Positions 1 through 64,000 of a stretch of DNA of 64,000 nt are shown here, piece by piece. Location of the stretch: the IMG/VR virus record IMGVR_UViG_3300005529_000006, positions 1 to 64,000 of that record, one strand, 5' to 3'. Positions within the stretch are counted from its first letter, which is position 1, and the number at the start of each line of letters is the position of its first letter. This DNA comes from a virus. The position numbers and the translations under genes are program-made. The notes below the pieces were generated by a model, which saw only the letters and a list, made by a program, of their open reading frames with translations, was not told the origin of the DNA and ran no database searches.

Positions 1-120
1 GACTGAGTATTCAACCTCTACCAGATTATAGGCAAGAGAACTATTGTTCTTGGCAATCCGCGTAATAGTCCCTTGCTTCTGTGGCTTCCACACGTCACAA
101 GTATCGACCAGCACCCTCAT
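1..120 (-). CDS. hypothetical protein, N-terminal 40 aa only (gene runs leftward out of the window)
   Basis: ATG at 118-120 on minus strand overlaps the TGA stop of the upstream micro-ORF (ATGA). The open frame MRVLVDTCDVWKPQKQGTITRIAKNNSSLAYNLVEVEYSV continues to position 1. Confidence 0.3.
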   Translation of the reverse strand, partial: MRVLVDTCDVWKPQKQGTITRIAKNNSSLAYNLVEVEYSV

Positions 121-230
121 TCCGACACTAAATTGCATACTTGCCCCCTGATTGGCTGCACATCGCCACACATCACACAGAAGTATGCGCGTATGGTGTG
201 CTGATAAACGTAGCAATGTTTACAGTTCAT
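117..230 (-). CDS. 37-aa Cys4 zinc-ribbon micro-protein (MNCKHCYVYQHTIRAYFCVMCGDVQPIRGQVCNLVSE)
   Basis: Hand translation; below the 60-aa cutoff of the ORF track. Its ATG overlaps the stop of the 227..538 gene as ATGA, and it has two CxxC pairs. Confidence 0.35.
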   Translation of the reverse strand: MNCKHCYVYQHTIRAYFCVMCGDVQPIRGQVCNLVSE

Positions 231-538
231 TTGTTTTCTCCACAACTACACAGTCCAGTTTCAACGATCTTGCAACCGGGCTTATGTAAGCCCCTACGGA
301 CATCAATCACCCCGAGCAAATACCACATGTCCTTGTCCCGCTCGTCCCACTCCCCGTTGGCATAGCGTTCATCAAGAGCCTTGCGGATTTCTTCTATGCG
401 GGGGGACAGGAGGGGATCGGTGTACATGTTTTGCGCGAGTGTCGCCACCAACGGACCTGAGTTGTAGTACGAGATAGACATGGCAGGCGAGGCGGTAAGC
501 ATACCCCCGAAAGTCTCGAACAGATTATTTATAGCCAT
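227..538 (-). CDS. hypothetical protein (103 aa)
   Basis: ORF packed in the minus-strand operon; 14-nt overlap with the upstream Sak4-like gene. Confidence 0.45.
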   Translation of the reverse strand: MAINNLFETFGGMLTASPAMSISYYNSGPLVATLAQNMYTDPLLSPRIEEIRKALDERYANGEWDERDKDMWYLLGVIDVRRGLHKPGCKIVETGLCSCGENK

Positions 539-1346
539 CTAAAATCTTCTCCAACATGTACTTAAACCCCCCTTTGCTGCGCGAGATGTCCTTCTCGTCC
601 AGCTCGAAGATCTCCTCCCTATCGAGTAGCGCCTTGCCTCTGCCGTTGTTTGCCCGGCACTTGGCGATCACCCCCGGCTCCCGATCGGTCAAAAAATATC
701 TTTGGTTGTACCGACTTTTCGGGTCGGACGGGTTCCTTAAAACGGGTCGAGTCCGCATCCTTAATACAAAATCAAAAAGGGCGGGCGCTTCGGTGAACAT
801 TTGACCCGCCAAATTCGGGCCAAAAAGACTCTCCGTCCCCGGAGGATCATTCTCATTCGGACGATCCCACTTCTCCGTCGCGGTGACGATGATGTGAGAC
901 TCCGGATGAGACACCAGAAGTTTGTTCAGCAAGGTAGCTGTAAGGCTCCCGATTACCCCGAAGTCATCCAACTCCGGGACACCCATCTTCCGCTTGGGAC
1001 TCTCCCCTTTGGTGCGGGGAATAGAGAGGGCAGCATCCTTAATAAAGGTCTTGGCCATGGCAGACAAGCTGTCGATGACCAGGATCTTCTTGTCCTTGAA
1101 AATTTTGCCTTCGCAGAACTCCGACAGGTCACTCAAAGAGGAAGGAACAATGTGGTCGTATCCCAAGTGGGCAATAGTCAAAAGGCCATTGCCCACTCCC
1201 GTTTCGCAAGCAGCAATCCCAGTCTCTTCGACTGGACATGTTCCCACGAACTGCGTCTTGCCTGTGCCCGGCAGCCCATAGAGCAGCATCACCAGGCGGA
1301 ATTTATTAGGATCGAGATATTGCTTTGTGTTTAGTACTTTTACCAA
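525..1346 (-). CDS. Sak4-like RecA-fold recombination ATPase (AAA_24 family)
   Basis: N-terminal Walker A LLYGLPGTGKTQF and Walker B-like KILVIDSL, about 270 aa; typical phage ssDNA-annealing/RecA-like ATPase architecture. Confidence 0.6.
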   Translation of the reverse strand: MVKVLNTKQYLDPNKFRLVMLLYGLPGTGKTQFVGTCPVEETGIAACETGVGNGLLTIAHLGYDHIVPSSLSDLSEFCEGKIFKDKKILVIDSLSAMAKTFIKDAALSIPRTKGESPKRKMGVPELDDFGVIGSLTATLLNKLLVSHPESHIIVTATEKWDRPNENDPPGTESLFGPNLAGQMFTEAPALFDFVLRMRTRPVLRNPSDPKSRYNQRYFLTDREPGVIAKCRANNGRGKALLDREEIFELDEKDISRSKGGFKYMLEKILDGYK

Positions 1347-1536
1347 CTGGACTCCATGTCAAAATGCTCTTGTCGGGAAACGCAAACTCCCCCGACACCT
1401 TGTAACTATGAAACGAATACAGCGTTGCACATGCCTTGCACTTCTTACGGGGAATTCCCTTACCCGTGTAGTGCGTGTGTTTGTGACACTTAAACCGTGC
1501 TTCCAACAGCATTTGTGTCCTCCAAGGGATAAGCAT
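1306..1536 (-). CDS. hypothetical small Cys/His-rich protein (start uncertain, possibly M9)
   Basis: ORF fills the gap between the Sak4-like gene and 1490..1687; CHKHTHYTGKGIPRKKCKAC. Confidence 0.25.
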   Translation of the reverse strand: MLIPWRTQMLLEARFKCHKHTHYTGKGIPRKKCKACATLYSFHSYKVSGEFAFPDKSILTWSPVGKSTKHKAISRS

Positions 1537-1687
1537 CCCATACTTCTATTTCACTACTGCTAACAACTCCCCGGTCGCCTTCCTCCAACATCTGTTCGGC
1601 GACCGTAATTGCCTCCTCCGAAGTGCGAGCATCAATCTGATACTCATGCATGGTGGAGACGCCGAGCGAAACCACGAACGTTGCCAT
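1490..1687 (-). CDS. hypothetical acidic protein (65 aa)
   Basis: ORF; stop abuts the start of the downstream nuclease gene. Confidence 0.4.
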   Translation of the reverse strand: MATFVVSLGVSTMHEYQIDARTSEEAITVAEQMLEEGDRGVVSSSEIEVWDAYPLEDTNAVGSTV

Positions 1688-1693
1688 CTGCGC

Positions 1694-2806
1694 TTATTTT
1701 CCTTTAATATAATTAGCGGCTCTGAGTAAGGCCGTTTGATTGTCTTTGAAGAAACCGAGCCCGCGATTGCAATAGTGACACAATAAACCTCTTACCCTCC
1801 CTGTTCCATGATCGTGATCTACAACCAGAGGTTTGCTTTCGAGACAAAGGGCGCATTTTCCCTCTTGCAAAGCCACAAGACTTTCATAATCAGAAAGGGA
1901 GATACCGTATTTTGTCTGGTAATCCCAATCGCGCTTTTTATCTTTGTTCTCTGCGTACCAAAGCTTGGTGCGAATGTTGCAACAGGTTTTACATTGACTG
2001 CCGGTGAACGAAGTTGTGGGTTGCCACATTCCACAACCGTTGCAAATGCGTCCTCCGCTCTCAAGCTCTTTAACTCTTTTGTGTAAAGCTAAAGCGCCCA
2101 AGAACGCTGCACGATCTTCGATATAATCTGTGCGCGTTCGCTCCAACACTTCAAACGCGCCATCTAGTTTGCCTAAGCGTATGATGTAACGACGTTGGAT
2201 TCTATCGTTTGTCTCTTCTTCATACGCATACTGATACGCCGCTGTTTGAAGGACGTACTCAGGGTGAAAGTTCTTTGAACTCTTCCAGTCAATGATGGCA
2301 GAGTAACCGTTAACGAGGGCACGTCCGTCCAATCTCCCGGCAAATCTGTGCCTTCGTGAATAAACAAGTCTTTCGTGCTCAACAAATGAGACTCCGTTCG
2401 CATTGACCCACTTGAGAGCAGAATCGAAACAGTTCCTAACTGGAGTACCTTCGGCGGGAAGAACAGGGTTCTCCCCCTTGAAGTAGGCTTCGATGAGCCT
2501 GTGTGCTTCTGTTCCAACATCGGCTGCCTCCTTTTTGATTTCCCGATGTGCACGCTTCGCGTGTTGATACACTTCCTCCAGATATACACTTGGGTAAGCT
2601 GTATCTGGCTGAATAGCCCCCTTCAAAATCTCCACGGTTTCCTTAACCGCCCATGGAATAAGTGCAGGCTTATTAAGGATTCCAAGTACACTTGTGACAG
2701 AGGGAATCTTGACACGATTCTCGTTGACGACAAGCGAATAACGGTGACGATCTGGGTCAAACTCCAGATGAACGTCACCGTTATAGAGTAGGAAGGATTC
2801 GATCAA
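1694..2806 (-). CDS. PD-(D/E)XK-type nuclease fused to a C-terminal endonuclease VII / HNH domain
   Basis: C-terminus CALCLESKPLVVDHDHGTGRVRGLLCHYCNRGLG matches the EndoVII HNH signature. The upstream part has the D...IDWK pattern and a Cys4 cluster like Cas4/RecB-type nucleases. It sits next to the Sak4-like gene. Confidence 0.6.
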   Translation of the reverse strand: MIESFLLYNGDVHLEFDPDRHRYSLVVNENRVKIPSVTSVLGILNKPALIPWAVKETVEILKGAIQPDTAYPSVYLEEVYQHAKRAHREIKKEAADVGTEAHRLIEAYFKGENPVLPAEGTPVRNCFDSALKWVNANGVSFVEHERLVYSRRHRFAGRLDGRALVNGYSAIIDWKSSKNFHPEYVLQTAAYQYAYEEETNDRIQRRYIIRLGKLDGAFEVLERTRTDYIEDRAAFLGALALHKRVKELESGGRICNGCGMWQPTTSFTGSQCKTCCNIRTKLWYAENKDKKRDWDYQTKYGISLSDYESLVALQEGKCALCLESKPLVVDHDHGTGRVRGLLCHYCNRGLGFFKDNQTALLRAANYIKGK

Positions 2807-2874
2807 ATATACGGTGCCCCCGTATTGAGCATAGCCGTGGACTGCACGCGATCCACCCGGCTTACTATGGGGGC

Positions 2875-3177
2875 CTAACTTTTATGCGGGACTTCTTCTT
2901 TTGACATATTCAACACGATCTCCGCCCTCTCATTTAGCAAATATGGCAGGTTAATCATGATGATCCCCAAAGAAGCAGCGATCATTTGTGCACGGGTCAG
3001 ACCCTGTTCCTGCATGAACTTCTCTGCTGCCTGTCCCTCTTTTGAAATGTCGAACGATGTGAACTCATCTTTCGCCAAGAGATGCAACGTCTCCTTAACA
3101 TCTTCGAGCGTAAAGCCTTGTACCTTATCGAGAATATCCCTAGCTATATCCCTATGCGACTTCATGTTTGGCTCCAA
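2875..3177 (-). CDS. hypothetical protein, paralog A of a tandem pair
   Basis: About 100 aa; shares the pattern ...IL.K..G..L.D......L....F.SFDIS... with the 3152..3457 product. Confidence 0.5.
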   Translation of the reverse strand: MEPNMKSHRDIARDILDKVQGFTLEDVKETLHLLAKDEFTSFDISKEGQAAEKFMQEQGLTRAQMIAASLGIIMINLPYLLNERAEIVLNMSKEEVPHKS

Positions 3178-3457
3178 TCATTGCTTGCACGATCTCCTTA
3201 TTGTCGATGACCGCAGTAGGCACGGTAGTGAAAGTCAAAGCCATAGCGATCATGGCAATTTGTGCAGATGTCAGCTTCTTATCGACCATCAGGTTGTGTA
3301 GCTCCTCTGCGATACCTGAAATATCAAAGGACAGCACGTCATCGCCCAAGATTTTCAACAAAATATCCCGGACGTTTTTAAGTTTTAATTCCGCCAAGAG
3401 ATCAAAGGTCTTGAAAACATCCCTGGTCTCCCTGTTTTCTATTCCACTCCAATCCAT
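3152..3457 (-). CDS. hypothetical protein, paralog B of a tandem pair
   Basis: About 100 aa, similar to the 2875..3177 product (LSFDISGIAEELHNLM vs TSFDISKEGQAAEKFM); GGAGGG RBS upstream. Confidence 0.5.
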   Translation of the reverse strand: MDWSGIENRETRDVFKTFDLLAELKLKNVRDILLKILGDDVLSFDISGIAEELHNLMVDKKLTSAQIAMIAMALTFTTVPTAVIDNKEIVQAMIGAKHEVA

Positions 3458-3469
3458 CTTTCCCTCCGT

Positions 3470-3488
3470 GAACCCCTTTTTAGGTAGG
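3470..3488 (+). repeat. 19-bp motif copy A (GAACCCCTTTTTAGGTAGG)
   Basis: Exact copy. On the minus strand it reads CCTACC-TAA-AAAGGGGTTC, with the TAA being the stop of 3480..3785; 13 nt upstream of the 3457 start. Confidence 0.8.
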
Positions 3489-3785
3489 ACACAGGCTTCG
3501 TCTTTGCTGCCACAAAGCGGCAGCAGAATAGAAGTGATAATCCTGCAATAAGGGGCCTATTCGCTTTCTCGGTTTTGAGCGACATCTACCTCTCTGATAC
3601 TCCCGTTTCATGTGACATGAGCGACAGACTGGCTCAACATCCAAGGGGTAGTCGTAACCAAGGTAGTGGTCGTAATCTCGCGCTCGACCGCCGCAGTCGG
3701 TGCAAGATAGCGATTTAGCTGGAGGGATCTTCCCTCGCTTTACGTAGTTCTTAATGCGCTCTCGCGCACGTAATTCCTTGGTCAT
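3480..3785 (-). CDS. zinc-finger protein (CTDCGG...CRSCH)
   Basis: ORF with Cys4 motif; ends ...CPT* inside the 19-bp motif. Confidence 0.45.
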   Translation of the reverse strand: MTKELRARERIKNYVKRGKIPPAKSLSCTDCGGRARDYDHYLGYDYPLDVEPVCRSCHMKREYQRGRCRSKPRKRIGPLLQDYHFYSAAALWQQRRSLCPT

Positions 3786-3947
3786 TCGACCTTTTCTGAA
3801 ACAGAGCGTAAGGGTATGGGGCTTGTTGGGATACGCCTACCACCGAGTCGTCAGGGGTCACGGACGTTGCTCGGATTTTCTATTCATCTCCCTCATCCTT
3901 GAATTGCGAACCCTTACACTCCATTTCAGAAAGGGCCGAAAGCCCTT

Positions 3948-4106
3948 TCACTTCTGTAACTCCCGAACGTTCTCACAGTATCCTTCATACATCAGGATGC
4001 TTTCTTCCTCTGCGAGCCGTCCGACATGAATCCCCCCACAATTTTCACATTCATACATTGTGAAGGGAGCTTTACTTAGTTTGTTGAGCTTATTCGCCAG
4101 GTTCAT
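3948..4106 (-). CDS. small zinc-ribbon protein (start taken at internal Met)
   Basis: C-terminal YECENCGGIHVGRLAEEESILMYEGYCEN; trimmed to avoid the overlap with 4130..4456. Confidence 0.3.
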   Translation of the reverse strand: MNLANKLNKLSKAPFTMYECENCGGIHVGRLAEEESILMYEGYCENVRELQK

Positions 4107-4129
4107 AGCGAACCACCAATCAGGAAGGT

Positions 4130-4456
4130 CTAACTTCTTCCTGCACTGGTTTCGCCTGAAGTCGTACTCTCTTTGCCTGAGGAGTTTGCTTCTCTGTCCC
4201 ATTGCTTTCCGATTTCTTGAATCTCTGCAATCGCGCCCCAAGGGATGGTAATGTCATCAATGGACGCACGGGAGTGCCCAATGGAAGTGGTGAGCACAAT
4301 GCCTTCTTTATTGGTCTGCACCACGTAACCGATGGACTGGATTTTCGCACAACCCCTCTGGAGCGTATCGTCGTATGTCCATCCAAACATGCTCTTGGAG
4401 TCATACCACCTGACTTGTACTGCCTTCCCAAAGGGATACTTTCTTGCCTTCGTCAT
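4130..4456 (-). CDS. hypothetical protein (108 aa)
   Basis: ORF preceded by AAGGAG-like RBS, a hairpin and a motif copy. Confidence 0.45.
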   Translation of the reverse strand: MTKARKYPFGKAVQVRWYDSKSMFGWTYDDTLQRGCAKIQSIGYVVQTNKEGIVLTTSIGHSRASIDDITIPWGAIAEIQEIGKQWDREANSSGKESTTSGETSAGRS

Positions 4457-4479
4457 CCGTCTCCTTATTAGATGAAACA

Positions 4480-4503
4480 GGGGGAGGTTTTATTTCCTCC
4501 CCC
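4480..4503 (-). terminator. GC-rich hairpin (GGGGGAGG-N8-CCTCCCCC) between two minus-strand genes
   Basis: Perfect 8-bp stem read directly; a weak U-tract follows on the minus strand. Possible attenuator or terminator. Confidence 0.35.
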
Positions 4504-4521
4504 AAATATGAATTCTGCGCA

Positions 4522-4540
4522 CCTACCTAAAAAGGGGTTC
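4522..4540 (-). repeat. 19-bp motif copy B (reads CCTACCTAAAAAGGGGTTC on plus)
   Basis: Exact copy; overlaps the TGA stop of 4539..4862. Confidence 0.8.
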
Positions 4541-4862
4541 AGAAGCTATATTGTTCTTCGTACTTCACCTTGAACATGAACTCGAAAGGTTTAACGGGTT
4601 GTTTTTCGTCAAACTTGACGATGAAGTCATCTGCCTTCTTCGGGGCGGAGAGAAAATATGTAACTCCGTCTAAAGTAATGGAGTAGTACCCGCCTCCAGA
4701 TATGTCCACGTTTATTTGTTCGGACGGCTTCAAATTGAGGATTCGTCCACACGCCCGAGCAATAGGACAATAAGAGCCATTGCCAACTTTTCCCTTGTCA
4801 ATATCCTCTTGCGTCACAACCACCTTGAACTTCTTTGGTACCGTTCGTTTGATTTTTGCCAT
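4539..4862 (-). CDS. hypothetical protein (107 aa)
   Basis: ORF; first gene after the 450-bp non-coding gap. Confidence 0.5.
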   Translation of the reverse strand: MAKIKRTVPKKFKVVVTQEDIDKGKVGNGSYCPIARACGRILNLKPSEQINVDISGGGYYSITLDGVTYFLSAPKKADDFIVKFDEKQPVKPFEFMFKVKYEEQYSF

Positions 4863-4976
4863 ATTTTCATCCTTTCACCAGTTCTACTGCCTTTTTGTGT
4901 CCCTCTTCCGCTTCTGTTTCTGGCGGCATCCAAGATGTAATTCATGTTGCGTTTCCCTTTATTCAAAAATTGGTGG

Positions 4977-5082
4977 GGCAGGAGTGGCTCACTCGCAGAC
5001 TGAGTACAACTAGAGTATCCGGGCTTATGGCCATGCCGGACTCGCCCTCATTCGTCCCTATGAGCTAAACCCCACTCCTGCA
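4977..5082. other. non-coding element closed by a 10-bp inverted repeat (GCAGGAGTGG ... CCACTCCTGC); contains the palindrome ATGGCCAT
   Basis: Read directly from the sequence; lies in the 4863-5318 gap with no ORF. Possible structured RNA or ori element. Confidence 0.35.
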
Positions 5083-5094
5083 CCGGGAGCGACC

Positions 5095-5350
5095 CGGCGA
5101 CCCATGTGTGGGCACAACATCACCCAAGTGGTCGATTCTGTCTCTCTCACTACCCCCCTGAACACCTAATTCCAACTTCGAGTGGGCACATCTTTACCCA
5201 GGTGGTAGAATCTGTCACTCTCTCTTTCCCCCTTAACCCCTTTAGAATCCTATAAATAAATAAACACCCAAAAAGAGAGAGACATATCTAACCACTTGGG
5301 CGTAGTTGTGCCTAAATTTCAGGACTTACCACTTGGGCAACTTGTGCCCG
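5095..5350. repeat. repeat cluster: two ~60-bp direct repeats starting GTGGGCACA(A), then two inverted partial copies (ACCACTTGGGC..TTGTGCC)
   Basis: Repeats at about 5108-5165, 5182-5240, 5291-5312 and 5328-5350. The same GGGCACAA core recurs at 56759-56950. Confidence 0.6.
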
Positions 5351-5561
5351 AATCTTGGTAATACTGACAATGATTGTTCCCTTCCGCGTCCAGTCCACCT
5401 CTTTCATTGAACCCGAAGTGTTCACATTCCTCCGGGATGAACTGTTCTCCAGTAGCTTGCAACCACACTTCGTTCATGACCACACCTAGGTGATGCTCCG
5501 TCCAAGAGTGGCCGCAAACACATATGCCCGAACATTCCGGCCCACTGTATCTAGGATTCAC
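5319..5561 (-). CDS. Cys/His-rich small protein, candidate anti-sigma or zinc-binding partner of the sigma factor
   Basis: Its start overlaps the sigma gene end by 11 nt; motif CSGICVCGHSWTEHH. Confidence 0.45.
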   Translation of the reverse strand: MNPRYSGPECSGICVCGHSWTEHHLGVVMNEVWLQATGEQFIPEECEHFGFNERGGLDAEGNNHCQYYQDSGTSCPSGKS

Positions 5562-6078
5562 GTCCCCTCCTCATCTTTTCCGCAATATCAAACCACTTCT
5601 TACACGCCCCACCCACAGTGATCCCCAACCTCTCTCCGATCTCCTCATGCGTGAGCCCTTCCAATCTCATCCTCACCACCAACTTCTCCTCATCATCCAA
5701 GACCTCCATTGCCTGCTCCAACTCCGCCTTTGCAAGCATGGCTCGGCCTTGTCTTTCCTCATCTCCTAATGTCTCCTCCAACGTGTCCACGGATATCTCA
5801 GGGTGCGTGATCTTCTCCCTCAAAGAGAGATTGCACATTTGCGTCACAATCGCCTGGAACCACGTACTAAACAGGCTCTCTCCCCTGAACGTATGGGCCT
5901 TATCAATTGCCTTCCACACGGCATCGGCCACAATATCCGGCCTATACTCCCCCAACTTCAACCAACAAACCGCGAACGCATGTCTGCGGAGGAGAGGAAT
6001 CAGCAAGTCCAACGCCGCTCGTTTCTCCTCCTCAGTCTGCGCACTCTGCCATAACGCGAACGCCTCATTCTCCTTCAT
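5551..6078 (-). CDS. ECF-type sigma-70 family RNA polymerase sigma factor
   Basis: Region 2 (DAVWKAIDKAHTFRGESLFSTWFQAIVTQMCNLSLRE) and region 4 HTH (LEGLTHEEIGERLGITVGGACKKWFDIAEKMR); 175 aa. Confidence 0.75.
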   Translation of the reverse strand: MKENEAFALWQSAQTEEEKRAALDLLIPLLRRHAFAVCWLKLGEYRPDIVADAVWKAIDKAHTFRGESLFSTWFQAIVTQMCNLSLREKITHPEISVDTLEETLGDEERQGRAMLAKAELEQAMEVLDDEEKLVVRMRLEGLTHEEIGERLGITVGGACKKWFDIAEKMRRGRES

Positions 6079-6415
6079 CTAACGGACTGTTCCTGTCCTC
6101 TTTCGGCTCCGTAATCACGATCTCCGTCTGTTTGACTTCGACCTCTGGAGCGAATCCAGCAGGTTTCCCCACCTTCTTTGTACGGATGATCCAAGCAATA
6201 TCCTCCATTTCATATAGACCCGGAGTCCGTTTGTCATCGTAGCTAGTACACTGACTCACCGGCCATTCAACGAAGTAAGGTTGCCACTCAGAGAGCTGAC
6301 CACACCTCACCAACTCTTGACTTGGAGTGACCCCCTTAACAATCGTCGCTTTCCTGCAAGTCCGGCACAGGCTTTCTCCGTCTGGTGCCGTCCCTCCAAC
6401 TACTTTTATGCGCAA
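6065..6415 (-). CDS. hypothetical protein (116 aa)
   Basis: ORF overlapping the sigma gene start by 14 nt. Confidence 0.45.
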   Translation of the reverse strand: MRIKVVGGTAPDGESLCRTCRKATIVKGVTPSQELVRCGQLSEWQPYFVEWPVSQCTSYDDKRTPGLYEMEDIAWIIRTKKVGKPAGFAPEVEVKQTEIVITEPKEDRNSPLDEGE

Positions 6416-6424
6416 AGTTCCCTC

Positions 6425-6658
6425 CTATGCGACTCCTACCCCTTGATAGGCCATGCTCCCCACTGCCACCTGTACCACCTCCTGCCCACAAGTCATACAC
6501 CTGACTGTAAGCACTCCAGTAGAGCTATACGCGACATCCAGCCCCGTACCGGGATGACACTTACTCGTAAGCAGCATCTCTTCATGCTTTCCACCACAGT
6601 GCGTACAGCCTTTGTCCAGCGACCCGTCCAAATCTTCACGAAACTTTATTTTTGCCAT
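6425..6658 (-). CDS. zinc-ribbon protein (CTHCGG...CMTCGQ)
   Basis: ORF with two CxxC pairs. Confidence 0.45.
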   Translation of the reverse strand: MAKIKFREDLDGSLDKGCTHCGGKHEEMLLTSKCHPGTGLDVAYSSTGVLTVRCMTCGQEVVQVAVGSMAYQGVGVA

Positions 6659-6721
6659 GTCTTATCCTTTCCCTGAGGAATCCAATCAAAATTGCTAGGC
6701 CCAAAATAATGAGCCCAATCT

Positions 6722-8149
6722 TCAAAGCACTCCTATGCCAAGCTTGGCGCACAACATATCAAGATCATGGCAATGTATGAACTGCTTGTTCTTCAGTGCT
6801 CCCTTGAAGAGTTCATCCGTCGCCTTCCGGAAAGAGTCATCTCCTGTCCATCCAGTATCCGTTACAAAGTACCTGGGGGCAGGCTGTTTCAATAACCACT
6901 GAAGCGCAGGGAAATCAATATAGTTCTCCCCATACCTGAAGGGTAGTTTTCCTCCGCCTTGATGCTTATAACGTCTGCCTTTCTCGGAGTAGATAGCCAA
7001 GGTGCCGTTGTACTGGATACAAGGGTCCCCCTTGCTATCCTTAACAGCCTTCCCATTCTGCCCCGAGTAATACGCCACCGTACCCAAGGGGATCTTCTCC
7101 GCCACAGCCTGGAGCTGTCCATCAGGAATACTCATACTCCCCGACGCATCAATCAAAACCGTCCCGCCATTCAGATGTTTCGCTCTTCGCAAAAACATCC
7201 TTGGCGGAGCAGGACTAATCGCAAGCGCCAACTTCTTCGCCCGAATCTTCATGCCTGCCATGACCAGCTTCTCGCTTGGCCCCTTGAAGGTGGCTTCACT
7301 GGTGGCCTTCTGCGCCATGTGCTCGATCTTCATGCGCGGGTAACCATCGGGCTTGGACATGATGTCTTTAATCGAACCGCCCGACAGATAGTCCGTGGCG
7401 TCCCCCAGAGAAAGGAAGTTGCTTTTCTCCTCTTCCCTTTTCTTGCCCCCTCCACGTCCCCATCCCCGCGTGGTCATCTTCATCAGCTCTCTGGGGCTTT
7501 GCATCTTGGCCCCAGTGAAGAACTTCTCGATGATTCTCCGAGCCGCCGCCTTGTTGTCTTTCTTCAGGTAGTCCAAAGCAGAATCAATTGCATCCCGCGC
7601 CAATTGCCCGTTCCCAAATAGCGGCATATCTGGGTCATAGAAGTGCCCTAAATCTGTACACTTCTGAAACAACTTATCCGCCAATTCTGGATGAGGAACA
7701 TCCCCTCCCTGCATCATGGCCCTGGCTCTCAAGGCCACAAGAAATGCAGCATCCTTCATGCCCAAAGGCATATACCTGATCGACCGCAAATCCAAGTAAG
7801 CCATGGTCAGCTCGTCCCGCCTGACCGAGCCCCTGGTCTGTGCGCACTTCACATGCAAATACGCATCTTCCACAGCCTGACTCAGGAAACTCTGATCGAC
7901 AGAAGCCTCCCCTGAATAAAGCGCATGAAGAGATTCATGAAGTCGAATTGTTCTGCCCACTGCATCTTCAAAGGTGGGGAGGATGGCCTCTTTCTTTTCC
8001 GGACTATATCCCCCCATAACATTGTTCAGCGGGTCGGCCTGTTTGACCTTGACCTTCGCCCCATCCTCCTTAAGCCTGTCCTTGAAGAGTTCCAACACCT
8101 CATCGACGTTGGACTTCAGGTACTCCGCACCGAAAACCTCTTCACTCAT
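6722..8149 (-). CDS. VWA-domain protein (CobT-like partner of the MoxR ATPase)
   Basis: MIDAS motif VLIDASGSMS in the C-terminal half; 475 aa; coupled by an ATGA overlap to the upstream Cys-rich ORF. Confidence 0.65.
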   Translation of the reverse strand: MSEEVFGAEYLKSNVDEVLELFKDRLKEDGAKVKVKQADPLNNVMGGYSPEKKEAILPTFEDAVGRTIRLHESLHALYSGEASVDQSFLSQAVEDAYLHVKCAQTRGSVRRDELTMAYLDLRSIRYMPLGMKDAAFLVALRARAMMQGGDVPHPELADKLFQKCTDLGHFYDPDMPLFGNGQLARDAIDSALDYLKKDNKAAARRIIEKFFTGAKMQSPRELMKMTTRGWGRGGGKKREEEKSNFLSLGDATDYLSGGSIKDIMSKPDGYPRMKIEHMAQKATSEATFKGPSEKLVMAGMKIRAKKLALAISPAPPRMFLRRAKHLNGGTVLIDASGSMSIPDGQLQAVAEKIPLGTVAYYSGQNGKAVKDSKGDPCIQYNGTLAIYSEKGRRYKHQGGGKLPFRYGENYIDFPALQWLLKQPAPRYFVTDTGWTGDDSFRKATDELFKGALKNKQFIHCHDLDMLCAKLGIGVL

Positions 8150-8727
8150 GACTTCCTCCGTTTGCAGTTGCCATCTTCGTCGAAATGATCTGTTAGATCG
8201 GCGTTAAGCCACCGGTCGCCTTTGCGCCAAAAGGCTCCGGAGCAGTAGCCGCAGTTAGTAGGCCAATAGCCCTTCTTCACCAGCGCCCCCGCAGGAATAT
8301 AACAATCGGGTTCGCCTTCGCTTGGTGCCCAATTATGGTGTTCCCCCCAAGACTTCCCGCAGTTCGCACAAGGCTCCTTCGAGTTCCTGTCATCAAACGT
8401 TGCCCCACAGACCATACATCCCATCCCATCACATACACATGGTTTGTAAATGACTATGGGCTCGAAAGAACAGCCGACCCCTCCTTTTGTTGTATGCCTA
8501 CCTGCATGTTTCCCACACTTCTTACAACGCGCACTGTATGGATAACCGTAGCTGCCAACAGTGAGAGGATCGCCGGAGGGATACTCTTTCCTGTATCCCT
8601 CCGTATCCAGCACAACCACTTCCCCCTCACTTGTTGTCCAGGTCTCAGCTACGTCCCCTAAAAACCGGGGTGAGTCAAATACCCCTTGCCTCCAGGACAC
8701 TTCATGGCCTCTGAACTCCCCGCCCAA
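8146..8727 (-). CDS. Cys-rich protein with repeated CxxCG..W.EHH zinc-binding units
   Basis: CKKCGKHAGRH, CANCGKSWGEHHNW, CGYCSGAFWRKG; sits between the AAA and VWA genes. Confidence 0.45.
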   Translation of the reverse strand: MGGEFRGHEVSWRQGVFDSPRFLGDVAETWTTSEGEVVVLDTEGYRKEYPSGDPLTVGSYGYPYSARCKKCGKHAGRHTTKGGVGCSFEPIVIYKPCVCDGMGCMVCGATFDDRNSKEPCANCGKSWGEHHNWAPSEGEPDCYIPAGALVKKGYWPTNCGYCSGAFWRKGDRWLNADLTDHFDEDGNCKRRKS

Positions 8728-9707
8728 CTATGGTCGTTGGCAGTGAGGCCACAGTTTCTACATTTCACACTTGAGTAATCATTGGGCAGATACCCTTGCT
8801 TCGAGCCCCCATCCTTTCCATGTGGCCCATTCCTATGCGGACAAGTCTGCCCAGGGCCAAACTCCGGATGAGCAAGGTGCGCTCCCTGTTGTTCCCCACA
8901 GTAATAACAGGGGCTGCTCGTATCAGGAATCTTTCCCTTATATCTCGCAGCCGTGGTCAGTACCGACAGAATCTCTTTCCCCGTCGTTCCAAACACACTC
9001 TCCGCGATCTGTGTCTCGCACAGAATCTCCGCCTGCTTGATCTTGGCGAAAGCCCGCATCCGGCGCAGCGTGGGTTTAGTAGAAAACTGCCACGGAGCAG
9101 GAGCCACGTTCTTGAAATGGTTCTTAACCGCCGCAGCTTGCGCCTCATCCAACCCGGTCAGCGCATCGGGATGAGGGTCTTTGGCAATCAAAACCGCCTC
9201 AAACCGATCAATGATGGCTTCCGGCAGACTGGCCAAGTTCGCATTAGTAGTGGCAATCACCACATACCCCTGCTTCGCCTTGACCATCTCTCCGGTGGGG
9301 AGCATAATCTGCGGAGCGTCATCCAGGAACGCATACATCAAAGACGCGATCTCACTTGGATGGTGGTCGATCTCGTCAATGAGCAGAGCCTTCCCTTCCC
9401 GGAGGGCTCTCGTTCCTGGGCCATCAACCCAAACGGTTTCCCCTTCCCGGAGCTGATACATCCCCACAATGTCCTCCACTCCCGTGCCTTCCGTCATGGT
9501 CAGACGGTAATCACTGCGAGTGACCTCTACTGCGGTGCGGCTTTTGCCCGTTCCCGGAGGGCCACAAAGCAAAATCCGGTTGCTCCCGCTATCCACCAGT
9601 GCGGGAAGGGCCTGGTACCATGCCACACTACGTGCAAACTTCGTCGCTTCGCTCATCTTCAGTAGCTCCTTCGATCTCTTCTTTTTCGTTCTCAATGACG
9701 TAGCCAT
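8658..9707 (-). CDS. MoxR/CobS-like AAA+ ATPase (AAA_5) with a Cys/His-rich C-terminal tail
   Basis: Walker A LLCGPPGTGKSRTA, Walker B LLIDEIDH, sensor ATTN, IDRF; C-terminal CYYCGEQQGAHLAH...CRNCGLTANDHSW. Confidence 0.7.
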   Translation of the reverse strand: MATSLRTKKKRSKELLKMSEATKFARSVAWYQALPALVDSGSNRILLCGPPGTGKSRTAVEVTRSDYRLTMTEGTGVEDIVGMYQLREGETVWVDGPGTRALREGKALLIDEIDHHPSEIASLMYAFLDDAPQIMLPTGEMVKAKQGYVVIATTNANLASLPEAIIDRFEAVLIAKDPHPDALTGLDEAQAAAVKNHFKNVAPAPWQFSTKPTLRRMRAFAKIKQAEILCETQIAESVFGTTGKEILSVLTTAARYKGKIPDTSSPCYYCGEQQGAHLAHPEFGPGQTCPHRNGPHGKDGGSKQGYLPNDYSSVKCRNCGLTANDHSWAGSSEAMKCPGGKGYLTHPGF

Positions 9708-9767
9708 GTTGCTCCTGATGTTTCTTACTCAGCCGCCTGAACACTTCCAGCATGTCTGCTGACTGCA

Positions 9768-10052
9768 TCAGTTGGCCTTTTCCTTGCGGAACTTCTCGTC
9801 CAGCTCCTTGAACTTAGCCGGATCACCTATGTAGCTCTGATCGACTTGTTGTAGAGTCTGTTTGGATTCCCCTGCAAAATGGGTTTCCTGACAAACCCCT
9901 CCAACCTCTTTTGTCCATTCCCGGAGGGTGTGTTCCAGTCTCTCGACCAGATTTTTCGCTATTCCTTTGGGAATCTGTGCTCCAGTCACGCTAACCGAAA
10001 AGGTGTCCGGCCCATCTGGTTCCCACCCCACTGCCAATACACTCCTGCGCAT
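9768..10052 (-). CDS. hypothetical protein (94 aa)
   Basis: ORF. Confidence 0.4.
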   Translation of the reverse strand: MRRSVLAVGWEPDGPDTFSVSVTGAQIPKGIAKNLVERLEHTLREWTKEVGGVCQETHFAGESKQTLQQVDQSYIGDPAKFKELDEKFRKEKAN

Positions 10053-10061
10053 AAGAACCCC

Positions 10062-10373
10062 CTAGTTGCTATCTTTTTTCATTGCTTCCATGATTTCCTG
10101 ATTCCCAAAAGTGGTGGACTTGATCTTCTGGAGGTTCTCCAGATTCTCTCCCCCATACACTTCTTCGGTACCAGTCGCGCCACAAATCTCACACCACTGG
10201 TTAAGGGCTGCATTGAATAACGCACTGAGAAGTGCAGCTTTCTTAACTCCAGGGATGTTGAGGGCTTTCACGTTCACGTTAAACAAGTCTCCCCCGTCGC
10301 CAACTGGAGTCTGTGTGATCTCCAGTTTGATTCCGGGATGGACATTGAACTTCTCGACCTCTTCACGTTTCAT
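10062..10373 (-). CDS. hypothetical protein (103 aa)
   Basis: ORF directly downstream of an intrinsic terminator. Confidence 0.4.
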   Translation of the reverse strand: MKREEVEKFNVHPGIKLEITQTPVGDGGDLFNVNVKALNIPGVKKAALLSALFNAALNQWCEICGATGTEEVYGGENLENLQKIKSTTFGNQEIMEAMKKDSN

Positions 10374-10404
10374 GCTTCCTTCGTTTACTTCTACCCAATA
10401 AAAA

Positions 10405-10436
10405 AGCCCACCCTTTCGGGTGGGCCTTGTCTGCCT
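10405..10436 (-). terminator. rho-independent terminator (minus orientation)
   Basis: Stem GCCCACCC/GGGTGGGC with loop, followed by UUUUUUAUU on the minus-strand transcript; about 38 nt after the SPFH gene stop. Confidence 0.55.
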
Positions 10437-10473
10437 GTATTTGAGCGAAACCGGAGAGCTTCGGGACTCCCCT

Positions 10474-11352
10474 TTATTGTTTTGAATTTACAGGCAAATT
10501 GAATAACAATCCGCCACCGGCACCTGTCATCACACTTGGCACATCTCCATGCCAGCGATCAACAGCTTTGTCCTGGATAGCGAGTCGCCGCCACTCTAAC
10601 AACTGAGGTGTAAGGCTCTCAGTCAGCTTTTTGTTGGCTTGCGCTTCACCATCAGCTTGAGCGATATGCGCTTTGGCCTCACCTTCAGCCTGCGCCACTC
10701 GCTTCTGCGCTTCCGCTTGAGCAGTCAGCACTTCATTCTGAACTTTCAGTGCAATTTGCTGCGCTTGCATCTTCGCATTGATAGCTTCAATGATCTGCTG
10801 CGGTGGACGAGGAGAACCGATCAAACCAAAACTCTGAATCTGCACTCCCAAATCCTTCGTGCCATCTTGCACACAACCCCGCACATCATCCAACAGCGGC
10901 TGCACATTGCTCATCAACTGATCCACAGTGTATTTCCCACCGTGGCTGGTGAAGCAATCCCGCGTGACATTGTGCAGATACCCAAAGGTAAACTGCGTAA
11001 TATCGTCGGTGCGGAACTTCACATAAAACGCTGGCACCTTGGTGGAATCGAGCTGATACGAAAGGTTCACGTCAACATTCACCGTCATGCCCCCGTTCGT
11101 ATTGAACGTGAAGGACTCATCGCCCTCCGAGTTCTTCGCCGTCCACACGTACGTTTGCACATACGTGGGATATTCCATGATGCTCGTTGTGAACGGGTTG
11201 TAGAACACCCAACCCGTCGTGGTGGTGTAATCCTGTACCCCACGATGCGTTCCGGCCATGTCTACCACAATTCCCACATGGCTCGGGTTAATCCGCGTGC
11301 ACCCCACTCCTGCCATTAACAGGAGCACTACCCCCAACAGACTCTTTCTCAT
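10474..11352 (-). CDS. SPFH/band-7 (stomatin/HflC-like) lipoprotein
   Basis: Signal peptide MRKSLLGVVLLLMAGVGC (lipobox-like); band-7 core; C-terminal coiled coil AQAEAQKRVAQAEGEAKAHIAQADGEAQA. Confidence 0.65.
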   Translation of the reverse strand: MRKSLLGVVLLLMAGVGCTRINPSHVGIVVDMAGTHRGVQDYTTTTGWVFYNPFTTSIMEYPTYVQTYVWTAKNSEGDESFTFNTNGGMTVNVDVNLSYQLDSTKVPAFYVKFRTDDITQFTFGYLHNVTRDCFTSHGGKYTVDQLMSNVQPLLDDVRGCVQDGTKDLGVQIQSFGLIGSPRPPQQIIEAINAKMQAQQIALKVQNEVLTAQAEAQKRVAQAEGEAKAHIAQADGEAQANKKLTESLTPQLLEWRRLAIQDKAVDRWHGDVPSVMTGAGGGLLFNLPVNSKQ

Positions 11353-11536
11353 GCTTCTTCTCCTTTTTCCAGACCCGACGCAAGATAGTGGGGACAACAA
11401 TACCCCACGAAACTAAAAACAACCCCGCTCCCAAGAACAACTGAGTGTCACTGGGAGCGTCCATCATAGAGAGAGCGATGGTTGTCACTCTCATCATGAG
11501 CAAGAACAACAAAGCCGTAAGTATCGCTTTCTTCAT
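11288..11536 (-). CDS. small membrane protein (NfeD-like partner candidate)
   Basis: Two TM helices; immediately upstream of the SPFH gene, with overlap. Confidence 0.4.
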   Translation of the reverse strand: MKKAILTALLFLLMMRVTTIALSMMDAPSDTQLFLGAGLFLVSWGIVVPTILRRVWKKEKKHEKESVGGSAPVNGRSGVHAD

Positions 11537-11920
11537 TCAGTTAGTCCATTTCCCCATAGGGACGGTTTCGACCTTAGGCTCTCCTACCTCTACCAACGCC
11601 CCATGAATGTGGAAATTGCAAGCCTGGGCTACCGCTGCCTTGAAAGAGCACGCTGCCCCATAGGGCAACATCCCGGAATCCACCAACATGGCAAACGCAT
11701 CTTCCATGGCATCACCCGCAGCAATTCGGTCATCGTTCAAGATGCCATCCCGCTTTAGTGATTGCACATGTTTCAGAGCTTCCTTGTCGTTCATCCGGCG
11801 CTCTTGCCAAGCCCGCAGAGTTGCTCCTTTAGGCTTCGGTGTCTTTTCCGAGCGTTTTCCAAACCGCCCGAGTAGTGTCGTCCACTTTCCCATATCTGTG
11901 CTCCTGTATGCACTCGCCAA
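11537..11920 (-). CDS. hypothetical protein (127 aa)
   Basis: ORF contiguous with the next gene. Confidence 0.4.
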   Translation of the reverse strand: MASAYRSTDMGKWTTLLGRFGKRSEKTPKPKGATLRAWQERRMNDKEALKHVQSLKRDGILNDDRIAAGDAMEDAFAMLVDSGMLPYGAACSFKAAVAQACNFHIHGALVEVGEPKVETVPMGKWTN

Positions 11921-12086
11921 GAGTGCGGGTGATTTCCATGGCTACCATCCCCGGCAGAGCCTCTGCCTTGACCAGCTTTGCCATGGCTTTTGAAAACAAA
12001 ATCAGCCCCTCAAATTGATCGGGAGTCAAAATCCCCAACCCTATGAGTTTGGCCTTGTGCTTCTCGATCTCAACCATCAAGTCCAT
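11829..12086 (-). CDS. hypothetical protein (85 aa)
   Basis: ORF; 92-nt overlap with the downstream gene, so the start is uncertain. Confidence 0.35.
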   Translation of the reverse strand: MDLMVEIEKHKAKLIGLGILTPDQFEGLILFSKAMAKLVKAEALPGMVAMEITRTLGECIQEHRYGKVDDTTRAVWKTLGKDTEA

Positions 12087-12124
12087 CAGTCCTCCAACAC
12101 GTTGCTAGTAAATGAATACATGGC

Positions 12125-12643
12125 TTACTCCGGTTTGCGCTCTAGTTCAGCTAAACGAGCCTCAGCAGCCCAGGCTTTGTCGCGCCAGAGATTGAATAAC
12201 TTCATTAAATCGTCCCGTTCGGCTTTCAGGCGCTCTACTTTGTCAGCCAAAGTCATCTCATGACCGCCTAGAGCTTCTGGATAATGCAAATCGGGCAGCA
12301 CCTTTTCGGCCTCGTCGTATTCGAGGACTTTCCCAATATTCTCGCGCTTCCATAATTCGAGGCGCTCTACTTGCTCGCGGAGAGAAGTGACTTCATCACA
12401 TCGGCACGTTCCCTCAATGCAATGCCGCACATCGCCTGTAGTTATATGGCCGGGGCGGGCATCTTGTGGGGCGGGCTGCTCGGGTTGTTTCTGGCAATCG
12501 TGGGTTTCCCCGAAATTCCCGTTATCGCAGCATGTGGAGGGTTGCTCTAGCGGAACAGTCGCCGACAAATCCTGTCTAGAAGCGGCGGGAGTCCTATCAA
12601 CACTCCGAACACTATCAGTGGCAATATCCAATGATCGAACCAT
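12125..12643 (-). CDS. hypothetical coiled-coil protein
   Basis: C-terminal heptad-like ERLELWKRE...LKAERDDLMKLF. Confidence 0.4.
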   Translation of the reverse strand: MVRSLDIATDSVRSVDRTPAASRQDLSATVPLEQPSTCCDNGNFGETHDCQKQPEQPAPQDARPGHITTGDVRHCIEGTCRCDEVTSLREQVERLELWKRENIGKVLEYDEAEKVLPDLHYPEALGGHEMTLADKVERLKAERDDLMKLFNLWRDKAWAAEARLAELERKPE

Positions 12644-12786
12644 GTCATGTGGTTTCTCCTTGACGGGTTGTTCTAGCGTGCGGGCATCTTGTGGGGCGTT
12701 GAATCATGCATCGTCCACATGCTCGCATCTTGACGCAGTTGGCATCGACATACGGATTGTTGTCAGTTGCTCCGCAGCTTGGGCAT

Positions 12787-13119
12787 TTACTCATGGCTCA
12801 CCTCCACCAGCACGCGCCCAACCTCATCGGGTAATCTGATTGCCGATTGAGGCATCCAGTGTGTCACCGTGCGGATTCCGTAAAGATGATGTTCATCGTC
12901 GTAGCCGTAAGTCGCCTCGGACTCAAAGATTTCTTCAGCGGCCCTATACGTGCCACATTCCCAATACTTCCATTCGGGCGACCAATAAATAACCAACTCG
13001 CCCTCAGTGGGCAGTTTGTCATCGACCGAAATCCACTTCGGCAGGGCTTCTACCAGTCTCCGTTTGTCCTCCGCTAGATCACCGTCAGCCATTTTGCTCT
13101 CCCCCTTGGGCACGTCCAC
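12787..13119 (-). CDS. DUF551-like phage protein
   Basis: KWISVDDKLPTEGELVIYW pattern typical of DUF551. Confidence 0.5.
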   Translation of the reverse strand: MDVPKGESKMADGDLAEDKRRLVEALPKWISVDDKLPTEGELVIYWSPEWKYWECGTYRAAEEIFESEATYGYDDEHHLYGIRTVTHWMPQSAIRLPDEVGRVLVEVSHE

Positions 13120-13348
13120 GAATAGCGGAGGCCACGCTTGCTACTAAGTCTCGGCGGTCATCACAATCGGGGCAGCCGCATCCGAGCTCAGGGAACCACT
13201 TGTCGCATACTTGGGCGCAAGCCTCTCGTTCAGCGGAGCGGCCTAGCTCGTAAGCCTCACGGAAATACTTGACGCACCACTCTTGGTCAGTACCCGATAC
13301 GTCACGCAACATTCTGACCGCGATCTCTCTCAGCTTCTCGTCACTCAT
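13085..13348 (-). CDS. hypothetical protein (87 aa)
   Basis: ORF. Confidence 0.4.
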   Translation of the reverse strand: MSDEKLREIAVRMLRDVSGTDQEWCVKYFREAYELGRSAEREACAQVCDKWFPELGCGCPDCDDRRDLVASVASAIRGRAQGGEQNG

Positions 13349-13475
13349 CTAGGCTCCTCTTTCTTCTTCTCCTCCATCTTGCAATAGCAGGTTCCCTTGA
13401 TGGCATTGCACCGTTTGCACAGCAGCCCCTTAGCAGCTAACTGACTGCCAATCGAATAAGCCCCCTTGGGCAGTT

Positions 13476-13850
13476 TCATAAGATCCCCCATATCCACCTC
13501 ATCAGTGCCAGTCCCAAACCAGCAAAGATGAAGAAATCTCCAATGCTGAATCCCGCGAACCGATCACACAGGAACAAAAATCTATGCGTGCTATCCGCTG
13601 GAACCCAAACACTCAACGGGTTTCCGAGCTTGCTCAGCACAGGCATATAGCCCTTGTTAGCAATCGTCACAATCGCGTTCATAAGGGCACCCAACGCACT
13701 GACTAGCACCGTCCAGTCATGCGTTCGACCGTAGCTGTAATTCATCGACCAGAACACCACCACCCAAAACAGCGAGCAGGTGAACATTCCCGGCCACATC
13801 TGCCAAATAATCCGAAATCCCAGGCTAATCAATGGGCAGTCCTCCAACAA
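13476..13850 (-). CDS. integral membrane protein (about 4 TM)
   Basis: Hydrophobic segments FWVVVFWSM, LVSALGALMNAIVTIA, FAGFSIGDFFIFAGLGLAL. Confidence 0.45.
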   Translation of the reverse strand: MLEDCPLISLGFRIIWQMWPGMFTCSLFWVVVFWSMNYSYGRTHDWTVLVSALGALMNAIVTIANKGYMPVLSKLGNPLSVWVPADSTHRFLFLCDRFAGFSIGDFFIFAGLGLALMRWIWGIL

Positions 13851-13902
13851 AAGCCCCCGAAGGGGGCTTTTGCAAGAGCACTTACTCAGGCCAGAGCGTG
13901 CT

Positions 13903-14148
13903 CTACAGGTTGAATGGAATCAGTCCTTCAACCGCAGGCGTGGGAGGTTGTGTCATCTCGGTGTACTCTGCCACGATCACAAAGTACGGCAGCTTATAGA
14001 CCTTCTCGGCCCACGTCTTGGCCTCCAGTGCTGCCTTGACTGCCTCTTCTTTGTTCTCCCTCATGTGAAACTGATAGGCCACCAACGCCTCTCCATTGAC
14101 ATCGTTCGTGTCCTTCTTTCTCACAACCGTTGCCACATACATCTTCAT
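13903..14148 (-). CDS. hypothetical protein (81 aa)
   Basis: ORF; ATGA overlap with the upstream gene. Confidence 0.45.
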   Translation of the reverse strand: MKMYVATVVRKKDTNDVNGEALVAYQFHMRENKEEAVKAALEAKTWAEKVYKLPYFVIVAEYTEMTQPPTPAVEGLIPFNL

Positions 14149-14504
14149 CGCATGGCCTCCGCTATCAGTTCAATCGCAGAAATCGCGTCGTTGTCCTTGA
14201 TCCACTGATTGGCAACTTTCCGCACACGATTGGGGAGATCTGGCATCTCTGCAATCATGCGCACCACATTGGCCTTGAAGGGAGCACGCACACTGGCGAT
14301 TGCCTTGCCCTCTAATAGCCTGCCCTTGGCGAGCTGCCTGCCCAAAGCCTTGTTGTACTTATCCACGGGATTGTGGATGCTCATGGCGAACTCCACCACA
14401 TCCCCCTTCACTTTCCTGCTGGCTATGCAAGCCACAGGAAACCTGTCTCTGTTGCGTAGATAGAACACCCTCATACAGCCTTCACCTTTCCACAGACCGT
14501 GCAA
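14145..14504 (-). CDS. hypothetical protein (119 aa)
   Basis: ORF. Confidence 0.45.
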   Translation of the reverse strand: MHGLWKGEGCMRVFYLRNRDRFPVACIASRKVKGDVVEFAMSIHNPVDKYNKALGRQLAKGRLLEGKAIASVRAPFKANVVRMIAEMPDLPNRVRKVANQWIKDNDAISAIELIAEAMR

Positions 14505-14707
14505 GTGGCTACTTTCTTCCCACTTGGTTTGTCCGTAACCGTATGGAGCCGCATCCCTTTGCCATAAGTGGCATCCTGATATTTGGCTCCATTCTCTTTG
14601 GTGTTAAAGGGCACCTGCACCATGGGACGTGCGGTTCGCAAGCCAGAGCCTGCCTGAATCACATGAACCACCGTGCAATCACATGTCAGCACTCTTGTCT
14701 CCGCCAT
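14471..14707 (-). CDS. small zinc-finger protein (CDC...CTVC)
   Basis: ORF with Cys pairs. Confidence 0.4.
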   Translation of the reverse strand: MAETRVLTCDCTVVHVIQAGSGLRTARPMVQVPFNTKENGAKYQDATYGKGMRLHTVTDKPSGKKVATCTVCGKVKAV

Positions 14708-14896
14708 GTAGCTCCTCTCATCAACTTCCTATACTTAGCCCTGCACCTCTCGCAATAAACATGGCCAGGACTGTCTTCCTTGCATCTCACACACAGCCCC
14801 TTCTCCTTGAGCAATTCATACCTGCTTTTAAGGTCTGCGGCTGATGTCATAGCTCCTCCACACCCTCCACATCCCCATATGGAAGGTGCGCAACAG

Positions 14897-15331
14897 CTAA
14901 TCGACCGTTACCGTACTGCCCATCTTCACTACGTAATGCCAGCCCAACGTCGCCCCACAACCTCTACCCGAACAGGTCTTGACGTAGTAGGCATAGACAA
15001 CGAAGTTCCCGTTCACCAGTCCGGCATCTGACGCATATGTAGCCACTCCATAAAACGGGTCAGTTCCAGATGATGGTTGCGGGAAGCTGTATCCTCCGTG
15101 ATACCAAGTGGTGCTGCCGCCACTCGGAGTGATTCCCAAGTACCCTTGTCGATACGGCAGTCTGTTGTCTATTGTGATCTGCACAACATTGCCGTTCTGA
15201 TCGACCGCATTGAGCCAGCACAACATGCTGGTCTTACCTCCACACGAATCTTGTGTGGTGGTATAGGTGGTTTGTCCGAACGACGCCAAAGACATCAGCA
15301 GGAACAACAAGGTGGTTGTTATTGTGCGCAT
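14897..15331 (-). CDS. secreted protein (signal peptide MRTITTTLLFLLMSLASFG|Q)
   Basis: Classic signal peptide followed by Gln; Thr/Gly-rich mature part. Confidence 0.5.
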   Translation of the reverse strand: MRTITTTLLFLLMSLASFGQTTYTTTQDSCGGKTSMLCWLNAVDQNGNVVQITIDNRLPYRQGYLGITPSGGSTTWYHGGYSFPQPSSGTDPFYGVATYASDAGLVNGNFVVYAYYVKTCSGRGCGATLGWHYVVKMGSTVTVD

Positions 15332-15492
15332 ACTCCCTTTCCTGGATAGAGTTTTGTGGTGATGTCATCGCCCTCAGTTACAGCAGCCATGAACACCGCT
15401 CCACACGAACAAACAAACCTCCATGTCCTCTCGTCATCAGTCTTGGTTTCCGTCCACTTATGACCAGTAGGCATGGAAATCAACTTGACCAT

Positions 15493-15786
15493 TTACGCCT
15501 CCTCAACACGCTTGAATATGTGCTTTGCTCCTTCATAGTGGTGCACATGATTGCTGCACGGATGAGCGAGATTGTCGGGATACAACAAATCTTGAAAAAC
15601 CCTTCCAGCAAACTCAGTGTGCTGAGTTGTCCCATCCTTGCCCACTAACATACAAATACAAAAGCCCGCTTTAGCGCGGGCCAGGGCGGGACGTGCAACT
15701 TCCCGGTCGAATTCGGCTGGATTATCTTTCGCTTGCTGTAATACCCGAGCAACAGTCTTTACGTCTTGCTCGGTTTTAACGGCCAC
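15493..15786 (-). CDS. hypothetical protein (97 aa)
   Basis: ORF. Confidence 0.4.
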   Translation of the reverse strand: MAVKTEQDVKTVARVLQQAKDNPAEFDREVARPALARAKAGFCICMLVGKDGTTQHTEFAGRVFQDLLYPDNLAHPCSNHVHHYEGAKHIFKRVEEA

Positions 15787-15864
15787 GTCAGAATCTTCTC
15801 CTTTCCCCGAACGTTGTGTCCGTTAAGGCACTTGATCGTGCCATAACTGTGCTTGCCGTCGGTC

Positions 15865-16173
15865 CTAACAAGCCTCCACATACTTAAACAATGCACTACC
15901 TTCCTCACTTGATTGGTTGGCCTTGCTACGATTTTGTGGCAGGGATGAACTGCGCTTCTTAGCTCCAACTTTGCTCTCATCGCCTCTCCTCTCGCATCGA
16001 ATAGAACAGAAACTTTGCTCGTCATTAGCAGTGCTGAGTGTGAATAATCCTCCACACCCATAGCACAGCCTTGCTGAATGCCTACAGGCCGCACACTCTT
16101 TGTGGCTCCTGCGCGTCCACACCTTGGGTTCCCCAGGCTCTCCCTCACCAAACCAGTTAGGATGAATTTTCAT
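15865..16173 (-). CDS. zinc-finger protein (CAACRHSARLCYGCGG...CSIRC)
   Basis: ATGA overlap with 16170..16652. Confidence 0.4.
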   Translation of the reverse strand: MKIHPNWFGEGEPGEPKVWTRRSHKECAACRHSARLCYGCGGLFTLSTANDEQSFCSIRCERRGDESKVGAKKRSSSLPQNRSKANQSSEEGSALFKYVEAC

Positions 16174-16652
16174 GCCCTTGCCCCACCTTCACTAAGATCA
16201 AACGCAAATCTTCCTGCACCCTCAGAACTCCAAACGAAGTCCTTAAAAACCCTCTCACCCTTGTCATCCCTGGAGTATTTCCACACACAGAGCGATGGCT
16301 TCATGCCTTGTGCACTGACCGAAGCGATAAACGCCTCAGTTCTGTCTGGATGCTTGCTTGGAGGAATCGCCATATCTGCATCCGTCAGCTCTCGATCTAC
16401 CGTCCAGGCATCACAGAGCAGGATCATGGCGGGATACTCATTTAACATCTCCCTCAACCAATCAGCCAGTTGATCCTTGAGTTCCACATTCTCCATGCCC
16501 TGAGACACATCCACGCCCTTGGCAATCTTCCCTTCCTTGTTGAGAAAGAGCACACAGGCAGGCAGATTGGTGGAGGCAGGATATTGTTTGGCCGCTGTCC
16601 TCATGGCCTCTTCAACAAATAGCTTGAGATCTTTCATGCCGCTCCTCCACAT
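16170..16652 (-). CDS. hypothetical protein (160 aa)
   Basis: ORF. Confidence 0.45.
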   Translation of the reverse strand: MWRSGMKDLKLFVEEAMRTAAKQYPASTNLPACVLFLNKEGKIAKGVDVSQGMENVELKDQLADWLREMLNEYPAMILLCDAWTVDRELTDADMAIPPSKHPDRTEAFIASVSAQGMKPSLCVWKYSRDDKGERVFKDFVWSSEGAGRFAFDLSEGGARA

Positions 16653-16879
16653 CTCCGGCTTGCTCCCACCGTCCTGTTTGGAATAAGAAAGTGGCCTATG
16701 AACTCCTGATAGCTCAGGAGTTCCACAGGCTCAGTAACTATCCCTTTTGCTGCCGCTCTCTCAGCCTTGAGTCTCGCTAACCTGCGAACCTCAAATGCCT
16801 GGTTAGAGCAGCGTTTGGTGCAGAACTTCTGTTTGTTGTGGTGCGGACTAAACTCCTGCTGACATTGCGGACAACGCAT
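16634..16879 (-). CDS. zinc-ribbon protein (CPQCQ...CTKRC)
   Basis: ORF. Confidence 0.4.
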   Translation of the reverse strand: MRCPQCQQEFSPHHNKQKFCTKRCSNQAFEVRRLARLKAERAAAKGIVTEPVELLSYQEFIGHFLIPNRTVGASRRCGGAA

Positions 16880-17054
16880 CCGGCACCTCCATTCCCCGAG
16901 TTTCTATTTCCCCTCTAAGCTCCTTGAGGGAATACTTAAAACACTTGGGATGTGCACTCGCTGCTTCCCAAGCTTGCTTTAGCTCCGCATCACTGAGATA
17001 GGGGAGCTTTACGCCCTCTGAGAAATCCCACACTAGCGACATGACATCCCCCAA
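16848..17054 (-). CDS. hypothetical protein (68 aa)
   Basis: ORF. Confidence 0.35.
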   Translation of the reverse strand: MGDVMSLVWDFSEGVKLPYLSDAELKQAWEAASAHPKCFKYSLKELRGEIETRGMEVPDALSAMSAGV

Positions 17055-17169
17055 ATAATTAAAGCGTCCATTAGCAGGACGCCCACATAGGTCACGATAA
17101 AGCGCCAGTTAAGTTTACCGACCAGCGCATGAGCCAACACCATGGCCCAGAACACCAGCACACCAGTGG

Positions 17170-17472
17170 TTATGAAGCTCTCCACGGCTCGAACCCCCTG
17201 CCAATCCGAATTGCATTGGCCTTGTCCAACAAGGCTTGCGCCCTGCGGACCATCTCGTTGAGGGTGTTCACATCAGCGATGTGGATAACCTTCTCTACCA
17301 GAGTTGGGGTAAGCTCGGGACTCTCATGCTCACCCAGAAACAACACCGCAGCTTGCTCCGCCGTCCTGCACGTACAGCCAATCGTGGCTGGTGCAGTCAT
17401 CGGCACACCATACAGGCTGTGCAGATATGCCGGACATTGTTTGTCATGCTGCATATTGCTCTCCTGAGGCAA
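17170..17472 (-). CDS. hypothetical protein (100 aa)
   Basis: ORF. Confidence 0.4.
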   Translation of the reverse strand: MPQESNMQHDKQCPAYLHSLYGVPMTAPATIGCTCRTAEQAAVLFLGEHESPELTPTLVEKVIHIADVNTLNEMVRRAQALLDKANAIRIGRGFEPWRAS

Positions 17473-17677
17473 AAAGCCTCACAGAGCAGTAAGTCCAGTG
17501 TTTTTGCCGTAGCTCACACTGGCAGTCATACTGCTCTGCGCGGCTCTTATAGATCAGCCACTCCACTCTCCAGCCATCTCTCCAGCCATGGCCATATCTC
17601 AAATATCGGAATCCCAATTGCCACCAATGGCTTGCCCTGCCACATCAAAATCCACGCAAATGGTTGGTAGGTGATGG

Positions 17678-17923
17678 TCATAGCAGCATCCCTTTCACAA
17701 TCTCCTGTAACTTAGGCCCACGGTCATAACCACAGCGACTATCGAAGCTACGAACCAAAGTGAACTTCCGGCCATTGAACAGAACCAACTCATGCCGATA
17801 GTGCTGAAACGCAATCTCCTTGCGTACTTCTTGCACATACGGTCTGTCCTTGGGCTCGCTGCCCCTGATCTGCAACTCACCGCTGCGAAGTTTTACCCAA
17901 TAGATCACTTGAGCACCTCCCAC
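17678..17923 (-). CDS. hypothetical protein (81 aa)
   Basis: ORF. Confidence 0.35.
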   Translation of the reverse strand: MGGAQVIYWVKLRSGELQIRGSEPKDRPYVQEVRKEIAFQHYRHELVLFNGRKFTLVRSFDSRCGYDRGPKLQEIVKGMLL

Positions 17924-18312
17924 TTTCTCCGTTTCCCATCACCCACTGGACTAACCACAGCCCGCATATAGTCTCGACTGTTAATGTCCTGTGCCAATGG
18001 GCCTTTCTGATATGCTCTCGCTTCCTTGGCAGTGCAGGCGTGCCAAGTGGGAGCATCAGCACATTGGGGCATGACCTCTACCCATTTCTTCTTGGGGATG
18101 AACTTCTCAGTGTTGTCTTCGTGGTTGTATAGCTTCCTGACTTGCCTCTCCAGGCTGTCTAACTCATCCATCTGCCGCTTGAACTCAAGTCCATCAATAC
18201 GTCTACAGATGCCAGCCTTCTCAGCCTTGGCAGAGATGACAAATAACTTACGCAGAGAGCTACGCTCACTCTCAATTGTCTCCAGCATCGACTTGAATTC
18301 TTTGTAGGTCAT
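17905..18312 (-). CDS. hypothetical protein (135 aa)
   Basis: ORF. Confidence 0.45.
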   Translation of the reverse strand: MTYKEFKSMLETIESERSSLRKLFVISAKAEKAGICRRIDGLEFKRQMDELDSLERQVRKLYNHEDNTEKFIPKKKWVEVMPQCADAPTWHACTAKEARAYQKGPLAQDINSRDYMRAVVSPVGDGKRRKWEVLK

Positions 18313-18515
18313 TACTCACCCCCTACCTGAGATACCCACAGCATCCAGTTAGCCCCGATAACCTGCCGAGCAAGCCAACGCATTGCCCAATAGAACCCAT
18401 GTGACCTGTTGGCATCGAACACATTGCGCGAATCAAATGCGTTCCCGGTCAAACTCAGGAACACATGCAAGCAATTGCGATTTGTCCGAATTGTCAGCAT
18501 TGGTTTCTCCTTCAC
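18312..18515 (-). CDS. hypothetical protein (67 aa)
   Basis: ORF. Confidence 0.3.
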   Translation of the reverse strand: MKEKPMLTIRTNRNCLHVFLSLTGNAFDSRNVFDANRSHGFYWAMRWLARQVIGANWMLWVSQVGGE

Positions 18516-18561
18516 TCGATGCCCACTCAGTAGGCATCCAGCGAAGAAGCCCCATAAGGGG

Positions 18562-18966
18562 CTACTTCTTGGACATCTTGGCCTTGAACGTGTTGACCTT
18601 GGCCTGCTCCTGAGGGGTCAGGTCAGTGCGCTTCGCCAGAACTTCATACTCCGCGAAGGTCAGCTCGCTGTTGTCGATGGGATTGCCCTTGGTCGCCAGC
18701 TTGTCCTGATTGGCAGCGATGAACTTGCTCACCTCAGGGGCAAACTCGATCAGCCGTTTCCACTGCTCCCCATACAGGGTCACGGGCATACGCTGTAGGC
18801 CATAAATGCTCACAGCGCCCTTCTCGCTGACCTTGCAGACCAACTTGCCCGAAGTACGGGCTGCTAACTGCGATTCCAGTTCAGCGATTCTCGCTTTCAT
18901 CTGCTCAAGTGTTTGTGACATGTTGTTTCTCCTTTCGGCCTGTCGCCGTTTGTTCGAACGGGCCAA
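18562..18966 (-). CDS. hypothetical protein, first gene of the leftward operon
   Basis: ORF abutting the control region; basic N-terminus with a coiled coil. Confidence 0.45.
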   Translation of the reverse strand: MARSNKRRQAERRNNMSQTLEQMKARIAELESQLAARTSGKLVCKVSEKGAVSIYGLQRMPVTLYGEQWKRLIEFAPEVSKFIAANQDKLATKGNPIDNSELTFAEYEVLAKRTDLTPQEQAKVNTFKAKMSKK

Positions 18967-18993
18967 ATACCCAACTTTCGATTCCGCGGCAAG

Positions 18994-19053
18994 TTGAAGA
19001 AAACAAAGGACTTAGAAAAAACCGCTCTAACTTGTTGAAAACAAAGGACTTAG
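18994..19053 (+). repeat. two direct copies of TTGnnGAAAACAAAGGACTTAG, 39 bp apart
   Basis: aagTTGaaGAAAACAAAGGACTTAG and aacTTGttGAAAACAAAGGACTTAG, read directly. Confidence 0.7.
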
Positions 19054-19476
19054 CGGCCTTGCTATTCCCCCTCAATCTCCCTGATAACGCTCATGTCAGC
19101 ATGATTTAGATAATCAGCGCACAATAAGGGGCGATGTGCTATGTCATTGGCAGGTAATGAGTTGGCATAGGTTTAAGCTGATCGCCAGGGGGGTGGCAGT
19201 TTTTAATTGGGTGGGCCCCAACGCTCCTCAAAAATATAAAAATATGCTATTAAATTGTTGATTCTGAAGGGGGGTGGGCTGTTTTCTTATGGGGTCCCCA
19301 AATATGTATTGGACTGCCTGGCCAAAAGGAGGTAAGTTGCTGGAATGCACCTCTACCGGTTCATCCAGTTTTTGCCTTATACCAGGCGGCAATATCCGGA
19401 TCTGACCTTGTGGCAGCAGGTAATCCTGACCTGGCGAGATGTTCGAAGGTTCTTATGAGGGTGTATACAGTTCTAT

Positions 19477-19495
19477 GAACCCCTTTTTGGGTAGG
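19477..19495 (+). repeat. 19-bp motif copy C (GAACCCCTTTTTgGGTAGG, 1 mismatch)
   Basis: In the control region, followed by AGGTATG. Confidence 0.65.
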
Positions 19496-19584
19496 AGGTA
19501 TGACATGTGTTTTCAATGAGATACAAGAATTTTCCTTGTAAGTCGTTGATTCTAAAGCGCAATGTCCAAATGACACTTTTCTGA

Positions 19585-19604
19585 TAAGTCCTTTGTTTTC
19601 AAGG
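19585..19604 (-). repeat. inverted third copy of the GAAAACAAAGGACTTA element
   Basis: Plus strand reads TAAGTCCTTTGTTTTCAAGG, which is the reverse complement of the 18994 and 19033 copies. Confidence 0.65.
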
Positions 19605-19724
19605 GTCCTCATGTTTCTCACTACCCCGCCGATCACCAGCCCCAGGACCCAAAATCCTTTAGAATATTCACCCCTTTAGTGAGAAACATTTACTATATTG
19701 ATAAATAAGGGTTTATGCATTTTG

Positions 19725-19748
19725 AGTGTCACGACGTTTTTCGTGACA
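19725..19748. promoter_or_regulatory. perfect palindrome GTGTCACG-N8-CGTGACAC (operator-like)
   Basis: Read directly; 8-bp arms. Confidence 0.4.
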
Positions 19749-19836
19749 CTTCCTGCAAGTGGCGTGTTTTCAGCTATTTACCCCTATCTATAACGTACAC
19801 CTGGAGTTGCGCTGATACACAATTTGGACACATCCT

Positions 19837-19855
19837 CCTACCTAAAAAGGGGTTT
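19837..19855 (-). repeat. 19-bp motif copy D (CCTACCTAAAAAGGGGTTt, near-exact)
   Basis: About 72 nt upstream of the first rightward gene. Confidence 0.65.
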
Positions 19856-19927
19856 CGAAGCACCTGTATAAAATATTTTTATGTTGTTGGAAATAAAAAT
19901 ACTTCCGGGGGGATCTAATTCAATGAA

Positions 19928-20401
19928 GTGCCGAGATCTAAGTTCTCTGAGAACATAACTCCTGATTGGTTTCGGGAAGCGGCCCGGTTGATGGCCAGGA
20001 ATGACATCAGCCTCAAGCAAGCCGTGGTCGAACTCCAGCGTGAGTTAGCCCCTGAAGAATGCGAGCGCCTGGCTCGCCGGGATGACTTCAAGCAGATTCT
20101 CCAGCAGGAGAAGAATCGCTACCGCTCTGAAGTCGCCAACAGTCCCGACCGCACCAAAGCCACCAAGATCGGCATTCTCCAACTGGCAGTTGAAAAACTT
20201 CTGGCCGAAGGCGAGTGGGAAAAAGCTGCCAAAATCACCATGGAACAAGCGAAGCTCGAAGGGGAGCTGAACGCTGACTCCAATATCAACATCTTCGCTG
20301 GCCTGACCGCCAAAGATATCGCCTCCGAACGCGAAAAAGTCCTCAAACAGATTGAAGCTGACCGATCCGACCGAGATACTCCAGAAATTCTCCCCAACTG
20401 A
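19928..20401 (+). CDS. putative terminase small subunit
   Basis: First gene of the late operon, immediately upstream of and overlapping the TerL gene; 157 aa, helical and charged. GTG start is uncertain. Confidence 0.4.
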   Translation: MPRSKFSENITPDWFREAARLMARNDISLKQAVVELQRELAPEECERLARRDDFKQILQQEKNRYRSEVANSPDRTKATKIGILQLAVEKLLAEGEWEKAAKITMEQAKLEGELNADSNINIFAGLTAKDIASEREKVLKQIEADRSDRDTPEILPN

Positions 20402-21863
20402 GCGTCTCGCCATCATCAATGCGCTCGAAAAGAAGCGCAAAGATGAACAATTCGCCAAATACTGGACTCCTCAGCCTCAACAAGAGCCGCATTTCGCCCA
20501 GTTCACCTCCAAAACCAAGATTTTCGGCATTCTCGGAGGCAATCGCTCAGGTAAGACAGAAGAAGGGGCTTTTATAAGTGTAGCTTGGGCTCTAGGTAAG
20601 GACTATTTCATAGGAGAACCTGCCTATGAGTGGGTCAAGGACCTTCCTATTCCCGAGCCTCCCAATAACATCTGGGTCGTGGGGCTCGACTTCCCCACAC
20701 TCAGAGATGTTATCTGGCGAGAGAAACTAAGGTTTGGCAGACAGCATCCCCCGATCCTCCCCAAAGATCCCTCGGTCGTCACCAAAGTATCCGATGGTGA
20801 CTACCAGATCTTCTTCGCCAACGGCTCCATTATCACAGGCAAATCGGCTGATTCGGGCCGTGAGAAGTTTCAGGGCGCTTCAGTTGACCTGGTGTGGATC
20901 GACGAGGAGCCTGAGGTTTCAATTTTTGATGAAGCGTATCAGCGAACCGCTGACTGCGCAGGAAAGATCCTACTTACACTCACTCCTCTTACGGACATTT
21001 CCTCGGGCGTTAGGACTCCCTGGGTCTTCGATCTCTACGAAGAGATGAAACAAGGGCGAGACGACATCAAGTTCGTCTCCCTGAATGTTCTAGAGAATCC
21101 CTACGTTCCCGATGACGAGAAAGATAAGCTCGTTAAAAAGTGGACGGGACACTTTGAAGAGAGAGCCAGGTTGTATGGCGAATTCATCCAGCGATCCGGA
21201 CTTGTTTATAACCTCTGGAAACCCTCTGTCCACCTTATCCCACCCCGAAAGATCCCACGCGAATGGCGAAGGATTGTCAGTATTGATCCTGCCGCTACTG
21301 GCACTACTGCTGCTATTGGGGCCGCCATCGAGCCAGGCACGAATAACCTCTACCTCTACCAGGAATATTACGACCGAAACAAGGTTGTCAGTGACCACGC
21401 TCGAAATATTCTTGTGCGTTTCTCGGGAGAACCCGTCGATATTTGGCTCATTGATCCTAAATGGGGAACCCAACGTAATGGCGAGACCCACAAAACTGGG
21501 ATGCAATTGTATCGAGAGAATGGAATTCCAGTCCGACTTGCCGAGGTCGATGAAGATTATGGTCTTAACGCCTCCCGAGAGTATATTGCCGCCACGCTTG
21601 ATCCAAATTCCCGCCACCCCAAAGTCTTCGTTTTCAATTCCCTCAAGAACTTTCGATTCGAGATAGAACATTACGTTTGGGACTTCTTCCAAAAGGGAGA
21701 ACAAAAGGGCCTCTCAAAGGACAAACCTCTCAAGCGTAACGATCACTTGATGAATGCCTTCCAATATCTTTGCGCTTTACGGCCACGCGGACGGAGATCC
21801 TCCGGACTTCCTCTCAACGAAGAGGACAAAAAGATCTACTCCAACCTCAACAGTTACACATAA
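20352..21863 (+). CDS. terL: terminase large subunit
   Basis: ATPase motifs FGILGGNRSGKTEEGAF (Walker A) and VDLVWIDEEPE (Walker B); C-terminal RNase H-like nuclease region (VSIDPAATG); 503 aa. Confidence 0.85.
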   Translation: MKLTDPTEILQKFSPTERLAIINALEKKRKDEQFAKYWTPQPQQEPHFAQFTSKTKIFGILGGNRSGKTEEGAFISVAWALGKDYFIGEPAYEWVKDLPIPEPPNNIWVVGLDFPTLRDVIWREKLRFGRQHPPILPKDPSVVTKVSDGDYQIFFANGSIITGKSADSGREKFQGASVDLVWIDEEPEVSIFDEAYQRTADCAGKILLTLTPLTDISSGVRTPWVFDLYEEMKQGRDDIKFVSLNVLENPYVPDDEKDKLVKKWTGHFEERARLYGEFIQRSGLVYNLWKPSVHLIPPRKIPREWRRIVSIDPAATGTTAAIGAAIEPGTNNLYLYQEYYDRNKVVSDHARNILVRFSGEPVDIWLIDPKWGTQRNGETHKTGMQLYRENGIPVRLAEVDEDYGLNASREYIAATLDPNSRHPKVFVFNSLKNFRFEIEHYVWDFFQKGEQKGLSKDKPLKRNDHLMNAFQYLCALRPRGRRSSGLPLNEEDKKIYSNLNSYT

Positions 21864-21867
21864 ATCT

Positions 21868-22044
21868 ATGTTGAAGAAATTTCTCGCTCTTGTGAAACTC
21901 AATAACTTCCTGAAGTTCCTCGGAATCGCAGGCTTAGTTGCTGTGCTTCTACTGTTCTGCTCGTTAAAAGCCCGAATCTTGGGATTTGTAAGTCTCGGGG
22001 TACTTGGTGCAGGGGCAGCTTACGAAAAACTCTACAAGGAATAA
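21868..22044 (+). CDS. small membrane protein (58 aa, 2 TM), trimmed from ORF 21754..22044
   Basis: ATG 5 nt after the terL stop; LGIAGLVAVLLLFCSL / ILGFVSLGVLGAGAA. Confidence 0.35.
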   Translation: MLKKFLALVKLNNFLKFLGIAGLVAVLLLFCSLKARILGFVSLGVLGAGAAYEKLYKE

Positions 22045-22233
22045 ATGAAAACAATCGCTACTATCTTGGTTTTGTGCTCTATGTCGTTCGCTTCGGCGCA
22101 CGTCGTAAGTCACGCAGCTAAGGAAGCCGTATCTATGTCTCCGGCTCACGCCGCTAAGCGTGTTGTTCAGGGAGCTAAATTGGCCTCCTTTCCCGTTCGT
22201 CATCCTAAGAAATCTGCCAAAGCGGTTTTCTAA
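22045..22233 (+). CDS. small secreted protein with an internal repeat (HAAKEAVS / AHAAKRVV)
   Basis: Signal peptide MKTIATILVLCSMSFASA. Confidence 0.35.
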   Translation: MKTIATILVLCSMSFASAHVVSHAAKEAVSMSPAHAAKRVVQGAKLASFPVRHPKKSAKAVF

Positions 22234-22235
22234 AT

Positions 22236-22418
22236 ATGGATGTCCACAAGGACTTCCTCCCGAAAGTCCAGCGTATTCCCTCTAAAGACGAGACCTTCTC
22301 GTACTCGGGAACTAAAGACTTCGAGAAACCAGAAGAAGGAGACGTACGAACGTTAGATCGCAAGATCTCCGTTCCTCGCTCCCGGACTCGAAACTCTCTC
22401 AACAATAGCTACACATAA
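22236..22418 (+). CDS. hypothetical protein (60 aa)
   Basis: ORF. Confidence 0.3.
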   Translation: MDVHKDFLPKVQRIPSKDETFSYSGTKDFEKPEEGDVRTLDRKISVPRSRTRNSLNNSYT

Positions 22419-22430
22419 AGGAAAAACAAT

Positions 22431-22781
22431 ATGGCAATCACTGGCTCAATCACATACTCCGGACAAGCGCCCGTGGCTGGCGGAAGCCCTACACTGGCTT
22501 TCGGCGGCACCTCGATGCTTGAGGTCTCGTATGTTGGCACGGTCACGCTGACTCTCGACGGCGCGGCTACCACCTTCACCTTCAACTACGTTGACGGCAC
22601 CACGGCCCTCCCGTTTACCCCGAAGGGAATTCTGTATTCCCTGAACGGTGGGAACGAAGGCACCGCAGTAATCAAGAAGTGGGTAGATGCAGCCGATGGT
22701 GGAAAGACCTCCACTATCACGCTGAGCGCGGCTGGTACCAACACCAACACGCTGATCTACAGCTTCATGATCTTGAAGTAA
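22431..22781 (+). CDS. Thr/Gly/Ala-rich beta-type putative virion protein
   Basis: Composition; position between terL and portal. Confidence 0.45.
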   Translation: MAITGSITYSGQAPVAGGSPTLAFGGTSMLEVSYVGTVTLTLDGAATTFTFNYVDGTTALPFTPKGILYSLNGGNEGTAVIKKWVDAADGGKTSTITLSAAGTNTNTLIYSFMILK

Positions 22782-22799
22782 CTCCTTGAGGAGGGGCAA

Positions 22800-22985
22800 A
22801 TGCAAAATACTCACTGTAATGGGGGTCATGAGATCTACGTAGCTGAAGTCGTCGCGGTGGAAGCAGAAGGCAAAATCGTAGTTATAACGGTTTGCCGGCT
22901 GTGTGATCGCGTCAGCTTTACTGAAAAGCAGATCTGTGGCTCTCACTCCCCCATTGCTTTCTTAAAAGAAAAACAAAAGGAATAA
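22800..22985 (+). CDS. small zinc-ribbon protein
   Basis: CNGGHEIY...CRLCDR...CGSH. Confidence 0.3.
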   Translation: MQNTHCNGGHEIYVAEVVAVEAEGKIVVITVCRLCDRVSFTEKQICGSHSPIAFLKEKQKE

Positions 22986-22986
22986 A

Positions 22987-23490
22987 ATGGGCTACAATTT
23001 TCGTGATGATAACCCGGTCCTGGGCCCTAATACCCAGATCGAAATCCCCAACGGCGCATCTGCACCTACATTGGTCAAGATGCAGGTCATCGAGTGCGTC
23101 AGCGTATTTCTCCCCGCTGCCGCCAACGCGGTGAACCAGCCGATCTTTATCAACCCGCCTGCGGCTTCCGTGGCATCTGGTACTTTCCCCATGGGACAGT
23201 ATTCCCTGGTGGGATGTTCGGTGCGTTTCGGCACCGCAAGTACCTCGGGAACCCTCCAGATTGAACGGACACCTTCCGCCACGGCGGTGGGCTCGGGTAC
23301 CAACCTTCTCTCCGGTACCGTGTCGCTGGCTGGCACAGCCAACACAGTGGTGAATGGAGTTCCCTCCACGTCATTGTCAGCGGCTAACCAGGTCCTGGCT
23401 CCAGGAGATTCATTGAGTTTGATCTTCGCTGGCACCCTGACCAACTTGGCGAATTGCGCCATCACGGTATTTCTCTCAAGGACTGTCTAA
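22987..23490 (+). CDS. Thr/Ser/Gly-rich putative virion protein (167 aa)
   Basis: Composition; TAATG junction to the next gene. Confidence 0.45.
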   Translation: MGYNFRDDNPVLGPNTQIEIPNGASAPTLVKMQVIECVSVFLPAAANAVNQPIFINPPAASVASGTFPMGQYSLVGCSVRFGTASTSGTLQIERTPSATAVGSGTNLLSGTVSLAGTANTVVNGVPSTSLSAANQVLAPGDSLSLIFAGTLTNLANCAITVFLSRTV

Positions 23491-23849
23491 TGGCTAGACC
23501 TCTACAAACGGGCGATCAAGCTCCTGACTTTTCGCGCACCGATAGTTCCACGTCAGCGGATCGTCGTCAGCAAAGGGAAGAAGGCGTCACTCCGGAGTTC
23601 GGCCGCAACCGCGCTCCGCAGCACGACGCTCCTATAGGCATGAGCTGGAGAGCGGGTCAACTGCCTCCCAACTCCTTCCTGAGCGCACCTTTTGCTCCCG
23701 TAAACAGCGATGATCCCAATGAGATCGAAGTACGTGAGCTTGACATCGCCTCCTATGGCGATTGTTACGACACTACCTCTCCCATGCGCGTTCGGGACGT
23801 GAGCCGCGAGTGGGACGTTGACACTGACCACGACGGTCGCAAGAACTAA
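23490..23849 (+). CDS. hypothetical protein (start at internal Met of ORF 23454..23849)
   Basis: TAATG coupling to the upstream gene. Confidence 0.4.
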   Translation: MARPLQTGDQAPDFSRTDSSTSADRRQQREEGVTPEFGRNRAPQHDAPIGMSWRAGQLPPNSFLSAPFAPVNSDDPNEIEVRELDIASYGDCYDTTSPMRVRDVSREWDVDTDHDGRKN

Positions 23850-23864
23850 TATGAAAGGGTTCCG

Positions 23865-24188
23865 ATGCCCTTCTTGTTGGGTTGTGTCGCCCTTATCGTC
23901 CTCGACCTCTACCTGTCCGCAGTGCGGCTGCGCACTTACGGACCCAGAGTGGAACTCAATCCCGTTGCCCGACAGCTCGCAAGTGACTTCGGACCAACAG
24001 TTGGAATTGTTTTCCTTGGAATCTTTAATGCAGGACTTCTCGGACTTGTAGCGCACTCTCCGACCCTCCTGCATGTTTTCTTCGGCCTCAAGCTCGGCCT
24101 GGCTTTAATGCAGCTTAAATCTCTCCAGCTCGAAACTTACATCGAAAGAATCTTAAGAAATGTCAAAGCGAAACATATTCCCCGCTAA
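23865..24188 (+). CDS. membrane protein (3 TM)
   Basis: Hydrophobic helices FLLGCVALIVLDLYL, VGIVFLGIFNAGLLGLVA, FFGLKLGLALM. Confidence 0.45.
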   Translation: MPFLLGCVALIVLDLYLSAVRLRTYGPRVELNPVARQLASDFGPTVGIVFLGIFNAGLLGLVAHSPTLLHVFFGLKLGLALMQLKSLQLETYIERILRNVKAKHIPR

Positions 24189-24378
24189 CGTCACGCCCAG
24201 TTCGAACAACGCTAACGTCTCCACAGGCGCAAGCACACTCAAGGGCATGAAGGACAAATCGGTAATTGTTAAATCGAACAGCCATCCAGTTCAGGTGGAT
24301 GCCGATGGTGCATGTTGGGACACGACCAGCAATGCGTTTGTGAAACCCGAAGACACCAATCTGCACGATCCTGCATAA
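24160..24378 (+). CDS. hypothetical protein (72 aa; start uncertain)
   Basis: ORF. Confidence 0.3.
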   Translation: MSKRNIFPANVTPSSNNANVSTGASTLKGMKDKSVIVKSNSHPVQVDADGACWDTTSNAFVKPEDTNLHDPA

Positions 24379-24478
24379 GCTGGAGCCGGGGGGATGCGCG
24401 TCCTGCCCCTCTCCGCGCCAGAGGTTCCGCCCTACACTCCTAGCGTTGAGCCCTAACCCCCGGCCCCGCCAAACCTAA

Positions 24479-24559
24479 ATGGAAATCATTCCAATTCTCT
24501 TCATGCTCTCGGGAACGATCTTCTTCGTTACCGCCACCGTACACCTGCTCAAGAAATAA
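24479..24559 (+). CDS. 26-aa single-TM micro-protein (MEIIPILFMLSGTIFFVTATVHLLKK)
   Basis: Hand translation; its TAA is followed immediately by the ATG of 24560. Confidence 0.3.
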   Translation: MEIIPILFMLSGTIFFVTATVHLLKK

Positions 24560-24841
24560 ATGGAACTTATCGGAATCACTCGGGACGGCGAAGATCAGTT
24601 CGTAGTCAAGTGCGAGATTCATGATTGGTACTTCGCAGGTCATCCACCTCTTACAACTGGTTGCAGGGAATGTTGGAATGCCTATTACTTTGCCCAAATA
24701 GCTCTGGCAACCGGAGATAAATACACCCTCGTTCAGCAACTAGAGAGTGCCATCCGGCACACGGCGGAATTAGTCGATAAAGGTGCTTGGGACTTCGTTC
24801 CCAACATGCAGATCGAGAGCATTGAAAAAGAACCTGATTGA
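24560..24841 (+). CDS. hypothetical protein (93 aa)
   Basis: ORF. Confidence 0.45.
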   Translation: MELIGITRDGEDQFVVKCEIHDWYFAGHPPLTTGCRECWNAYYFAQIALATGDKYTLVQQLESAIRHTAELVDKGAWDFVPNMQIESIEKEPD

Positions 24842-25551
24842 ACCTAACCTTAGCCAAACAGACAGGTAGTACCACAGACGGAAGCAGCTTCGCAACCACT
24901 GCCTTCACTCCAACTGCTGGTGATCTGTTAGTGGTTATTGTGGCCAGCTCCGGTACCACCGATCCAAGCTCGGTCAGTGATACAGGCCAAGGTTTCACTT
25001 GGACAAAGGTTACATCCTGCGTCAAGAACACCAGCGCAGACACGATGTACATGTTTGTCCCAAGTGGGTTGGCTGCGGCGGTTTCAACCACGATCACCTG
25101 GTCTTGCGGGGCGACAACGGCCACAGGTGCGTTTATCACCGTCATTGCGATTACCGGCATGGCCGCTACAGGGCTTTCGGCAGTTAGACAGTCCGCGGTT
25201 CAGAACAATGCAACCGCAGCTTCTACCCCCACTGTGACGCTCGGACAATCTATCAACAGCGCGAATCCGCTTATCGGAGCGGTGTTCAACGCCAGTTCTC
25301 CAGCCACCATGACGCCACCTACAGGCTGGACGGAATTCAACGATGCAGGCTACACCACTCCGACTACTGGCATGGAAACGGTGGGACTAGTTAGCGGTGG
25401 AAGTGGAACCACGGTCACCTGGGGAAATACCTCTACTGCCTCCGGTGCAATTGTGGCGGAGTTTGCTGCTCCGGTAGTGGCTACTTCAACTTCCTCTCCT
25501 GGCGGCCTAGCCCTCGTTCAGCGTCCGCTCAATCATTTAATACAACTATAA
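24838..25551 (+). CDS. Thr/Ser/Ala-rich putative virion structural protein (237 aa)
   Basis: Composition; ATGA coupling. Confidence 0.5.
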   Translation: MNLTLAKQTGSTTDGSSFATTAFTPTAGDLLVVIVASSGTTDPSSVSDTGQGFTWTKVTSCVKNTSADTMYMFVPSGLAAAVSTTITWSCGATTATGAFITVIAITGMAATGLSAVRQSAVQNNATAASTPTVTLGQSINSANPLIGAVFNASSPATMTPPTGWTEFNDAGYTTPTTGMETVGLVSGGSGTTVTWGNTSTASGAIVAEFAAPVVATSTSSPGGLALVQRPLNHLIQL

Positions 25552-25560
25552 GGCAATTAA

Positions 25561-25875
25561 ATGGCAATCTTTAGTGCGATTTTAACCCCCTCGGACACAA
25601 CCGCTATCAAAGTAGCGGCTCTTGCAACCACCACTAGCTCCTCGGAACAAGCTCTGGGGACGAATGTGGTCTTCGCAATTAACGCCGATCAGGACATCAC
25701 AATTAAGTTTGGAATCGCTGGAATGGCAGCGGCTGCGACCACCGACTTCCGCATCCCCCAGAACCAGACCTTCACCTTCTTCACCGGAAGAAATTTCGAC
25801 CGTATCCGCGTCTTCAACCAGAGCGGCTCCACTGCGGCCAACGTTTACATTCAACCTCTCACTGTCCTTAGGTAA
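25561..25875 (+). CDS. putative virion protein (104 aa)
   Basis: ORF ending at the portal start. Confidence 0.45.
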   Translation: MAIFSAILTPSDTTAIKVAALATTTSSSEQALGTNVVFAINADQDITIKFGIAGMAAAATTDFRIPQNQTFTFFTGRNFDRIRVFNQSGSTAANVYIQPLTVLR

Positions 25876-27986
25876 TGGCGGAATATACAACCCCATCTGT
25901 AGCTCCCATGGTGAGCGTGTCGGACGATCCTAACGCCGACATCACCAATAAGGTCATCGAACATCTGCGCCGGATGAGGTATTTCCGCAAGCAGTATGAC
26001 CAGCGGAGAGCTTATTTCTATCGCCAATACTTGGGCCAGAGGGACCAGCGTTTTTATCCCGACAACATCACCCCCAGGGCAAACACCTTTGTCCCCTATC
26101 CGCTTAGCAACGTAGAGACCATTGTTTCTCGCGTTCTAGACGCTTTCTTCTCTTACGAAGACTGGTTCGAGGCAAAAGGCCGCTCTGCGCAAGACGAACC
26201 ATCTGCGGAGAAGATGCAGGTGGTTTTGTTGTATCTGCTCAAGAAAGGCAAGTTTATTCCTGCCTTCGAGAGCCTGGTCAGAAACATCTGTATCTACGGC
26301 CACGCAGCCATCAAGGTTGATTGGGACTGGGATTACGATTGGGTCACCTATTCCCAACCCATCCCCGCACTCGACGAGAACGGGATGCCGATTATCCAGC
26401 CCGTTCCCGACATGAACACAGGCCAGATCACGATGCAACCTGTGATCCAGGGCTACCAACCTGCCCGCAAACCTGTCCCTCGCGCCTGCCCCAGATTCAT
26501 CCCCATTGATGTTTATGATCTCCTCCTCGATCCGGATGGCGGAATCGTTGCGCATTTAACCGAACGCACCCTGGGCCAGATGCTCCGCGAGCAACAGATG
26601 AGCGTCGAGGCGGCCATGGAAGATCCTTCCAAGAAGCCCCTCTACATGCCCGCAGCGCTTAATCTCCTGGTCCATCGGGTAAGCGAGAACGTCAAGAGTC
26701 CAGATAATCCCCTGGACACGGTTATCCGATTAGCAGAGGTTTGGAATGAATACGATCAGACTCAGACCATTATCACTTACGGAGAGGATGCAGAGGCAAT
26801 CTCTTGGAAAGACCTCCGTGCGTCATATCGAGCTGCGGGTTACTCACCCTATAAGCGAAAAGTTTATGCAGGACAACCCCTCCTTCTCTACCACGGGGAA
26901 ATTCCTTTTATGCATAAACGTGCCCCCATCCTCGCCACTTCGTTCATAAAGATTCCTAACGAAGCTTTTGGCCTGGGGGCCATTGAGATCATCTCCGACC
27001 TAACCGAGTCCATGAACAAGTTCGTAAACATGATTACGGACAACTGGAACCTCGGCATCAATCGCCGCTTTGCCTTCGACGTGAACGCCGATATCGACCA
27101 CGAAGCACTCAACAGTTTCAACGTTCCCGGAGGCAAGGTAGCAGTCAACGGAGATCCCTCGAAGGTGATTCTCCCTCTGCCCTTCTTTACTCCCCAAGCA
27201 GGGGACTACCAAATCCTTGAACTCTTCAAGGGAATGGTCGAACAAACTTCAGGTGTCTCGGACTTCTATAACAAAGCCGTGGGATCGCCCACCGGCAATC
27301 GTACAGCGACTGGCATCAACTCAGTAATGCAGGAGAGCAACTTCCGCTTCAAGATGTTCATCCGGAACCTCGAAGTGGATGTCCTCCAACCCCTCCTCAA
27401 CATGTGCGCCTCGATGGTGCAGCAGTATGTGAAAGATCCCATCGAAGTGCAAATAACCGGGGAGATGCCTCAAATTAAAAAGTGGGTCGCACTTATGCCG
27501 GAGGAGCTTGTAGGCTCCATGGACTTCGACATGGTGGCTGCGAACTACGCCACCAACCGCATGATTAAACAGCGCAATATCATGGCCCTGTTTAACCTGG
27601 CCGCCGCGAGTCCGATCTTCGCGCCCTTCGTCAACCCCTACGAAACTCTCAAAGAGGTCTACAAGGCTTTCGAAATCCGCAATATCAACAAGCTTCTCTT
27701 CACCCCGCCCCAGGTGCAGATGATGCAGCTTGCACAACAGAAGCAACAGATCAACATGATGCTCCTGGAAAACATGATGAACGTCGAGGGCAAAGCACGT
27801 TTACAGCAATCGAAGCCGCAACCTGGCGGCAAGGGTCCTGATGGCCGTCCCCGACGACCGATGCAGCCCGAGGGCAAGATGCCAGGTGCTGGCCTCATGA
27901 GTCCAATCCTGGACCTCGCTCAATCCATGGGCGCTAACGGGCTCGGCCTGGAAGGTATGGGTCAAGTTCCTGGAGCTGAAGGATGA
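25875..27986 (+). CDS. putative portal protein
   Basis: 703 aa; first large gene after terminase in the morphogenesis block; Gln/Met/Pro-rich C-terminal tail. No motif-level confirmation. Confidence 0.55.
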   Translation: MAEYTTPSVAPMVSVSDDPNADITNKVIEHLRRMRYFRKQYDQRRAYFYRQYLGQRDQRFYPDNITPRANTFVPYPLSNVETIVSRVLDAFFSYEDWFEAKGRSAQDEPSAEKMQVVLLYLLKKGKFIPAFESLVRNICIYGHAAIKVDWDWDYDWVTYSQPIPALDENGMPIIQPVPDMNTGQITMQPVIQGYQPARKPVPRACPRFIPIDVYDLLLDPDGGIVAHLTERTLGQMLREQQMSVEAAMEDPSKKPLYMPAALNLLVHRVSENVKSPDNPLDTVIRLAEVWNEYDQTQTIITYGEDAEAISWKDLRASYRAAGYSPYKRKVYAGQPLLLYHGEIPFMHKRAPILATSFIKIPNEAFGLGAIEIISDLTESMNKFVNMITDNWNLGINRRFAFDVNADIDHEALNSFNVPGGKVAVNGDPSKVILPLPFFTPQAGDYQILELFKGMVEQTSGVSDFYNKAVGSPTGNRTATGINSVMQESNFRFKMFIRNLEVDVLQPLLNMCASMVQQYVKDPIEVQITGEMPQIKKWVALMPEELVGSMDFDMVAANYATNRMIKQRNIMALFNLAAASPIFAPFVNPYETLKEVYKAFEIRNINKLLFTPPQVQMMQLAQQKQQINMMLLENMMNVEGKARLQQSKPQPGGKGPDGRPRRPMQPEGKMPGAGLMSPILDLAQSMGANGLGLEGMGQVPGAEG

Positions 27987-28186
27987 TCGAGTGGTTAGCT
28001 CGCTATGCCCGATGGGACACAATCGCCTGGTTGGTGTTAATTGCTATTGGCGGAGTTCTAGAGGGCCTCGGTGTGGCAGACAGACATCTCGCCACATTCA
28101 CTTCTTTCGTGCGTAGTACTGTTCCGGTATGGGCCCGCGCTGCACTTTGGGGCTGGCTCGGATACCACTTCCTGATGCAAAAATGA
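27983..28186 (+). CDS. small membrane protein
   Basis: ATGA overlap with portal; WLVLIAIGGVLEGLGV. Confidence 0.4.
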   Translation: MIEWLARYARWDTIAWLVLIAIGGVLEGLGVADRHLATFTSFVRSTVPVWARAALWGWLGYHFLMQK

Positions 28187-28812
28187 CCTTTGACATGCTT
28201 AGTTGGATGATGATGGACCCGGCGCTGGCCAGCAAATATCATCTGTCGGGAAATGCAAACCCCCTCTACACATTCAACGACCCCGCCAACAACCGCTTCT
28301 TCTGGACCAAAGGCTCCACAGGACTTCCGTGGGATGTCCAACTGTATGACAACAACTATATCTACCAATCCGTTACGGAAGTTTCTTGGACAGATCCGAC
28401 GAACTACAAGATCTTCAATAGCCCGGTTTATGGATTATTTGGCCAGCCCATGTGCCCGCGCATTGCAGAACCTGGGCGGCTCATTCTCAACAATCCCGAT
28501 TCCAGTTACGAACTGCATACCAGTTGTTCGGCGTTCACGGTCAAGACCGTAGGCACCACAAAATTCACTTTATCCGGGCCGACGCCAATGGATATGGGGT
28601 TCGGTTCCCTGCCGACACTCACCCTGTCGTACTTTTGGGGAGGGGACCCCACGTTCACTACCTTCGGCCACCGCGAGGACTACTTCCTCCAGCAGCCCTT
28701 TGGGTTGGTTAAATGGCAGCACACCACTCTGCCTGGAACCACGCCTGACAACGTGAGCAACTTCAACAAGCTCACCTTGGGCACTGTTACTCCTGTGCAC
28801 CCTTGCTTCTAA
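28183..28812 (+). CDS. virion protein sharing a ~170-aa module with the 1334-aa tail protein
   Basis: ATGA coupling at 28183. FFWTKG..GLPWDVQLYDNNYIYQSVTEV and GQPMCPRIAEPGRLIL align with WWIKG..GWPWDINLYDSNFIYLSVTEL and GLPFCKRFSTPGDFVL in 43278..47282. Confidence 0.5.
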   Translation: MTFDMLSWMMMDPALASKYHLSGNANPLYTFNDPANNRFFWTKGSTGLPWDVQLYDNNYIYQSVTEVSWTDPTNYKIFNSPVYGLFGQPMCPRIAEPGRLILNNPDSSYELHTSCSAFTVKTVGTTKFTLSGPTPMDMGFGSLPTLTLSYFWGGDPTFTTFGHREDYFLQQPFGLVKWQHTTLPGTTPDNVSNFNKLTLGTVTPVHPCF

Positions 28813-29049
28813 ATGAAACCTGATTGTTATTACAGCGAATCCACAGGCAAGTACTACTGGCCCAACGGAACTCCGTTTACTTTTCAAAAACGGGACATCG
28901 AATACCTGGATATAAAAAAAGCGGCTGCACGATTGGCTGCGAACATCATCTTCGATCATCCGGAACTCCTTTTGTCCGAATTAGACAATCCTCTTAATGA
29001 TCCGGACATGCTTCCTCCGCCTCCGGAAATTTACAATCCTTGCTTCTAA
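28813..29049 (+). CDS. hypothetical protein (78 aa) ending ...NPCF
   Basis: ORF. Confidence 0.4.
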   Translation: MKPDCYYSESTGKYYWPNGTPFTFQKRDIEYLDIKKAAARLAANIIFDHPELLLSELDNPLNDPDMLPPPPEIYNPCF

Positions 29050-29378
29050 TCCTGGCATTCATCTTCCTCGCCTGCGCAGGTCTCGATTGCGCGTACAGCG
29101 AACGGGGCTTCGCACACGGATACGTAGAAAGCAACGAGGTCGCAGCCCGCTTACTCGGCGAACAGCCCTCGTTCTTCTGGCTGTTTCTCTTTGATGGAGT
29201 GCAAGGACTTCTGTTCTGCCTGCCAGAACTCTTCTTCCACGGATGGGCCTACGGAGTACTCCCCGCACTCGCCTTGAAGCACCTCCTGTCCGTCCGCAAG
29301 TGGAGAAAGGCATTCGCCACAAACGGTGCATCTCTCCGCGAGCCACGCAATGTCTTGCAGAAATTCCTGGGACTCTAA
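29040..29378 (+). CDS. hypothetical hydrophobic protein (TTG start)
   Basis: ORF. Confidence 0.35.
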   Translation: MLLILAFIFLACAGLDCAYSERGFAHGYVESNEVAARLLGEQPSFFWLFLFDGVQGLLFCLPELFFHGWAYGVLPALALKHLLSVRKWRKAFATNGASLREPRNVLQKFLGL

Positions 29379-29572
29379 TGGCCGGTAGAATCTCCATCTC
29401 CTCCCCTGACGGGAAGGACTTCTTCAACGTCCTCACCGTCCAAGGCGTTGTCTTGTTAGTGTGGAACGACGCCCTCTTCTACATGTCCATGGAAGAAGCA
29501 GGCAGACTCCTCAATATGCTTTCCCAGGCAGTAACAGGAGCAGCCCCCCAAATAACTATCCCCCCTACCTAA
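29378..29572 (+). CDS. hypothetical protein (65 aa; trimmed from ORF 29243..29572)
   Basis: TAATG junction; the N-terminal part of the longer ORF looks like out-of-frame Arg/Pro-rich translation. Confidence 0.3.
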   Translation: MAGRISISSPDGKDFFNVLTVQGVVLLVWNDALFYMSMEEAGRLLNMLSQAVTGAAPQITIPPT

Positions 29573-29582
29573 AAAGGGGTTC
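29564..29582 (-). repeat. 19-bp motif copy E (CCTACC-TAA-AAAGGGGTTC, followed directly by ATG)
   Basis: Exact; the TAA is the stop of 29378..29572; ATG of a 38-aa ORF at 29583. Confidence 0.8.
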
Positions 29583-29691
29583 ATGACCATCACGATCAAA
29601 CTTCTCTTTGAGAAGAATCCTTATGGATGGCGATGGGTAGCTGTAATAACCGACGGCTCTACCCAGTGGACAGAAACCTACACAGTTAAAT

Positions 29692-30042
29692 ATGTTTAAT
29701 AGGAAACCTCAATACCTCGTTATTGAGATTGAGAAGGGCAGCAAATTACCAGAATTGACCGGGGACCTCAAAGAGGCCATTAAGGTTCTTCCCCAAATCC
29801 CGGCTTTTAACTACCTCCTTCAGCGTCTCAAGCACCAGCGTGCTGCTCTACAAGCGCATCTCGCAAATGGTCTCAACCTCTCGGAGGTCCAGCTTCGATA
29901 CATTCAAGCTGGCTTGTATTGGCTCAATCACCTAGACCGTGAGATCAAACTTCTAACTCAATCGAAGTCTGCTCCCACCGAAGCAACTCCCGACGTAACT
30001 GAGGAGTTCGAGAAGATTCGCCAATCCATAGAGCTTATTTAA
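29692..30042 (+). CDS. hypothetical helical protein (116 aa)
   Basis: ORF. Confidence 0.45.
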   Translation: MFNRKPQYLVIEIEKGSKLPELTGDLKEAIKVLPQIPAFNYLLQRLKHQRAALQAHLANGLNLSEVQLRYIQAGLYWLNHLDREIKLLTQSKSAPTEATPDVTEEFEKIRQSIELI

Positions 30043-30086
30043 TCTCCACGCCACAAGCGTGAAATCCCATACCCACAAGGTAGCCA

Positions 30087-31013
30087 ATGCCCAATCCAAT
30101 CAATGTCCCTAGCTTCGACCGAGGGTTCGTCCCGATGGACGATGCTCCAGGGGCAGACAGTTCCTTCGATGAATTGTTTCCGCCCGAAGGAAGTGAATCA
30201 GCAGCTCCGCCACAAGCGCAGCCCCAGGAAACAACCCCTCCGGAACCGCCACAAGCTAACACCCCCTTCCTGCAAGCAGGCAAGAGTGTGTATCTCACTC
30301 CAGAGGATGCGGCCAAAGGAGTCGCCCATAAAGACGAACTCATTGACCGCTACCGGACCTTCCTCGCTGAGCAAGGTTTTGACCCTAATACGTTCCAGCC
30401 AAAAGCGTCTGCACAGCCACAAGCCCCACCCAAAGTGGAGCAGTCGCCATACACCTACTTCGGCAACGGCCAGAAACTCTATGACGATCTCGCCCAAGCC
30501 GTAGCTAGCAAAGACCCGGTTCGTTACGAACGAGTCATGCAGCAATACCAGACGGAATCTTTCAACGCACATCTGGCTCCCGTCGCTCCCCTTATCTCTG
30601 AGGTTGCCCGCAATCGCGCAATCCGCGAGGTATCACATGAGCTACCCGAGTTTGCCAAGTTCGCTGATAGTCAAGATTTCTACTCCACCGTGGACAAGCT
30701 CCCTGTACTAAAAACCGGGATTGCCGCATGTGAGCAGAACATCACCGTCCCTGGTGCGGCGGAACAACTTCGTGAGCTATACAAACTAGCTTACTTAGTC
30801 AATCAAGGTCTACGAGGGTCCGTACCCGTGCAAACACCCCCTGCACCAATTCCCCCCGCACGACCCACTACTCTTCCATCCACTATGACTCCTCCCGCAC
30901 CCGGAGTCCCCACACAAAACTGGGCTACTAACCGCGAAGCGCGTAAGCAGCTCATCAAGGACGCCGAAGCCCGAGGGCTTGGTGTAGTGGACTGGTCCAG
31001 TCTTGGGAAGTAG
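30087..31013 (+). CDS. putative scaffolding protein
   Basis: Acidic Pro/Ala/Gln-rich N-terminus, helical remainder, directly upstream of the capsid gene. Confidence 0.4.
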   Translation: MPNPINVPSFDRGFVPMDDAPGADSSFDELFPPEGSESAAPPQAQPQETTPPEPPQANTPFLQAGKSVYLTPEDAAKGVAHKDELIDRYRTFLAEQGFDPNTFQPKASAQPQAPPKVEQSPYTYFGNGQKLYDDLAQAVASKDPVRYERVMQQYQTESFNAHLAPVAPLISEVARNRAIREVSHELPEFAKFADSQDFYSTVDKLPVLKTGIAACEQNITVPGAAEQLRELYKLAYLVNQGLRGSVPVQTPPAPIPPARPTTLPSTMTPPAPGVPTQNWATNREARKQLIKDAEARGLGVVDWSSLGK

Positions 31014-31027
31014 CTCCCTAAGGACCA

Positions 31028-32050
31028 ATGTTTAAGAAATTCCTGTCAGTTATCACTGACCTGTTCCTCTTCGTCCTGGGTTTTGGGGCTGATGTCGTCA
31101 CCGTAACTGCGGGGTCGGCAGGTAATGCAGGTAGCACAGCCGCCGAGCTGATTACCTACATGTCTGCCCGTCTCCTAGAAGTGGCCGAGTTCAATACGAT
31201 TCTCGACCAGTTTGGAGACAAGCATCCACTTCCTAGCAACTCCTCGAAGACGATTCGTTTCGTCCGTGAAGAGAAGCTGAGTGTAGCTTCGACCCCAACC
31301 CAGTTGTCGGAAGGCATTCCGCCCGATGCCGTTGGCATCACCCTCAACCAAATTGAAGCAACGATTGAGCAATATGGCTCCGTAGTTCGTCTGTCGGACC
31401 TGGCTGAGATCACCGCCCGCCACAACGTGGTAGAGCGCACGATCTACATCCTGGGCCTCCAGGCGGCTGAAACCTATGACCAGTTGATCTTCAACGTGCT
31501 CGACGCCGCGACCAATAACTATCGCCCCAACAACCGTGCGGGTGATACCTCGTTGGCTGGCTCTGACCTGGTTAGCTATAACGACCTGGTTGAACTGGAT
31601 GCTCTGCTCCAGGACCAAGGCGCTCGCCCCTTTGAAGGTGGAGAATACGTTTTCGTATGTCCCCCGCAGGTCTACTCCGGCCTGCTCCGTGATCCGGACT
31701 TCAAGGCGTCTAACCAGCTTCGCGCTCCGGAGAAAATCTGGCGTGGCGAAGTCGCCTCGCTTGGTGGGTTCCGAGTTATTCGCTCGAACTCCCCCTCGTT
31801 CGCTGCCACCTCTCAGGCTGGTGCCGGACAAGCCAGCAAGGTGTTCAGCTCGTTCGGCATTGCGCGGTTCGCATATCAGATTACTGATTTGCAGAACCTG
31901 CGTGTCTATGTGGTTGCCCCTGGCGGCCAGATCGACCCCCTCCAGCAATCCCGCAAGATCGGTTGGAAGTTCGCTTTCAAATCGGTCATCACGAACCAGA
32001 ACTGGATTCGTCGAGTGCGATCTGCTGGTGCGAACAGCGTCACTAACTAA
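31028..32050 (+). CDS. major capsid protein (lambda gpE / HK97-fold type)
   Basis: 340 aa, after the scaffold gene, with a strong stem-loop just downstream. Pattern DLVELDALLQDQGARPFEGGEYVFVCPPQVYSGLL resembles gpE-like capsid proteins (recollection). Confidence 0.6.
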   Translation: MFKKFLSVITDLFLFVLGFGADVVTVTAGSAGNAGSTAAELITYMSARLLEVAEFNTILDQFGDKHPLPSNSSKTIRFVREEKLSVASTPTQLSEGIPPDAVGITLNQIEATIEQYGSVVRLSDLAEITARHNVVERTIYILGLQAAETYDQLIFNVLDAATNNYRPNNRAGDTSLAGSDLVSYNDLVELDALLQDQGARPFEGGEYVFVCPPQVYSGLLRDPDFKASNQLRAPEKIWRGEVASLGGFRVIRSNSPSFAATSQAGAGQASKVFSSFGIARFAYQITDLQNLRVYVVAPGGQIDPLQQSRKIGWKFAFKSVITNQNWIRRVRSAGANSVTN

Positions 32051-32059
32051 TTAACCCTT

Positions 32060-32079
32060 GGGGAGGGTTCGCCCTCCCC
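32060..32079 (+). terminator. stem-loop GGGGAGGG-UUCG-CCCUCCCC, 10 nt after the capsid stop
   Basis: Perfect 8-bp GC stem with UUCG tetraloop; no U-tract, so likely a partial terminator or stabiliser. Confidence 0.45.
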
Positions 32080-32093
32080 ATAAAAGGAAAACT

Positions 32094-32306
32094 ATGGGAC
32101 ACAACTTCGAAAGTTCCCGTCCGGAACACATGATTATGCACAAGCGCATCCCATCGAGCCATGCTCATCAAGATCAGAAGCTCGACAAAATGGGACGCTC
32201 GCCCATGATCGGCCAGCTTCCAAGTGACGCCCACTTGGAATCTCCGGAACTCGAACCTATGGTCGATGGCTCAGGCCACGGCGATAGCGAGTACGGAGGC
32301 ATGTAA
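32094..32306 (+). CDS. hypothetical protein (70 aa; start moved past the hairpin)
   Basis: ORF 32058..32306 trimmed to Met-13. Confidence 0.4.
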   Translation: MGHNFESSRPEHMIMHKRIPSSHAHQDQKLDKMGRSPMIGQLPSDAHLESPELEPMVDGSGHGDSEYGGM

Positions 32307-32621
32307 ATGGCCAACAAAACAATGGCGGATCTCTATAAGACCGACAAGGCGACTTGGGAATATATCTCTGTTCCTGAAGAGAACGTCCTTGGTGAGGTGC
32401 ACGCTGATATCGTCATCAACACCGAACGTTTTCGTGCAGGACAGACCTACCTGGTTCCCAAGCTAGTAGCGGAAACCGTCCGTGAACGCCTGAAGACCTA
32501 TCAGAGATCGTGTATGCGCATCATGTCCCCTAAGAAGGACACAGCCGCAGAACAGGCAGTCGCAGTTGGCAGTGCCAACGCAACTGTCCCGGTTGTAGCA
32601 GATGCCAGCTTGATCCAATGA
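32307..32621 (+). CDS. hypothetical protein (104 aa)
   Basis: ORF. Confidence 0.45.
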   Translation: MANKTMADLYKTDKATWEYISVPEENVLGEVHADIVINTERFRAGQTYLVPKLVAETVRERLKTYQRSCMRIMSPKKDTAAEQAVAVGSANATVPVVADASLIQ

Positions 32622-32995
32622 CTTGGGACAACTGGAAAGATGCTCTCCTAGCCCTAACCCTCTGGCGAGAAGCCAGAGGGGAAGGCAGGCGAGGTATGGA
32701 AGCCGTAGCGTGCGTTATTCGTAACCGCGCTGTTGGTTTGGACCAGATTGCTGCGATCTCTAAGAAGTGGCAGTTCTCCAGCCTCACGGCTCCCGGAGAT
32801 GCCATGCTCGTCAAATGGCCCCTCCCAGGCGACGTGGCTTTTGAAACAGCCATGGACATTGTATCGAACCTGGCGCTCCTTCCAGATATCACCAACGGTG
32901 CGACTCACTACTTTAATCCCAATGTTGTCCGTCCACCTTGGGCGGCAAGCATGACCAAAGTAGCCTCCATCGGTCGTCACGATTTCTATAAATGA
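32618..32995 (+). CDS. SleB-like cell-wall hydrolase (Hydrolase_2), putative endolysin
   Basis: LTLWREARGEGRRGMEAVACVIRNRA ... QFS ... ATHYFNP signature. Confidence 0.7.
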   Translation: MTWDNWKDALLALTLWREARGEGRRGMEAVACVIRNRAVGLDQIAAISKKWQFSSLTAPGDAMLVKWPLPGDVAFETAMDIVSNLALLPDITNGATHYFNPNVVRPPWAASMTKVASIGRHDFYK

Positions 32996-33597
32996 CCCCC
33001 CAGATTTTTCTGGTTCGCCACGCCAAAACCCTTCTCAACAACGCATCGTCCGAGGCTATTCGTGGACACTCGGATATTCCCATTTCTGGTGAAGGCGAAG
33101 AGGCACTTAAGCAAACCGCTGAATTCCTCAAAGGTCATTCCATTAAACGCATCTTGGCCAGCCCCTTGCAACGCGCCATGATGACCGCCTTATTTATTGC
33201 GGACAAAATAGGGGCAAAGGTAACTCCCAACTCCGGTCTCACTCCTTGGGATCTCGGCAACCTAACAGGCAAACGCATAGAAGAAGTTGCCCCCAAGATG
33301 AACTATTACCAGGACTACCCCGACATAAAAGTTCCTGACGGCGAAAGCTATAGAGACTTTTATGATCGCTGGTCGCAAGCCCTGGACCGGATGTTGGCCT
33401 ATGCAGAGAAGCACCCCGACGAAATTCTCACGGGCGTAGTGCACTCGCGCAATCTTCTTTCTCTTCCTTCCATCATTGGCAAGCGACCTATGGGCGAAGT
33501 CCCAGTCAAAGGCGGTCCTCCTCCCGAGAGCGTAACTCGCGTCTACCTCGATGATGACACCTGGAAATACGAAACCATTTTTGAATTAAAGCAATGA
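32992..33597 (+). CDS. histidine phosphatase (phosphoglycerate-mutase-like) family protein
   Basis: IFLVRHAKT...RGHSDIPISGEGE...ASPLQRAMMTA; ATGA overlaps on both sides. Confidence 0.65.
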   Translation: MTPQIFLVRHAKTLLNNASSEAIRGHSDIPISGEGEEALKQTAEFLKGHSIKRILASPLQRAMMTALFIADKIGAKVTPNSGLTPWDLGNLTGKRIEEVAPKMNYYQDYPDIKVPDGESYRDFYDRWSQALDRMLAYAEKHPDEILTGVVHSRNLLSLPSIIGKRPMGEVPVKGGPPPESVTRVYLDDDTWKYETIFELKQ

Positions 33598-34109
33598 ACT
33601 TCCTAAAAAAGATTCTCCCCTGGATTGGAGCAGCTGCTACGGGCAACGTCCCGGCGCTTGTGTCCATGGCCGCGAACGCGGTTAGCGGAGCCCTCGGTAA
33701 CAAGGTTGACTCCAGCGTCGATTCCATTGTCTCCGCAGTGCAAGGCGCAACACCCGAACAGCTCGTAGCCTTAAAGCAAGCAGAGTTGGATTTTCAAGCC
33801 AAGATGCAAGCTATGGGCTTCTCTCACGAAGAGGAGCTTGCTCAGATTGAGGTCGCAGATCGCGACTCGGCTCGGGCCCGTGAAATCAGCGTTCGTGACT
33901 TCATGCCCAAGGTTCTCGGTGGGGGAGTGGTCGCGGGTTTCATTGTCGCTACGTTCCTCATCCTCACAGGTCACGGCAAAGCCGATAGCGTGATGGCCGG
34001 AACCCTTATTGGTTATCTCTCCGCAAAGGCAGAGCTTGTCCTCGCCTACTACTTCGGTAGCTCCGCTGGATCTGACCGCAAGACAGAACTCCTCGCCCAA
34101 GGTAAGTAA
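33594..34109 (+). CDS. holin-like membrane protein (resembles 3-TM GTA-type holins)
   Basis: Gly-rich N-terminal helix, ADRDSARARE motif, C-terminal TM segments; position after the lysin. Assignment from recollection. Confidence 0.4.
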   Translation: MNFLKKILPWIGAAATGNVPALVSMAANAVSGALGNKVDSSVDSIVSAVQGATPEQLVALKQAELDFQAKMQAMGFSHEEELAQIEVADRDSARAREISVRDFMPKVLGGGVVAGFIVATFLILTGHGKADSVMAGTLIGYLSAKAELVLAYYFGSSAGSDRKTELLAQGK

Positions 34110-37100
34110 TGAAGAAATACATTCTCCTGTTATTTTTGCTTGTCCCACTATTTGCTTGGGGACAAGCCAGTCGTGTGGATGGTCAGGTACTGGGGCCGAA
34201 CGGTCAGCCCGTTCATTTCCCCCTGGTCCGCGTTTGTACGGATACTTCTAACCTTGGTTCTGGGACGGTCTATTGCGGAACCACAAGCGGGGGACTAAAA
34301 ACCCTATTCACCGACATAACTGCTCAGGTGCAGTGTACCGGGTCCAACGGTTGTGCCAATCCGATCACTGGCGACTATAACGGCAACTACCATTTTTATT
34401 CCGCCCCTGGTAAAGCCATCGTTGAAGTTATTGTCAACGGTGTAGTTCAGGGGGATACCCCTGACACCATCATCCCCTGTGATCCCGATTTCAATTGCGG
34501 AACAGGCACTGGAGGTTCGTCCAGTATTCCCTTGGGTTCGCAAGGGCAATTCATTCAGTACACCGGAGTCGGAGATCTCACTAATCAAATCGGTCCCTCC
34601 AACATGCGGGATCTCACCGGCACTCTCACAATCCCAGATGTCTCGAATGTGGACTTTGGGGGACCGGGGGTAGGCAGTGCGCAGTTTAGTATGCGCGGGC
34701 TTAACTCTGGATTGGTTGTGGTTCGCGTGCAGGACGCGGCAGGTAATTACACCCTAACTTTACCAAACGGTCCTGGGCTAGCTAACCAAGTCCTAGCCAC
34801 AGATGGTGCAGGCAATCTCTCCTTTGTGACCCCTGCCGCAAGCGCTGTAGGTGCAGGCGCAGCCGGACAGGTAAGCGTCTACAACGGTCCTAATAGCGTA
34901 GGTGGTGACGCTCTCTTTACAGACTCAGGCAACACCCTCGCCTATACAGGCACCACCTTCACCCTCGGTAATGCTACCGCTGGAGTATTTAATACCTTTG
35001 ATGGTTTTAGTATAAGCACTGGGACAGGCATTAAGGATACAATCTCCAGCGGCACTAGCACCTCCGCTGGCCTTACATCCGGCAGGCACCTTATCATTCA
35101 AGCCCACGCCGGAACATCCACAGGCTTTGGAGGAGACCTATATCTCCAAGCTGTAGGTTCTACTTTCTCTGGGAACCAATCCTTCTCTCCGGGATGGGTC
35201 TATGTTCTGGGTGGAGTAAATACTGGCTCTAGCGGTGGCGGCATCGCCTTAATCCCCGGTGTGGGGAACACCACTCCTGCTTACGTCACAATAGGTTGTA
35301 ACGCCTCCAACGGCAGCCCTTGCGGCTCTCCGGGCAATCCTTCCAACCCCACAATCACTGGCAAGGTGGCGTTCGTAGGCAAGAATGGCGGCTCGGTCTT
35401 CTTGACCGTGCCGGACAACGTGGGTGGAGCTGTTACCTTAACGCTCCCTACCTCCACGGGTACGAATGGCCAAGTGATCTGCACGGACGGCACGGGAGTG
35501 CTGAGTTTCTGTAACCAAACTGGCGGAGGCGGGAGCGTATCTGGAAGCGGTACTACCAACACTCTTCCTAAGTTTACCGCTGCTACGGTCCTCGGAAACT
35601 CCGGCATCACGGATAACGGAACAACCGTCAACACAGCGGAGAACCTCTCGGTTGCATCCTCGACCGCTGCTACAGGTATTTCAAACGTCAACTCTCCGTT
35701 CTTTCAGGTCGCAGGCAACTCTTGGAACGGCGCGTCTGTCGCAGATGTCTGGAGCTTCCAGAACGTCGCTGGCGCAGGCACAAACCCCACCCAAACGCTG
35801 ACGATTACTCATAGCGGCTCAAGTGGTGCAGCCTCGATCTCGGCTGCCTTCCCCTTCACTATTGCGGGCTTAACCAGCACAGGCAACGTCAACTTAGGTG
35901 GAGCCTCTTCGGTAATCAACTCTACGCTCGGGAACGGCGCTCCCAACAACGCAACTTGCATTTCCACTGGACAGGAATACTTCCAGTTGGACGGGACCGC
36001 AGGGCAAGAGAAGTGGTATTGCAAGGGCAACGTCTGGACTCAGCAACTCAACTCAGGTGCGGCTGGAGCTAACGTCCAGTTAAGCAACCTCTCGGGTACG
36101 ACCGCGATTCCAGTCGCCCTTTTGCCAAACGCGGCTGGCACCTTGGCCTTCGGTAGCAACGCGCTCCCTTGGACCAGCGTGTTCATCGGTGGTGCAGCCA
36201 CAAACAACATCCAGCTTACGGGCACCGCAACGAGTGCTAAGGTAGCCACTCTCCCAGACAACACAGGCACGATTGCCGAATTGAATCTGGCGCAGACGTG
36301 GACTGCCAATCAAACATTTCCGGTTGTAATCTCTTCAGCCGCCAATCCAGCCAATGCCGGGTTTCTCCGCTTCTCGTCTGGAGATGCCCTCAGCTTCCGC
36401 AACAATGCGAACTCTGCCAATGTCAACGGCCTGAGCAAAGATACCTCGGATATTGTCCAAGTAGGCGATACGGCGGGTATCAAGCTAGCGGGTCCCCTCT
36501 CTAGCGTGGGCGCTGGCTCCGCACTGACGATTCGACCCACTCTGCAAACTGTCAATGGCACGGGTGGGGATTTGACTGTCGCCGCAGGTAATACCTCCGG
36601 CACAGGGGCCAACGGCAACCTTCACCTTTTGGCGGGCTCCGGCGGTTCTGGTACTCCCGGCGCAATTGACATCGGAACTTCCCCGTTCGCTGTCACTCTT
36701 CCAAACGACACTAGCAACGGAACTCTGCAATTCAATCTTGTCAGTGTTACCTCCACTGGCAACGCGATTCAAACCCCTGCTGGCTCCAATGCAGGCGTAG
36801 TTGGTATTGCGATCAGCGGCGCAGGCACTTCCGGTAGCGCAACCGTTGTCCAGCTCGGCCAGGTCAATTGCGTATTCGATCAGGCTGCCACACCTGGAAA
36901 CTATGTTGGCATCTCCGTTAGCAATAATGGGCAGTGCCATGATATCGGTGCAGTTCCAACTATCAACACTCAAGCCGTTGGAACAGTCTTGAGTTTGGTA
37001 TCGGGCACGACCTACAAGGTCCTCGTTGATCTCGGCTCGGCTCCTGGGGCGAACAGCAACAATACTGTCATCACTAACCCCGGCAGTACACAGCAAATCC

Positions 37101-39094
37101 AAGCTACCGCGCCTACCGCTGTTTCTCTTGTTGTAAAGCAACCTACCAGCGGGTCGGTTGATATTTTCCAAGTCCTGCTAGCCAACGGCACCAAAGCTTT
37201 CTACGTAGACAGCACGGGTGTTGTTCACTTCGGAACCGGGACTTCTTCGGTCACGTCTTCGGCGTTCATTAGTTCCGCTGCTAACCCTGCGGCTACGGGA
37301 GTTTTCCGTGCGGCATCTTCGGACGTTGGATTGGCTTTCCGCAACAACGCAAACACTGGCGATGTCACGATTGCCAAGAACAACTCCGATGTGTTGACCT
37401 TCAATGGCACTCCCGGCTTCGCGGTTACACAAGCCGGAGCAAGTTTCGGAGACACTGTATCCTTCACAACCCCCGCAGCAAACCGAACTATCACCTTTGC
37501 TGACCCCGGTGGGAATGACAGCGTGGCTTATCTCGCTGCGACCCAGACCTTCACGGGTAAAACTATTGGCACGGGTGGCTTGCTATTCGCTACCCAAACC
37601 GCTCCCGGCAACCCCGCTGGCGGCAACATCCTCCTGTATGCAGATAGCGGCACTGGCAACCTCGCTTGCTTAACCTCTGCTGGCGCAAACTGCTTGCCCT
37701 CTGCTGGAGGCGGCGGCACCGTAGCACTTAGCGCGATCACGGCTGCTACCAGTACACCCGCTGCTATTAACAACGCTAACTTCCCTCAGAAATGGAACTG
37801 GCAGCTTACGACCAACGGCACCAGTGGATTCACCTTTGGCGAGTTCGCAGCATCGACTGCCACTAGTTCTAACCTAGTAAACATCAAGACTCTCGCCTCT
37901 TCCACGTTAAACCCGTTGACCATTACTGCACTGGGCAACGTAAACGGACTTCAAGTAAACAACATCGGTGATCTTACCTTCTTGGGTACGGGCATGTTGG
38001 ATACTGGAACATCCTCCCAGACAGGTAGTGAGTGTGCCAATGAAGGTGTTACAGGTACAACCAACGGCCTCGTCGCCAAACTTAACACTTCCAACCAATG
38101 CATCAAGGCCACTACGTCTGATGTAGCTGGCGTGGAAGGTATCGTCGTCAAGGGCGGCGGCACAAGTGGTAACGCTGTCATCGCTACCTCCGGCGTGGTC
38201 AGTTGCACGTTTTCCAATACCGCAGTGGTAGGAGATTACGTTGGTGTCTCGACTACTACGGGTGGTGACTGCTTAGACTTAGGCTCTCAGCCTACCGCAG
38301 GCACACAGGTCTTAGGACGGGCGTTGACTGCTGGTGCAGGTAGCCAATCTGTCCTCGTCTACGGGCGCGGGATGCTTGCAATCACAGGCGTACCCAACCG
38401 CGTCACTACAGCCTTCGCTGGTGGTGTTCTTACTCTGTCTCTCCCTCAGGATATCGCCACCACATCAATCGTCCAGTTCGGCGGAGTTAAGAGCGGCACT
38501 TCTGGTATTTCCGGCTCCAGCGGCACCAACTCTTACGATGTCCGTTGCGGCATTGATGGCACTGCTTCTCAGGTCTGTGTGCTCACGGTTCGTGGCGCAG
38601 ACTTCTCCGGCACTGGCAACAACAACGGCGGTGCCTTCGTAGCGAGAGGCGGAAACACTGGCTCCAACGGTTCAGGTGTTGCCGGGAACGCTGACTTCCA
38701 AGCTGGACAAGACACAGGAAGCGGCGGAAACAACGGTCACATTCAGATCGACGGCGCTTATGTCAAAGGCGCTACCTACACTACTGGAAACACTCAATGC
38801 TTCACTGCTGACAATACCGTTCAGGATTGCGGCACTAGCGCGGTGAACTTCGTAGGTGTGGCTGTAAGCTCCAACGGCAGCTCCGCCATAGTCGCTCTCT
38901 CCGGCACTCAAGTCCTCGTCAACTATGACGCAACCGTTAGCCCCTCAGCGGGATGGTTCGCGTGCTCAAGCGCCAGCGTAGCTGGCAAAGCCACTGCCCA
39001 ATCAGGAGCTTGCTCCGCAGGCAGAACCATTGGAGTCATCGAAAAAGGTGGAACGAATGTTACGAGCGGTAACGTTACTCTGGCTCATTTCTAA
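34109..39094 (+). CDS. giant fiber-like protein (1661 aa) with N-terminal signal peptide
   Basis: MKKYILLLFLLVPLFAWG|Q; Gly/Thr/Ser/Ala-rich with internal ~300-aa repeats (SSAANPANAGFLRFSSGDALSFRNNANSANV / SSAANPAATGVFRAASSDVGLAFRNNANTGDV). Confidence 0.6.
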   Translation: MKKYILLLFLLVPLFAWGQASRVDGQVLGPNGQPVHFPLVRVCTDTSNLGSGTVYCGTTSGGLKTLFTDITAQVQCTGSNGCANPITGDYNGNYHFYSAPGKAIVEVIVNGVVQGDTPDTIIPCDPDFNCGTGTGGSSSIPLGSQGQFIQYTGVGDLTNQIGPSNMRDLTGTLTIPDVSNVDFGGPGVGSAQFSMRGLNSGLVVVRVQDAAGNYTLTLPNGPGLANQVLATDGAGNLSFVTPAASAVGAGAAGQVSVYNGPNSVGGDALFTDSGNTLAYTGTTFTLGNATAGVFNTFDGFSISTGTGIKDTISSGTSTSAGLTSGRHLIIQAHAGTSTGFGGDLYLQAVGSTFSGNQSFSPGWVYVLGGVNTGSSGGGIALIPGVGNTTPAYVTIGCNASNGSPCGSPGNPSNPTITGKVAFVGKNGGSVFLTVPDNVGGAVTLTLPTSTGTNGQVICTDGTGVLSFCNQTGGGGSVSGSGTTNTLPKFTAATVLGNSGITDNGTTVNTAENLSVASSTAATGISNVNSPFFQVAGNSWNGASVADVWSFQNVAGAGTNPTQTLTITHSGSSGAASISAAFPFTIAGLTSTGNVNLGGASSVINSTLGNGAPNNATCISTGQEYFQLDGTAGQEKWYCKGNVWTQQLNSGAAGANVQLSNLSGTTAIPVALLPNAAGTLAFGSNALPWTSVFIGGAATNNIQLTGTATSAKVATLPDNTGTIAELNLAQTWTANQTFPVVISSAANPANAGFLRFSSGDALSFRNNANSANVNGLSKDTSDIVQVGDTAGIKLAGPLSSVGAGSALTIRPTLQTVNGTGGDLTVAAGNTSGTGANGNLHLLAGSGGSGTPGAIDIGTSPFAVTLPNDTSNGTLQFNLVSVTSTGNAIQTPAGSNAGVVGIAISGAGTSGSATVVQLGQVNCVFDQAATPGNYVGISVSNNGQCHDIGAVPTINTQAVGTVLSLVSGTTYKVLVDLGSAPGANSNNTVITNPGSTQQIQATAPTAVSLVVKQPTSGSVDIFQVLLANGTKAFYVDSTGVVHFGTGTSSVTSSAFISSAANPAATGVFRAASSDVGLAFRNNANTGDVTIAKNNSDVLTFNGTPGFAVTQAGASFGDTVSFTTPAANRTITFADPGGNDSVAYLAATQTFTGKTIGTGGLLFATQTAPGNPAGGNILLYADSGTGNLACLTSAGANCLPSAGGGGTVALSAITAATSTPAAINNANFPQKWNWQLTTNGTSGFTFGEFAASTATSSNLVNIKTLASSTLNPLTITALGNVNGLQVNNIGDLTFLGTGMLDTGTSSQTGSECANEGVTGTTNGLVAKLNTSNQCIKATTSDVAGVEGIVVKGGGTSGNAVIATSGVVSCTFSNTAVVGDYVGVSTTTGGDCLDLGSQPTAGTQVLGRALTAGAGSQSVLVYGRGMLAITGVPNRVTTAFAGGVLTLSLPQDIATTSIVQFGGVKSGTSGISGSSGTNSYDVRCGIDGTASQVCVLTVRGADFSGTGNNNGGAFVARGGNTGSNGSGVAGNADFQAGQDTGSGGNNGHIQIDGAYVKGATYTTGNTQCFTADNTVQDCGTSAVNFVGVAVSSNGSSAIVALSGTQVLVNYDATVSPSAGWFACSSASVAGKATAQSGACSAGRTIGVIEKGGTNVTSGNVTLAHF

Positions 39095-42062
39095 TGCCCT
39101 AGCGTTTGGACAGGGCATTACAGCCACTGGCAACGCCACTGCATCAGGCACACAGACAGTCTTTCAAACACAGGTAGCTTCTGCACCGCCTCCTCTGGCG
39201 TTTACGACTGTCTGCCCGTTACCTACTGCCAACCAGAATCAGACCTATGCGACCAACCTGAACGCTACGGGGGGCCTTGCCCCCTATGCATTTAGCATAG
39301 CGTCAGGAACACTCCCAACAGGTTTGAGCTTGGCTGCAAGCGGAGCTATCAGCGGTACGCCTAGCGGGACGGGGACATCGGTGGTGAACTATCTCGTCAC
39401 TGATTCCAGCACTCCAGTTCCCCAAACGGCGCAACTTAATAGCTGCTCGATCACTGTCAGCCCTGCTCCTCCCCCTCCCCTTAGTGTCAATACCTCCCCT
39501 CCTCCCCCTGCGGGTTTTACAGGGGTAGCGTATAGCTACACCTTCAGCGCGACAGGTGGAACTCCGCCCTATACCAACTGGGCCATTATCAGCGGCAATC
39601 TGCCGAATGGTCTTAGCCTGAATCCAAGTACCGGAGCTGTATCCGGTACGCCAACTACCGCCCAGACTTCCTCGTTCACTGCACAAGTGATGGATTCAAT
39701 TGGAGCCACGGCCAATGCTCCCTTCAGCATCACCATCAACCAAGTGACTCCATCTGGAGGGACAGCCGACGAGCCACACCTTTGGGCCGACCCTCATGAA
39801 GTGGATTCGTCTATCGCAAGCCCCGCTGTCACGCGCTATTGGGGTGCTACTTCCACTGGCTGCCCAACCAACACAGGCAGTGTATGTAACTACGTTGGTG
39901 GCAACTTCACTACGTGGCAGAACATAGAAAATGATTATTGCGCAGACCTAGACAGGGACTGGAAGGTTGTAGTTACCCACCAGCTTCTAGTCTCAGGTCA
40001 TGGCCCTGTTAATCTATGTGCCAAGACAGGAGCCACGCACTTCATCTCCTACATCTCGGATAGCCCCAACCCCTCCAAGGTAACCGTTTGCTCGGGAGGG
40101 ATTAACGACTCTAACCAAGTTGGTCTAGACCCCGGCTCGCGTAACTACCAATGCGCCAACGGCACATGGCTCTCCCATATGTGGACTGCTGAATGCACAG
40201 GCTACTCTGGCAGCAAAGGTTGTGTCATCAGCGCCAATGCAGTAGACGGCAACGGCAAAGGCCCACATCATCATGCGTTCTTTGATGCGGAAATCCGGCC
40301 TAACACATCCATCGGCACGGCAATCCAAGTCTTCATGATCGACCAAGGGGCGGCCTTAAACTCTGCTGCCTCAAATGGCGAAGCCGAGCATATGTGGTAT
40401 TTCCGTAACTACTGGCACGGCACCATTCCCGACAATCCTGTATTTCCAAATCCCGGAACCTACATCAACATCTCAAACTTCATTCGTATGGAATGTAAGT
40501 TCTGCGGAATCATGGATAGTTACATGGACCAAATAGGGTGCTCTCAAGGCTGTGAGAGCCACATCATACTATCCGTAAGCGCCCACGGACCCGAGCGCAT
40601 CGAGCACAACTGGGTCGAAGGTTCCAGTGTCCCTCTCTTCCAAGGAGGCGGGTTGCCCGCCATCGCGGGGACGGTAACCAGTGACGTTGAAATTCGACGT
40701 AACAGATTCACGCGCTCCACTACGTGGATTTCAGCCACGCCTTGTTCTACTGGAAACTTCTTGGACGTAAAAGGAATCGTGGAGCTTAAAGAAGGGCAGC
40801 GAATCCTTCTTGATGGCAACATCTTCGAGAACAACTGCGGTGGTGGTCAGGAAGGTCAGACCATGACCCTCACGCCGCGTGTCGGTTCTGGTCCGTCAAA
40901 CTTCGATGGCTACACTGAGCGGCTGGACGACATTCTTGTAAGCAACAGCATCATGCGCCACTCGGCGACATTCGTTCAGACGGATTCTACATCTGGCGGA
41001 GTTGGAAATGGCAACGGCGTCGGTAACCCTGGTCGTAGGTGGACGTTCATTGACATCCTAGGCTATGACTTGGGAACGGTTTATGGAACGACCACAGCTT
41101 ACTTCTTCAAGAACGTCCAGAGCCGCCACAGTTGGACGGGCTGCATAGCTACCCGTAACGCGGCTGGCACGTCGTCAACCATAGACTGCACAGCCAGTCC
41201 CAGTACTGCCACGGGGCAACTTCAAACTGACATCCTTCCGGGTGATGCGGTATGGGTCAATACTTGCGCTAGCGGCGGGCCAAATCCAGACCCAAGCCCT
41301 ACCAGCTTTCAGGTAGGCAATGGTTCTTTGGGTCCGGCCGCAACCAGCGTCACCAACTTAACTGTGACCTATCCCAACCCCGGAGCCGCGAGCAAGACGG
41401 CTTCGTGTACCTTGGTGGACCCGCAAGGATTCGTGGATGGTCTTAGCGCACGCCACATCACACTCGTCGCTGTCCCCCAGTCCATTAAAGGCGCAGGAAA
41501 CTGGACAGCGCCAAGCTACGCGTCGACGGGCAACATATCCTTCAACAAAAACACCACATACCAAGACGACATCTTCGCCGTCAATGGCAGCTACGGTGGA
41601 TGGGGAGATAGTCTCTCAGCTCCTGGACATGAAGGCACAATCACCGAGAACTACCAAGACACTGCCACTTTAGTTGGCAATCACTTGCTGTTCTCCATGT
41701 CTCGCCCGCTGAGTCAGTACACAGAGTACGGCGGTCCCAACTCTGGGGCAAAGCCTCCTGTAACTATCTGGTCCCCTGCTAACATTAGCTGCGCAGGTGC
41801 CTCGGCTGACTCCACCTGCTTCGGCTTCACCAACATGCGGAGCGGGGCAGCCTTCAACGTGGCGGACTCCGACTACCACGGGTACGCCCTCCACAGCTCC
41901 AGCCTATATAAAGCTGGCGGTTCTCGCCAGGCTTCTGACGGCACTGACATGGGCGCTCGCATTCCTAACATCGACAACGCCCTGACTCGTCCCCAATACG
42001 TCTGTACCAACTCCTCGAAATGCACCCAGAACGGTACAGTCCATGGACCTTACGTTTACTAA
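39030..42062 (+). CDS. tailspike-like protein: Ig-like (He_PIG-type) repeats plus a predicted beta-helix
   Basis: LPTGLSLAASGAISGTPSG and LPNGLSLNPSTGAVSGTPTT repeats. The N-terminus (MLRAVTLLWLISNALAFG|QG) is encoded in the frame overlapping the end of the previous gene, so the start is uncertain. Confidence 0.5.
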   Translation: MESSKKVERMLRAVTLLWLISNALAFGQGITATGNATASGTQTVFQTQVASAPPPLAFTTVCPLPTANQNQTYATNLNATGGLAPYAFSIASGTLPTGLSLAASGAISGTPSGTGTSVVNYLVTDSSTPVPQTAQLNSCSITVSPAPPPPLSVNTSPPPPAGFTGVAYSYTFSATGGTPPYTNWAIISGNLPNGLSLNPSTGAVSGTPTTAQTSSFTAQVMDSIGATANAPFSITINQVTPSGGTADEPHLWADPHEVDSSIASPAVTRYWGATSTGCPTNTGSVCNYVGGNFTTWQNIENDYCADLDRDWKVVVTHQLLVSGHGPVNLCAKTGATHFISYISDSPNPSKVTVCSGGINDSNQVGLDPGSRNYQCANGTWLSHMWTAECTGYSGSKGCVISANAVDGNGKGPHHHAFFDAEIRPNTSIGTAIQVFMIDQGAALNSAASNGEAEHMWYFRNYWHGTIPDNPVFPNPGTYINISNFIRMECKFCGIMDSYMDQIGCSQGCESHIILSVSAHGPERIEHNWVEGSSVPLFQGGGLPAIAGTVTSDVEIRRNRFTRSTTWISATPCSTGNFLDVKGIVELKEGQRILLDGNIFENNCGGGQEGQTMTLTPRVGSGPSNFDGYTERLDDILVSNSIMRHSATFVQTDSTSGGVGNGNGVGNPGRRWTFIDILGYDLGTVYGTTTAYFFKNVQSRHSWTGCIATRNAAGTSSTIDCTASPSTATGQLQTDILPGDAVWVNTCASGGPNPDPSPTSFQVGNGSLGPAATSVTNLTVTYPNPGAASKTASCTLVDPQGFVDGLSARHITLVAVPQSIKGAGNWTAPSYASTGNISFNKNTTYQDDIFAVNGSYGGWGDSLSAPGHEGTITENYQDTATLVGNHLLFSMSRPLSQYTEYGGPNSGAKPPVTIWSPANISCAGASADSTCFGFTNMRSGAAFNVADSDYHGYALHSSSLYKAGGSRQASDGTDMGARIPNIDNALTRPQYVCTNSSKCTQNGTVHGPYVY

Positions 42063-43259
42063 ATGCCTGTAATTCAAGGAAACAGCAGTCCTCTCTATAC
42101 CACGTCCACGACTGTTCAGAACATTCTGGACGCGGTGTCGCAAGACATTCGTTCGCAGTTGTCCTCGCAGGTTAATACCGGTGGGCAGCCGATTCTGCTT
42201 GACTATCTGAATCGTACCCAACTGGAGATGCTGCGGGCGAGCAGGTGGCAGTTCTTGCTCTCTGCTCCACAACGTTTCATTACACAATTGGGAGTAACCG
42301 ATTATTGGCTTGGTACTCCTGGGCAAGCTCCCCCTGGAGCCTATGACACTCTCCTTAACCTGGCGGATCTTCGTACCATAAAGCCCGGAACGGTTTACGA
42401 CCGAACGAACAATGTGCCTCTGGGCCGAGTCGATGAGGCTCCCCTAGTAGCAAAGCTGGAGTATCCCGATGCCAGCTTTCGGATGTTCCGCCCTTCCGAT
42501 TGGCGACAGAGCCCTACAAGTCCACAGGTCCTGAACATCTACCCGGCCCCGGATAACCAGGCAATCTATAAGCCCCAACCCATGCCTGCAATCTGTGGAA
42601 CCATGGCAGGAGGCGCACTAGGCTCCAGGATCTACTACGTCACTCTGACCTACGTGGACTCGTTAAACAACGAATCTAGCTCTCCACAAGTGAGCAAGAT
42701 CTTTGTCCCTGCGGGCAGCGTATTGGTGGTCAATCCTCCAAATCCCCCGATTATTCAGGGCACCACTGGAATCCGCTACGACCGTTACAACGTGTACGTA
42801 AGCACCAACAACACTCAGTTCCAGCAGCACAAGCAGAACAACTCTCCGATCTCATACCTCCAGGCGTGGGTTGAACCCACCAGTGGTATCACCACGAACG
42901 GAGCACTGGTTCCTTCGACCAACAATGTCGAGCCCATTGACGGGTACATCATCGAGTTTCGCTACTTCAAGCAACGCGTTCAACTCAACAGTAATACTGA
43001 TCCCTCTACCGTCATCCAGATTCCGGATGACTACAAAGATGTGGTGGTATCTGGAGTCAACGCCAGGGCCTATCAGTACCTTCGTCAAGGACAAGAAGCC
43101 ATGCGCGAGTTCCAACTTTTTCGAGATGGCCTAACCCAAATGGTCCGAGACATGAACCTGCACCCGCGTGGACAGGAATACCTTAAGCCCGACGGGTCCT
43201 CGATTGGTGGCACTCTCCCCGCAGTCGAAACTATCGACCTCTCTGTACTGAGTAACTAA
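42063..43259 (+). CDS. putative tail/adaptor protein (398 aa)
   Basis: ORF in the tail block. Confidence 0.5.
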   Translation: MPVIQGNSSPLYTTSTTVQNILDAVSQDIRSQLSSQVNTGGQPILLDYLNRTQLEMLRASRWQFLLSAPQRFITQLGVTDYWLGTPGQAPPGAYDTLLNLADLRTIKPGTVYDRTNNVPLGRVDEAPLVAKLEYPDASFRMFRPSDWRQSPTSPQVLNIYPAPDNQAIYKPQPMPAICGTMAGGALGSRIYYVTLTYVDSLNNESSSPQVSKIFVPAGSVLVVNPPNPPIIQGTTGIRYDRYNVYVSTNNTQFQQHKQNNSPISYLQAWVEPTSGITTNGALVPSTNNVEPIDGYIIEFRYFKQRVQLNSNTDPSTVIQIPDDYKDVVVSGVNARAYQYLRQGQEAMREFQLFRDGLTQMVRDMNLHPRGQEYLKPDGSSIGGTLPAVETIDLSVLSN

Positions 43260-43277
43260 ACCCCTTTTTAGGTAGGA
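43259..43277 (+). repeat. 19-bp motif copy F (aAACCCCTTTTTAGGTAGG; ATG 1 nt after)
   Basis: Fills the whole intergenic spacer between 43259 and 43278. Confidence 0.75.
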
Positions 43278-46200
43278 ATGTCGATCTACAAGTCCCCCCT
43301 TCGCCCCTTTGATCCCATCATTGTGGACGATCAGCCTGTCCCGATAAGTCGTTACTTCCGTGATGACTTCGCCGGGTCGGGACAGGACAGTTTTACCGAT
43401 CCCCCTGCTCAAGATCAGAGCATGTGGCAGAAGCTTGTCAACATCATGCCGATTGCGTCTGGGACCATTAAACGACGCTTTGGGTACGCGAGCCTCAGCA
43501 ATTTTACGTTCGCCTCCGGGGTGGTTCCCCAACATCTCTACACCTACCAGAGAGACATAGACGGCCTGCGGAAGATCCTGGTCTCCACCACACAGCCCGT
43601 CCCTGGGAGCCAGTCAGCGCTAGTCGCTCCTTACGACATGCTCTCGTTCATGGTCCTCGATCCCACGCTTCGAGGCAGCTTCCACTACACAGGTGTGAAG
43701 CCGCTCAAGACCATGAACATCACGAACGTTCAGGTCCAGAACAACGTCGTGACATTGACGGGAAACAACACTGTAGCTGTAGGCGACTTCCTGTCTGTCT
43801 CTGGACTATCGGTGGCGACGTTCCTCAATAGTGCCACAGGTTTGCAGGTTGCCAGTCGAACTCCGACCCAGATCACCTTTAACTTCAATCACGCCAATCT
43901 TGCATCAACGCCTGACACTGGCACCGCAATAACCAAGAGCGATCACACCTACTTCCAAATCGACGCCAGTAGATTCTGGTGGATCAAGGGAGATGGCAAC
44001 AATCCTCCCGGCACGGGAGGCTGGCCCTGGGACATCAACCTGTATGACAGCAACTTCATCTACCTCTCGGTTACAGAGCTTAATTTCTCTAGCCCGAACG
44101 ATTGCAAGCGCCAAGAGTCGCTCAATCCGTCAATCGGTCTTAAGGGCTTGCCGTTCTGCAAACGATTCTCCACACCTGGAGACTTCGTACTTTCCCCGGA
44201 ATCGGTTCGAGTTGTCCCTTACAGCAACGGAGTTGCACAGCCTGCTTTCATTCTTGGACACACTCGATGCGAACTGCACGGGCCGTTCCTAAATCAGAAC
44301 TTCAACTCTCCCGGTAATGGGAATCTTCCTCCCAACCTCACTACTCTCGAAGTTCACTATCGTTGGGGTGGAACCGATCCTTCGCCCGTCTACAACACCC
44401 GCGAGATCTATACCTTCGCCTGGGACCCGACCACAAACATTCGATACGGTCTGATTCAATGGCAGACTGCCAATTGGAACGCCACCACTCAACAGTACGA
44501 TCCTCCGAACGACTGGTCTCTTCACAATAATCTTGTCGCGGGAGTTACGGGCCTGCCTGCCTTCGATCCCCAGGGATTCGGTGGCGGTCCTGTCAGTGGC
44601 AATCCTCCTGCCTTCGTTGACACTACTTCCGGGGGCAGCAACATCATTGCCCTCAATGAGGACGGTTCGATCTATGCCAGTGGCGTTTCTTCCGCTACCG
44701 TCCCGCTACCTTCGGACTCTCCCCGTGTAGTTGTCTCCCGGAACTCCGCCTACATCTACGGCACCCAAGGTAGCAACACCAAATGGGACGGGAACGTTGA
44801 TCCCAACGGAAACGCTACCGACGTTACCAAATGGGGCATAGACGTAAACAACGTCGGCAATAGCAGCTTCGGACCTAATCTCCCCACCACCTTCCACGAC
44901 TTCGGGGACAAGGGAATCCCCTGGAGCAATCCCAACAACATCCTCCTAGACGATGGACAGGTTGCTACTGTCACCCAGATTGCACCCGGCGTAGCAAACG
45001 CTCTAGGCGCTGGCACGTTCAACATGAACGCCGCTGGCAACATCCTCGGTCTCAAGGTGGACGTTAAAGCCGCCATCAGCTTCAATAGCTCAGGCATTAC
45101 TTTCGTCCGACCTACAGCTTTCGTAGGCACCAGCAACCAGAACGTTTCTCCTTTCGCCAACCCGCAGAACGCAATTGATGGCCTGGCCAGCACCAGCTCT
45201 ACAGGTTCCGGACACTACATCAAGGTCCCCGATCCCGGCACCCATCAACTTACAGTAGAAGAAGTTCTTGCAGTAGAGACTTGGAAAAGCTTCCCCGCTT
45301 ACACCGGGCCCGCTGCATCTGCAATCAACCTGAAGATAACCTGGTCTTCGAACTTCACCACTGGTGGCAACACACAATTACGCTTGAGTGTAGATGGCGT
45401 GAACTTCACCACTATCGCCAGTTCTAGCTCTAGTGCCCCCCAAGGGCTGACTACTCTAGTCTTCCCCCTGGCCGTCAATCAAGACCTGACTAAGCTTCAG
45501 ATCATAGGGCAGGCTGCTGTAGACGGTACAAGCAGCACAGGCTTGGCTTCGTTGACGATTGTGGATATCTGGGTGGAAGTCACTGGCCCGCAGACCAACG
45601 TTCCACCTAACACCAACCTGGTCATTACCCTGCTCAAGGGCGGTCAGATCTACGGACAAGCCAAGTCACTGGCCCTCACCAGCGGCACACTCTCCACCTT
45701 AACTTATGGTGGAACCACCGATCTTTGGGGCGGGGTGTGGAGTGCAGCGGACATTAACGATCCCAACTTCGGAGTCCTGATTACCGATCAGAACAACGCA
45801 GTCGGGGTGACCACCATCTCGATTGATTCTGTAAAGGTCACGGCCTATACCTCGGGCGCAGGAGTAACCCTCTCCAACTTGAGCAACGCAGGAAACGTGG
45901 TGCTCACGGTAGGCAGGGTCTACTATGTGGCGTTCAAGAACAGTTTGACCGGGCACATCAGCGATCTCTCTTTCCCGAGTGCCTCCACTGGTCCCTTAAC
46001 CAATAAGGCAATCACTCTGGGGCTCCCCGTTAATCTTGATCCTCAAGTCACCTCCAAGGTGATCCTTGCCACCGCAGACGGTGGAGATCCTTCGGTCTTG
46101 TTCCTAGTGGCAGAGGTTCCCAACTCCACTACCTCTTTCGTGGATAACACTGTGGAGACTTCGCTGGTCGTTAACCAGCAATATCTCTTCACCGATGAGT

Positions 46201-47282
46201 TCGGAAACGAATTCGGGATCTCGCAAAACGATCCTCCTCCCCAGGGCACTCTGGCCATCAAGCACAAGGGCCGCATCTGGATGGCAGTTGGACAAAACTT
46301 ATTCTTCTCCAAGAGTATCACCGAGCTGACGCTTCCCAATGGCTTCATCGCCGGGAAATATGAGGAGTCCTGGCCCCAGGATAATTACTTCGATATCTCA
46401 GCGGGCGCTGAAACCATTCGCGGCTTGCTCTCTGATGGTTCCCAATTGTATATCGGCACCGAGCGTCACATCCGTATTCTCTTCGGAGACAATCCGGACA
46501 ACTTCCAAGAACCCGAAGTGGTACATCAAGAAGTCGGAATCCTCAATCAAGATGTATGGCAAACCGTCTTCATTGAAGGCGCACCTGCGGGTGCTATGTG
46601 GATCACTCCTGACTTCCGAGTAGTGGGTAGCGACTTCAACCAGTATCAAGACGTGGGCCACCCCATTCAGGACATCCTGAACTCCATCAACCCCGCAGCC
46701 GCTCAGACCGCGCACGCGATGTTTGTATCGGATGGCGAGTTCGATCTCTATATCTTGGCCGTCCCCACTGGCACGAATACCTATTGCGACACCCATCTGA
46801 TCTATGACATGCGTTCGCGCAAGTGGTTCCCCTGGTACCCGAGTACCCAGAGCACTTCCATGCTCTACAACGTCTCGGCTTCAGGCCAGCCTATGTGGTT
46901 GTTCACTGACCTTCAACATTTGCTGGAGTACAGCAGGGATTCCGTAGACGACAGCGGTACAGTCTTCCCCGCATCTGCGCAGACTTCTTGGCTCCACATG
47001 AGCAGTCCCACGCAGCGGAAGATCCTCAATGAACTTGATATCATCGGCGACCCGGCCCTGACGGTTACAGTCGAGGGTGCTTCTACTCAGGCGGAGTTCC
47101 GCGTTCCCAAACTGTGTGCCCTGCAAGAGTCCCTTATTGTGGATGCTCTGGGACACTACAAACTTCTCCTGGCTGCGGCCAACACCAACTCCCGCTACTA
47201 TCGCTTTACCTTTATCTCGGGTGGGCAACAGAACATCCTCGATAGCTACAGTGTACTCAACATCTCAGTCCATAGCTTGTAA
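43278..47282 (+). CDS. giant tail protein (1334 aa) containing the module shared with 28183..28812
   Basis: See the module alignment under 28183..28812; Asn/Thr/Ser-rich. Confidence 0.55.
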   Translation: MSIYKSPLRPFDPIIVDDQPVPISRYFRDDFAGSGQDSFTDPPAQDQSMWQKLVNIMPIASGTIKRRFGYASLSNFTFASGVVPQHLYTYQRDIDGLRKILVSTTQPVPGSQSALVAPYDMLSFMVLDPTLRGSFHYTGVKPLKTMNITNVQVQNNVVTLTGNNTVAVGDFLSVSGLSVATFLNSATGLQVASRTPTQITFNFNHANLASTPDTGTAITKSDHTYFQIDASRFWWIKGDGNNPPGTGGWPWDINLYDSNFIYLSVTELNFSSPNDCKRQESLNPSIGLKGLPFCKRFSTPGDFVLSPESVRVVPYSNGVAQPAFILGHTRCELHGPFLNQNFNSPGNGNLPPNLTTLEVHYRWGGTDPSPVYNTREIYTFAWDPTTNIRYGLIQWQTANWNATTQQYDPPNDWSLHNNLVAGVTGLPAFDPQGFGGGPVSGNPPAFVDTTSGGSNIIALNEDGSIYASGVSSATVPLPSDSPRVVVSRNSAYIYGTQGSNTKWDGNVDPNGNATDVTKWGIDVNNVGNSSFGPNLPTTFHDFGDKGIPWSNPNNILLDDGQVATVTQIAPGVANALGAGTFNMNAAGNILGLKVDVKAAISFNSSGITFVRPTAFVGTSNQNVSPFANPQNAIDGLASTSSTGSGHYIKVPDPGTHQLTVEEVLAVETWKSFPAYTGPAASAINLKITWSSNFTTGGNTQLRLSVDGVNFTTIASSSSSAPQGLTTLVFPLAVNQDLTKLQIIGQAAVDGTSSTGLASLTIVDIWVEVTGPQTNVPPNTNLVITLLKGGQIYGQAKSLALTSGTLSTLTYGGTTDLWGGVWSAADINDPNFGVLITDQNNAVGVTTISIDSVKVTAYTSGAGVTLSNLSNAGNVVLTVGRVYYVAFKNSLTGHISDLSFPSASTGPLTNKAITLGLPVNLDPQVTSKVILATADGGDPSVLFLVAEVPNSTTSFVDNTVETSLVVNQQYLFTDEFGNEFGISQNDPPPQGTLAIKHKGRIWMAVGQNLFFSKSITELTLPNGFIAGKYEESWPQDNYFDISAGAETIRGLLSDGSQLYIGTERHIRILFGDNPDNFQEPEVVHQEVGILNQDVWQTVFIEGAPAGAMWITPDFRVVGSDFNQYQDVGHPIQDILNSINPAAAQTAHAMFVSDGEFDLYILAVPTGTNTYCDTHLIYDMRSRKWFPWYPSTQSTSMLYNVSASGQPMWLFTDLQHLLEYSRDSVDDSGTVFPASAQTSWLHMSSPTQRKILNELDIIGDPALTVTVEGASTQAEFRVPKLCALQESLIVDALGHYKLLLAAANTNSRYYRFTFISGGQQNILDSYSVLNISVHSL

Positions 47283-47800
47283 TGCGCGTCACTGATCCAA
47301 AAGACCCCACCATACTCAATAAAGAACTGGGCAACAAGGTGGATGCCCTTCGCAAAGAGTTCAACTCCTTGCGGGACATTGTTCATCAAGTGCGGCATCA
47401 GGTGGTGCTCAGCAACTTAGATAAGGCCAAGACTCTGGCCACCAACAACTGTGTCTTCACCTGGACGGGCGCAAGTAACCATCTCTCTTGGAACAACTCG
47501 GCAGTCGTGGACGTGGTGAACACCACCTACCCCATCTACGCAGGCACGCTGACCTTGAGCCCTAGCACCTTCTACTGGATGGTCTGGAACAAAGAGCACA
47601 AGGTCATGACCGCTCTAGCAGACATCCGAACACTGTTCTCTGGGAACTCGGGACAGGCCCTCTCTGGTTCCCACGCAAGCGACAACAACATAATCATCTG
47701 TCAGATCTTCACTGGCACCGGAGGACAAACCGGGATTGCTGGTGGAGGTGGCAGTACAGGTGGAAGTGATCTCATCGGAGCGAGGTATAAAAATTTCTAA
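47282..47800 (+). CDS. putative fiber tip/assembly protein (172 aa, Gly-rich C-terminus)
   Basis: TAATG coupling. Confidence 0.45.
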   Translation: MRVTDPKDPTILNKELGNKVDALRKEFNSLRDIVHQVRHQVVLSNLDKAKTLATNNCVFTWTGASNHLSWNNSAVVDVVNTTYPIYAGTLTLSPSTFYWMVWNKEHKVMTALADIRTLFSGNSGQALSGSHASDNNIIICQIFTGTGGQTGIAGGGGSTGGSDLIGARYKNF

Positions 47801-48091
47801 ATGCTCCACGTCTCTATCAATTGGCAAGTCTTCTACTACTTCCTGGGCGCATTGTCGCTCATGGTAGCGGGAGCCTATGCCGGAATCAAACTCGGAGTCC
47901 ACGTTGTTTCCTTCTTCGTGAGGATGGATACGAAGCTTGATGCTGTCGATGTGAAGGTTGACACCATCATGACCAACCACCTTCCGCACATTTATGAGCG
48001 TTTAGGAGAGAGGTTTGAAGTTACCAAAGATTCGATTAGCTACTCCCGAGGAAATCGTCTCGATAGAAAAGACGAGCGATCTGACCCCTAG
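47801..48091 (+). CDS. small membrane protein
   Basis: TM FYYFLGALSLMVAGAYAGIKLGVHVV. Confidence 0.35.
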   Translation: MLHVSINWQVFYYFLGALSLMVAGAYAGIKLGVHVVSFFVRMDTKLDAVDVKVDTIMTNHLPHIYERLGERFEVTKDSISYSRGNRLDRKDERSDP

Positions 48092-48353
48092 AAGTCAGGT
48101 ATGGGAGTGTGGGGGCATCCTGGGAGTCACCCGGCTGGCAGCCGAGATTGATCCGGTTTACTACGGGGCAGCAACGGACACTCGCAAATACTTCTTCATC
48201 TGGGGCCTGGAAAACATCCTTCGGGGGAATGGCCTCACTGAGTACTACTTCAATGTCCCCGTCTCGGACAAGAAATATCTAGAGATCGTGGAGCACTTCG
48301 GCGCGGTAAAGACCTCCCGCGAACCGGAATTCCGCTTCAAGAAACAACTGTAA
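48015..48353 (+). CDS. hypothetical protein (112 aa)
   Basis: ORF. Confidence 0.4.
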   Translation: MKLPKIRLATPEEIVSIEKTSDLTPRSQVWECGGILGVTRLAAEIDPVYYGAATDTRKYFFIWGLENILRGNGLTEYYFNVPVSDKKYLEIVEHFGAVKTSREPEFRFKKQL

Positions 48354-49051
48354 TGTCAACCAAGACTACTACCACTTCACAGAACCAGAGCAATCTTCAG
48401 TACGACCCGAAGTCCCTGGGGACTTACCAGAACCTTACGGGCTCTGCGGGCAAGGTCCTGTCGGGTTACATGAACAACCCGTTCGGGAATCCGTTCTTCA
48501 ACCTGGGAGCGCAGTTCGCCCAGAAGGGCGCGTCTCAACAGGGGCAGAACAACATCAATGCCATGACCCAGAACATGCTGACCAGTGGCTTGGGTGGGCA
48601 AGCAGGCGCGGGCTTCAAGATGGCGCAGCTCGGCAAGATTGGGAGATCGAATGCTTCCATGATGAGCCAGGCCAACCTGGGCAACGTGATGCAGGCTCTG
48701 CAACGTCAACTTGGAGCAGCGGGCACGGGTCTGGCGTTCCAACCATTGATGACCGGAACCAGCAGCACGGGACAGGAAACTCAAACTAAGAGCGGCTTGG
48801 GGACCTGGTTACCACAGCTCCTGAGCACCGGCATCGGCGCGGCCATGGCTCCCTTCACAGGTGGCGCAAGTATGCTTGGCCCCACGATGGGTGGCAGCAT
48901 GGGCGGTGGAATGGCAAGTGCTATGGCACAAGGCGCACCTTCCCCCTTCAATCTCCCCGGCAACTCTTTCTCGATGCCTAATATCTGGGCGGGCAGTTCG
49001 CCTTCCATCCCGAGCTTCAACCCGTTCACGTTTAGCGGAATCGGATCATAA
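48353..49051 (+). CDS. Gly/Met/Gln-rich low-complexity virion protein
   Basis: ATGA coupling; composition. Confidence 0.45.
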   Translation: MSTKTTTTSQNQSNLQYDPKSLGTYQNLTGSAGKVLSGYMNNPFGNPFFNLGAQFAQKGASQQGQNNINAMTQNMLTSGLGGQAGAGFKMAQLGKIGRSNASMMSQANLGNVMQALQRQLGAAGTGLAFQPLMTGTSSTGQETQTKSGLGTWLPQLLSTGIGAAMAPFTGGASMLGPTMGGSMGGGMASAMAQGAPSPFNLPGNSFSMPNIWAGSSPSIPSFNPFTFSGIGS

Positions 49052-50292
49052 TGGGTATCTACGATTCACTACTGGGTAGTTCCTTTTTAATGGGACCCAA
49101 CCAAGCGATGAGCATGAGTCGCCAACTTGGTGGACTGCGTGCTATGCAGATGATGCAGAGAGAGTCGCGCTATGCCGATCCTCGCCCCATGAGAAGCATG
49201 GGCGGGAGAACGCAAGCGTTCAATCCCTTTGGTGCGGTGGCTCCCGACCAGCCTGACTATTCTCAGTTCACCTTTAACCAGGACGCCCACAACATGGCGG
49301 GCAAGATGCTGGAGCCTTATGGCCTGCATCCCCTAGAGCCAAGCCAGGTAAATCCTTTTGCCCTCTTCCCTAATCGTGGGTTCTTCGGACGCCACCCAGG
49401 GATTACCAACGCTCTAGAAGGCGGGATCTTCGGTGCAGCCTCTGCACAAGGCGCAGACACCTGGGGAGAAGGCATCTCCAATATCGCTCGATCTATGATC
49501 GAAGGCCCGCAGATGCGGCACCAGATGCTGGAGCGCCAGTTTGCTCAACCCTTCGAGGCTGCCGCTGCCATGGAGAAACTCCACGGCCTGGGCCTGGAGA
49601 ACCAACTCCACGAAGCTCAGATCCAAGAGGCTCGGGCGCGGGCGGAGAAACTCGGACAAGATCCCTGGCCGAAGTATGGAGAGCGTTTCAACACGGACGA
49701 TGGCTCGGTGTATGTGGTAGATCAGAACACAGGTATGCCTAAGCAGGTAATGCCTCCGGGTTCCGTCTCTAAGCCTGACAAGGCTCCCACCGGAGTCCTG
49801 GGGATGTACGAGCCCTTCAAAGCGGATTATCTGAGGCGCAATCCCAAAGCCAACGAGGAGCAAATTCAAACCGCTTTCGCCAAGAGTCGCAGAGCCGGGA
49901 GTGCCGGACGCGCAGGCAAGAGTGTGATGGCAGTAGTTAATGGGAAGCTCCAGGAAATTAAACCTGGCGACCCCTGGCCTTCAGGCGCAACCTCCCCAAG
50001 CGTAGCCGAAGGCACCAAGGCAACTTACACCCAATCTCAATGGGACAAAGCCCACCGAGATGTCTTCATGGGCGCGGGAACCAAAGCCCGCTTCTGGCTG
50101 GACAAGAAACTCAAGAGCGGAGAATCTGTTGACTTCTCGAACGAGAAGCAGAAGCAGCAGTGGTTCCAAGAGAACTACGGCGACCGCCCACAGCCATTTC
50201 CTAATCTGCCGCAACCTTTTGGTGGCGTGCAGGTGCTGCCCTCTAGCGTGGTCAACACGCCCAACGACATCCCCGATAATCCTTACGAATAG
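49051..50292 (+). CDS. putative internal virion protein (413 aa)
   Basis: ORF in the internal-protein block. Confidence 0.5.
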   Translation: MGIYDSLLGSSFLMGPNQAMSMSRQLGGLRAMQMMQRESRYADPRPMRSMGGRTQAFNPFGAVAPDQPDYSQFTFNQDAHNMAGKMLEPYGLHPLEPSQVNPFALFPNRGFFGRHPGITNALEGGIFGAASAQGADTWGEGISNIARSMIEGPQMRHQMLERQFAQPFEAAAAMEKLHGLGLENQLHEAQIQEARARAEKLGQDPWPKYGERFNTDDGSVYVVDQNTGMPKQVMPPGSVSKPDKAPTGVLGMYEPFKADYLRRNPKANEEQIQTAFAKSRRAGSAGRAGKSVMAVVNGKLQEIKPGDPWPSGATSPSVAEGTKATYTQSQWDKAHRDVFMGAGTKARFWLDKKLKSGESVDFSNEKQKQQWFQENYGDRPQPFPNLPQPFGGVQVLPSSVVNTPNDIPDNPYE

Positions 50293-53200
50293 TGCCACAG
50301 AATCCTGACATCAGATCGGTCCTCGATCCTCTTCAGGTGGATAAGAGTCTCAAGAAAACCGCTTGGGACTCCTACTACGGAGCGAACAGCCCCGATGAAT
50401 TCCGCCAGAAGTTCGACTCCCTCGCTATCCCAAAGGAAGCTAAAAAGCAACTTTGGGATATGAAGTTTGGAGGGAAACCGAAAGTAAACTTCCCGATCCC
50501 ACAGCCCTTTGAAACTGGGCCACAGCTTCCGGAGAAACCGGAGCAGCCTGGAATTGTCTCCCAGGTCCTAAGTGCGGCCTCGAATATCCCCTTGCTGTCT
50601 GACTTGGGGATACCTTCGAGTCGTGGACCGATGCCTGTCAAGGGTGCAGGTGTAGCCGATGTGACTGGAGCCCGAGGTTATCCCGAGATGTATCAGGGAG
50701 CCAAGGAGTTCTATAACGCGGACCAATACGCAGATAAACGTCGCGCACAATACCAGGGAGCAGCTCGTACCATTGGTGGCGCGATGGAAGCGGCCAAGCC
50801 ACTGATGTATCTCTCCGCAGCGGAAGCCCCCATCGACTTCGCCGCAGGTCTTGCATTGAGTCAAGCAGGAAGTTATGGGGCAGAACATATCTCCCGAAAC
50901 TACTTCAAGGCTTCCCCTGAAGCGCAGCAGCTCTGGGGACAGCTAGGCGGATTCCTGCCCATGGCAGGAGGCATGGCACGGGGATCTATCCGTGGCTACA
51001 AAGAGCTTCGTTCCAATTTGGTTTCGAAACTAGCCGATGACATGTTGAAGCAAGGAGCTACGCCAGAGATGGCACAGCAAGCTGCTGAACATGCGGTGCA
51101 GATGTATGAAGCCACCGGGGACGCGCAACGCATTGGGGCGGAGAACGCTGAACCTCCGAGTGCTACAAAGGTTGCCAAGATCCAAGGAAGGAAGATCGCA
51201 GGTGGAGTGGTTGGAGCCGCACAGCACGCAGCTCCCCTGCCTGAAGAACAAAAGGCAACTCCTATTCCGGAGTTCCAGCAAGCCCCGGTCCCGACGGACA
51301 AGATCGCAACTCCCACGGAGACGTTCGCCCAACCGGAGACACCTAAGACAACTCCCGCCCGTGAGATACTGTCGAGTAGTCCATCTTCTGAGTCTGCCTT
51401 TATGGAGCCTCCGAAAGTGGAGGCTGCTCAGCCGACCGACGTGCGATCTGAGACTCGCCATAACATAACTACCGACGCTGTAACTGGAGAGCAGAAGGTT
51501 GCCCGCAAGGAACTTCCTCCTGCCCAGGAGCGGGCGCAGCAGTACGTCAACGACTATCAGAACTTCGACAAGGAGCAGCAACAGTTAGAGCGCTCCCTCA
51601 AGAACGGCAGACTAAAGAATGCCGACGCCACGCGCCAGCGAGTCGAACTCCTCAAGCAACTCAAGGACAAAGCCTGGAGGAACTATGTCCAGTACGCAGA
51701 CAGGGGAGATGTAGTAGATACCCTGAAGGGCCTGGCCCCTCAGCTCAAGTCTCTTGCCGATCAAAGCTCTCTCCTCCAGAGCATCGGCAAGCATCTCGCC
51801 GACGGCAGCTACACCCTCTACAAAGCAACTGCGGACAAGTCCAACAAGACTTATGTTCCGGATGACCTGATTCAGTCTGCCCTGGGCACAGGCCGCACGA
51901 ACGTAGTGCCTCCCGTCCCTAAGGACTTCGTTGACTCCTTACCCGAAGGCTCCTACAAAGAACAGCTCAAAGCTCTCAATCCTCGCAGCCAGGAAATCCG
52001 TCAAGCCTGGGTATCGAAGTATCTTCTCCAGACCTCCGGAGAAGTCCGCAACCAATACGAGGCGCTTAATGACCGCTTCAACGTCGCACTCAAAGTAAAA
52101 GGCGTGCGACCGGAGGAGTGGCTGCCCCTCACTGCCGAGAGCAAACCCGAACCCAAAGGCCTCCCCGCTTATCGCCCGGAGACTCCTGCCCCCGCTGTCA
52201 ACAAGCCTTCTGCCTCGGCTACCGAGCGCAACTCGATCATCGAGTACTACCAGAAGCAACTGGCTGCCGCTAAGACCGACAAGGATCGGCAGATGTGGCA
52301 GAAGTCAATCGAGAAAGAGCAGAAGAAACTCGGGAAAGTCCCTCCCACAGAGGTCCCCAAGACCGAACCTCCCCTACCTAAAAAGGGGTTCAGCGAACAG
52401 GAGTTGCCTGATGAGATGCGCTCCTTCCTCTCTGCCAATGCCACCATGGGCATGAGAGCGGACGGAGACATAGGCGCACTCCGTCAACTTGCACAGTTCG
52501 GCGACCCCAAAGTTTCTAAACGCGCCCGCCTCTATCTCAAGGCCCTAGGTCATGAAGTCCCCAAAGTTTCCAAAGCCAGCAAAGTGGAAAGTGCCCCATC
52601 AACCTCCGAGGGCACCCCTGCTGAAAAGTCTCTCGAAGCCGCCCAGAGCGCCCAGGCCGCAGGAAAACCCCTTTCGCCTCTCTCGCGGAAAGAAGTTCTA
52701 GATGTAGTTGACAAAGAAATAGCTAAAGCAGGTTTCGACAAAGCCATCGTCAAAGACATTCGCAAGCTGGTGCTCGACACCTACGCCCGTGAAGTGGCGG
52801 CAGGTAACGAGAACGCCCTTGAAGATGTCAAGGGGGTGATCCAATCTTTTGCGAACCAGAAGGGGGTATTCTCCTTCCGTCGCATACCGGGTACGCCGCA
52901 AGGCCCGTCCGTTTTCAGCAGACTCGCTGACACTCTAGACCGAACTCTCAACAAATCTGAACAACGCCAGCTCGCAGAGAACGTTCTCCGTGAAGGCACA
53001 GGCTCGCTCGCCAGGGACAGAGAAAAGGTTTTCCATCGCCTGGAGGATCACCTTGACCGCCACGACGGGGACAATGTAATGGAGTTCCGCGAGTTCATGG
53101 ACGCCGGTGAAGGCAAGCCAGGGGCACGCTTCCTCAATCCCCAAGACCAAGCCATCGCCAACGACCTGCACCAGATGTTCCAAGAACGTTGGGCAAAGCT

Positions 53201-55310
53201 CCAGCAGATGGGCATTGTTGATCCCACCAACGCGGGAATCCAAAACTATCTCAAGCACCTTTGGGAGCGCCCCAACCGCGCCATCGACAGGAACCTCCTG
53301 TTCGGTAAGCGCCCGATTGCAGGCCCAGGAACCTTTCTCAAAGAACGCTTCTACGACTACATGTCAGACGGTCTCGACGCAGGACTAAAGCCTGTCACCT
53401 ACAACCCCATCAAGATGCAGCTCATGGGGATGTTCGAGATCGACCGCTTCATCCGTGCACATGAGATGAAGGACGACCTTATGGCCTCCCGCACCTCGAC
53501 AGGTGCCAGGTTGATGAAGTGGTATAAGCTCGGGGAGTCAAAGCCTCCGGGCTGGCAGAAGATTGATGACCGCCTATTTCAACCGAAGTTCATGACCAAG
53601 AGCGGCCTCACCGAGGCTGGAGCATACTGGGCGCATCCTGACGTAGCCAAGGTCTTCAATAACTACCTCTCCACCGGATTGCAAAACGAAGCCTGGTATC
53701 GAGGGGCCCGACACTTTGGCAACTTCCTCAACCGGATGCAGCTCTCGACTTCTGCCTTCCACGCCACCTTCGAAGTCCTGAACTCAACGATCTCTGAAGT
53801 GGCTCTGGGTTTCCAGAAAGCATTTAACAACCGCGACTTCGGTGCCGCAGCCAAACATATCTTCCGTTCTCCTGTGGCTGCCGCTCATTACTGGAAGCTC
53901 GGCAAGATGATCGAAGCTGAATACCTGACACCTTCGAACAATCTCCAATTGGCTTCTCTCGCTAAGTCCCTGGAGATCGCAGGCGGCAGGATTGGCCTCG
54001 ACCCGCTCTACACTAACAACGCAGTCGAAGCTTTCCATCGTGCAGTGACCGACCGTTCTCTAAAAGCCCTGCCCCGTGCAGTAGATGCATTGGTGGAGAA
54101 ATCTTCTAACTGGCTCATGAAGAACATGGTCCCCCGAATCAAGATTGGGATGTTTGCGGAGATGGCCGACCATCGCCTCAACGAACTCATGAACGCCGGA
54201 GCCTCCCGCGAAACCATCTCGACTGAACTTGGAAAGCTCTGGGACTCTGTGGACAACCGCGCCGGACAGCTTGTCTATGACAACCTCTTCTGGAGCAAAA
54301 CGCGCAAAGACCTGGGCTTCTTAGTTATGCGTTCTCAAGGTTGGAACCTTGGTACGTTACGAGAACTCGGGGGAGGAATGGTCGATCTCGGCAAGATGTT
54401 CGGAGGGAACACCCGCTTGACCGAACGCACAGCCTACATCATGGCGATGACTGCAACCATGGGATCTCTGGGTGCGATCTACCACTACATGGAAACAGGT
54501 CAAGCACCCCGGAAGCCCGCAGACTATTTCTTCCCTGGCAAAGAGGGCCAGAAGAAATCCTTCCCCTCTTATATCCGTGACGTAGGTGCGCTGCTGCACG
54601 CCTTGAGTAGCCCCAACAAGCTTCAGGGTGTAGGCACGATTGCTGCCCACAAACTCAACCCAGAGTGGCAGCTCCTCTACGACCTCTACACTAACCACGA
54701 CTTCTACGACACACAGATCTATGACCCCGGAGATCCGGCTACCCGTCAAGTCTGGGATGTCGCAAAGTACATCGGGAAGCAGGCAACTCCTATCTCTATC
54801 CAATCTGCCATGGAACGGCACCGTACAGGTGAATCGTGGGGTAGCTCGGTGGGTGGCTCCCTCATGGGTATCACTCCCGCGCCCAAGTACATCGGTCAAT
54901 CCCCTGCGGAAGAGATGGCCTTCGAACTTGCCAAGCGCAAGATGGAATCCGGCCCACACTCCAAAGACGAGTTCGCCCGTGAGCAGGCTTTCCAGGAAGT
55001 ACGCCGCACTCTCGCACAGCACGGCAAGCTCGACTTCAACCGTGTTCGCCAGCTTGTAGCCGATGGCAAGGTCACCGCAGAACAGGTAGACCGTATCTAC
55101 GATGAGCAAGGCATGGGTGCCTTGGAGCGCCACGTCGCCAGATTAGACAACCTCAAAGACATGTTCACTATCTGGGATCTGGCCGACCCCAACGAAAAAG
55201 TCCAACTCCGCTCTCGTATTCTGGATGTTTACGATAACGATATCGGTCGCCTGTCTCAGGACCAGCGTGAGTACTACACTCGCAGAATTCGCAGTGAAGT
55301 GCTACACTAG
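50292..55310 (+). CDS. giant internal virion / ejection-type protein (1672 aa)
   Basis: Last and largest structural gene, Ala/Gln/Lys-rich; carries an in-frame motif copy (PLPKKGF). Confidence 0.6.
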   Translation: MPQNPDIRSVLDPLQVDKSLKKTAWDSYYGANSPDEFRQKFDSLAIPKEAKKQLWDMKFGGKPKVNFPIPQPFETGPQLPEKPEQPGIVSQVLSAASNIPLLSDLGIPSSRGPMPVKGAGVADVTGARGYPEMYQGAKEFYNADQYADKRRAQYQGAARTIGGAMEAAKPLMYLSAAEAPIDFAAGLALSQAGSYGAEHISRNYFKASPEAQQLWGQLGGFLPMAGGMARGSIRGYKELRSNLVSKLADDMLKQGATPEMAQQAAEHAVQMYEATGDAQRIGAENAEPPSATKVAKIQGRKIAGGVVGAAQHAAPLPEEQKATPIPEFQQAPVPTDKIATPTETFAQPETPKTTPAREILSSSPSSESAFMEPPKVEAAQPTDVRSETRHNITTDAVTGEQKVARKELPPAQERAQQYVNDYQNFDKEQQQLERSLKNGRLKNADATRQRVELLKQLKDKAWRNYVQYADRGDVVDTLKGLAPQLKSLADQSSLLQSIGKHLADGSYTLYKATADKSNKTYVPDDLIQSALGTGRTNVVPPVPKDFVDSLPEGSYKEQLKALNPRSQEIRQAWVSKYLLQTSGEVRNQYEALNDRFNVALKVKGVRPEEWLPLTAESKPEPKGLPAYRPETPAPAVNKPSASATERNSIIEYYQKQLAAAKTDKDRQMWQKSIEKEQKKLGKVPPTEVPKTEPPLPKKGFSEQELPDEMRSFLSANATMGMRADGDIGALRQLAQFGDPKVSKRARLYLKALGHEVPKVSKASKVESAPSTSEGTPAEKSLEAAQSAQAAGKPLSPLSRKEVLDVVDKEIAKAGFDKAIVKDIRKLVLDTYAREVAAGNENALEDVKGVIQSFANQKGVFSFRRIPGTPQGPSVFSRLADTLDRTLNKSEQRQLAENVLREGTGSLARDREKVFHRLEDHLDRHDGDNVMEFREFMDAGEGKPGARFLNPQDQAIANDLHQMFQERWAKLQQMGIVDPTNAGIQNYLKHLWERPNRAIDRNLLFGKRPIAGPGTFLKERFYDYMSDGLDAGLKPVTYNPIKMQLMGMFEIDRFIRAHEMKDDLMASRTSTGARLMKWYKLGESKPPGWQKIDDRLFQPKFMTKSGLTEAGAYWAHPDVAKVFNNYLSTGLQNEAWYRGARHFGNFLNRMQLSTSAFHATFEVLNSTISEVALGFQKAFNNRDFGAAAKHIFRSPVAAAHYWKLGKMIEAEYLTPSNNLQLASLAKSLEIAGGRIGLDPLYTNNAVEAFHRAVTDRSLKALPRAVDALVEKSSNWLMKNMVPRIKIGMFAEMADHRLNELMNAGASRETISTELGKLWDSVDNRAGQLVYDNLFWSKTRKDLGFLVMRSQGWNLGTLRELGGGMVDLGKMFGGNTRLTERTAYIMAMTATMGSLGAIYHYMETGQAPRKPADYFFPGKEGQKKSFPSYIRDVGALLHALSSPNKLQGVGTIAAHKLNPEWQLLYDLYTNHDFYDTQIYDPGDPATRQVWDVAKYIGKQATPISIQSAMERHRTGESWGSSVGGSLMGITPAPKYIGQSPAEEMAFELAKRKMESGPHSKDEFAREQAFQEVRRTLAQHGKLDFNRVRQLVADGKVTAEQVDRIYDEQGMGALERHVARLDNLKDMFTIWDLADPNEKVQLRSRILDVYDNDIGRLSQDQREYYTRRIRSEVLH
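52373..52391 (-). repeat. 19-bp motif copy G inside the 1672-aa gene (CCTACCTAAAAAGGGGTTC, in frame as PLPKKGF)
   Basis: Exact copy. Confidence 0.8.
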
Positions 55311-55358
55311 AAATAAGATCTGGTGTTTTCAGATCTAATAAGACGAATAACGCAAAGA

Positions 55359-55381
55359 GGGGTTCTCCGGAACCCCTTTTT
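55359..55381 (+). terminator. rho-independent terminator (GGGGTTC-tccg-GAACCCC + TTTTT)
   Basis: Its downstream arm and T-tract are the first 12 nt of motif copy H. Confidence 0.65.
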
Positions 55382-55388
55382 AGGTAGG
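55370..55388 (+). repeat. 19-bp motif copy H (GAACCCCTTTTTAGGTAGG; ATG of integrase 1 nt after)
   Basis: Exact copy. Confidence 0.8.
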
Positions 55389-55389
55389 T

Positions 55390-56259
55390 ATGAATCTTCG
55401 ATTTTGGGCAGGCAAATATGAAGCCTCCCTCGCCACGACAGTACGCAGAGACACCCGCGAACGCTACGGCATAGCCCTCAACCACATCCTGGAATACCTT
55501 GGCCCCCTCCATCCCAAGGATGTCTTCAAGATCGACGCCAAGAACTACATGGCCCACCGGCTCTCTAAGGGCCTAGCTCCCAACACGGTTCGCCAGGAGA
55601 TCTTGGTAGGCTGTGCTTTCTACAACTGGCTCATCGAAAACGAAGTCGTAGAGTACGGCCACAATCCGTTCTCCCGTGTCAAGAAGCCTCGCGCCCCTGA
55701 ACCACTACGTCGGGCACTCTCTAAAGACACTCTCGCCAAACTGTGGGCTGCTGCGGAGAAGAAAAGTGATCTGGTGATGTTGTCTGTGGCATTGCTTACT
55801 CCCCTTAACGCCAAGACAATTGCCATGCTGCAAAAGAGCAACTTCGATTTCGAGCGCAAGCAACTGGTGTGCGAGAGGAGCAAGACAGGTGTGGCCCTGA
55901 TTCTTCCTGTGGCCGATGAACTCCTGGAGCTGGTAGCTTCTCTCCCCGAGGGTCCCCTCTTCCCCAAGGTAATCCTTGACCGCAGGCCCGGCTCTGTGCT
56001 CTCCCGCCGCTTTGCGGTCCTAGCAAAAAAAGCCCTGGGGTTTAACCCAGGGCTACATGCGCTGCGCCATACCTTTGCAACCGACGCACTTCAAAGCGGA
56101 GTTGACATCCGGACCGTTCAAGCACTACTCGGCCATAAGTCAATAATGACGACCGCTCGTTATCTTGCGCCAGCGGACACTGAATCGGTCAGAGGGTTCT
56201 TGGAGACTAGGTTGCTGAAGCTTCAATCACCTTTGTCTCCGCCTCCTGAATCCCCGTAG
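55390..56259 (+). CDS. tyrosine recombinase, Xer-like (289 aa)
   Basis: C-terminal catalytic HALRHTFATDAL...LLGHKSIMTTARYLA (R-H-R-Y). Confidence 0.75.
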   Translation: MNLRFWAGKYEASLATTVRRDTRERYGIALNHILEYLGPLHPKDVFKIDAKNYMAHRLSKGLAPNTVRQEILVGCAFYNWLIENEVVEYGHNPFSRVKKPRAPEPLRRALSKDTLAKLWAAAEKKSDLVMLSVALLTPLNAKTIAMLQKSNFDFERKQLVCERSKTGVALILPVADELLELVASLPEGPLFPKVILDRRPGSVLSRRFAVLAKKALGFNPGLHALRHTFATDALQSGVDIRTVQALLGHKSIMTTARYLAPADTESVRGFLETRLLKLQSPLSPPPESP

Positions 56260-56339
56260 CTTCTTCGATCTGTTCTGCACAAAACCTTAACGACTGTATT
56301 TGTGCAACCAGTTCCATTCGCTTCAGGGGATCTTGTTCT

Positions 56340-56618
56340 CTAGCCAATACCGCATCCAGCTCGTTCGCCCGACGACGCCAATCGTTCCGTAGTCTTAGAG
56401 CGTCGAAAAAGCTTAGAGTCATACGTACTGATAGTAGCACGCTTAGGAGGCCCTAACCAAGCGCCATAATATGCCAACAGATCAAGGGCACCTGATAGGG
56501 TCGCACAGCCAGCACCGAAGCGTAACCATCCCCTAGACGCTACGGTGAATATCGCTGCTCCTAGAGTGAACAGCACACACGACAACAGGGAACATAGGAG
56601 AAGCTCTCTTCCCCTCAT
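56340..56618 (-). CDS. small membrane protein (start at internal Met)
   Basis: LLLCSLLSCVLFTLGAAIFTVA; lies between the two recombinase genes. Confidence 0.35.
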   Translation of the reverse strand: MRGRELLLCSLLSCVLFTLGAAIFTVASRGWLRFGAGCATLSGALDLLAYYGAWLGPPKRATISTYDSKLFRRSKTTERLASSGERAGCGIG

Positions 56619-56734
56619 TTCGGTCCTTTTGTTACCTTTGTTTTGTTTAAGCAGTCCGGGAGGGACTGTACAGTAGATACTGTACTTATTGCGCAGAAGC
56701 AAGTAAAATTATTGTACGTTACGAATTCAGAACA

Positions 56735-56755
56735 AGCCCCGAAAGGGGCTTTTTA
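56735..56755 (+). terminator. rho-independent terminator (AGCCCC-gaaa-GGGGCT + TTTTT)
   Basis: Read directly. Confidence 0.6.
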
Positions 56756-56758
56756 TTT

Positions 56759-56798
56759 GGGCACAACTGGGCACAAAACCTGGACTATTTTGTGCCCT
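56759..56798. promoter_or_regulatory. operator-like site: GGGCACAA direct pair, then a 10-10-10 palindrome GGGCACAAAA-N10-TTTTGTGCCC
   Basis: Read directly; same core as the 5095-5350 cluster. Confidence 0.55.
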
Positions 56799-56889
56799 TT
56801 TTCTTTGTGGCAGAACGCTAACCCACATGGAATCAACAGGGCTTATGTTATATATTTGGGTACCGCGCCCTGCCACAGGGACATTCAAA

Positions 56890-58086
56890 CTATACACCTG
56901 CAACAACTTCTGCCTCAACCGTGGGCACAAGTGGGCACAAAATCGTGCCCATCTGATCCGCTACTTCCCGGTCTTTCTCCCGAATAGCGTGCGCATAAAC
57001 CCGAAGCGTGAGGCTTGGATCGGCGTGGCCGAGCCTGGTTGCCGCCGTTCGGATATCGACTCCTCGGGAAACAAGGAGAGTTGCGTTGGCGTGCCGGAAG
57101 GCATGAAGGCCCCCTGGCTCAATCCCGAGTCGTTCGAGGAGGGGTTGGAGCTTTTGGAATACGATGTCATGGCCATCAAGAGGGGTGCCGTTGCGGGTGC
57201 TAAACACGAATCGCAAAGGGTCTCCCCCTCCAGCACAATGACGTTCAAGGGCATCAGCCAGAGCTTTGGATACCGCGAGCGTTCGTAGTGCGCTCGTCGA
57301 TTTCGGGGTCTGTACTCGACCCTTCCATACACTCTGCCGCACTTGCACTGTATGGTGTCGGGTGTCAACATCACACACCCTGAGTCCAGTGATTTCACCT
57401 GCACGTAGTCCTGTTTCAGCAGCCAGCCAATAGATAGTCCTATATGGTTCTTCGGCTGCGGCGATTATTCTTTGGATCTCCTCCAGGGAGAAGCACCGTC
57501 TCTTGGGTGGCTTCTTCCTTGGGAGCACAATGCCATCACAGGCGTTGTGAGTTACAGTTCCCCAAGATTTGGCGGTCTTCCATATGAGTCTGAAGGTGCC
57601 GATGATATTCCTGACGGTCTTGGGATTTAAGGTGAGGCCCGCGATGAATCTTTGAAGATGCACGGGTGCAATATCCCCCATGTCCATCTCCCCAAAATAC
57701 GGAATAAGATACCTGTTTATGTGGTTCTTCTCCATGCTCTGAGTGGACAACTTGTGGGAGGGCATCACGGTGTCTCGCCAGTTGGTGGCAAATTCCCCAA
57801 AAGACACCTTGACCCTCGGACGATAATCCAGGGCATTTACTTCACCCAGGAGTCGGTCGAGGGCCCGTTGAGCTAAACGTTTAGTAGGGAGTTCCTGTAG
57901 AGTCCCCAATACCTTCGACTTGTGAACTCTCACAATCGCAGAAGTTGAGGCGCTTGCCACAGCTCCAGCAGAAGTCGTAGGTTCCCCATACGAAGGCTTG
58001 ACATCCTCCCTCCACCTGGCGACCCACACCTTCTTCTTGTTTCCCCTGAGAAACAACCTTCCTTTCTGATACCTTCTCCGAGCCAT
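56890..58086 (-). CDS. int: tyrosine integrase (phage type, about 398 aa from the MARRRYQKG start)
   Basis: N-terminal arm/SAM-like region, catalytic C-terminus ...LHAFRHANATLL...GHADPSLTLRVYAH. ORF as listed begins at 58143. Confidence 0.75.
   Translation of the reverse strand: MARRRYQKGRLFLRGNKKKVWVARWREDVKPSYGEPTTSAGAVASASTSAIVRVHKSKVLGTLQELPTKRLAQRALDRLLGEVNALDYRPRVKVSFGEFATNWRDTVMPSHKLSTQSMEKNHINRYLIPYFGEMDMGDIAPVHLQRFIAGLTLNPKTVRNIIGTFRLIWKTAKSWGTVTHNACDGIVLPRKKPPKRRCFSLEEIQRIIAAAEEPYRTIYWLAAETGLRAGEITGLRVCDVDTRHHTVQVRQSVWKGRVQTPKSTSALRTLAVSKALADALERHCAGGGDPLRFVFSTRNGTPLDGHDIVFQKLQPLLERLGIEPGGLHAFRHANATLLVSRGVDIRTAATRLGHADPSLTLRVYAHAIREKDREVADQMGTILCPLVPTVEAEVVAGV
56921..56950. repeat. 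GTGGGCACAA x2 plus an inverted GTGCCC half-site, overlapping the last codons of the integrase
   Basis: Read directly; candidate arm-type/attP-associated sites. Confidence 0.5.
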
Positions 58087-58468
58087 TTTCTCCTGGCCCG
58101 TTGATTCCGGTACCATCATACAAGACACCTGTTGCTCTGTCATCTAGCTCCGGATGTGATACGCTATACTCCAATAGACTAAGGAGGCCCCAACACGCAT
58201 GAGAAAGATGTGGCAATCCAGACTCTTCATCCAGTTCTTCTCCGGACCACCACTTCCAGAGGTGCCGCATGACTGCCGCGAATATGCGACTCCATTTCAA
58301 ACCCTTGCGCCAGTTATTGTCCTCATACTTCCCTGCGCCGAACGTGTACACTCGGCCTAGTTCCCACAACGGATAGGCTGGTATGAGGTCCAGCCTATTC
58401 TTCCCTCCATCGTCCTTCGCGCCTTCCTTAAGCTTACTTGTTTGCTGCAATTTCTCTTGCGAACTCAT
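57881..58468 (-). CDS. dATP/dGTP diphosphohydrolase-domain protein
   Basis: DDGGKNRLDLIP...FGAGKYEDNNWRKGLKWSRIFAAVMRHLWKWWSGEELDEESGLPHLSHA, the hallmark of the phage dGTP-diphosphohydrolase N-domain (recollection). Start trimmed to Met-42; about 200 nt overlap with the integrase start is unresolved. Confidence 0.6.
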   Translation of the reverse strand: MSSQEKLQQTSKLKEGAKDDGGKNRLDLIPAYPLWELGRVYTFGAGKYEDNNWRKGLKWSRIFAAVMRHLWKWWSGEELDEESGLPHLSHACWGLLSLLEYSVSHPELDDRATGVLYDGTGINGPGENGSEKVSERKVVSQGKQEEGVGRQVEGGCQAFVWGTYDFCWSCGKRLNFCDCESSQVEGIGDSTGTPY

Positions 58469-59021
58469 CAAAACTCTTAACCCTTTTAATGTCCTTGTGG
58501 GTGTAGCCCTGATTGTGTGAATGATTCCGAAGAAAGACTCGGCAAGCAGGGTTGTATCTCTTGACTGCCTCGCAATTGTGGGGACGGTCATCGAGAAAGT
58601 AATCCAGTTCCAACGCCAAACCTAAAGGCCCCTTGTTGGGCGTGACCAAGACAGTCGGATTAGGAAGCCCGAACTTTTCCTGTAACCACTTGAAGGTTTG
58701 CAGCTCTACAGGTTCCCCTTTGGTGGGGAACCGGGATGTAATGAAGTAGGTTCGATTGAGCTGAATGAACCACTTGTCCAGCAGAGTCACACCACCCTCT
58801 TTGTTGAGGGTCGTGTGGAAGTTATTGATATTCCGGATGCGCCTCCAGACAGCAGCGATCTCTGCCTCGCTGAGTCCGTAGTTGCTCCAGTTCCAATCGA
58901 CAGGCATGGTGCCTTCGACCGGGAGGCCAAAGAGATCCCGCGCCTCTCTGGTAAATGTGGAGATGAAATCTGCTAGGACATCATCCACATCCACCCCGAC
59001 GCGGGGGCGAGTGTCAGTCAT
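58434..59021 (-). CDS. 5'(3')-deoxyribonucleotidase (NT5C, HAD superfamily)
   Basis: N-terminal VGVDVDDVLADF HAD motif I; 195 aa. Confidence 0.7.
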   Translation of the reverse strand: MTDTRPRVGVDVDDVLADFISTFTREARDLFGLPVEGTMPVDWNWSNYGLSEAEIAAVWRRIRNINNFHTTLNKEGGVTLLDKWFIQLNRTYFITSRFPTKGEPVELQTFKWLQEKFGLPNPTVLVTPNKGPLGLALELDYFLDDRPHNCEAVKRYNPACRVFLRNHSHNQGYTHKDIKRVKSFDEFAREIAANK

Positions 59022-59211
59022 ATATTCCTAGTCGGAATAGACAGTAATCCACCACTGCCCAGTACACAAAAGAAGGAACAACCCCTCCTTCGGATACTGC
59101 AATGACCCAATAGATTGCCGCTACTACACCTATGAGTACATAGACGATTTTTTCAAGTAAATTCATGGGGCGGCTTTCGTTTCCCTTCCCCACTTCCCAC
59201 AATCCAGACAA
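59014..59211 (-). CDS. small membrane protein
   Basis: IVYVLIGVVAAIYWVIAV. Confidence 0.4.
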   Translation of the reverse strand: MSGLWEVGKGNESRPMNLLEKIVYVLIGVVAAIYWVIAVSEGGVVPSFVYWAVVDYCLFRLGIYD

Positions 59212-59873
59212 TGGAACCTGCGGTAGCGGTTATGCAACGTCACCACATGCCCTCGATACTCCACTCCCCCTCCACAAGTGGAGCACTTGGCCCGGTCTTT
59301 AACTACCCTGGGATGAGCTGTGTCATAAGGCTGGAGCCTCAGATAAACTTGCTCCAACGTCTGCACGTCTTGGGCACAATACTTCGCCATGTCATGAATG
59401 GCTTCCTTGTCTCCCGCCAGAGCCCTCAGCCACCAGCCCGGCCACTCACTGGGACAATCCTTGTGGTACTTCTTTTCATGGCACCCGAGAATGTCCGCAA
59501 GATGAACCAACCTGTTGCTGGAGAACTTGAAGGTCTTGTAGGCGATATACCAGGTATCGCGCTGCTTGGCTGGCGGAGGAGGCGTCAGTCCGTTGATAAG
59601 GCAACGACCAGCCAGGAATGGCTTGTCAAATCTGTCGCCATAATGCGCAACCAGAACGTCTGCCTCCTCCATAATTTGGAGGGCTGCTTCAAGCAGCCCT
59701 TTGTCACTAATCCCTTTCTTGGGATTGAACCAATCGGGAAATTCATCCACTGTGAGGACGTGGGCTTTCTTTTCCCCGAGCCACTTGTAACCGAAGCACA
59801 CAATAGTGCTCAGGTCTGCATTGAGAGAATTGACACCTGCGGTTTCCAGGTCCCAAATGAGTATTTTCTGCAT
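59163..59873 (-). CDS. stand-alone DEDDy 3'-5' exonuclease (PolB-exo/RNase H-like) with C-terminal zinc finger
   Basis: Exo I ILIWDLETAG, Exo II HYGDRFDKPFL, Exo III YCAQDVQTLEQVY; CSTCGG...CLDCG. Confidence 0.65.
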   Translation of the reverse strand: MQKILIWDLETAGVNSLNADLSTIVCFGYKWLGEKKAHVLTVDEFPDWFNPKKGISDKGLLEAALQIMEEADVLVAHYGDRFDKPFLAGRCLINGLTPPPPAKQRDTWYIAYKTFKFSSNRLVHLADILGCHEKKYHKDCPSEWPGWWLRALAGDKEAIHDMAKYCAQDVQTLEQVYLRLQPYDTAHPRVVKDRAKCSTCGGGVEYRGHVVTLHNRYRRFHCLDCGKWGRETKAAP

Positions 59874-59961
59874 TAACGAGGTCTAAAGTGGACAATCAAA
59901 TACAGCCCAAGGAGCTGTATGCACACCGATACCACTGCACAGATTGTCCGGATTCTTTCCA

Positions 59962-60219
59962 CTACTGAGTCAGTTCCACTTTTCCCGAGAACATGGTGTT
60001 CATTGCCTCCTCTGCCATTTGAAAGAGCAGGTGAACCGTGTCGGGTGCGTCGAAGGGGCCTGAGGCTAAGACGCTGGCTTGATAGGCTTTGTTGTCACCT
60101 TTGAGGGTGACGGTATAGGTAATCTCGTATGACCCGCCCTTGCCAGACTTCACATCCACAATCAGGCGGTCAGCATCGAACGCGGTGACACTACTTGCTT
60201 GTACGTTTGTATTTTCCAT
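59962..60219 (-). CDS. hypothetical protein (85 aa)
   Basis: ORF. Confidence 0.4.
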   Translation of the reverse strand: MENTNVQASSVTAFDADRLIVDVKSGKGGSYEITYTVTLKGDNKAYQASVLASGPFDAPDTVHLLFQMAEEAMNTMFSGKVELTQ

Positions 60220-61405
60220 CTATAACTGCTACGTCCTTTGACTGCAATAAACTGAACAACAACTTGTCCGTATCTTGACTGGAGCAGTAGTTCCTCATCG
60301 CCCGCTTGATTGCGGTATCTGAGAGCATGTCGTCCCCAATCACTTCCAACACCTTGGCTAACATCTTCCCCTGTGGGCTCATCGGCACCACAACCTCCCC
60401 GAGTTTCTTTTGAGAGTACTCATAGAGCGCGATTGCGTTCTTCACATCCTCAGCCGTGATGTGATAACGATTACAGGAGAGGGCGAGCAGGAGCGACAGA
60501 CGGAGGACATGTGCCCCCGCTCGCGCAGCGAAGGGAGATAGCACCCCCAGATCGGGCATGAACATCTGATACCAAAGCCCGTAGGTGTCACTCGCTTCGT
60601 AGTCTAGGAAGTCCACTCTCCCTGCCGAAACATCGGTCAGGCCCTTAAAGGCGTCCATCAAGTCCGCTCGCTCCCGGAGGAGTTGCGCCCTCTGGGTCTT
60701 ACTCATCACCCTGGAGGGGTCAGGAACTCTTTGGCGCTTGTGATCTTCCTTCACAATAAAGAATCGTGGCAGGAATCCGCCTGCGGCAGCGGTGGACGGC
60801 AACTGATCTTGGAGCCACTCTTTGGTACTGCCGCCTATGATGGTCACGGAAGGTTCTTCTACAGTCTGGATACTTCCGGCCTTGGTGCGGATACTGGTAG
60901 GAGCGTAATCAAGAAGGTCAGTAATATAAGGGATCATCCCTTCCTGATAACGCTCCTTGGAGAAGAAGTTGGCCAACTCAGAAGCCACCACAATGGCATG
61001 TCCCCCACATGCAATCAGATCTTCGTGGAGCTTCTCTTTGGTTGCCTTCCCTGAAATAACTTCGGGCTTGCGGTGGGAGGGAAGTTCACCGATAAGCTGC
61101 AACCCAATGTCCCGGATTGCGGTGGACTTCCCAATCCCACTAGGCCCAATCAGCAGCAAGTTCATCATCGGAAATACACGATGCACGTCCTGGTCGAAGT
61201 AGCACTTCCTGCCAATGGCTGCTCCGAACATGGACATTGCGCTGAATAGCAAGTAGCTGGTGGGGGGTTCCGCCAGGGGATAGCAAGCTAGATACTTTCT
61301 AAACCAGCTATCTTTTGGCAGATTTTTTAGCACTGAGTCTTTGCTGTTGGGCTCGACATACCTCATCGAGCCACTTGCCCCACCCGATTTCTCTGATACG
61401 ATCAC
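60191..61405 (-). CDS. P-loop NTPase, putative SF3/D5-like replicative helicase
   Basis: Walker A LLLIGPSGIGKST and Walker B-like HAIVVASE; in the replication module. Family assignment is tentative. Confidence 0.45.
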   Translation of the reverse strand: MIVSEKSGGASGSMRYVEPNSKDSVLKNLPKDSWFRKYLACYPLAEPPTSYLLFSAMSMFGAAIGRKCYFDQDVHRVFPMMNLLLIGPSGIGKSTAIRDIGLQLIGELPSHRKPEVISGKATKEKLHEDLIACGGHAIVVASELANFFSKERYQEGMIPYITDLLDYAPTSIRTKAGSIQTVEEPSVTIIGGSTKEWLQDQLPSTAAAGGFLPRFFIVKEDHKRQRVPDPSRVMSKTQRAQLLRERADLMDAFKGLTDVSAGRVDFLDYEASDTYGLWYQMFMPDLGVLSPFAARAGAHVLRLSLLLALSCNRYHITAEDVKNAIALYEYSQKKLGEVVVPMSPQGKMLAKVLEVIGDDMLSDTAIKRAMRNYCSSQDTDKLLFSLLQSKDVAVIDGKYKRTSK

Positions 61406-61413
61406 GGTCAGAC

Positions 61414-61674
61414 TTATTCAATCCCAGGAGTTGCAGCTCGTCTGGATACTTTGTCAAGCAGGTCCTCCGCCTCTTTGAAGTTCCGGAGCCTTTTGGCTTC
61501 CGGCGTTTCGAGTTCTTCGACATAAAAATCATCCAGTACATGCTGGATTCCACTCTTGCCCATGACCGGACGACGCACACGGGCCATCAGCCGGGTGTCA
61601 ACGTTCATAATCTCCAAGATGAACACGGGTTCATCGGTGGTCTTAACATGTGCGACTTCGTTCACTTTAATCAT
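61414..61674 (-). CDS. hypothetical protein (86 aa; start at internal Met of ORF 61414..61896)
   Basis: Preceded by motif copy I and a 7-codon mini-ORF. Confidence 0.4.
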   Translation of the reverse strand: MIKVNEVAHVKTTDEPVFILEIMNVDTRLMARVRRPVMGKSGIQHVLDDFYVEELETPEAKRLRNFKEAEDLLDKVSRRAATPGIE

Positions 61675-61714
61675 CGAGATATTAGATGGATCACGCTGCG
61701 ACTTTATTTCCCAT

Positions 61715-61733
61715 GAACCCCTTTTTAGGTAGG
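61715..61733 (+). repeat. 19-bp motif copy I (GAACCCCTTTTTAGGTAGG; on the gene strand CCTACCTAAAAAGGGGTTC-ATG)
   Basis: Exact copy; sits 2 nt after the stop of 61736..62137. Confidence 0.8.
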
Positions 61734-61735
61734 CT

Positions 61736-62137
61736 TTAGAAGATCGCCATGGCCGGATGGAACAATTCCCTCCGTAGCGATAAAATCTTGCTTTCAAACC
61801 TTTCTCCATGCTTAAGCCCTGGATAGACGACATGCACCATTTCGTGCAGAAACTCTCGCACAGTAAATTTGAAGGAAGTATTGCACTCAGAATCAAACCT
61901 CATATGAGTCCGACGCTCCCCGTGCTTGATATACACGCACACATCTGCAATTGCGCCAAGATTATCTTTGTATTCAAACCGCACCTTTGCCGGGATCTCC
62001 GGATGCAATTCTTTTAACAAACGATAGTATTTATGCAGCTTTCTGTACGCTTCCCTTTTCGCCATGTAGCGCGGCCACTTCTCGTCTAGCTTTATTCGTC
62101 TTTTCATAGTCCTCACATTCCCCCCAGGAGTCCCCAA
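61736..62137 (-). CDS. SprT-like zinc metalloprotease domain protein
   Basis: HEMVHVVYPGLKHGERF (HExxH...HG..F). Start uncertain; overlaps the polymerase 3' end. Confidence 0.5.
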   Translation of the reverse strand: MGTPGGNVRTMKRRIKLDEKWPRYMAKREAYRKLHKYYRLLKELHPEIPAKVRFEYKDNLGAIADVCVYIKHGERRTHMRFDSECNTSFKFTVREFLHEMVHVVYPGLKHGERFESKILSLRRELFHPAMAIF

Positions 62138-64000
62138 CTTTCACACCAATCGGAATACTCATCCCCTTCAATTCTGGCCAAGGCTGACACATCACCTTGG
62201 TCACCGCATCCACCAGGTCATCCACCAGTTCCTCCGGGCACTCAAACACCAGCGAATCATGCACCTGAATCAACAACCTCGCAGGCTTGGGCAGGGCGAT
62301 GCAGATGGGAGTGACCCGTTGAGCTTGCTCCCGAGTCATCCCAATCCGCTCGTACATCAACCCGATCATGGCCCGGAAGATCACGTCTGCTGCCGTGCTC
62401 TGCGGGATGAAGCTCAGGGCTTCTGTGTAGTAGCTCTGGGTGTAGAACCAGCGTTTACGTCCAAACGGGGTAGTTAAATACCCCCTTCTCTTTGCCTCCT
62501 CCCCTATCCGGGTCTGCCATTGAATGGTGGGCCAGATAGCCTTCTTCCAGGTGTCCTGGAGGGCCTTGGTATCCTTCAACTCCATGTCATAGAGGTTGGA
62601 GATTTTCTTGTAGCCCATCCCATAGTTGGTGCCATGAACGATTCGTTTTGCTTTTCCATATGGAGCATCCTTATCGTTGTCTTTCTCCACGTCCTCGTAT
62701 GCAATTCCCAAAAATAAAGAGGCGGCGTAGCGATGCTCAGAGAACTTAGGATCGACCGCAAATCTTCGCAGTCTTTCCGCATCGCCTGCAAAGAAAGCTG
62801 TAAGGCGGTTTTCGATCTGTGAATAGTCAACATCAACAATCTTCCACCCTGCATGGGATGGTACGTAGATAAAACGAGCTGACTCGGGGATATTTTGTAA
62901 GTTCGGATCAGAACTTGACAGTCTCCCGCTTGCAGTTCCATGCACGTTGAAGTGAGGGAACACTCGGTCAACCTTGACCATATCCGCTTTAGCGAAGGTG
63001 GAAAGAACTTCATCAAGCTGGTTTAGCCTTTTGAGCGCCTTGAGCGAGAGGTTCTTGCTTTTCGCGTAGAGCTTGTCGAGAGCGAGTTTTCCGGTTGTAA
63101 CATTCCCTGACTTGGGGTCGAGGATCGGGTCAAAACCAAGGCAACCTTCTCCGTTAGAGTAAAGATATTGTCTTTTAACTTCCGTACTTCGCCAGGGAAC
63201 AACTTGCTCACTTGCGGGCTCAAAGACATATTTAACAGGCTTGCCAGACTTGCCGAGCGTGCCAGGAGGAGCTGGTACTCGTTTCCTAGTTGCTTCCTGT
63301 CGAGTTCGAAGCCATTCGGGAATAAGCTTTTCTTGTTCATTTCTCTCCGTTAAAAGTTTCTCTCTAACAAACTGAATCCTATTGGGATCTACTTTGAAAC
63401 CTGTTTCGTGCATCAGGCGACAAATCTTCGCCAGCGGCACCTGCACATTGAGATAGAGCTTGTCCAGCCCGTTCTTCTTGGTGAGGGGCCACAGGTCTTG
63501 CCACACCTGAAACGTCACATCCGTATCACGGCAGCAGTAGACTTCCAGGGAGGCTTTGTCATGCTTCCAGGCGGGTTTGCTTACGAACTGGCTTCCGACA
63601 AATTCAAGGTCATGAGGAAAGTCCGGGAAACACAGGTGCTGGAGGAGCATCGTATCGTAAAGAACGGCGCTCGGCCCTGGTGCAACACCGGAGTCCCGCA
63701 GTATGGGCAAATCAAACTGCAAACTATTGTGGCCGACCACTTCTTTTGCATTGGCAAAAATGCGTCGGAGTTCCGGGATGTAGGCTCCCCGGAAGGGGAC
63801 ACAAATGGCGTGTCCGACTCTATCGGAGAGTCCGACACAAACGATTTCTTTGGTGAAGCCTCTGGTTTCAATGTCAAAGGCAAACCTGTCAGACTTGAAA
63901 TTTTGTACATCATCTAAACTTGGGTATGGGTTGTAGTGCTCCTCCGGGATCTCCAGAGGCTTCAGTAGGTCATTGACCGCTACTGGAATATAAACTTGGT
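62031..64000 (-). CDS. polA: family A DNA polymerase (PolA-like), N-terminally truncated by the window edge
   Basis: Pol domain in ORF 62031..63740. Hand translation of the same frame upstream of 63740 stays open to position 64000 and contains Exo I FAFDIETRGF. Exo II GHNSLQFDLPIL and Exo III YCCRDTD follow. Confidence 0.85.
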   Translation of the reverse strand, partial: QVYIPVAVNDLLKPLEIPEEHYNPYPSLDDVQNFKSDRFAFDIETRGFTKEIVCVGLSDRVGHAICVPFRGAYIPELRRIFANAKEVVGHNSLQFDLPILRDSGVAPGPSAVLYDTMLLQHLCFPDFPHDLEFVGSQFVSKPAWKHDKASLEVYCCRDTDVTFQVWQDLWPLTKKNGLDKLYLNVQVPLAKICRLMHETGFKVDPNRIQFVREKLLTERNEQEKLIPEWLRTRQEATRKRVPAPPGTLGKSGKPVKYVFEPASEQVVPWRSTEVKRQYLYSNGEGCLGFDPILDPKSGNVTTGKLALDKLYAKSKNLSLKALKRLNQLDEVLSTFAKADMVKVDRVFPHFNVHGTASGRLSSSDPNLQNIPESARFIYVPSHAGWKIVDVDYSQIENRLTAFFAGDAERLRRFAVDPKFSEHRYAASLFLGIAYEDVEKDNDKDAPYGKAKRIVHGTNYGMGYKKISNLYDMELKDTKALQDTWKKAIWPTIQWQTRIGEEAKRRGYLTTPFGRKRWFYTQSYYTEALSFIPQSTAADVIFRAMIGLMYERIGMTREQAQRVTPICIALPKPARLLIQVHDSLVFECPEELVDDLVDAVTKVMCQPWPELKGMSIPIGVKVGDSWGECEDYEKTNKARREVAALHGEKGSVQKAA

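What the first reader, a model, noticed from the sequence alone, without database searches (positions are those of the whole stretch)
14897..39094. Three proteins with signal peptides ending ...FG|Q / ...WG|Q: host is probably a Bacteroidota member and the phage exports large proteins
MRTITTTLLFLLMSLASFGQ (14897..15331), MKKYILLLFLLVPLFAWGQ (34109..) and ...LLWLISNALAFGQ (39030..) all end in Gly-Gln, the signature of Bacteroidota signal peptidase I substrates (N-terminal pyroglutamate). Together with the near absence of Shine-Dalgarno sequences (many ATGA/TAATG couplings instead), this points to a Bacteroidota host despite the ~55% GC. Signal peptides on 1661- and 1010-aa fiber-like proteins are unusual for virion components. 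These proteins may be secreted or surface-displayed (possibly T9SS-dependent) rather than, or in addition to, being virion-borne.
Basis: inference. Interest (0 to 1): 0.55.

Follow-up and report, generated by a model that had tools for sequence, protein, structure and literature searches.

The report
Phage tail-module proteins carrying export signals
A soil podophage puts genuine export signal peptides, all cut just before a glutamine, on two giant fibre- and tailspike-like proteins; that signature does not mark a Bacteroidota host, and Acidobacteriota is the more likely one.

Summary
Three proteins start with canonical Sec-type signal peptides ending [A/S]-[F/W]-G|Q. That 4-mer occurs only 3 times in 17,018 aa, always at residues 16-20 (0/2000 shuffles).

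The phage is a ~67-kb SU10-like podovirus from a metagenome.
- **Shine-Dalgarno:** present at 27/40 early genes, so not "nearly absent". It is rare only in the late arm (5/37).
- **T9SS:** no T9SS C-terminal domain was found.
- **Gln at +1:** not Bacteroidota-specific. In 64 labelled Acidobacteriota loci, Gln is the first strongly polar residue after the hydrophobic core in 28/63 signal peptides. The same ...AAWGQ, ...TAWGQ and ...AFAQ endings occur there.
- **Host:** most likely Acidobacteriota, but unproven.

The two giants form an 8-kb cassette that a sibling phage in the same sample lacks.
- **1001-aa protein:** signal peptide, two Ig-like domains and a tailspike/polysaccharide-lyase beta-helix. 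Relatives of the helix nearly all carry ...Q signal peptides, some in phage tail modules and some in cellular EPS clusters.
- **1661-aa protein:** a fibre-like orphan with 13 close cysteine pairs.

Across related and unrelated phages, 26/33 signal peptides expose Gln. The likeliest reading is Sec export and oxidative folding of glycan-directed proteins. Whether they end up on virions is open.

The parts
14897..15331 (-). Early-arm gene for a 144-aa secreted protein. The signal peptide is residues 1-19 (15275..15331), MRTITTTLLFLLMSLASFG|Q. The mature part has 4 Cys and no known family.
   Evidence: No relatives in IMG/VR. It is a cluster of one in the protein collection.
34109..34162 (+). Signal peptide of the 1661-aa protein, MKKYILLLFLLVPLFAWG, with cleavage predicted before Q19.
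   Evidence: The -3/-1 rule is met (A-W-G).
34109..39094 (+). 1661-aa fibre-like orphan. It consists of a signal peptide, a beta-sandwich N-domain (about 34163-34588), and a long G/S/T/A/N-rich body with 26 Cys forming 13 close pairs. It also carries repeats of the form 'TLTLPxxxGxxGQV(L/I)xTDGxGxLSF' at 34745-34828 and 35396-35512.
   Evidence: N-domain similarity to proteins at the fibre locus of relatives is weak, by pairwise BLASTP only: 28% over 121 aa to L009 (E 1e-5), and L009 to L006 40% over 57 aa (E 7e-7).
39057..39110 (+). Signal peptide of the 1001-aa protein, MLRAVTLLWLISNALAFG, with cleavage predicted before Q19.
39057..42062 (+). 1001-aa protein: signal peptide, short linker, two He_PIG Ig-like domains (about 39204-39740), and a 765-aa right-handed beta-helix domain (39765-42059). 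It has 24 Cys.
   Evidence: He_PIG E 6e-17. The beta-helix family has 2352 relatives. The AF2 model with alignment A4 has pLDDT 67 and pTM 0.78. Foldseek top hits are the HK620 and Sf6 tailspikes, PL6 lyases and a K1 capsule lyase, and podovirus tailspikes and tail fibres.
34109..42062 (+). The 8-kb variable cassette (both giant genes). It is inserted between the conserved 171-aa gene and the adaptor gene, and is absent from the sibling phage L098 found in the same assembly.
   Evidence: blastn colinearity: L098 15627-16556 matches window 32619-33536, and L098 17275-18468 matches window 42219-43427.
33594..34109 (+). Conserved 171-aa gene (phrog_1544) that forms the left border of the cassette. 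Its stop overlaps the ATG of the 1661-aa gene.
42063..43259 (+). SU10-type adaptor gene, the right border of the cassette. It starts directly after the stop of the 1001-aa gene.
   Evidence: PF24175, E 1.2e-8.
25875..27986 (+). SU10/P22-type portal, the marker used to define the phage family.
   Evidence: PF23899, E 2e-28. 456 relatives, all on contigs of at most about 69.6 kb.
31028..32050 (+). Major capsid protein with a signal-peptide-LIKE N-terminus, MFKKFLSVITDLFLFVLGFGA|DVVTV. This serves as an internal caveat and control: there is no Gln, and only 1 Cys.
   Evidence: PF25209. The feature is conserved in all relatives.
22045..22233 (+). 62-aa late-arm ORF with a fourth SPase-I-type signal peptide, MKTIATILVLCSMSFASA|H. 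It does not expose Gln.
10474..11352 (-). Band_7/HflK-like lipoprotein, MRKSLLGVVLLLMAGVG|C. This is an SPase II type signal, shown for contrast.

Best explanation
The three N-termini are functional Sec signal peptides adapted to the host's signal peptidase I, which in this host prefers ...A/S-x-G/A | Gln.

The window is most of a ~67-kb SU10-like podophage. Two of the peptides head the products of an 8-kb swap-in cassette in the late operon, immediately upstream of the adaptor gene.
- **First product (1661 aa):** a fibre-like protein with a beta-sandwich N-domain and 13 local Cys pairs.
- **Second product (1001 aa):** two Ig-like He_PIG domains followed by a tailspike/polysaccharide-lyase-type beta-helix.

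**Proposed mechanism.** The anatomy is shown; the steps below are inferred.
1. Both proteins are made late with the structural proteins and threaded through Sec.
2. They are cleaved to expose Gln, which may be cyclised.
3. Their disulfides are formed outside the cytoplasm.
4. They act on envelope or extracellular polysaccharide of the infected cell. Candidate roles are receptor destruction, loosening of the EPS matrix for egress, and exclusion of superinfecting phage.
5. They are released at lysis. Whether they then also dock onto virions is not decided.

The 144-aa early protein is a small secreted accessory factor.

The Gln at +1 reflects a host habit that is not restricted to Bacteroidota. 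The host is most probably an Acidobacteriota member (Terriglobia/Bryobacterales-like). No T9SS is involved.
For: **Signal peptides**
- Canonical n/h/c regions, with an identical c-region motif found only at these three N-termini.
- Across the portal family, two unrelated phage contigs and one prophage, I counted 26 of 33 signal peptides on late-module proteins that expose Gln (p = 6e-15). The count was curated by eye.

**Extracytoplasmic character**
- Signal-peptide-bearing proteins have 2.15% Cys, mostly in even numbers. The 1661-aa protein has 26 Cys, forming 13 pairs spaced 6-22 residues apart.
- The window's core virion proteins (portal, TerL, MCP, adaptor, nozzle, and the 413- and 1672-aa proteins) have 0-0.4% Cys.

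**Beta-helix domain**
- Tailspike/lyase fold.
- 2352 relatives. Roughly two-thirds of the 60 best-scoring ones I read start with ...[AFW][GA]Q signal peptides.
- Relatives occur in phage tail modules (L095, L097, L104, prophage L103). They also occur in cellular contexts, including an exosortase/glycosyltransferase EPS cluster (L128). This parallels the Tat-exported tailspike-like EPS glycanase WceF (PMC7949094).

**Cassette nature**
- It is an 8-kb indel relative to a co-assembled sibling phage. That sibling instead carries about 7.5 kb of large, mostly signal-peptide-bearing genes upstream of its portal.

**Host**
- 7 of 8 named He_PIG hits are Acidobacteriota.
- The AAWGQ family is Bryobacteraceae/Bryobacterales.
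- In labelled Acidobacteriota loci, Gln is the first strongly polar residue after the hydrophobic core in 28/63 signal peptides (16.5% expected, p = 2e-7). 25 peptides end in aromatic-[AG]-Q.
- SD use is 42% there against 39% in the phage.
- No T9SS CTD.
Against: - No signal-peptide predictor or experiment was available, so export and cleavage are inferred from sequence.
- The major capsid protein, which must stay cytoplasmic, also has a hydrophobic signal-peptide-like N-terminus in every relative. A hydrophobic N-terminus alone is therefore not proof of export here.
- Position next to the adaptor, the tailspike fold, and a weakly similar N-domain in an SP-less 1326-aa protein at the same locus (L006) all fit ordinary virion fibres.
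- This phage has no other obvious fibre gene apart from the enlarged nozzle.
- Some SP-less variable proteins are Cys-rich too (L098 562 aa, L006 1326 aa).
- The host assignment rests on indirect evidence. No prophage in a named genome, CRISPR match or tRNA att site was found.
- The negative controls for my Q statistic are small and not clean.
- My heuristic cleavage-site calls gave only 25-26% Gln at +1. The higher figures depend on a simpler statistic and on reading by eye.
Confidence: 0.55

Rival explanations
1. The host is a Bacteroidota member, the Gly-Gln ends are classic Bacteroidetes Q-rule sites, and the giants may be T9SS cargo.
For: - Gln at +1 in all three window proteins, and in 26/33 phage signal peptides by my count. 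That is as high as the ~71% Bacteroidetes average (PMC5837995).
- MKK-type n-regions.
- Late genes lack SD and use A-rich leaders.
- One metagenome contig with a distant beta-helix relative looks Bacteroidota-like: GC 48%, with neighbours carrying ...Q signal peptides (L127).
- P. gingivalis phages are known to encode Q-rule proteins (PMC10367356).
Against: - 27/40 early genes carry GGAG/GAGG (p = 6.5e-15), whereas Bacteroidia ribosomes ignore SD (PMC7797042).
- No T9SS CTD.
- GC is 53-61% in the phage group, and 60% in a bacterial contig with a related prophage module.
- Named homologues are Acidobacteriota.
- The Gln signature is shown to occur outside Bacteroidota.
Confidence: 0.07
2. The two giants are simply the phage's tail fibre and tailspike, assembled in the cytoplasm like any other. 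The hydrophobic N-termini are not used for export. They might be a membrane-tethering or assembly element, or a remnant of capture from a host gene.
For: - They lie in the tail module directly upstream of the adaptor.
- Tailspike fold.
- An N-domain weakly shared with an SP-less 1326-aa protein at the same locus.
- Every family member carries about 8 kb of such genes at one of two hot spots, as expected for indispensable receptor-binding proteins.
- This phage has no other fibre candidate.
- The capsid protein also has a signal-peptide-like N-terminus.
Against: - A mere hydrophobic tether would not need the -3/-1 residues and the host-typical +1 Gln. These are kept in 26/33 cases across unrelated phages, while the capsid pseudo-signal lacks them.
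- There are many close Cys pairs, against almost none in the core virion proteins.
- Cellular relatives of the beta-helix are secreted proteins.
- No recognisable particle-binding domain was found.
Confidence: 0.25
3. Artefact: chance hydrophobic N-termini, or wrongly chosen start codons.
For: The third ORF's longest start (TTG 39030) is not the real one, and start choice is uncertain for many small ORFs.
Against: - 0/2000 shuffles reproduce the pattern.
- Independent public gene calls give the same starts.
- The feature recurs in many relatives.
Confidence: 0.01

Closest known systems
Bacteroidetes 'Q-rule' substrates of signal peptidase I (Bochtler et al. 2018, PMC5837995; Szczesniak et al. 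2023, PMC10653852)
   Same: Sec signal peptide with small residues at -3 and -1, and Gln as the new N-terminus. The Gln frequency among the phage-encoded signal peptides (26/33) is in the Bacteroidetes range.
   Different: - The host here is probably not Bacteroidota: it uses SD, has high GC, and the named relatives are Acidobacteriota.
- Cyclisation to pyroglutamate and a host glutaminyl cyclase were not tested.
- The papers call the rule exclusive to Bacteroidetes but compared only five groups. My sample of Acidobacteriota loci shows a similar habit.
Q-rule signal-peptide proteins of Porphyromonas gingivalis phages (Matrishin et al. 2023, PMC10367356)
   Same: - Phage genes whose products obey the host's +1 Gln habit and are predicted to use the host Sec system.
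- The same paper also notes capsid proteins with signal-peptide-like N-termini, as seen here.
   Different: - Those are a handful of genes of unknown function in siphovirus-like prophages of an oral Bacteroidota species.
- Here the signal sits on 1001- and 1661-aa tailspike/fibre-like proteins inside the tail module of a soil podophage, and recurs across several phage lineages.
Podovirus tailspike depolymerases (P22, Sf6, HK620)
   Same: Right-handed parallel beta-helix. Foldseek E 1.7e-5 and probability 1.0 to HK620 and Sf6. The gene lies next to the adaptor/nozzle genes of a P22/SU10-type tail.
   Different: - N-terminus is a signal peptide plus two Ig-like domains, rather than a particle-binding domain.
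- 24 Cys.
- No sequence match in 50,697 GenBank phages.
- Global TM-scores are low (0.2-0.3), so only the fold class is established.
WceF of Pantoea stewartii, a bacterial exported tailspike-like EPS glycanase (PMC7949094)
   Same: A tailspike-fold beta-helix carrying an N-terminal export signal, and acting (there) on the cell's own exopolysaccharide. One cellular relative of the window's domain sits in an exosortase/glycosyltransferase EPS cluster (L128).
   Different: - WceF uses a Tat signal and is chromosomal.
- The window's protein has a Sec-type signal and is phage-encoded in a late operon.
- No sequence similarity was tested beyond fold class.
Signal-peptide 'morons' next to tail-fibre genes (lambda Lom/Bor, T5 Llp, phi80/N15 Cor). 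This comparison rests on my own knowledge.
   Same: Exported proteins encoded within or beside the tail gene block. They change the infected cell's surface through receptor masking or exclusion.
   Different: Those are small outer-membrane proteins or lipoproteins (about 60-200 aa). Here two giants occupy 12% of the genome and have fibre/tailspike architecture.
Phage SU10 / Kuravirus-type podoviruses
   Same: Portal (PF23899) and adaptor (PF24175) families, and the overall late gene order.
   Different: - Only about 20-24% portal identity to any cultured phage.
- ~67-kb genome with two tyrosine recombinases and a family A DNA polymerase.

Membership tests
Sec / signal peptidase I signal peptide | Basic n-region, uncharged hydrophobic h-region of about 8-15 residues, small uncharged residues at -3 and -1, and no Pro at +1 | tested here: met
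   MR-, MKK- and MLR- n-regions. Cores of 12-14 residues. S-F-G|Q, A-W-G|Q and A-F-G|Q.
Sec / signal peptidase I signal peptide | Actual translocation and cleavage | not testable with these tools
   No SignalP, no proteomics. The capsid protein's signal-peptide-like N-terminus shows that hydrophobicity alone is not sufficient evidence.
Lipoprotein (SPase II) or Tat signal | A lipobox ending in Cys at +1, or a twin-arginine motif in the n-region | tested here: not met
   No Cys at +1 and no RR in any of the three. For contrast, the Band_7 protein at 10474-11352 has ...AGVG|C.
Bacteroidetes Q-rule substrate | Gln immediately after the SPase I site | tested here: met
   All three window proteins. 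By my count, 26/33 signal peptides in related phage loci.
Bacteroidetes Q-rule substrate | The organism belongs to Bacteroidota | tested here: not met
   - SD at 27/40 early starts, against SD-blind Bacteroidia ribosomes (PMC7797042).
- GC 53-61%.
- Named relatives are Acidobacteriota.
- The evidence is indirect, so Bacteroidota is not excluded outright (about 0.07).
Bacteroidetes Q-rule substrate | Cyclisation of the N-terminal Gln by a periplasmic glutaminyl cyclase | not testable with these tools
   Needs N-terminal mass spectrometry and the host genome.
T9SS cargo | A C-terminal sorting domain (TIGR04183 Por_Secre_tail / PF18962, or TIGR04131) | tested here: not met
   No hit in Pfam or NCBIfam for the whole proteins (E <= 0.01 and 0.1), or in Pfam for the C-terminal 361 aa of the 1661-aa protein (E <= 5). 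The C-termini ...NVTLAHF and ...VHGPYVY do not resemble CTDs.
Tailspike / polysaccharide depolymerase beta-helix | Right-handed parallel beta-helix fold | tested here: met
   AF2 model with pLDDT 67 and pTM 0.78. Foldseek hits HK620 and Sf6 tailspikes at E 1.7e-5 to 4e-5 with probability 0.99-1.0, plus PL6 lyases, Pel9A and phage depolymerases. TM-scores are only 0.2-0.3.
Tailspike / polysaccharide depolymerase beta-helix | An N-terminal particle-binding (anchor) domain that attaches the spike to the tail | tested here: inconclusive
   Pfam, PHROGs and PDB sequence searches recognised none. The N-terminus is a signal peptide plus He_PIG domains. A novel anchor cannot be excluded.
Tailspike / polysaccharide depolymerase beta-helix | Trimeric assembly and glycanase/lyase activity | not tested
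   The alignment has invariant His, Glu, Asp and Arg columns (A4), but no active site was mapped.
SU10-like podovirus (structural module) | SU10-type portal and adaptor proteins | tested here: met
   PF23899 at E 2e-28 and PF24175 at E 1.2e-8.

The most novel reading that the evidence does not exclude
In a whole group of soil phages, probably infecting Acidobacteriota, the receptor-binding fibres and tailspikes are routinely sent through the host Sec system. They are cut by signal peptidase I to a Gln N-terminus and acquire their many disulfides in the periplasm. Tail fibres would therefore mature outside the cytoplasm and meet the DNA-filled particles only at or after lysis. A corollary is that the 'Q-rule', published as exclusive to Bacteroidota, also holds in Acidobacteriota.
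Probability: 0.17. Interest if true: 0.85.

Novelty: new variant of a known kind. Interest (0 to 1): 0.6.

Why it matters
1. **A warning for host prediction.** A Gln after the signal peptide cannot be used as a Bacteroidota marker. In my sample of labelled Acidobacteriota loci it is the commonest residue at that place. This contradicts the stated exclusivity of the Q-rule and is easy to test on complete proteomes.

2. **A routing question for phage proteins.** Tailed-phage fibres and tailspikes are textbook cytoplasmic assembly products. Here, several unrelated phage lineages put host-adapted export signals on exactly these proteins. Either they are a widespread class of phage-encoded secreted glycan-active proteins (for egress, receptor destruction or exclusion in EPS-rich soil bacteria), or virion parts are matured in the periplasm. 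Either outcome is informative about phages of Acidobacteriota, an abundant soil phylum whose phages I believe remain poorly known (my own knowledge; my paper searches were not designed to test this).

3. **A new enzyme family.** The beta-helix family has 2352 relatives, no Pfam model, and no match in GenBank phages. It is a candidate source of new polysaccharide depolymerases.

Tried and rejected
- **Word-indexed homologue search with the 1661-aa protein** returned only one protein, sharing a short repeat. The protein remains an orphan in Pfam, PHROGs, NCBIfam, PDB and IMG/VR.
- **Named-genome scan with a portal alignment** found no prophage. There is no tRNA or tRNA fragment near the integrases. 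So there is no att-based or prophage-based host call.
- **A He_PIG alignment headed by the phage sequence** was too degenerate for the genome scan. I used the AAWGQ He_PIG family instead. That labels the signal-peptide style, not the phage.
- **Integrase tblastn against plasmids and phages** gave only about 25% identity to Firmicutes elements, which is database bias and uninformative.
- **Window proteins against 1.5 Mb of labelled loci** gave only He_PIG hits and weak sigma-factor hits.
- **Single-sequence AF2 of the beta-helix** failed (pLDDT 30). It worked with alignment A4.
- **My first cleavage-site heuristics** were noisy: 25-26% Gln at +1, with many visibly miscalled A|Q sites. I replaced them with the 'first strongly polar residue' statistic. 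An unfiltered six-frame scan of phage loci was useless.
- **Accession searches in papers** did not identify the samples or the GCA_038211475.1 genome.
- **An internal second start that would give an SP-less isoform:** GTG 34175 exists in the 1661-aa gene but has a poor RBS. The 1001-aa gene has no start codon before 39324. I rejected this as a general mechanism.
- **PEP-CTERM or Solibacter C-terminal domains** were not found.

Full report
**What the window is.** The 64-kb window (GC 52.8%) is most of a ~67.3-kb metagenomic phage genome.
- The same proteins lie on ENA contig ERZ27279688:k141_3087895 (67,277 bp). Relative to that contig the window is circularly permuted: the contig end corresponds to window position ~14,780, my arithmetic.
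- The structural genes are of the SU10/P22 podovirus type: large terminase 20352-21863, portal 25875-27986 (PF23899, E 2e-28), capsid protein 31028-32050, adaptor 42063-43259 (PF24175).
- A 1334-aa nozzle-like protein and a 1672-aa internal-protein-like gene follow. The window also holds two tyrosine recombinases and a family A DNA polymerase.
- No cultured phage is closer than about 20-24% portal identity.
- In metagenomes the portal family has 456 members. Among the 120 best listed, none lies on a contig longer than about 69.6 kb, so no integrated copy with host flanks was seen.

**The observation.** The three quoted N-termini are there.
- The first gene is on the minus strand. The third starts at ATG 39057, not at the longest possible start TTG 39030.
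- All three have a basic n-region, a hydrophobic core of 12-14 residues, and [A/S]-[F/W]-G|Q, which satisfies the -3/-1 rule.
- The 4-mer [AS][FW]GQ occurs three times in 17,018 aa of window proteins, each time at residues 16-20. The expected number in such a position is 0.02, and 0 of 2000 shuffles gave three.
- There are no lipoboxes and no twin arginines. Two further signals exist: a 62-aa ORF (..SFASA|H, 22045-22233) and a Band_7 lipoprotein.

**Translation signals.**
- Using public gene calls plus my own, GGAG/GAGG lies at -4..-14 of 27/40 early-arm starts (background 13%, p = 6.5e-15).
- In the late arm the figure is 5/37 (background 7%, not significant).
- Bacteroidia ribosomes do not recognise SD (PMC7797042, PMC6847099), so a phage whose early genes are under strong SD selection is unlikely to infect them.

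**Is Gln after the signal peptide diagnostic of Bacteroidota?**
- The founding paper compared only Bacteroidetes, Chlorobi, Spirochaetes, Chlamydiae and Cyanobacteria, and saw a continuum elsewhere in the FCB group. A later paper calls the rule exclusive to Bacteroidetes.
- The homologue search with the 1001-aa protein hit He_PIG giants. Of those with names, 7 of 8 are Acidobacteriota (Bryobacter aggregatus, Bryobacteraceae, Bryobacterales, Terriglobales, Ca. Acidiferrum).
- Many of these hits start with ...AAWGQ...AVWAQ or ...AVWGQ. One such cluster carries the NCBI name Bryobacteraceae.
- A scan of named genomes with that family returned 79 loci. About 64 are Acidobacteriota, including the isolate Paludibaculum fermentans, and 9 are Verrucomicrobiota (lineage).
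- In the Acidobacteriota loci, Gln is the commonest residue at my heuristically called +1 position: 25% against 3.7% background.
- It is also the first strongly polar residue after the hydrophobic core in 28/63 high-confidence signal peptides (16.5% expected, p = 2e-7). Eight more have A|Q two or three residues further on.
- Twenty-five signal peptides end in aromatic-[AG]-Q, for example MRTLLGLMLFVCTAWGQ.
- Verrucomicrobiota (0/12) and a Bdellovibrio-like locus gave none, but these controls are small.
- SD use at signal-peptide-validated starts in these loci is 42%, against 39% for the phage overall.
- No searchable paper links glutaminyl cyclase with Acidobacteria.
- The signature is therefore not specific to Bacteroidota, and it matches Acidobacteriota in detail.

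**T9SS.** Neither giant has a T9SS C-terminal domain in Pfam or NCBIfam, whether searched whole or in pieces. No PEP-CTERM-type or Solibacter C-terminal domains were found either.

**The two giant proteins.** They are translationally coupled within the late operon. The stop of the 171-aa gene overlaps ATG 34109, the second giant gene overlaps the first by 38 nt, and the adaptor starts one base after the stop at 42062.

*A cassette, not a core component.*
- Phage L098, co-assembled in the same sample, is colinear on both sides but has about 0.7 kb where the window has about 8.7 kb. L008 and L010 also lack any gene there.
- Conversely, L098 has about 7.5 kb of large genes upstream of its portal, where the window has only small ORFs. 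Three of those five genes carry signal peptides (..SAFG|Q..SSFA|V..CFA|Q).
- Other relatives carry signal-peptide proteins at one or both of these hot spots: L009 ..AFA|Q; L099 ..AFG|Q..AFS|Q..AAA|Q; L100 ..GLA|Q..AHA|Q; L101 ..GAA|Q..GLA|Q..GYA|Q.

*The 1001-aa protein.*
- It consists of a signal peptide, two He_PIG Ig-like domains (E 6e-17) and a 765-aa domain with no Pfam, PHROG or PDB sequence match.
- An exhaustive HMMER search found 2352 relatives of that domain. Seventy-three have E <= 1e-30, with about 35% identity over nearly its full length.
- Roughly two-thirds of the 60 best-scoring relatives I read begin with signal peptides ending ...[AFW][GA]Q.
- With ten of them as an alignment, AlphaFold gave a mainly beta model (pLDDT 67, pTM 0.78).
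- Its best Foldseek matches are the HK620 and Sf6 tailspikes (E 1.7e-5, probability 1.0), PL6 alginate lyases, a K1 capsule lyase and pectate lyase Pel9A.
- Among viral models, the best matches are podovirus tail-fibre, tailspike and pectate-lyase proteins. TM-scores are low (0.2-0.3), so only the fold class is secure.
- The domain is absent from 50,697 GenBank phages and from PLSDB plasmids.
- Relatives occur in phage tail modules:
  - L095: consecutive 1477-aa ..AIA|Q, 864-aa ..CWS|Q and 111-aa ..LLA|Q genes ahead of its tail genes.
  - L097: a 776-aa protein ..ASA|QNTRVDG... followed by a beta-helix homologue of at least 1060 aa, ..ACG|Q.
  - L104.
  - The prophage in L103, on a 60%-GC bacterial contig beside pyruvate dehydrogenase genes.
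- Relatives also occur in cellular contexts, one inside an exosortase/asparagine-synthase/glycosyltransferase EPS cluster (L128).
- The closest functional analogue I found is WceF, a Tat-exported bacterial tailspike-like EPS glycanase.

*The 1661-aa protein.*
- It is an orphan. After the signal peptide comes a beta-sandwich-like N-domain (QASRVDGQVLGPNGQPV...VRVC...NPITGDYNGNYHFY).
- This domain recurs behind signal peptides in L009, L097 and L100, and without a signal peptide in the 1326-aa L006 protein at the same locus. These similarities are weak, with pairwise E of 1e-5 to 7e-7.
- The rest is G/S/T/A/N-rich. It has repeats of the type ...TLTLPxxxGxxGQVxxTDGxGxLSF.
- Its 26 Cys form 13 neighbouring pairs spaced 6-22 residues apart.

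**Export or virion?**

*For export.*
- By my curated count, 26 of 33 signal peptides on such proteins across these phages keep the -3/-1 residues and the +1 Gln.
- The capsid protein's hydrophobic N-terminus (MFKKFL...LGFGA|DVVTV, conserved in all relatives) has neither feature.
- Signal-peptide proteins have 2.15% Cys, mostly in even numbers. The window's core virion proteins (portal, terminase, capsid, adaptor, nozzle, and the 413- and 1672-aa proteins) have 0-0.4%.
- Cellular relatives are secreted proteins.

*For ordinary virion fibres.*
- Position, fold, and the SP-less L006 homologue.
- Every genome carries about 8 kb of these genes at one hot spot or the other.
- This phage has no other obvious fibre gene.
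- Some SP-less variable proteins are Cys-rich too.

I therefore hold that export and extracytoplasmic folding are likely (about 0.55-0.6). I leave open whether the exported proteins act free (receptor or EPS destruction, egress, exclusion) or also join particles at lysis.

**Host.** There is no direct link.
- The window has no tRNA gene.
- An Rfam scan around the integrases found no tRNA fragment.
- No prophage was found in named genomes.
- I could not do a CRISPR spacer search.
- The indirect evidence favours Acidobacteriota (about 0.6) over Bacteroidota (about 0.07): SD use, GC, named relatives, and the signal-peptide style.

**Verdict.**
- The Bacteroidota and T9SS inference is not supported.
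- The idea that the phage exports large tail-module proteins is supported by sequence evidence, and it generalises to several phage lineages.
- I rate it a new variant of known kinds (phage depolymerase/tailspike genes, and signal-peptide 'morons'), with a more radical reading not excluded.

Noticed in passing
window 3471-3488(+), 4522-4539(-), 19478-19495(+, 1 mismatch), 19837-19854(-), 29564-29581(-), 43259-43276(+), 52373-52390(-), 55371-55388(+), 61716-61733(+): The 18-mer AACCCCTTTTTAGGTAGG occurs 9 times (8 exact; 0.05 expected), in both orientations and without extended flanks. Several copies abut start codons: 43278 (nozzle-like gene), 55390 (small tyrosine recombinase), and, in reverse orientation, 29583. 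One inverted pair brackets about 340 bp of the divergent early/late intergenic region. It could be an operator or promoter, a translational element, or a recombinase site (an invertible segment?). It remains unexplained.
   Followed up: partly
L099 1890-1912, 2271-2292, 16217-16244, 16764-16785: A relative (74% portal identity) has its own analogous ~22-nt repeat, TCCTCGCAAAAACGGGGTTAGGA, in inverted pairs 363 and 520 nt apart. One pair flanks the histidine-phosphatase gene. The window's exact 18-mer is absent from all relatives. Such motifs therefore look like a family trait with phage-specific sequence.
   Followed up: partly
window 1-19700 (- strand genes) versus 19900-56300 (+ strand genes): There is a sharp split in ribosome-binding sites. 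68% of early-arm starts have GGAG/GAGG, against 14% of late-arm starts. The late starts mostly have A-rich leaders with AAGG/TAGG and many overlapping stop/start junctions. This suggests different translation-initiation regimes for early and late genes.
   Followed up: partly
window 31028-31090 (N-terminus of the capsid protein), and the capsid genes of L005-L013 and L099-L101: The major capsid protein of every family member begins with a signal-peptide-like segment (MFKKFL..F.LGFG[AP]|DVVTVT) without Gln at +1. The same oddity was reported for P. gingivalis phages (PMC10367356). Its role is unknown; it could be a cleaved delta-like segment or membrane-associated assembly.
   Followed up: no
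labelled loci L014-L093 (Acidobacteriota subset): Acidobacteriota signal peptides show a Q-rule-like habit. Gln is the first strongly polar residue after the hydrophobic core in 28/63 peptides, and the top residue at the predicted +1 position. The literature describes this as exclusive to Bacteroidota.
   Followed up: partly
window as a whole; L001, L003, L098: The window is circularly permuted relative to the 67,277-bp ENA contig, consistent with a complete circular or terminally redundant genome. A 67,189-bp sibling phage (77% portal identity) sits in the same assembly, with its variable genes moved to a different hot spot.
   Followed up: partly
window 55390-56259(+) and 56890-58143(-): There are two tyrosine recombinases. 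Yet among the 120 best of 456 portal relatives, none is on a contig longer than about 69.6 kb, and no tRNA-like att fragment lies nearby. The integrases may serve plasmid-prophage maintenance, inversion or dimer resolution rather than chromosomal integration.
   Followed up: no
window 32618-33597: A SleB-type cell-wall hydrolase (PF07486) and a histidine phosphatase (PF00300, E 7e-29) lie between the capsid gene and the tail module. The phosphatase is kept in all relatives I examined. The hydrolase gene is replaced in some relatives by Tlde1- or SLT-type genes. A conserved phosphatase in a structural module is unusual.
   Followed up: no
window 43278-47282: The nozzle-like protein is 1334 aa here, against 828 aa in L008, L010 and L098. 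The extra ~1.5 kb is in the middle of the gene. It could itself carry receptor-binding function.
   Followed up: no
L103 5000-23690 (NCBI GCA_038211475.1, contig JBBQVN010000007.1): A prophage lies next to pyruvate dehydrogenase genes on a 60%-GC bacterial contig. It has three consecutive large signal-peptide proteins ahead of its terminase and portal: 542 aa (..ACA|Q), 1229 aa (..CAG|Q, a homologue of the window's beta-helix) and 735 aa (Beta_helix). Naming this genome would give a host for the module.
   Followed up: partly
window 5551-6078(-): The phage encodes an ECF-type sigma factor (Sigma70_r4), sitting among early genes that include several small zinc-ribbon-like ORFs.
   Followed up: no

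Follow-up and report, generated by a model that had tools for sequence, protein, structure and literature searches.

The divergent gap and its flanking genes

The stretch of viral DNA analysed here (the window, 64,000 nucleotides) carries a non-coding divergent gap, delimited from the sequence and the list of open reading frames, that separates the first leftward early gene from terS. That leftward gene begins at an ATG at 18921, with AAGGAG upstream, and the gap is therefore placed at 18922-19927; the genes face leftward from 18921 and rightward from 19928. The flanking genes are as follows:

18562-18921, minus strand: first leftward (early) gene, 119 aa, also adjoining the gap on its left in relatives
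19928-20401, plus strand: putative terS, first rightward gene, directly upstream of TerL (PF03237)

The putative terS is conserved in 23 related loci at 30-55% identity and has no family or PDB match of its own in Pfam, PHROG and PDB sequence searches. All related contigs examined share the order of leftward genes, a gap of 0.5-1.2 kb, and terS plus terL. The gap has the lowest G+C of the 64-kb window (0.436, versus about 0.52). No other 1-kb bin nearby shows positive GC skew, and the DNA fold of the gap is more stable than that of shuffled sequence (z = -3.5). A tRNA search of the gap finds none, and an Rfam search gives a chance-level match only (E = 0.38). Open reading frames in the gap have no family matches (Pfam/PHROG) and no homologues in relatives. 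The 91-aa frame at 19361-19636 (minus strand) overlaps repeat copies and has no match in PHROG or, by tblastn, in 24 related loci, which supports the earlier suspicion, in a reading made from the sequence only, that it is not coding. That reading also described a divergent control region, and this is borne out by the lack of coding content, the divergent genes and the equivalent gap in relatives. Phages commonly have a divergent control region of this kind, with early genes on one side and the packaging operon on the other.

The phage is temperate and uncultured, with a genome of about 67 kb, and belongs to a large family of uncultured contigs, many of them about 65-70 kb, with no cultured relative; more than 600 contigs carry a TerL homologue. 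It has no nucleotide match among cultured phages, to any of which TerL is at most 27% identical. Across 185,579 species genomes TerL is at most 33% identical to anything, and there is no close prophage.

The M1 motif and its distribution

The sequence-only reading listed a 22-mer and a 15-mer as two repeat families. On sequence comparison they resolve into five copies of one motif, M1, all in the gap. The M1 consensus is YAAGTnnTTGAWWMYAAAGGACTTAG, a quasi-palindromic, asymmetric element of about 27 bp. The five sites are:

18990-19015, plus strand: S1, CAAGTTGAAGAAAACAAAGGACTTAG, 3' half perfect, with AAGA in place of the TTGA core
19027-19053, plus strand: S2, CTAACTTGTTGAAAACAAAGGACTTAG, full consensus form
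19251-19269, plus strand: S3, TAAATTGTTGATTCTGAAG, whose reverse complement contains the exact IHF consensus WATCAANNNNTTR, with a G-rich module next to it
19538-19557, plus strand: S4, GTAAGTCGTTGATTCTAAAG, exact IHF-consensus match, forming a convergent pair with S5
19584-19605, minus strand: S5, CCCTTGAAAACAAAGGACTTAT, the inverted third copy of the earlier reading

The sites are unevenly spaced (38, 224, 287 and about 46 bp) and lie on both strands. The sequence GAAAACAAAGGACTTAG is found exactly at 18999-19015 and 19037-19053 (plus strand) and with one mismatch at 19584-19600 (minus strand), and there is no further copy in the 64 kb at up to three mismatches (0.16 expected by chance). An 18-nt perfect inverted match pairs 19035-19052 with 19585-19602. 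The sequence TTGTTGATTCTGAAG lies at 19255-19269, with a copy carrying two mismatches at 19543-19557. The long form of M1 occurs at the five gap sites and nowhere else in the 64 kb. All of the repeats in the sequence-only reading were recovered to within 1-3 bases and exceed chance expectation, but the 22-mers, which were said to bracket the region, are confined to the left two thirds of the gap.

The same reading made its case depend on conservation of the repeats in related genomes, and they are conserved. At least 13 related phage contigs have M1 in the corresponding gap, and the M1 core has 26 matches in 15.9 kb of gap sequence versus 10 in 248 kb outside it, a 40-fold enrichment. M1 is also found in more than 80 unrelated viral contigs, mostly in intergenic positions. 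At least 119 other viral loci carry it, and 83 of 106 distinct contexts are outside long open reading frames. Its neighbours in unrelated phages include different terminase types and replication genes (helicase, polymerase, primase). A literature search with the M1 motif string returned unrelated primer sequences only and no matching paper. Brevundimonas phages show a 31-nt similarity, but this belongs to a hairpin distinct from M1.

Several further blocks lie among the M1 sites, including G runs at 19188-19196 and 19269-19277:

19171-19250, plus strand: boxC, with GTTTAAGCT, GGGGGGTGG, GGGCCCC and an A/T tract in that order, alignable in nine genomes with GTTTA-GCT invariant
19269-19299, plus strand: second G-rich module, GGGGGGTGGGC...GGGGTCCCC, directly after S3

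In two relatives (L008 and L007) a G-rich module follows M1 in the same arrangement as in the window. RNAalifold predicts no pairs in a consensus RNA structure of boxC.

Candidate functions of M1

The 13-bp IHF consensus is WATCAANNNNTTR (PMC8942017, PMC10380432). S3 (19251-19263) and S4 (19539-19551) contain the only exact matches to it in the 64 kb. S2 fits with one mismatch, while S1 and S5 fit poorly, judging from sequence. Positions 7-19 of the family-wide M1 profile agree with the IHF consensus, so that the left half of M1 corresponds to it. Known IHF-assisted regions (lambda attP H sites, lambda cosB I1, Pu/nifH-type promoters) resemble the gap in these exact, asymmetric matches, in having sites of both orientations dispersed over a regulatory region, in the position of M1 just upstream of -24/-12 promoters in relatives, and in the sameness of M1 among divergent phages, as expected for the site of a host factor. 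Unlike in known IHF sites, there is a second, more conserved half, AAAGGACTTAG, which lies outside the IHF consensus, as does the arm YAAGT. In an IHF site only the consensus and an A/T-rich element upstream of it would be expected to be conserved, but AAAGGACTTAG and YAAGT are kept as specific sequence rather than for A/T content. M1 also differs in lying 3-6 bp from the -24 box, whereas classic IHF sites lie between a distant enhancer and the promoter.

M1 may well be the binding site of a conserved DNA-bending or regulatory protein, for which a host IHF-like factor is the most likely candidate. Such a factor, which would shape promoter DNA, is suggested by the recurrence of the same sequence across divergent phages, the use of either orientation, the agreement of the left half with the IHF consensus, and the sigma-54-type promoters, aimed at early genes, that M1 abuts in relatives. 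A hairpin, with TAAGT/ACTTA as outer arms, was rejected, as the arms are conserved independently and show no compensatory changes (family instances, compared by eye). M1 was likewise rejected as a sigma-70, sigma-32, ECF or Bacteroidetes-type promoter, there being no conserved -10 at a fixed downstream distance; its variable orientation relative to genes also counts against a promoter.

Sigma-54-type -24/-12 motifs were scored with TGGCAC-N5-TTGCW over 12 positions, with invariant GG and GC 10 nt apart. In relatives such motifs lie 3-6 bp from M1 and are aimed at the early leftward genes, with the following scores beside M1:

L006: 12/12
L031, L033, L009 and L039: 10/12
L007 and L030: 9/12

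In the unrelated loci L120, L146, L230 and L231 a sigma-54-type motif is found at a fixed 4-bp offset from M1, and in L147 (the L006 contig) the offset is 5 bp. L146 and L128 carry a homologue of the window gene 18562-18921 downstream of M1 and a sigma-54-type promoter. A neighbouring sigma-54 motif is the exception among unrelated phages, seen at 8 of 106 M1 copies, versus 1.9% for a control with random positions.

In the window gap there is no sigma-54 match of at least 9/12. The best, 8/12 at 19760 (plus strand), is neither beside M1 nor facing the early genes. No sigma-70 match reaches 10/12 in the gap, and a promoter scan performs no better than chance. Of the divergent promoters that the sequence-only reading called for, there is a rightward candidate before terS (see below), but no leftward one by consensus in the window, where relatives have the sigma-54-type motif. 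A search for an enhancer-binding ATPase gave a single AAA+ protein with a faint Sigma54_activat match, at 8658-9707, and it is without the GAFTGA motif; as an AAA_5/MoxR-like protein lacking GAFTGA, it was rejected as a phage enhancer-binding protein.

A broader reading, in which M1 is a so far undescribed regulatory element of many unrelated uncultured phages and the promoter-proximal partner of host sigma-54 promoters, is tentative and on balance doubtful. If true, whole groups of soil phages would launch their early genes via host sigma-54 and a dedicated M1-recognising architectural or activator protein, and the window phage would be a member in which the M1 sites were kept and the -24/-12 promoter replaced. 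Sigma-54-type promoters ahead of phage early genes are, to our knowledge, rarely reported.

The position of M1 next to the terminase genes is open to a different explanation, in which M1 and the G-rich dyad of boxC form a packaging recognition site (cos/pac) for TerS assembly, an IHF-like bend and genome cutting. The gap is directly upstream of terS and terL, just as lambda cos (cosQ-cosN-cosB, with R3, I1, R2 and R1) is directly upstream of the small-terminase gene Nu1, and both hold one motif at least three times, in direct and inverted form, together with IHF-type sites (here IHF-consensus halves). The G-rich runs and GGGnCCC dyad of boxC are conserved as DNA sequence and not as RNA structure, and M1 is within 3.5 kb of a large terminase, from three families, in 7 of 37 unrelated loci with large open reading frames nearby. 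However, M1 and boxC stay on the early side in relatives, where terS is 0.7-1.3 kb away from them, beyond a small gene and a terminator-like hairpin, and the M1 sequence is constant while TerS diverges to 30-55% identity. M1 also occurs in phages with unrelated terminases, unlike lambda cos, and beside helicase, polymerase and primase genes. Lambda cosB spans about 120 bp, whereas the M1 sites span 600 bp. Another difference from lambda cos is that the gap shows no sign of cohesive ends, and among the contigs examined none ends within it. The shared starts of L009 and L033, about 4.4 kb before TerL, were rejected as genome ends, since they reflect an assembly break at a tandem peptide repeat. 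Taken together, a packaging site is an unlikely function for M1.

The sequence-only reading also proposed a replication origin. M1 would then be a set of initiator-binding repeats, with unwinding at the A/T tracts 19229-19257 and 19868-19905 assisted by IHF-like bending. The low G+C, isolated positive skew and stable fold of the gap are in line with this, as are repeats of protein-binding type beside A/T-rich tracts. Iterons, by contrast, would be three or more direct repeats with a single orientation and helical-repeat spacing, usually with the initiator gene nearby, and are not expected to show the irregular spacing and mixed orientation of M1. Cumulative GC skew drops monotonically without a turning point. 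The primase/helicase and polymerase genes are 40 kb away, at 59-64 kb, and M1 is found in unrelated phages with different replication modules and abuts promoters in relatives. Thus there is no positive evidence for an origin in the gap, and this function is very unlikely.

The terS promoter candidate and the dispersed repeats

Immediately before terS is a bipartite motif, GAAAT-N18-ATCTAA, which has four exact copies in the window versus 0.56 expected, all of them in the sense direction, intergenic and upstream of genes:

19889-19918, plus strand: GGAAAT-N18-ATCTAA, ECF-sigma-type promoter candidate, 9 nt from the terS start and preceded by an A/T-rich stretch
4468-4497, minus strand: second copy, GGAAAT-N18-ATCTAA, upstream of gene 4130-4456
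55309-55338, plus strand: third copy, AGAAAT-N18-ATCTAA, ahead of the gene for the second tyrosine recombinase (55390-56259)
61682-61711, minus strand: fourth copy, ahead of the primase-like gene 60191-61405

Allowing one mismatch adds no copies in the window. A promoter-like element aimed at terS, as the sequence-only reading would require of a divergent control region, is thus present and also conserved: relatives have TGTAAY-N18-GTCTAA before terS, and also divergently before a small leftward gene. The GTCTAA box precedes terS in 13 of 21 relatives, and TCTAA is invariant in an eight-genome alignment. The -35 boxes that accompany GTCTAA in relatives are TGTAAC, AGTAAC, GCGAAC or TGTAAT.

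Published ECF promoters have a G-rich/AAC -35 and a short -10 of the CGT/GTC type (PMC1540707, PMC5758882). The window motif is similar to these (E. coli sigma-E GGAACTT-N16-TCTGA/GTC type) in its G and AA at -35, its short (G/A)TCTAA at -10, its very low degeneracy and its constant placement upstream of genes in the sense direction. It differs in that the -35 is GGAAAT rather than the canonical AAC form (some relatives have GTAAC or GCGAAC), the -10 has ATC rather than GTC or CGT, and the spacer exceeds that of E. coli sigma-E promoters by about 2 nt. There are only four copies, and the genes behind them (terS, recombinase, primase-like, small open reading frame) are mixed and form no obvious late regulon.

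The phage encodes an ECF-type sigma factor at 5551-6078 (minus strand), a sigma factor by PHROG. Its Sigma70_r4 and Sigma70_r4_2 matches are above the Pfam cut-off, and those to Sigma70_ECF (20.3 versus 21.1 bits) and r2 are just below it. In the PDB it is closest to E. coli sigma-E (1or7, 6jbq) and AlgU-type chains. The product is a candidate reader of the GGAAAT-N18-ATCTAA promoters. As in known phage-sigma systems, the sigma-E-like factor is phage-encoded and its candidate motif fronts the packaging/structural operon; no anti-sigma factor was identified in the phage. Among the phage sigma factors known to steer host polymerase towards late genes are T4 gp55, SPO1 gp28/gp34 and phiEco32 gp36.

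The right part of the gap carries a further set of inverted repeats:

19478-19498, minus strand: 18-mer copy A, CCTACCCAAAAAGGGGTT, one mismatch, followed leftward by CTGTATACA (19470-19462)
19834-19854, plus strand: 18-mer copy B, CCTACCTAAAAAGGGGTT, followed rightward by CTGTATAAA (19864-19872)
19611-19623 and 19677-19689: 13-bp perfect inverted repeat, ATGTTTCTCACTA / TAGTGAGAAACAT, 53-nt spacer
19725-19734 and 19741-19750: operator-like palindrome, AGTGTCACGA-N6-TCGTGACACT, 10-nt arms and 6-nt spacer

The palindrome had been given as 19725-19748 and is slightly larger, 19725-19750. The 21-nt and 13-nt inverted repeats and the bipartite promoter-like motif had been overlooked. Relatives carry different palindromes, for example GTGTAAAnTTTACAC, and an equivalent inverted repeat of the 13-bp type with genome-specific arm sequences.

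Copies A and B together make up the 21-nt inverted repeat (19478-19498 / 19834-19854), with 95% complementarity and 335 bp between the arms. Recombination between them could in principle flip the segment and turn an internal promoter between early and late directions. The segment is of typical inverton size and holds a weak leftward sigma-70-like site (19576-19549), and the phage has a second, small tyrosine recombinase (55390-56259). However, the repeats are not unique. The 18-mer occurs at seven more places on both strands, so that any recombinase using it as a substrate would scramble the genome or delete parts of it, and the recombinase gene is distant, at 36 kb. An invertible switch is therefore extremely improbable.

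Genome-wide, the 18-mer has nine copies in the window, eight perfect and one with a single mismatch, and none with two to four mismatches. Eight of the nine are intergenic, and they are found on both strands and in early and late blocks. Copy B precedes the -35 box of the terS promoter candidate by 35 nt. A single-subunit RNA polymerase was rejected as the reader of the 18-mer, as no such gene is found; family searches with the giant virion proteins gave nothing informative.

The 18-mer might instead be the site of a phage repressor, as the asymmetric operators/stoperators of mycobacteriophage L5 are, with the gap copies as operators of divergent promoters in an immunity region. The phage is temperate, with an integrase and an attP-like array, and the all-or-none conservation and intergenic placement of the 18-mer fit such a role, as do the versions of their own that relatives have, which would match immunity specificity. 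Both gap copies are followed after 12-14 nt by CTGTATA(C/A)A, in which TATACA (19467-19462) and TATAAA (19867-19872) are proposed as -10-like boxes of the divergent promoters, and each of the four ECF-type promoters has an 18-mer within 60 nt. Against this, no repressor gene is found and the genes flanking the gap have no family matches. The orientation of the 18-mer relative to transcription is mixed, with six of nine in one sense; L5 stoperators are not known to be of mixed orientation. In addition, relatives with a dispersed motif of their own have no copy of it in the gap, and several 18-mers lie 0-2 nt from start codons, their ends forming a Shine-Dalgarno in either orientation.

This start-codon placement is more like that of the start-associated sequences of cluster K mycobacteriophages (PMC3203893, where stoperators are also mentioned). 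Both those sequences and stoperators resemble the 18-mer in being short, asymmetric, near-invariant and intergenic genome-wide, with related versions in related phages. As in the cluster K type, the 18-mer often spans the upstream stop codon, ends a few bases from the next start and has a Shine-Dalgarno-like end. It is unlike both in occurring in both orientations with either end usable as a ribosome-binding site, in being found in early and late blocks, and in accompanying ECF-type promoters with four of its copies. An immunity region of this kind is quite unlikely.

The sequence-only reading left open whether the gap is a lysis/lysogeny or an early/late switch. For a lambda-type switch, one palindrome is present, but there is no divergent repressor/anti-repressor pair: neither the flanking 119-aa protein nor terS has a helix-turn-helix repressor signature in Pfam, PHROG and PDB sequence searches. 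The integrase and the attP-like repeat array are 37 kb from the gap, which also counts against a lysis/lysogeny switch. This array of GGGCACAAAA, direct and inverted, lies at 56758-56942 and flanks the 3' end of int (56890-58143). The gap itself was rejected as attP, as the arm-like repeats are beside int at 56.75-56.95 kb and M1 is absent there. In contrast, the terS promoter-like element together with the leftward sigma-54-type promoters of relatives makes an early/late promoter junction plausible.

The gap as a whole may be the main transcription-control hub of the phage, combining host-factor sites with a late promoter for the phage sigma, a reading with about an even chance of being correct. 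Early and replication genes would leave the hub leftward and the packaging/structural operon rightward. M1 would bind a host IHF-like factor that shapes promoter DNA, and GGAAAT-N18-ATCTAA would be the late/packaging promoter, read by host RNA polymerase with the sigma-E-like ECF sigma of the phage. Once made from the leftward genes, this sigma would turn on transcription to the right. Operators for phage-specific regulators might be found in the parts of the gap that vary from one relative to another, namely the 19725-19750 palindrome, the 19611-19689 inverted repeat and both gap copies of the 18-mer.

These candidate parts (the late promoter with its sigma, the early promoters of relatives and the operators) would provide a list from which the gene-expression programme of an uncultured family can begin to be read. 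The M1 repeat is not private to the window genome but is common to many unrelated viral contigs. Should it prove to be the mark of a host-factor site or of an early promoter linked to sigma-54, M1 may be usable in viromes as a signature of host clade or of regulation.

Genome context and extent of the gap

The window covers most of a phage genome. Its leftward genes occupy the stretch from 18921 back to position 1 and that from ~64 kb back to 56.9 kb; their products are a family A DNA polymerase, a primase-like protein, a Sak4-like annealing protein, endonuclease VII, an ECF-type sigma factor and a tyrosine integrase. The rightward genes, from 19928 to ~56.3 kb, encode a putative small terminase (terS), the large terminase (TerL, PF03237), an SU10/P22-type portal, a major head protein, four giant virion proteins and a second tyrosine recombinase. 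TerL shows no match above 27% identity to cultured phages, and no nucleotide match to the window was found among 50,697 phage records. More than 600 TerL homologues are present in metagenomes, many on contigs of 65-70 kb (the contig carrying the window is 67,226 bp), and relatives were drawn from IMG/VR, JGI metagenomes and ENA/Logan assemblies. GC skew is negative over nearly the whole window (1-64000) irrespective of transcription direction, and declines steadily without inflection when cumulated. Two ~66-68 kb related contigs start in short tandem repeats of actccc... and gacccc... units (L009:1-45, L033:1-130); these starts are homologous, ~4.4 kb before TerL, and probably represent a repeat-induced assembly break within a repetitive-peptide gene.

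In every related contig, a gap of 0.5-1.2 kb separates the last leftward gene from terS. The sequence-only reading placed a divergent control region at 18967-19927; its right edge holds, and its left edge moves because the first leftward gene starts at 18921 (ATG, preceded by AAGGAG), giving a gap of 18922-19927. Neither the 91-aa ORF, already suspected of being non-coding, nor any other gap ORF has a PHROG hit, and tblastn against 24 related loci matched none of them, whereas the terS candidate has matches in 23. Judged by these comparisons, the gap is non-coding in the window phage. Several relatives carry a small leftward gene, then a terminator-like hairpin, within the gap; this gene is absent from the window.

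The M1 motif and other elements of the gap

Every repeat listed in the sequence-only reading is present. GAAAACAAAGGACTTAG has exact copies at 18999 and 19037 and an inverted copy with a single mismatch at 19584-19600; a search of the window allowing up to three mismatches gave no others (0.16 expected by chance). The TTGTTGATTCTGAAG pair lies at 19255 and 19543, the G runs at 19188 and 19269, and the palindrome, AGTGTCACGA-N6-TCGTGACACT, at 19725-19750 rather than with an N8 spacer at 19725-19748. The supposed two repeat families (a 22-mer and a 15-mer) are, when their flanks are aligned, variants of one ~27-bp site, M1 (YAAsTyG-YTGAWWMYAAAG-GACTTAG), whose long form is confined to the gap in a scan of the whole window.

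Copies of M1 in the window
18990-19015, plus strand, copy S1
19027-19053, plus strand, copy S2
19251-19269, plus strand, copy S3
19538-19557, plus strand, copy S4
19584-19605, minus strand, copy S5

The outer arms (CTAAGT ... ACTTAG) are mutual inverted repeats about an asymmetric centre, and one may occur without the other, varying by copy. A hairpin is ruled out because either arm occurs alone in different copies. Read on the opposite strand, the left half of M1 is the IHF consensus WATCAANNNNTTR (as given in PMC8942017 and PMC10380432), and S3 and S4 are the only exact matches to this consensus in the 64 kb.

M1 is found in the gap of at least 13 relatives, in one to four copies and either orientation. 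Across 17 genomes, its core pattern has 26 matches in 15.9 kb of gap versus 10 in 248 kb of flanks, a 40-fold enrichment. The repeats are thus conserved in relatives, where the sequence-only reading had named lack of conservation as evidence against it.

When 2.9 million viral contigs were scanned for exact matches to TGAWWMYAAAGGACTTAG, at least 119 loci were identified. Among the matches listed, 83 of 106 distinct contexts are outside long ORFs, and some of the remainder are chance matches in conserved coding sequence. Intergenic copies among these matches also bear the arm GTAAGT-nn-TTGA, absent from the search pattern, and in many unrelated viral contigs (L114-L232) M1 lies in intergenic DNA, often as pairs. 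Nearby genes in the matches listed include three different families of large terminase, SNF2 helicases, DNA polymerase, primase and RecA; a few of the listed loci belong, more distantly, to the same phage family as the window. Pairs are direct and ~40 nt apart (L128, L213, L148, L227) or inverted around a GC-rich hairpin or spacer of 27-33 nt (L122, L154, L157, L181, L195). L195 has three inverted units ~1.1 kb apart, with a TGGCAC..TTGC motif before each. The motif string was not found in the literature searched. As M1 stays the same among phages whose packaging and replication genes are unrelated, the simplest reading would be a target for a host factor or for a generic host-dependent signal. 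Its IHF-like half suggests an architectural protein as the candidate binder, and the extra conserved half shows that an IHF-like reading would not be the whole story.

A second conserved block, boxC (GTTTARGCT ... GRGGGTGG ... GGGnCCC ... AAAATTTT; 19171-19250), is alignable in nine genomes, and that alignment yields no consensus RNA fold. The gap palindromes are genome-specific (GTGTAAAnTTTACAC; GCGTCTCAA..GTGAGAC; in the window GTGTCACG..CGTGACAC); variation of palindromes from genome to genome is the behaviour of immunity-type operators. The window also has an inverted repeat, ATGTTTCTCACTA/TAGTGAGAAACAT, with equivalents in L008, L033, L002, L035 and L004; the arms are 32-53 bp apart and are genome-specific yet complementary. 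Two tandem G-rich modules of four G tracts each, 19188-19221 (GGGGGGTGGC..GGGTGGGCCCC) and 19269-19299 (GGGGGGTGGGC..GGGGTCCCC), could form plus-strand G-quadruplexes; the duplicated arrangement is also seen in L008. In a relative with an 80%-identical TerL (L016:1-400), ~350 nt of hairpin-rich, apparently non-coding sequence between a GTAATCTAAT box and terS may be an inserted structured RNA or intron-like element.

The position of the gap upstream of terS, and its lambda-cosB-like mixture of repeats and IHF-type sites, would suit a packaging site. However, M1 and boxC stay on the early-gene side where relatives have an inserted gene, and M1 is common to phages with unrelated terminases, making this explanation unlikely. 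A replication origin, which the sequence-only reading had proposed, is more improbable still: the gap has low G+C and A/T tracts, but its repeats are not ordered like iterons, there is no skew signal and no initiator gene lies nearby. There is no positive evidence for that label, nor for a lysis/lysogeny switch. The observation itself is real and conserved in relatives, and the general label of a divergent control region holds.

Promoter-type motifs on the two sides of the gap

In relatives, a sigma-54-type -24/-12 motif aimed at the early genes lies 3-6 bp from an M1 site. To our knowledge, early promoters of this type are unusual in phages.

Near-consensus sigma-54 motifs beside M1 in relatives
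L006:3492-3507, minus strand
L031:8165-8180, minus strand
L033:3144-3159, minus strand
L009:3364-3379, minus strand
L039:2759-2774, minus strand

The L006 motif (TGGCACGGTGTTTGCA) has 12/12 consensus positions, L031, L033, L009 and L039 have 10/12, L007 and L030 9/12, and L008 8/12. A fixed offset of 4-5 bp from M1 recurs in four unrelated loci and in L147 (the L006 contig), and among the matches listed 8/106 M1 contexts have such a motif within 60 nt, versus 1.9% of random positions. In L146 and L128, M1 is followed downstream by a gene homologous to the first leftward gene of the window. The window gap has no comparable motif (the best, 8/12 at 19760, is rightward-facing), and at the counterpart position beside S1 (CGGAATCGAAAGTTGG) the invariant GC is gone. 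The gap also lacks any sigma-70-like site of at least 10/12, and a promoter-prediction scan of it gave no more than chance level.

On the rightward side, TGTAAY-N18-GTCTAA occurs twice in the relatives' gap, divergently, before the small leftward gene and before terS. The (G/A)TCTAA box is at the equivalent position before terS in the window and 13/21 relatives compared, with an AAY-type box 18 nt upstream and then an A/T-rich stretch; TCTAA is invariant in an eight-genome alignment. The window version, GGAAAT-N18-ATCTAA, ends 9 nt before the terS GTG. GAAAT-N18-ATCTAA has exactly four window copies (0.56 expected), all in sense orientation upstream of genes, and none further at one mismatch.

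Exact copies of the promoter motif in the window
4468-4497, minus strand
19889-19918, plus strand, before terS
55309-55338, plus strand
61682-61711, minus strand

A perfect hairpin (GGGGGAGG-aaataaaa-CCTCCCCC; 4476-4499, minus strand) overlaps the -35 box of the 4468-4497 copy, just downstream of a copy of a dispersed 18-mer repeat, and could be a terminator or attenuator.

The 175-aa phage sigma factor has region 4 above Pfam cut-offs and ECF and region 2 models just below, and among solved structures it is closest to E. coli sigma-E and AlgU-type ECF sigmas. In published ECF promoters, a G-rich/AAC -35 is paired with a short -10 of CGT or GTC type (PMC1540707, PMC5758882). Both the motif and the sigma gene are present in the sequence; we infer their connection, by which 19889-19918 is the predicted promoter of the packaging/structural operon, read by polymerase with the phage sigma.

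The dispersed 18-mer and the recombinase genes

An inverted repeat overlooked in the sequence-only reading (19478-19498 / 19834-19854) consists of two copies of the 18-mer CCTACCTAAAAAGGGGTT, each followed after 12-14 nt by CTGTATA(C/A)A. The geometry would permit an invertible switch, but this is unlikely because the same repeat has seven further copies. In all, the window contains nine copies of the 18-mer, spread over both strands: eight are perfect and one has a single mismatch, and no copies at 2-4 mismatches were found.

Copies of the 16-mer core CCCCTTTTTAGGTAGG (the CCTACCTAAAAAGGGGTT core on the other strand)
3473-3488, plus strand
4522-4537, minus strand
19480-19495, plus strand, gap copy
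19837-19852, minus strand, gap copy
29564-29579, minus strand
43261-43276, plus strand
52373-52388, minus strand, inside a 1672-aa ORF
55373-55388, plus strand, directly before the second recombinase ATG
61718-61733, plus strand

Eight of the nine copies are intergenic, almost always at gene junctions; several overlap the stop codon of the preceding gene and leave 0-2 nt to the following ATG, and either end serves as a Shine-Dalgarno sequence. A copy lies within 60 nt of each of the four ECF-type promoters. cctcgcaTAGAACGGGGTtag and cagccTAGAAGGGGGTttgg are versions specific to relatives; those with a version of their own are L032, L033, L002, L035 and L009. The closest analogues known to us are the L5 stoperators and cluster K start-associated sequences (PMC3203893), and the leading guess is that the 18-mer is a putative binding site of a phage-specific regulator.

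The tyrosine-recombinase genes, 55390-56259 (plus strand) and 56890-58143 (minus strand), are convergent, and the smaller (289 aa) is preceded by an ECF-type promoter copy of its own, with an 18-mer right before its ATG. An attP-like array of GGGCACAAAA-type repeats at 56750-56950 adjoins the integrase, flanking the 3' end of int (56890-58143).

GGGCACAAAA-type repeats beside int
56758-56778 and 56922-56942, tandem pairs
56788-56797, inverted copy

The gap as attP is excluded, since this typical arm-repeat array sits beside the integrase.

Two repeat families are merged into one widespread motif, M1, which in relatives is tied to sigma-54-type promoters, and a candidate ECF-sigma-type late promoter is added, for which the phage sigma factor would be the cognate.

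Follow-up and report, generated by a model that had tools for sequence, protein, structure and literature searches.

Why would a phage carry a histidine phosphatase gene between those of a putative endolysin and a small membrane protein? The question is raised by positions 32307 to 34109 of the window, the 64,000-nt stretch of IMG/VR record IMGVR_UViG_3300005529_000006 analyzed here, in which the original prediction had placed a lysis cassette with an embedded phosphatase. The window comes from an uncultured soil phage, a temperate podovirus of ~67 kb. Its capsid protein was at most 30% identical to any in the cultured-phage collection, and the phage therefore has no cultured relative there. 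As no prophage copies were found among 185,579 species genomes searched with a phage-only profile, the host, probably a member of the Acidobacteriota (Terriglobia), was assigned only from the taxonomy of cellular phosphatase homologs. The reading we favor, tentatively and with a probability of about 0.45, is that the region combines a lysis cassette with a conserved cytoplasmic accessory phosphatase, which would act on a soluble anionic phosphoester and ride in the endolysin/holin slot. The genes concerned are as follows:

31028..32050, + strand: major capsid protein (Phage_capsid_4 and phrog_1357, E 3e-41)
32307..32621, + strand: conserved 104-aa ORF, overlapping the hydrolase start by ATGA; no family match in Pfam or PHROG
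32618..32995, + strand: endolysin candidate, 125 aa, SleB/Hydrolase_2-type cell-wall hydrolase (PF07486, phrog_938)
32992..33597, + strand: predicted histidine phosphatase, His_Phos_1 branch 1, 201 aa (PF00300, 101 bits)
33594..34109, + strand: lysis-associated membrane protein, holin-like, 171 aa, phrog_1544 family (phrog_1544 E 2e-19, hydropathy)
34109..39094, + strand: 1661-aa ORF with a signal-peptide-like N-terminus; no Pfam or PHROG match
39030..42062, + strand: 1010-aa ORF with a signal-peptide-like N-terminus; He_PIG Ig domains (PF05345, E 6e-17)
42063..43259, + strand: SU10-type head-tail adaptor (PF24175 and synteny)

The four genes between 32307 and 34109 (104, 125, 201, and 171 aa) are translationally coupled and followed by the 1661-aa ORF. 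All ORFs originally called, from the hydrolase to the 1661-aa ORF, were borne out. The claim that each junction is an ATGA overlap held at 32618, 32992, and 33594 but failed where the cassette meets the 1661-aa ORF, the junction there being TAATG with a 1-nt overlap. Because the hydrolase, phosphatase, and 171-aa genes have many homologs in syntenic phage contigs, we consider these three ORFs real genes. Nearly every relative had the 104-aa ORF immediately 5′ of the endolysin slot, even where lysis genes were missing from that place; the ORF is probably structural and outside lysis. Scanning for promoters and terminators across 29.5 to 43.5 kb returned fewer sites than shuffled controls.

The cassette had also been described as running into fiber genes. 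It does abut the 1661-aa ORF, the product of which begins with the signal-peptide-like sequence MKKYILLLFLLVPLFAWGQ, but this is an accident of the present phage, as in relatives the SU10-type adaptor gene follows directly 3′ of the cassette. Both the 1661-aa and 1010-aa ORFs were absent from the corresponding position in all relatives and constitute a window-specific insertion downstream of the cassette, not part of it. When the 1661-aa ORF was compared with the fibers of relatives, only two local matches of 40 to 50 residues were recovered.

Across 61 IMG/VR loci, the capsid protein was 57 to 92% identical, and its gene formed the 5′ boundary of a variable block; a scan of JGI metagenomes gave four further loci only. 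The capsid-to-adaptor block of the relatives comprised two slots, one for an endolysin and one for a membrane protein, usually with the phosphatase between them. The first was occupied by Hydrolase_2, SLT, GH108 (GH108+PG_binding_3), or Tlde1/YkuD proteins, and the second by phrog_1544-type proteins, GTA_holin_3TM (PF11351), or other small transmembrane proteins. Both slots were thus swapped among families, a replacement pattern typical of lysis genes. Judged from sequence and synteny, the region is a genuine endolysin/holin-like lysis cassette within a head-to-tail late operon.

The original description of the 125-aa protein as a SleB-like hydrolase without a signal peptide was sound. It matched Pfam Hydrolase_2 (PF07486) at 45 bits (cut-off 27) and the PHROG endolysin family phrog_938, and its WREARGE motif, which we take to be the catalytic Glu motif of the Hydrolase_2 family, was invariant in six relatives. 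Against the model of SleB proper (TIGR02869), it scored 35.9 bits (cut-off 236.5), with only the C-terminal catalytic part aligning. The protein has a single domain (13.9 kDa, pI 8.9), no export signal, and an N-terminus that is not hydrophobic, and was the sole recognizable murein hydrolase among the window proteins scanned. As a small murein hydrolase beside a membrane lysis protein, in a slot where families are replaceable, it fits the phage endolysin class and is a candidate endolysin.

The third gene had been called holin-like, which stands insofar as its product is a lysis-associated membrane protein, but by threshold the 171-aa protein belongs to no named holin family. Hydropathy placed a strong hydrophobic segment at residues 103-130 and a weaker one at 132-151, and in the alignment a Gly/Ala-rich N-terminus preceded a central helical region, where the motif D-R-x-x-A-R was invariant. 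No significant Pfam match was obtained for the protein, no precomputed Pfam domains were present in its top 120 homologs, and phrog_1544 carries no function label. Membership in PF11351 was considered and not established: the protein itself gave no match, two of seven members of its family matched below threshold (best E 0.0025), and hhalign against the PF11351 protein of relative L010 was not significant (probability 0.7%). In five of five unrelated phages or prophages, the gene immediately 3′ of that for a small wall hydrolase encoded a phrog_1544 homolog, and these gene pairs closed late operons or belonged to prophage lysis regions. With at least one transmembrane domain, and with homologs beside a wall hydrolase in these unrelated contexts, the 171-aa protein agrees with the holin class, its lesion formation being predicted only, and a hole-forming role is the most likely one. 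The unrelated phrog_1544 cassettes have a further small ORF, with one TM segment, ahead of the endolysin gene, and phrog_1544 proteins may therefore contribute to lysis in some other capacity.

A setting among structural genes, bounded by those of the capsid and the adaptor, would also suit a virion-associated entry set, with the hydrolase cutting murein, the membrane protein serving as a DNA channel, and the phosphatase being injected. We consider this very unlikely, given that small free-standing single-domain hydrolases swapped among families are typical of endolysins, that no other endolysin was recognized among the window proteins scanned, that phrog_1544 homologs adjoin endolysins and not ejection proteins, and that GTA_holin_3TM proteins alternatively fill the membrane-protein slot.

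As proposed, the gene between these two encodes a PGAM-like histidine phosphatase. The 22.6-kDa protein has no signal peptide, transmembrane segment, or hydrophobic N-terminus, and residues 5-195 matched PF00300 at 101.4 bits (cut-off 21.7). Its AF2 model (pLDDT 93.5) adopts the PGAM-type alpha/beta fold, and Foldseek aligned it to GpgP, PspA, PhoE, and dPGMs (E 3e-15, TM 0.75-0.82); the nearest solved structures are small-molecule phosphatases, namely GpgP, PspA, the riboflavin-pathway HFP, and PhoE. None of the NCBIfam equivalogs was matched at its cut-off, the best being CobC (TIGR03162; 77 bits, cut-off 162.9), with GpmB, PspA, SixA, and RNase H/acid phosphatase far below theirs. The catalytic residues that the original prediction expected to be conserved (RH..T and the second His) were indeed so, R9-H10, T13, N16, R61, and H151 being invariant in full-length relatives (alignments A1 and A2). 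R9, H10, R61, and H151 were kept in 29 close relatives and 13 cellular relatives; of 32 phage copies, only two deviated, namely L120, an ORF truncated at its N-terminus, and L119, with Ser at 151.

The canonical general-acid Glu (PhoE E83/PspA E82) is replaced by Pro85, as placed by four printed profile-to-PDB alignments and by phmmer alignments to PspA. Pro85 was invariant in the close subfamily, and P, S, D, or A occupied the position across the wider phage family. Motifs of the subfamily include PW-x-LG, HSRN, and VPVKGGP (170-176), together with Pro85-Trp86, and the basic residues R24, R126, R153, and K173 were invariant as well. At the level of sequence, the absence of the canonical Glu and the motifs PW-x-LG, HSRN, and VPVKGGP define a distinct histidine-phosphatase subfamily. 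Catalysis is plausible, with activity predicted although the general acid is missing; a different acid, or no acid at all, may serve instead. Two other origins were rejected. A decayed pseudo-enzyme does not agree with invariant pocket residues and with a Glu that is missing from the whole subfamily, chromosomal genes included, and a recent moron does not agree with GC and GC3 values that match those of neighboring genes or with its occurrence throughout relatives that share 64-89% capsid-protein identity with the window.

A phosphatase in a lysis cassette had been regarded as unusual, and so it appears: it was absent from five of five unrelated cassettes with the same membrane protein, and our literature search returned no published description of, and nothing relevant to, a histidine phosphatase in phage lysis cassettes. 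The cultured-phage collection yielded no close relatives of the phosphatase, only matches of 26-28% identity to generic PGAM-like genes. Among the relatives of this phage, at least 17 of the 32 distinct phosphatase copies came immediately after a wall hydrolase gene, whichever of the four hydrolase families was present and often with overlapping stop and start codons. Such recurrence could mean a functional tie to lysis, and so counts against an accessory role.

It also underlies a reading that we regard as unlikely, in which the phosphatase would be an effector of lysis, leaving with the hydrolase through the membrane lesions and dephosphorylating an envelope component in place of a spanin. 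Examples of such components would be lipid A or core phosphates bridging divalent cations, or else a glycopolymer bearing phosphate groups, the outer layers being weakened as a result. In agreement with this, a neighbor-joining tree (without support values) makes the hydrolase-adjacent position look ancestral, accessory lysis factors for other envelope layers have precedents in LysB and LysZ, and no spanin was recognized. PHROG and lipobox scans of the window proteins scanned, including other small membrane ORFs, returned no spanin or other lysis gene, the cassette held no lipobox ORF, and the 171-aa protein has no Cys; an outer-membrane step is therefore unaccounted for, which also counts against the favored reading. 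However, the phosphatase has no export signal, its nearest structures and cellular relatives are cytoplasmic small-molecule enzymes, the latter in sulfotransferase operons, and in about 10 of the 32 copies the endolysin is not the neighbor, the gene having another late-operon site downstream of the capsid or portal gene or upstream of the scaffold gene. Some relatives, moreover, lack the phosphatase, and L125/L126 and L144 would lyse with the hydrolase and GTA-type holin that they carry at the same place. More specifically, the enzyme might be a new lysis factor that is released with the endolysin and strips phosphates from the Acidobacteriota outer envelope (LPS, lipid A, or a glycopolymer carrying phosphate or sulfate), thereby standing in for the spanins of Proteobacteria phages; this we regard as unlikely as well. 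The wall, teichoic-acid, or LPS substrate put forward originally thus found no support, the enzyme being of cytoplasmic type with small-molecule phosphatases as structural neighbors. A direct part in lysis is neither shown nor excluded.

Chromosomal homologs gave a different indication of function. Of the 65 genome matches to the phosphatase, 62 were to Acidobacteriota, and the closest cellular relatives (33-39% identity to the phage enzyme) shared all subfamily motifs, including VPVKGGP and Pro85-Trp86. At about 40 of the 65 cellular loci, the next gene downstream encoded a Sulfotransfer_3 protein, in many cases with a second sulfotransferase gene (Sulfotransfer_1) after it, and PAPS-synthesis genes were upstream at one locus. 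On Acidobacteriota (Terriglobia) chromosomes, the phosphatase is co-operonic with PAPS-dependent sulfotransferases. By analogy with these neighborhoods, the phage enzyme possibly hydrolyzes the 3′-phosphate of PAP or PAPS, the transfer of substrate across 33-39% identity being a weak inference. Neither a sulfotransferase nor a PAPS gene was found among the 30 window proteins scanned, which speaks against this substrate, and the literature yielded nothing on a histidine phosphatase paired with sulfotransferases or PAP, nor on the Terriglobia operon. Known PAP phosphatases are presumably of the CysQ/IMPase and NrnA types, which have other folds, so a PAP enzyme of the histidine-phosphatase fold would be an analog of these and not a member.

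The same neighborhoods bear on the proposal that the phosphatase regulates the lysin or holin. Some His_Phos_1 members are protein phosphatases, for example SixA and PGAM5, and the gene is translationally coupled to both partners, as might be expected of a protein phosphatase that times lysis by dephosphorylating either partner (endolysin or membrane protein) or a regulator of the host. The match to the SixA model was below cut-off (28 bits versus 74.5), and the window has no kinase. One and the same phosphatase accompanies endolysins and membrane proteins of various families, and its cellular relatives are paired with sulfotransferases and not with signaling proteins. With the gene away from the endolysin in about one-third of related phages, regulation of this kind received no support, and we regard it as extremely unlikely.

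A role in counter-defence, or as a nucleic-acid or nucleotide enzyme whose place in the late operon is incidental, would account for a gene conserved throughout the phage group yet found at several late-operon positions. Such an enzyme might take 3′-phosphates off damaged RNA termini or break down a phosphorylated nucleotide of signaling or alarmone type; the invariant R24, R126, R153, and K173 fit a polyanionic ligand, and the fold family includes the nucleotide-directed CobC, the best NCBIfam match albeit below cut-off. However, no ligase, kinase, or other repair partner is encoded nearby and late rather than early placement would be odd, which makes this role improbable.

Under the favored reading of an accessory cytoplasmic phosphatase, ribosomes would pass through the stop/start overlaps from the 104-aa ORF into the hydrolase, phosphatase, and membrane-protein genes. 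The cytoplasmic, single-domain SleB-type hydrolase would reach murein only once the inner membrane is breached, most likely by the 171-aa protein acting in a holin-like manner. In the phosphatase, His10 would be the nucleophile that becomes phosphorylated, with R9, N16, R61, and H151 around the phosphate and the usual Glu donor missing. It would serve as a late accessory enzyme of the cytoplasm, cleaving a phosphomonoester that is soluble and strongly anionic, with the 3′-phosphate of PAP or PAPS as the best single candidate, and would ride in the plastic endolysin/holin slot rather than attack the envelope. Its substrate and cellular compartment, like the host and the hole-forming role of the 171-aa protein, are what we infer rather than show directly.

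A phosphatase kept beside the endolysin across an uncultured podovirus lineage points to either a late metabolic need, possibly in PAPS metabolism or sulfation, or a new envelope-directed step in lysis. Lysis of diderms outside the Proteobacteria is poorly understood, and phages of Acidobacteriota have barely been studied. For the host phylum, the Terriglobia phosphatase-sulfotransferase operon suggests a non-CysQ route for PAP removal.

Among known enzymes, PhoE/YhfR, PspA, and GpgP (Rv2419c) share with the window phosphatase its fold (TM about 0.8), a length of ~200 aa, and the RH motif together with the second Arg and His, but are only 18-23% identical to it, retain the proton-donor Glu that is Pro in the window enzyme, and lack its extra invariant motifs (PW-x-LG, HSRN, and VPVKGGP). 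Mycobacteriophage LysB is an esterase and an accessory lysis factor aimed at another envelope layer. The LysZ membrane protein of corynephages and mycobacteriophages is likewise an accessory lysis factor for another layer (bioRxiv 10.1101/2025.06.24.661397). Like these, the phosphatase is a third conserved lysis-cassette gene specific to phages of one host group; unlike them, it can lie outside the cassette, differs in fold, and would act on the envelope only hypothetically. Sulfur-related auxiliary metabolic genes offer another comparison, as a PAPS reductase has been reported in Acidobacteriota-linked viral contigs (PMC11924767). The phosphatase is likewise a gene that the phage has in common with its host phylum, and PAPS-using enzymes lie beside its cellular relatives, but its own link to PAP or PAPS comes only from cellular gene neighborhoods. 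GTA_holin_3TM proteins, such as ICP1 TeaA, a PF11351 protein identified as the holin of that phage (PMC7182436), are similar to the 171-aa protein in size and layout, with hydrophobic segments in the C-terminal part, and occupy its slot in sister phages (L010, L102, L114, and others), but for the family of the window protein the matches to PF11351 stayed below threshold. Finally, the window cassette differs from those of the lambda S/R type in its murein-unrelated interposed enzyme, its position between capsid and adaptor genes without recognized spanin genes, and a membrane protein outside the named holin families. It resembles them in pairing a small membrane protein with a soluble murein hydrolase that has no export signal, and shares with canonical holin-endolysin cassettes the non-orthologous replacement of genes in both slots among relatives.

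Gene content, together with an identical phosphatase on a 67,277-bp metagenome contig, indicates that the window represents most of a temperate podovirus genome. The − strand carries replication genes, among them those for a family A DNA polymerase and an ECF sigma factor, and where the structural module ends two differing tyrosine integrase genes lie ~630 bp apart (55390-56259, +; 56890-58143, −). Among cultured phages, capsid protein identity did not exceed about 30%. The main features are:

1694-2806, −, PD-(D/E)XK nuclease and endonuclease VII fusion
5551-6078, −, ECF-type sigma factor
10474-11400, −, SPFH/Band-7 protein with a lipobox (phrog_200 'lipoprotein')
20352-21863, large terminase
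25875-27986, SU10/P22-type portal
31028-32050, capsid protein, gene unsplit
32307-32621, +, 104-aa ORF, stop/start overlap with the next ORF
32618-32995, +, 125-aa hydrolase (Hydrolase_2, phrog_938)
32992-33597, +, 201-aa phosphatase (His_Phos_1)
33594-34109, +, 171-aa membrane protein (phrog_1544)
34109-39094, +, 1661-aa ORF, overlapping the 171-aa ORF by 1 nt
42063-43259, SU10-type adaptor
58434-59021, −, NT5C-like 5'-nucleotidase

Four + strand ORFs are linked by stop/start overlaps, with ATGA at 32618, 32992, and 33594. The original prediction had placed ATGA at every junction of the cassette, and the last, between the 171-aa and 1661-aa ORFs, is TAATG. The predicted SleB-like hydrolase and PGAM-like histidine phosphatase were both recovered: the 125-aa protein matched Pfam Hydrolase_2 at 45 bits (cut-off 27), as well as the endolysin family phrog_938, and the 201-aa protein matched His_Phos_1 at 101 bits (cut-off 21.7). 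Neither has a hydrophobic N-terminus, in line with the proposed lack of a signal peptide in the hydrolase, and the phosphatase gene has the GC content of its neighbors. The 171-aa protein gave no significant Pfam match and matched phrog_1544, a family without assigned function; its N-terminus is rich in Gly and Ala, and residues 103-130 and 132-151 form hydrophobic segments.

The phosphatase had 46 close clusters (44-100% identity), all metagenomic and several on 65-67-kb contigs. We clustered all ORFs from nine such contigs and 61 IMG/VR loci found by capsid protein. Across these relatives the capsid-adaptor block was constant in order and variable in content, running from capsid through a small ORF, the ~104-aa ORF, a murein-hydrolase slot, the phosphatase, and a membrane-protein slot to the adaptor. 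The hydrolase slot held Hydrolase_2, SLT, GH108+PG_binding_3, or Tlde1/YkuD proteins (Pfam), or small ORFs without assignment; the membrane-protein slot held phrog_1544-type, PF11351 GTA_holin_3TM, or other small TM proteins, or was empty. Only in this window are the 1661- and 1010-aa ORFs inserted between membrane protein and adaptor, so the proposed coupling of the cassette into fiber genes is an accident of this genome. Both giant ORFs (the second at 39030-42062, with He_PIG Ig domains) begin with a Sec-type signal-peptide-like sequence, an odd feature for virion parts inside a structural operon, and in two related phages (L008, L014) the corresponding slot contains signal-peptide proteins of 256-284 aa. 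Separately, many related phages have the capsid gene in two to three pieces, broken by a ~160-310-aa ORF without a Pfam match that carries a LAGLIDADG-like motif, LAGLILGDGF (L140 7148-7684; also L124, L136, L137, L142-L146), which points to a homing endonuclease within an intron or intein.

The filling of the hydrolase and membrane-protein slots by unrelated families in sister phages is a hallmark of lysis genes. The window hydrolase is a small, single-domain protein without an export signal and with an invariant WREARGE motif, while the SLT alternatives share an invariant EQES motif; that the cassette instead encodes entry proteins is very improbable. Outside the phage group, homologs of the 171-aa protein immediately followed a small wall hydrolase in each of the five contexts inspected: GH108 in Rhodoferax phage P26218 and a Cupriavidus prophage, lysozyme in a Manatee Spring podovirus, and a glucosaminidase and a GH19 enzyme on two metagenome contigs. 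The endolysin family 5' of such genes varies (L001 6989-7519; L002 6986-7519; L150 3001-3525; L151 3001-3552; L153 3001-3528). This position and the hydrophobic segments favor the predicted holin-like protein. The cassette reading gains further from the identification of a PF11351 protein as the Vibrio phage ICP1 holin (PMC7182436), from the hydrolase/holin pair that some relatives have at the same place (L125, L126, L144), and from the failure to recognize any further murein hydrolase, holin, or spanin among the window proteins scanned. The 171-aa protein itself does not reach the PF11351 threshold, and its best 120 homologs carry no Pfam domain. The phrog_1544 family as a whole comprises >1,100 clusters with no Pfam domain. 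The outside cassettes also have, ahead of the endolysin, a separate small ORF with one TM, so phrog_1544 proteins there are perhaps a different lysis factor; in the window, the 171-aa protein is the sole membrane protein of the block. The family may thus represent holins or another, undescribed lysis factor.

Among 32 distinct phage copies of the phosphatase, at least 17 have a murein hydrolase directly upstream (Hydrolase_2 in 8, Tlde1/YkuD in 4, SLT in 3-4, GH108 in 2). Six or seven are flanked by the capsid gene and the 104-aa ORF, at a distance of one gene from the hydrolase; three follow the portal gene and one precedes the scaffold gene. On a neighbor-joining tree rooted with PhoE and PspA, which lacks support values and is only suggestive, each displaced position formed one clade and lysis-slot copies were spread over several, so the lysis slot is probably ancestral.

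Adjacency to the hydrolase whichever its family, often with translational coupling, would suit an envelope-directed lysis enzyme, as would the failure to recognize any spanin among the window proteins scanned, given a presumably diderm host. Precedents exist, LysB being an accessory lysis factor aimed at another envelope layer. LysZ is another (bioRxiv 10.1101/2025.06.24.661397). This role is nonetheless unlikely, as the phosphatase lacks an export signal and the hydrolase/holin pair does without it in some relatives: L125 and L126 encode SLT, GTA-type holin, and adaptor at the same place, and L144 Hydrolase_2, a 66-aa ORF, and GTA-type holin. Both observations, along with the inconstant hydrolase adjacency, favor a soluble cytoplasmic substrate. 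In five relatives whose sequenced stretch lacks the phosphatase (L124, L137, L141, L143, L146), the ~104-aa ORF is followed by a ~200-aa protein in which an N-terminal and a C-terminal TM flank a long coiled coil, and in most cases next by a ~92-aa TM protein; the former looks spanin-like, in a sample too small to establish mutual exclusion.

The RH..T/H residues, whose loss on alignment was to have counted against the original prediction, are conserved across relatives, and the enzyme assignment therefore stands. R9-H10, T13, N16, R61, and H151 were invariant among 29 close relatives (full-length sequences; one N-terminally truncated), and the same pocket occurred in 13 chromosomal homologs and 30 of the 32 phage copies, the exceptions being L120 (N-terminally truncated) and L119 (Ser at 151). 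Unlike PhoE (E83) and PspA (E82), the window phosphatase has Pro85 in place of the proton-donor Glu, in all four printed profile-to-PDB alignments and by phmmer to PspA. Within the close subfamily Pro85 does not vary; in the wider family this position is P, S, D, or A. The subfamily also shares the invariant motifs L-x-P-W-x-L-G, H-S-R-N, and V-P-V-K-G-G-P and the basic residues R24, R126, R153, and K173. No NCBIfam equivalog cut-off was reached. The AlphaFold model was confident (pLDDT 93.5), and the nearest solved structures (TM about 0.8, 18-23% identity) were small-molecule phosphatases: mycobacterial glucosyl-3-phosphoglycerate phosphatase, PspA, a riboflavin-pathway histidine phosphatase, PhoE, and dPGMs. 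A protein-phosphatase role is very improbable. In one phage copy (L007 1174-1989) the N-terminus is extended by ~70 Cys-rich residues (CxxC ... C ... CC) that may form a zinc-binding module.

Profile searches returned hundreds of chromosomal homologs (33-40% identity), and every one aligned carried the subfamily motifs. They appear to form a clade nested in phage diversity beside the window subclade (neighbor-joining, no support values). Taking one genome per species, 62 of 65 loci were from Acidobacteriota (Terriglobia: Acidobacteriaceae, Ca. Sulfotelmatobacter, Bryobacterales), two from Verrucomicrobiota, and one from Vulcanimicrobiota; as no prophage copy was found, homolog taxonomy is the only evidence for host phylum. 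In about 40 of the 65 a same-strand Sulfotransfer_3 gene began 60-300 nt downstream (L019 7001-8838), overlapping in L023 (7001-8691), often followed by Sulfotransfer_1, once fused with a GT2 glycosyltransferase. About 55 had a sulfotransferase within three genes, and L022 (5036-8782) has CysNC- and CysD-like PAPS-synthesis genes upstream. We found no paper on this pairing. These neighborhoods lead us to infer a role for the subfamily in PAPS-dependent sulfation, most simply the clearing of the inhibitory by-product PAP; the Terriglobia operon (L019-L088) may thus include a PAP phosphatase distinct from CysQ. A bis-phosphorylated ligand would be consistent with the number of basic residues that are invariant. 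The window itself encodes no sulfotransferase or PAPS gene.

All near structural and chromosomal relatives are cytoplasmic small-molecule enzymes, which likewise favors a soluble substrate. We favor, at a probability of about 0.45, the reading that the endolysin/holin-like cassette is genuine and includes a conserved accessory phosphatase, which would act on a soluble anionic phosphoester. PAP or PAPS is the best single candidate substrate and, in absolute terms, a tentative one; a nucleotide, RNA-end, or counter-defense enzyme is quite improbable. Holin-endolysin logic and the phosphatase fold are both known. What appears to be undescribed is the conservation of a histidine phosphatase as the lysis block's third gene across a whole lineage of uncultured podoviruses, together with the phosphatase subfamily lacking the Glu and its Terriglobia sulfotransferase operon.
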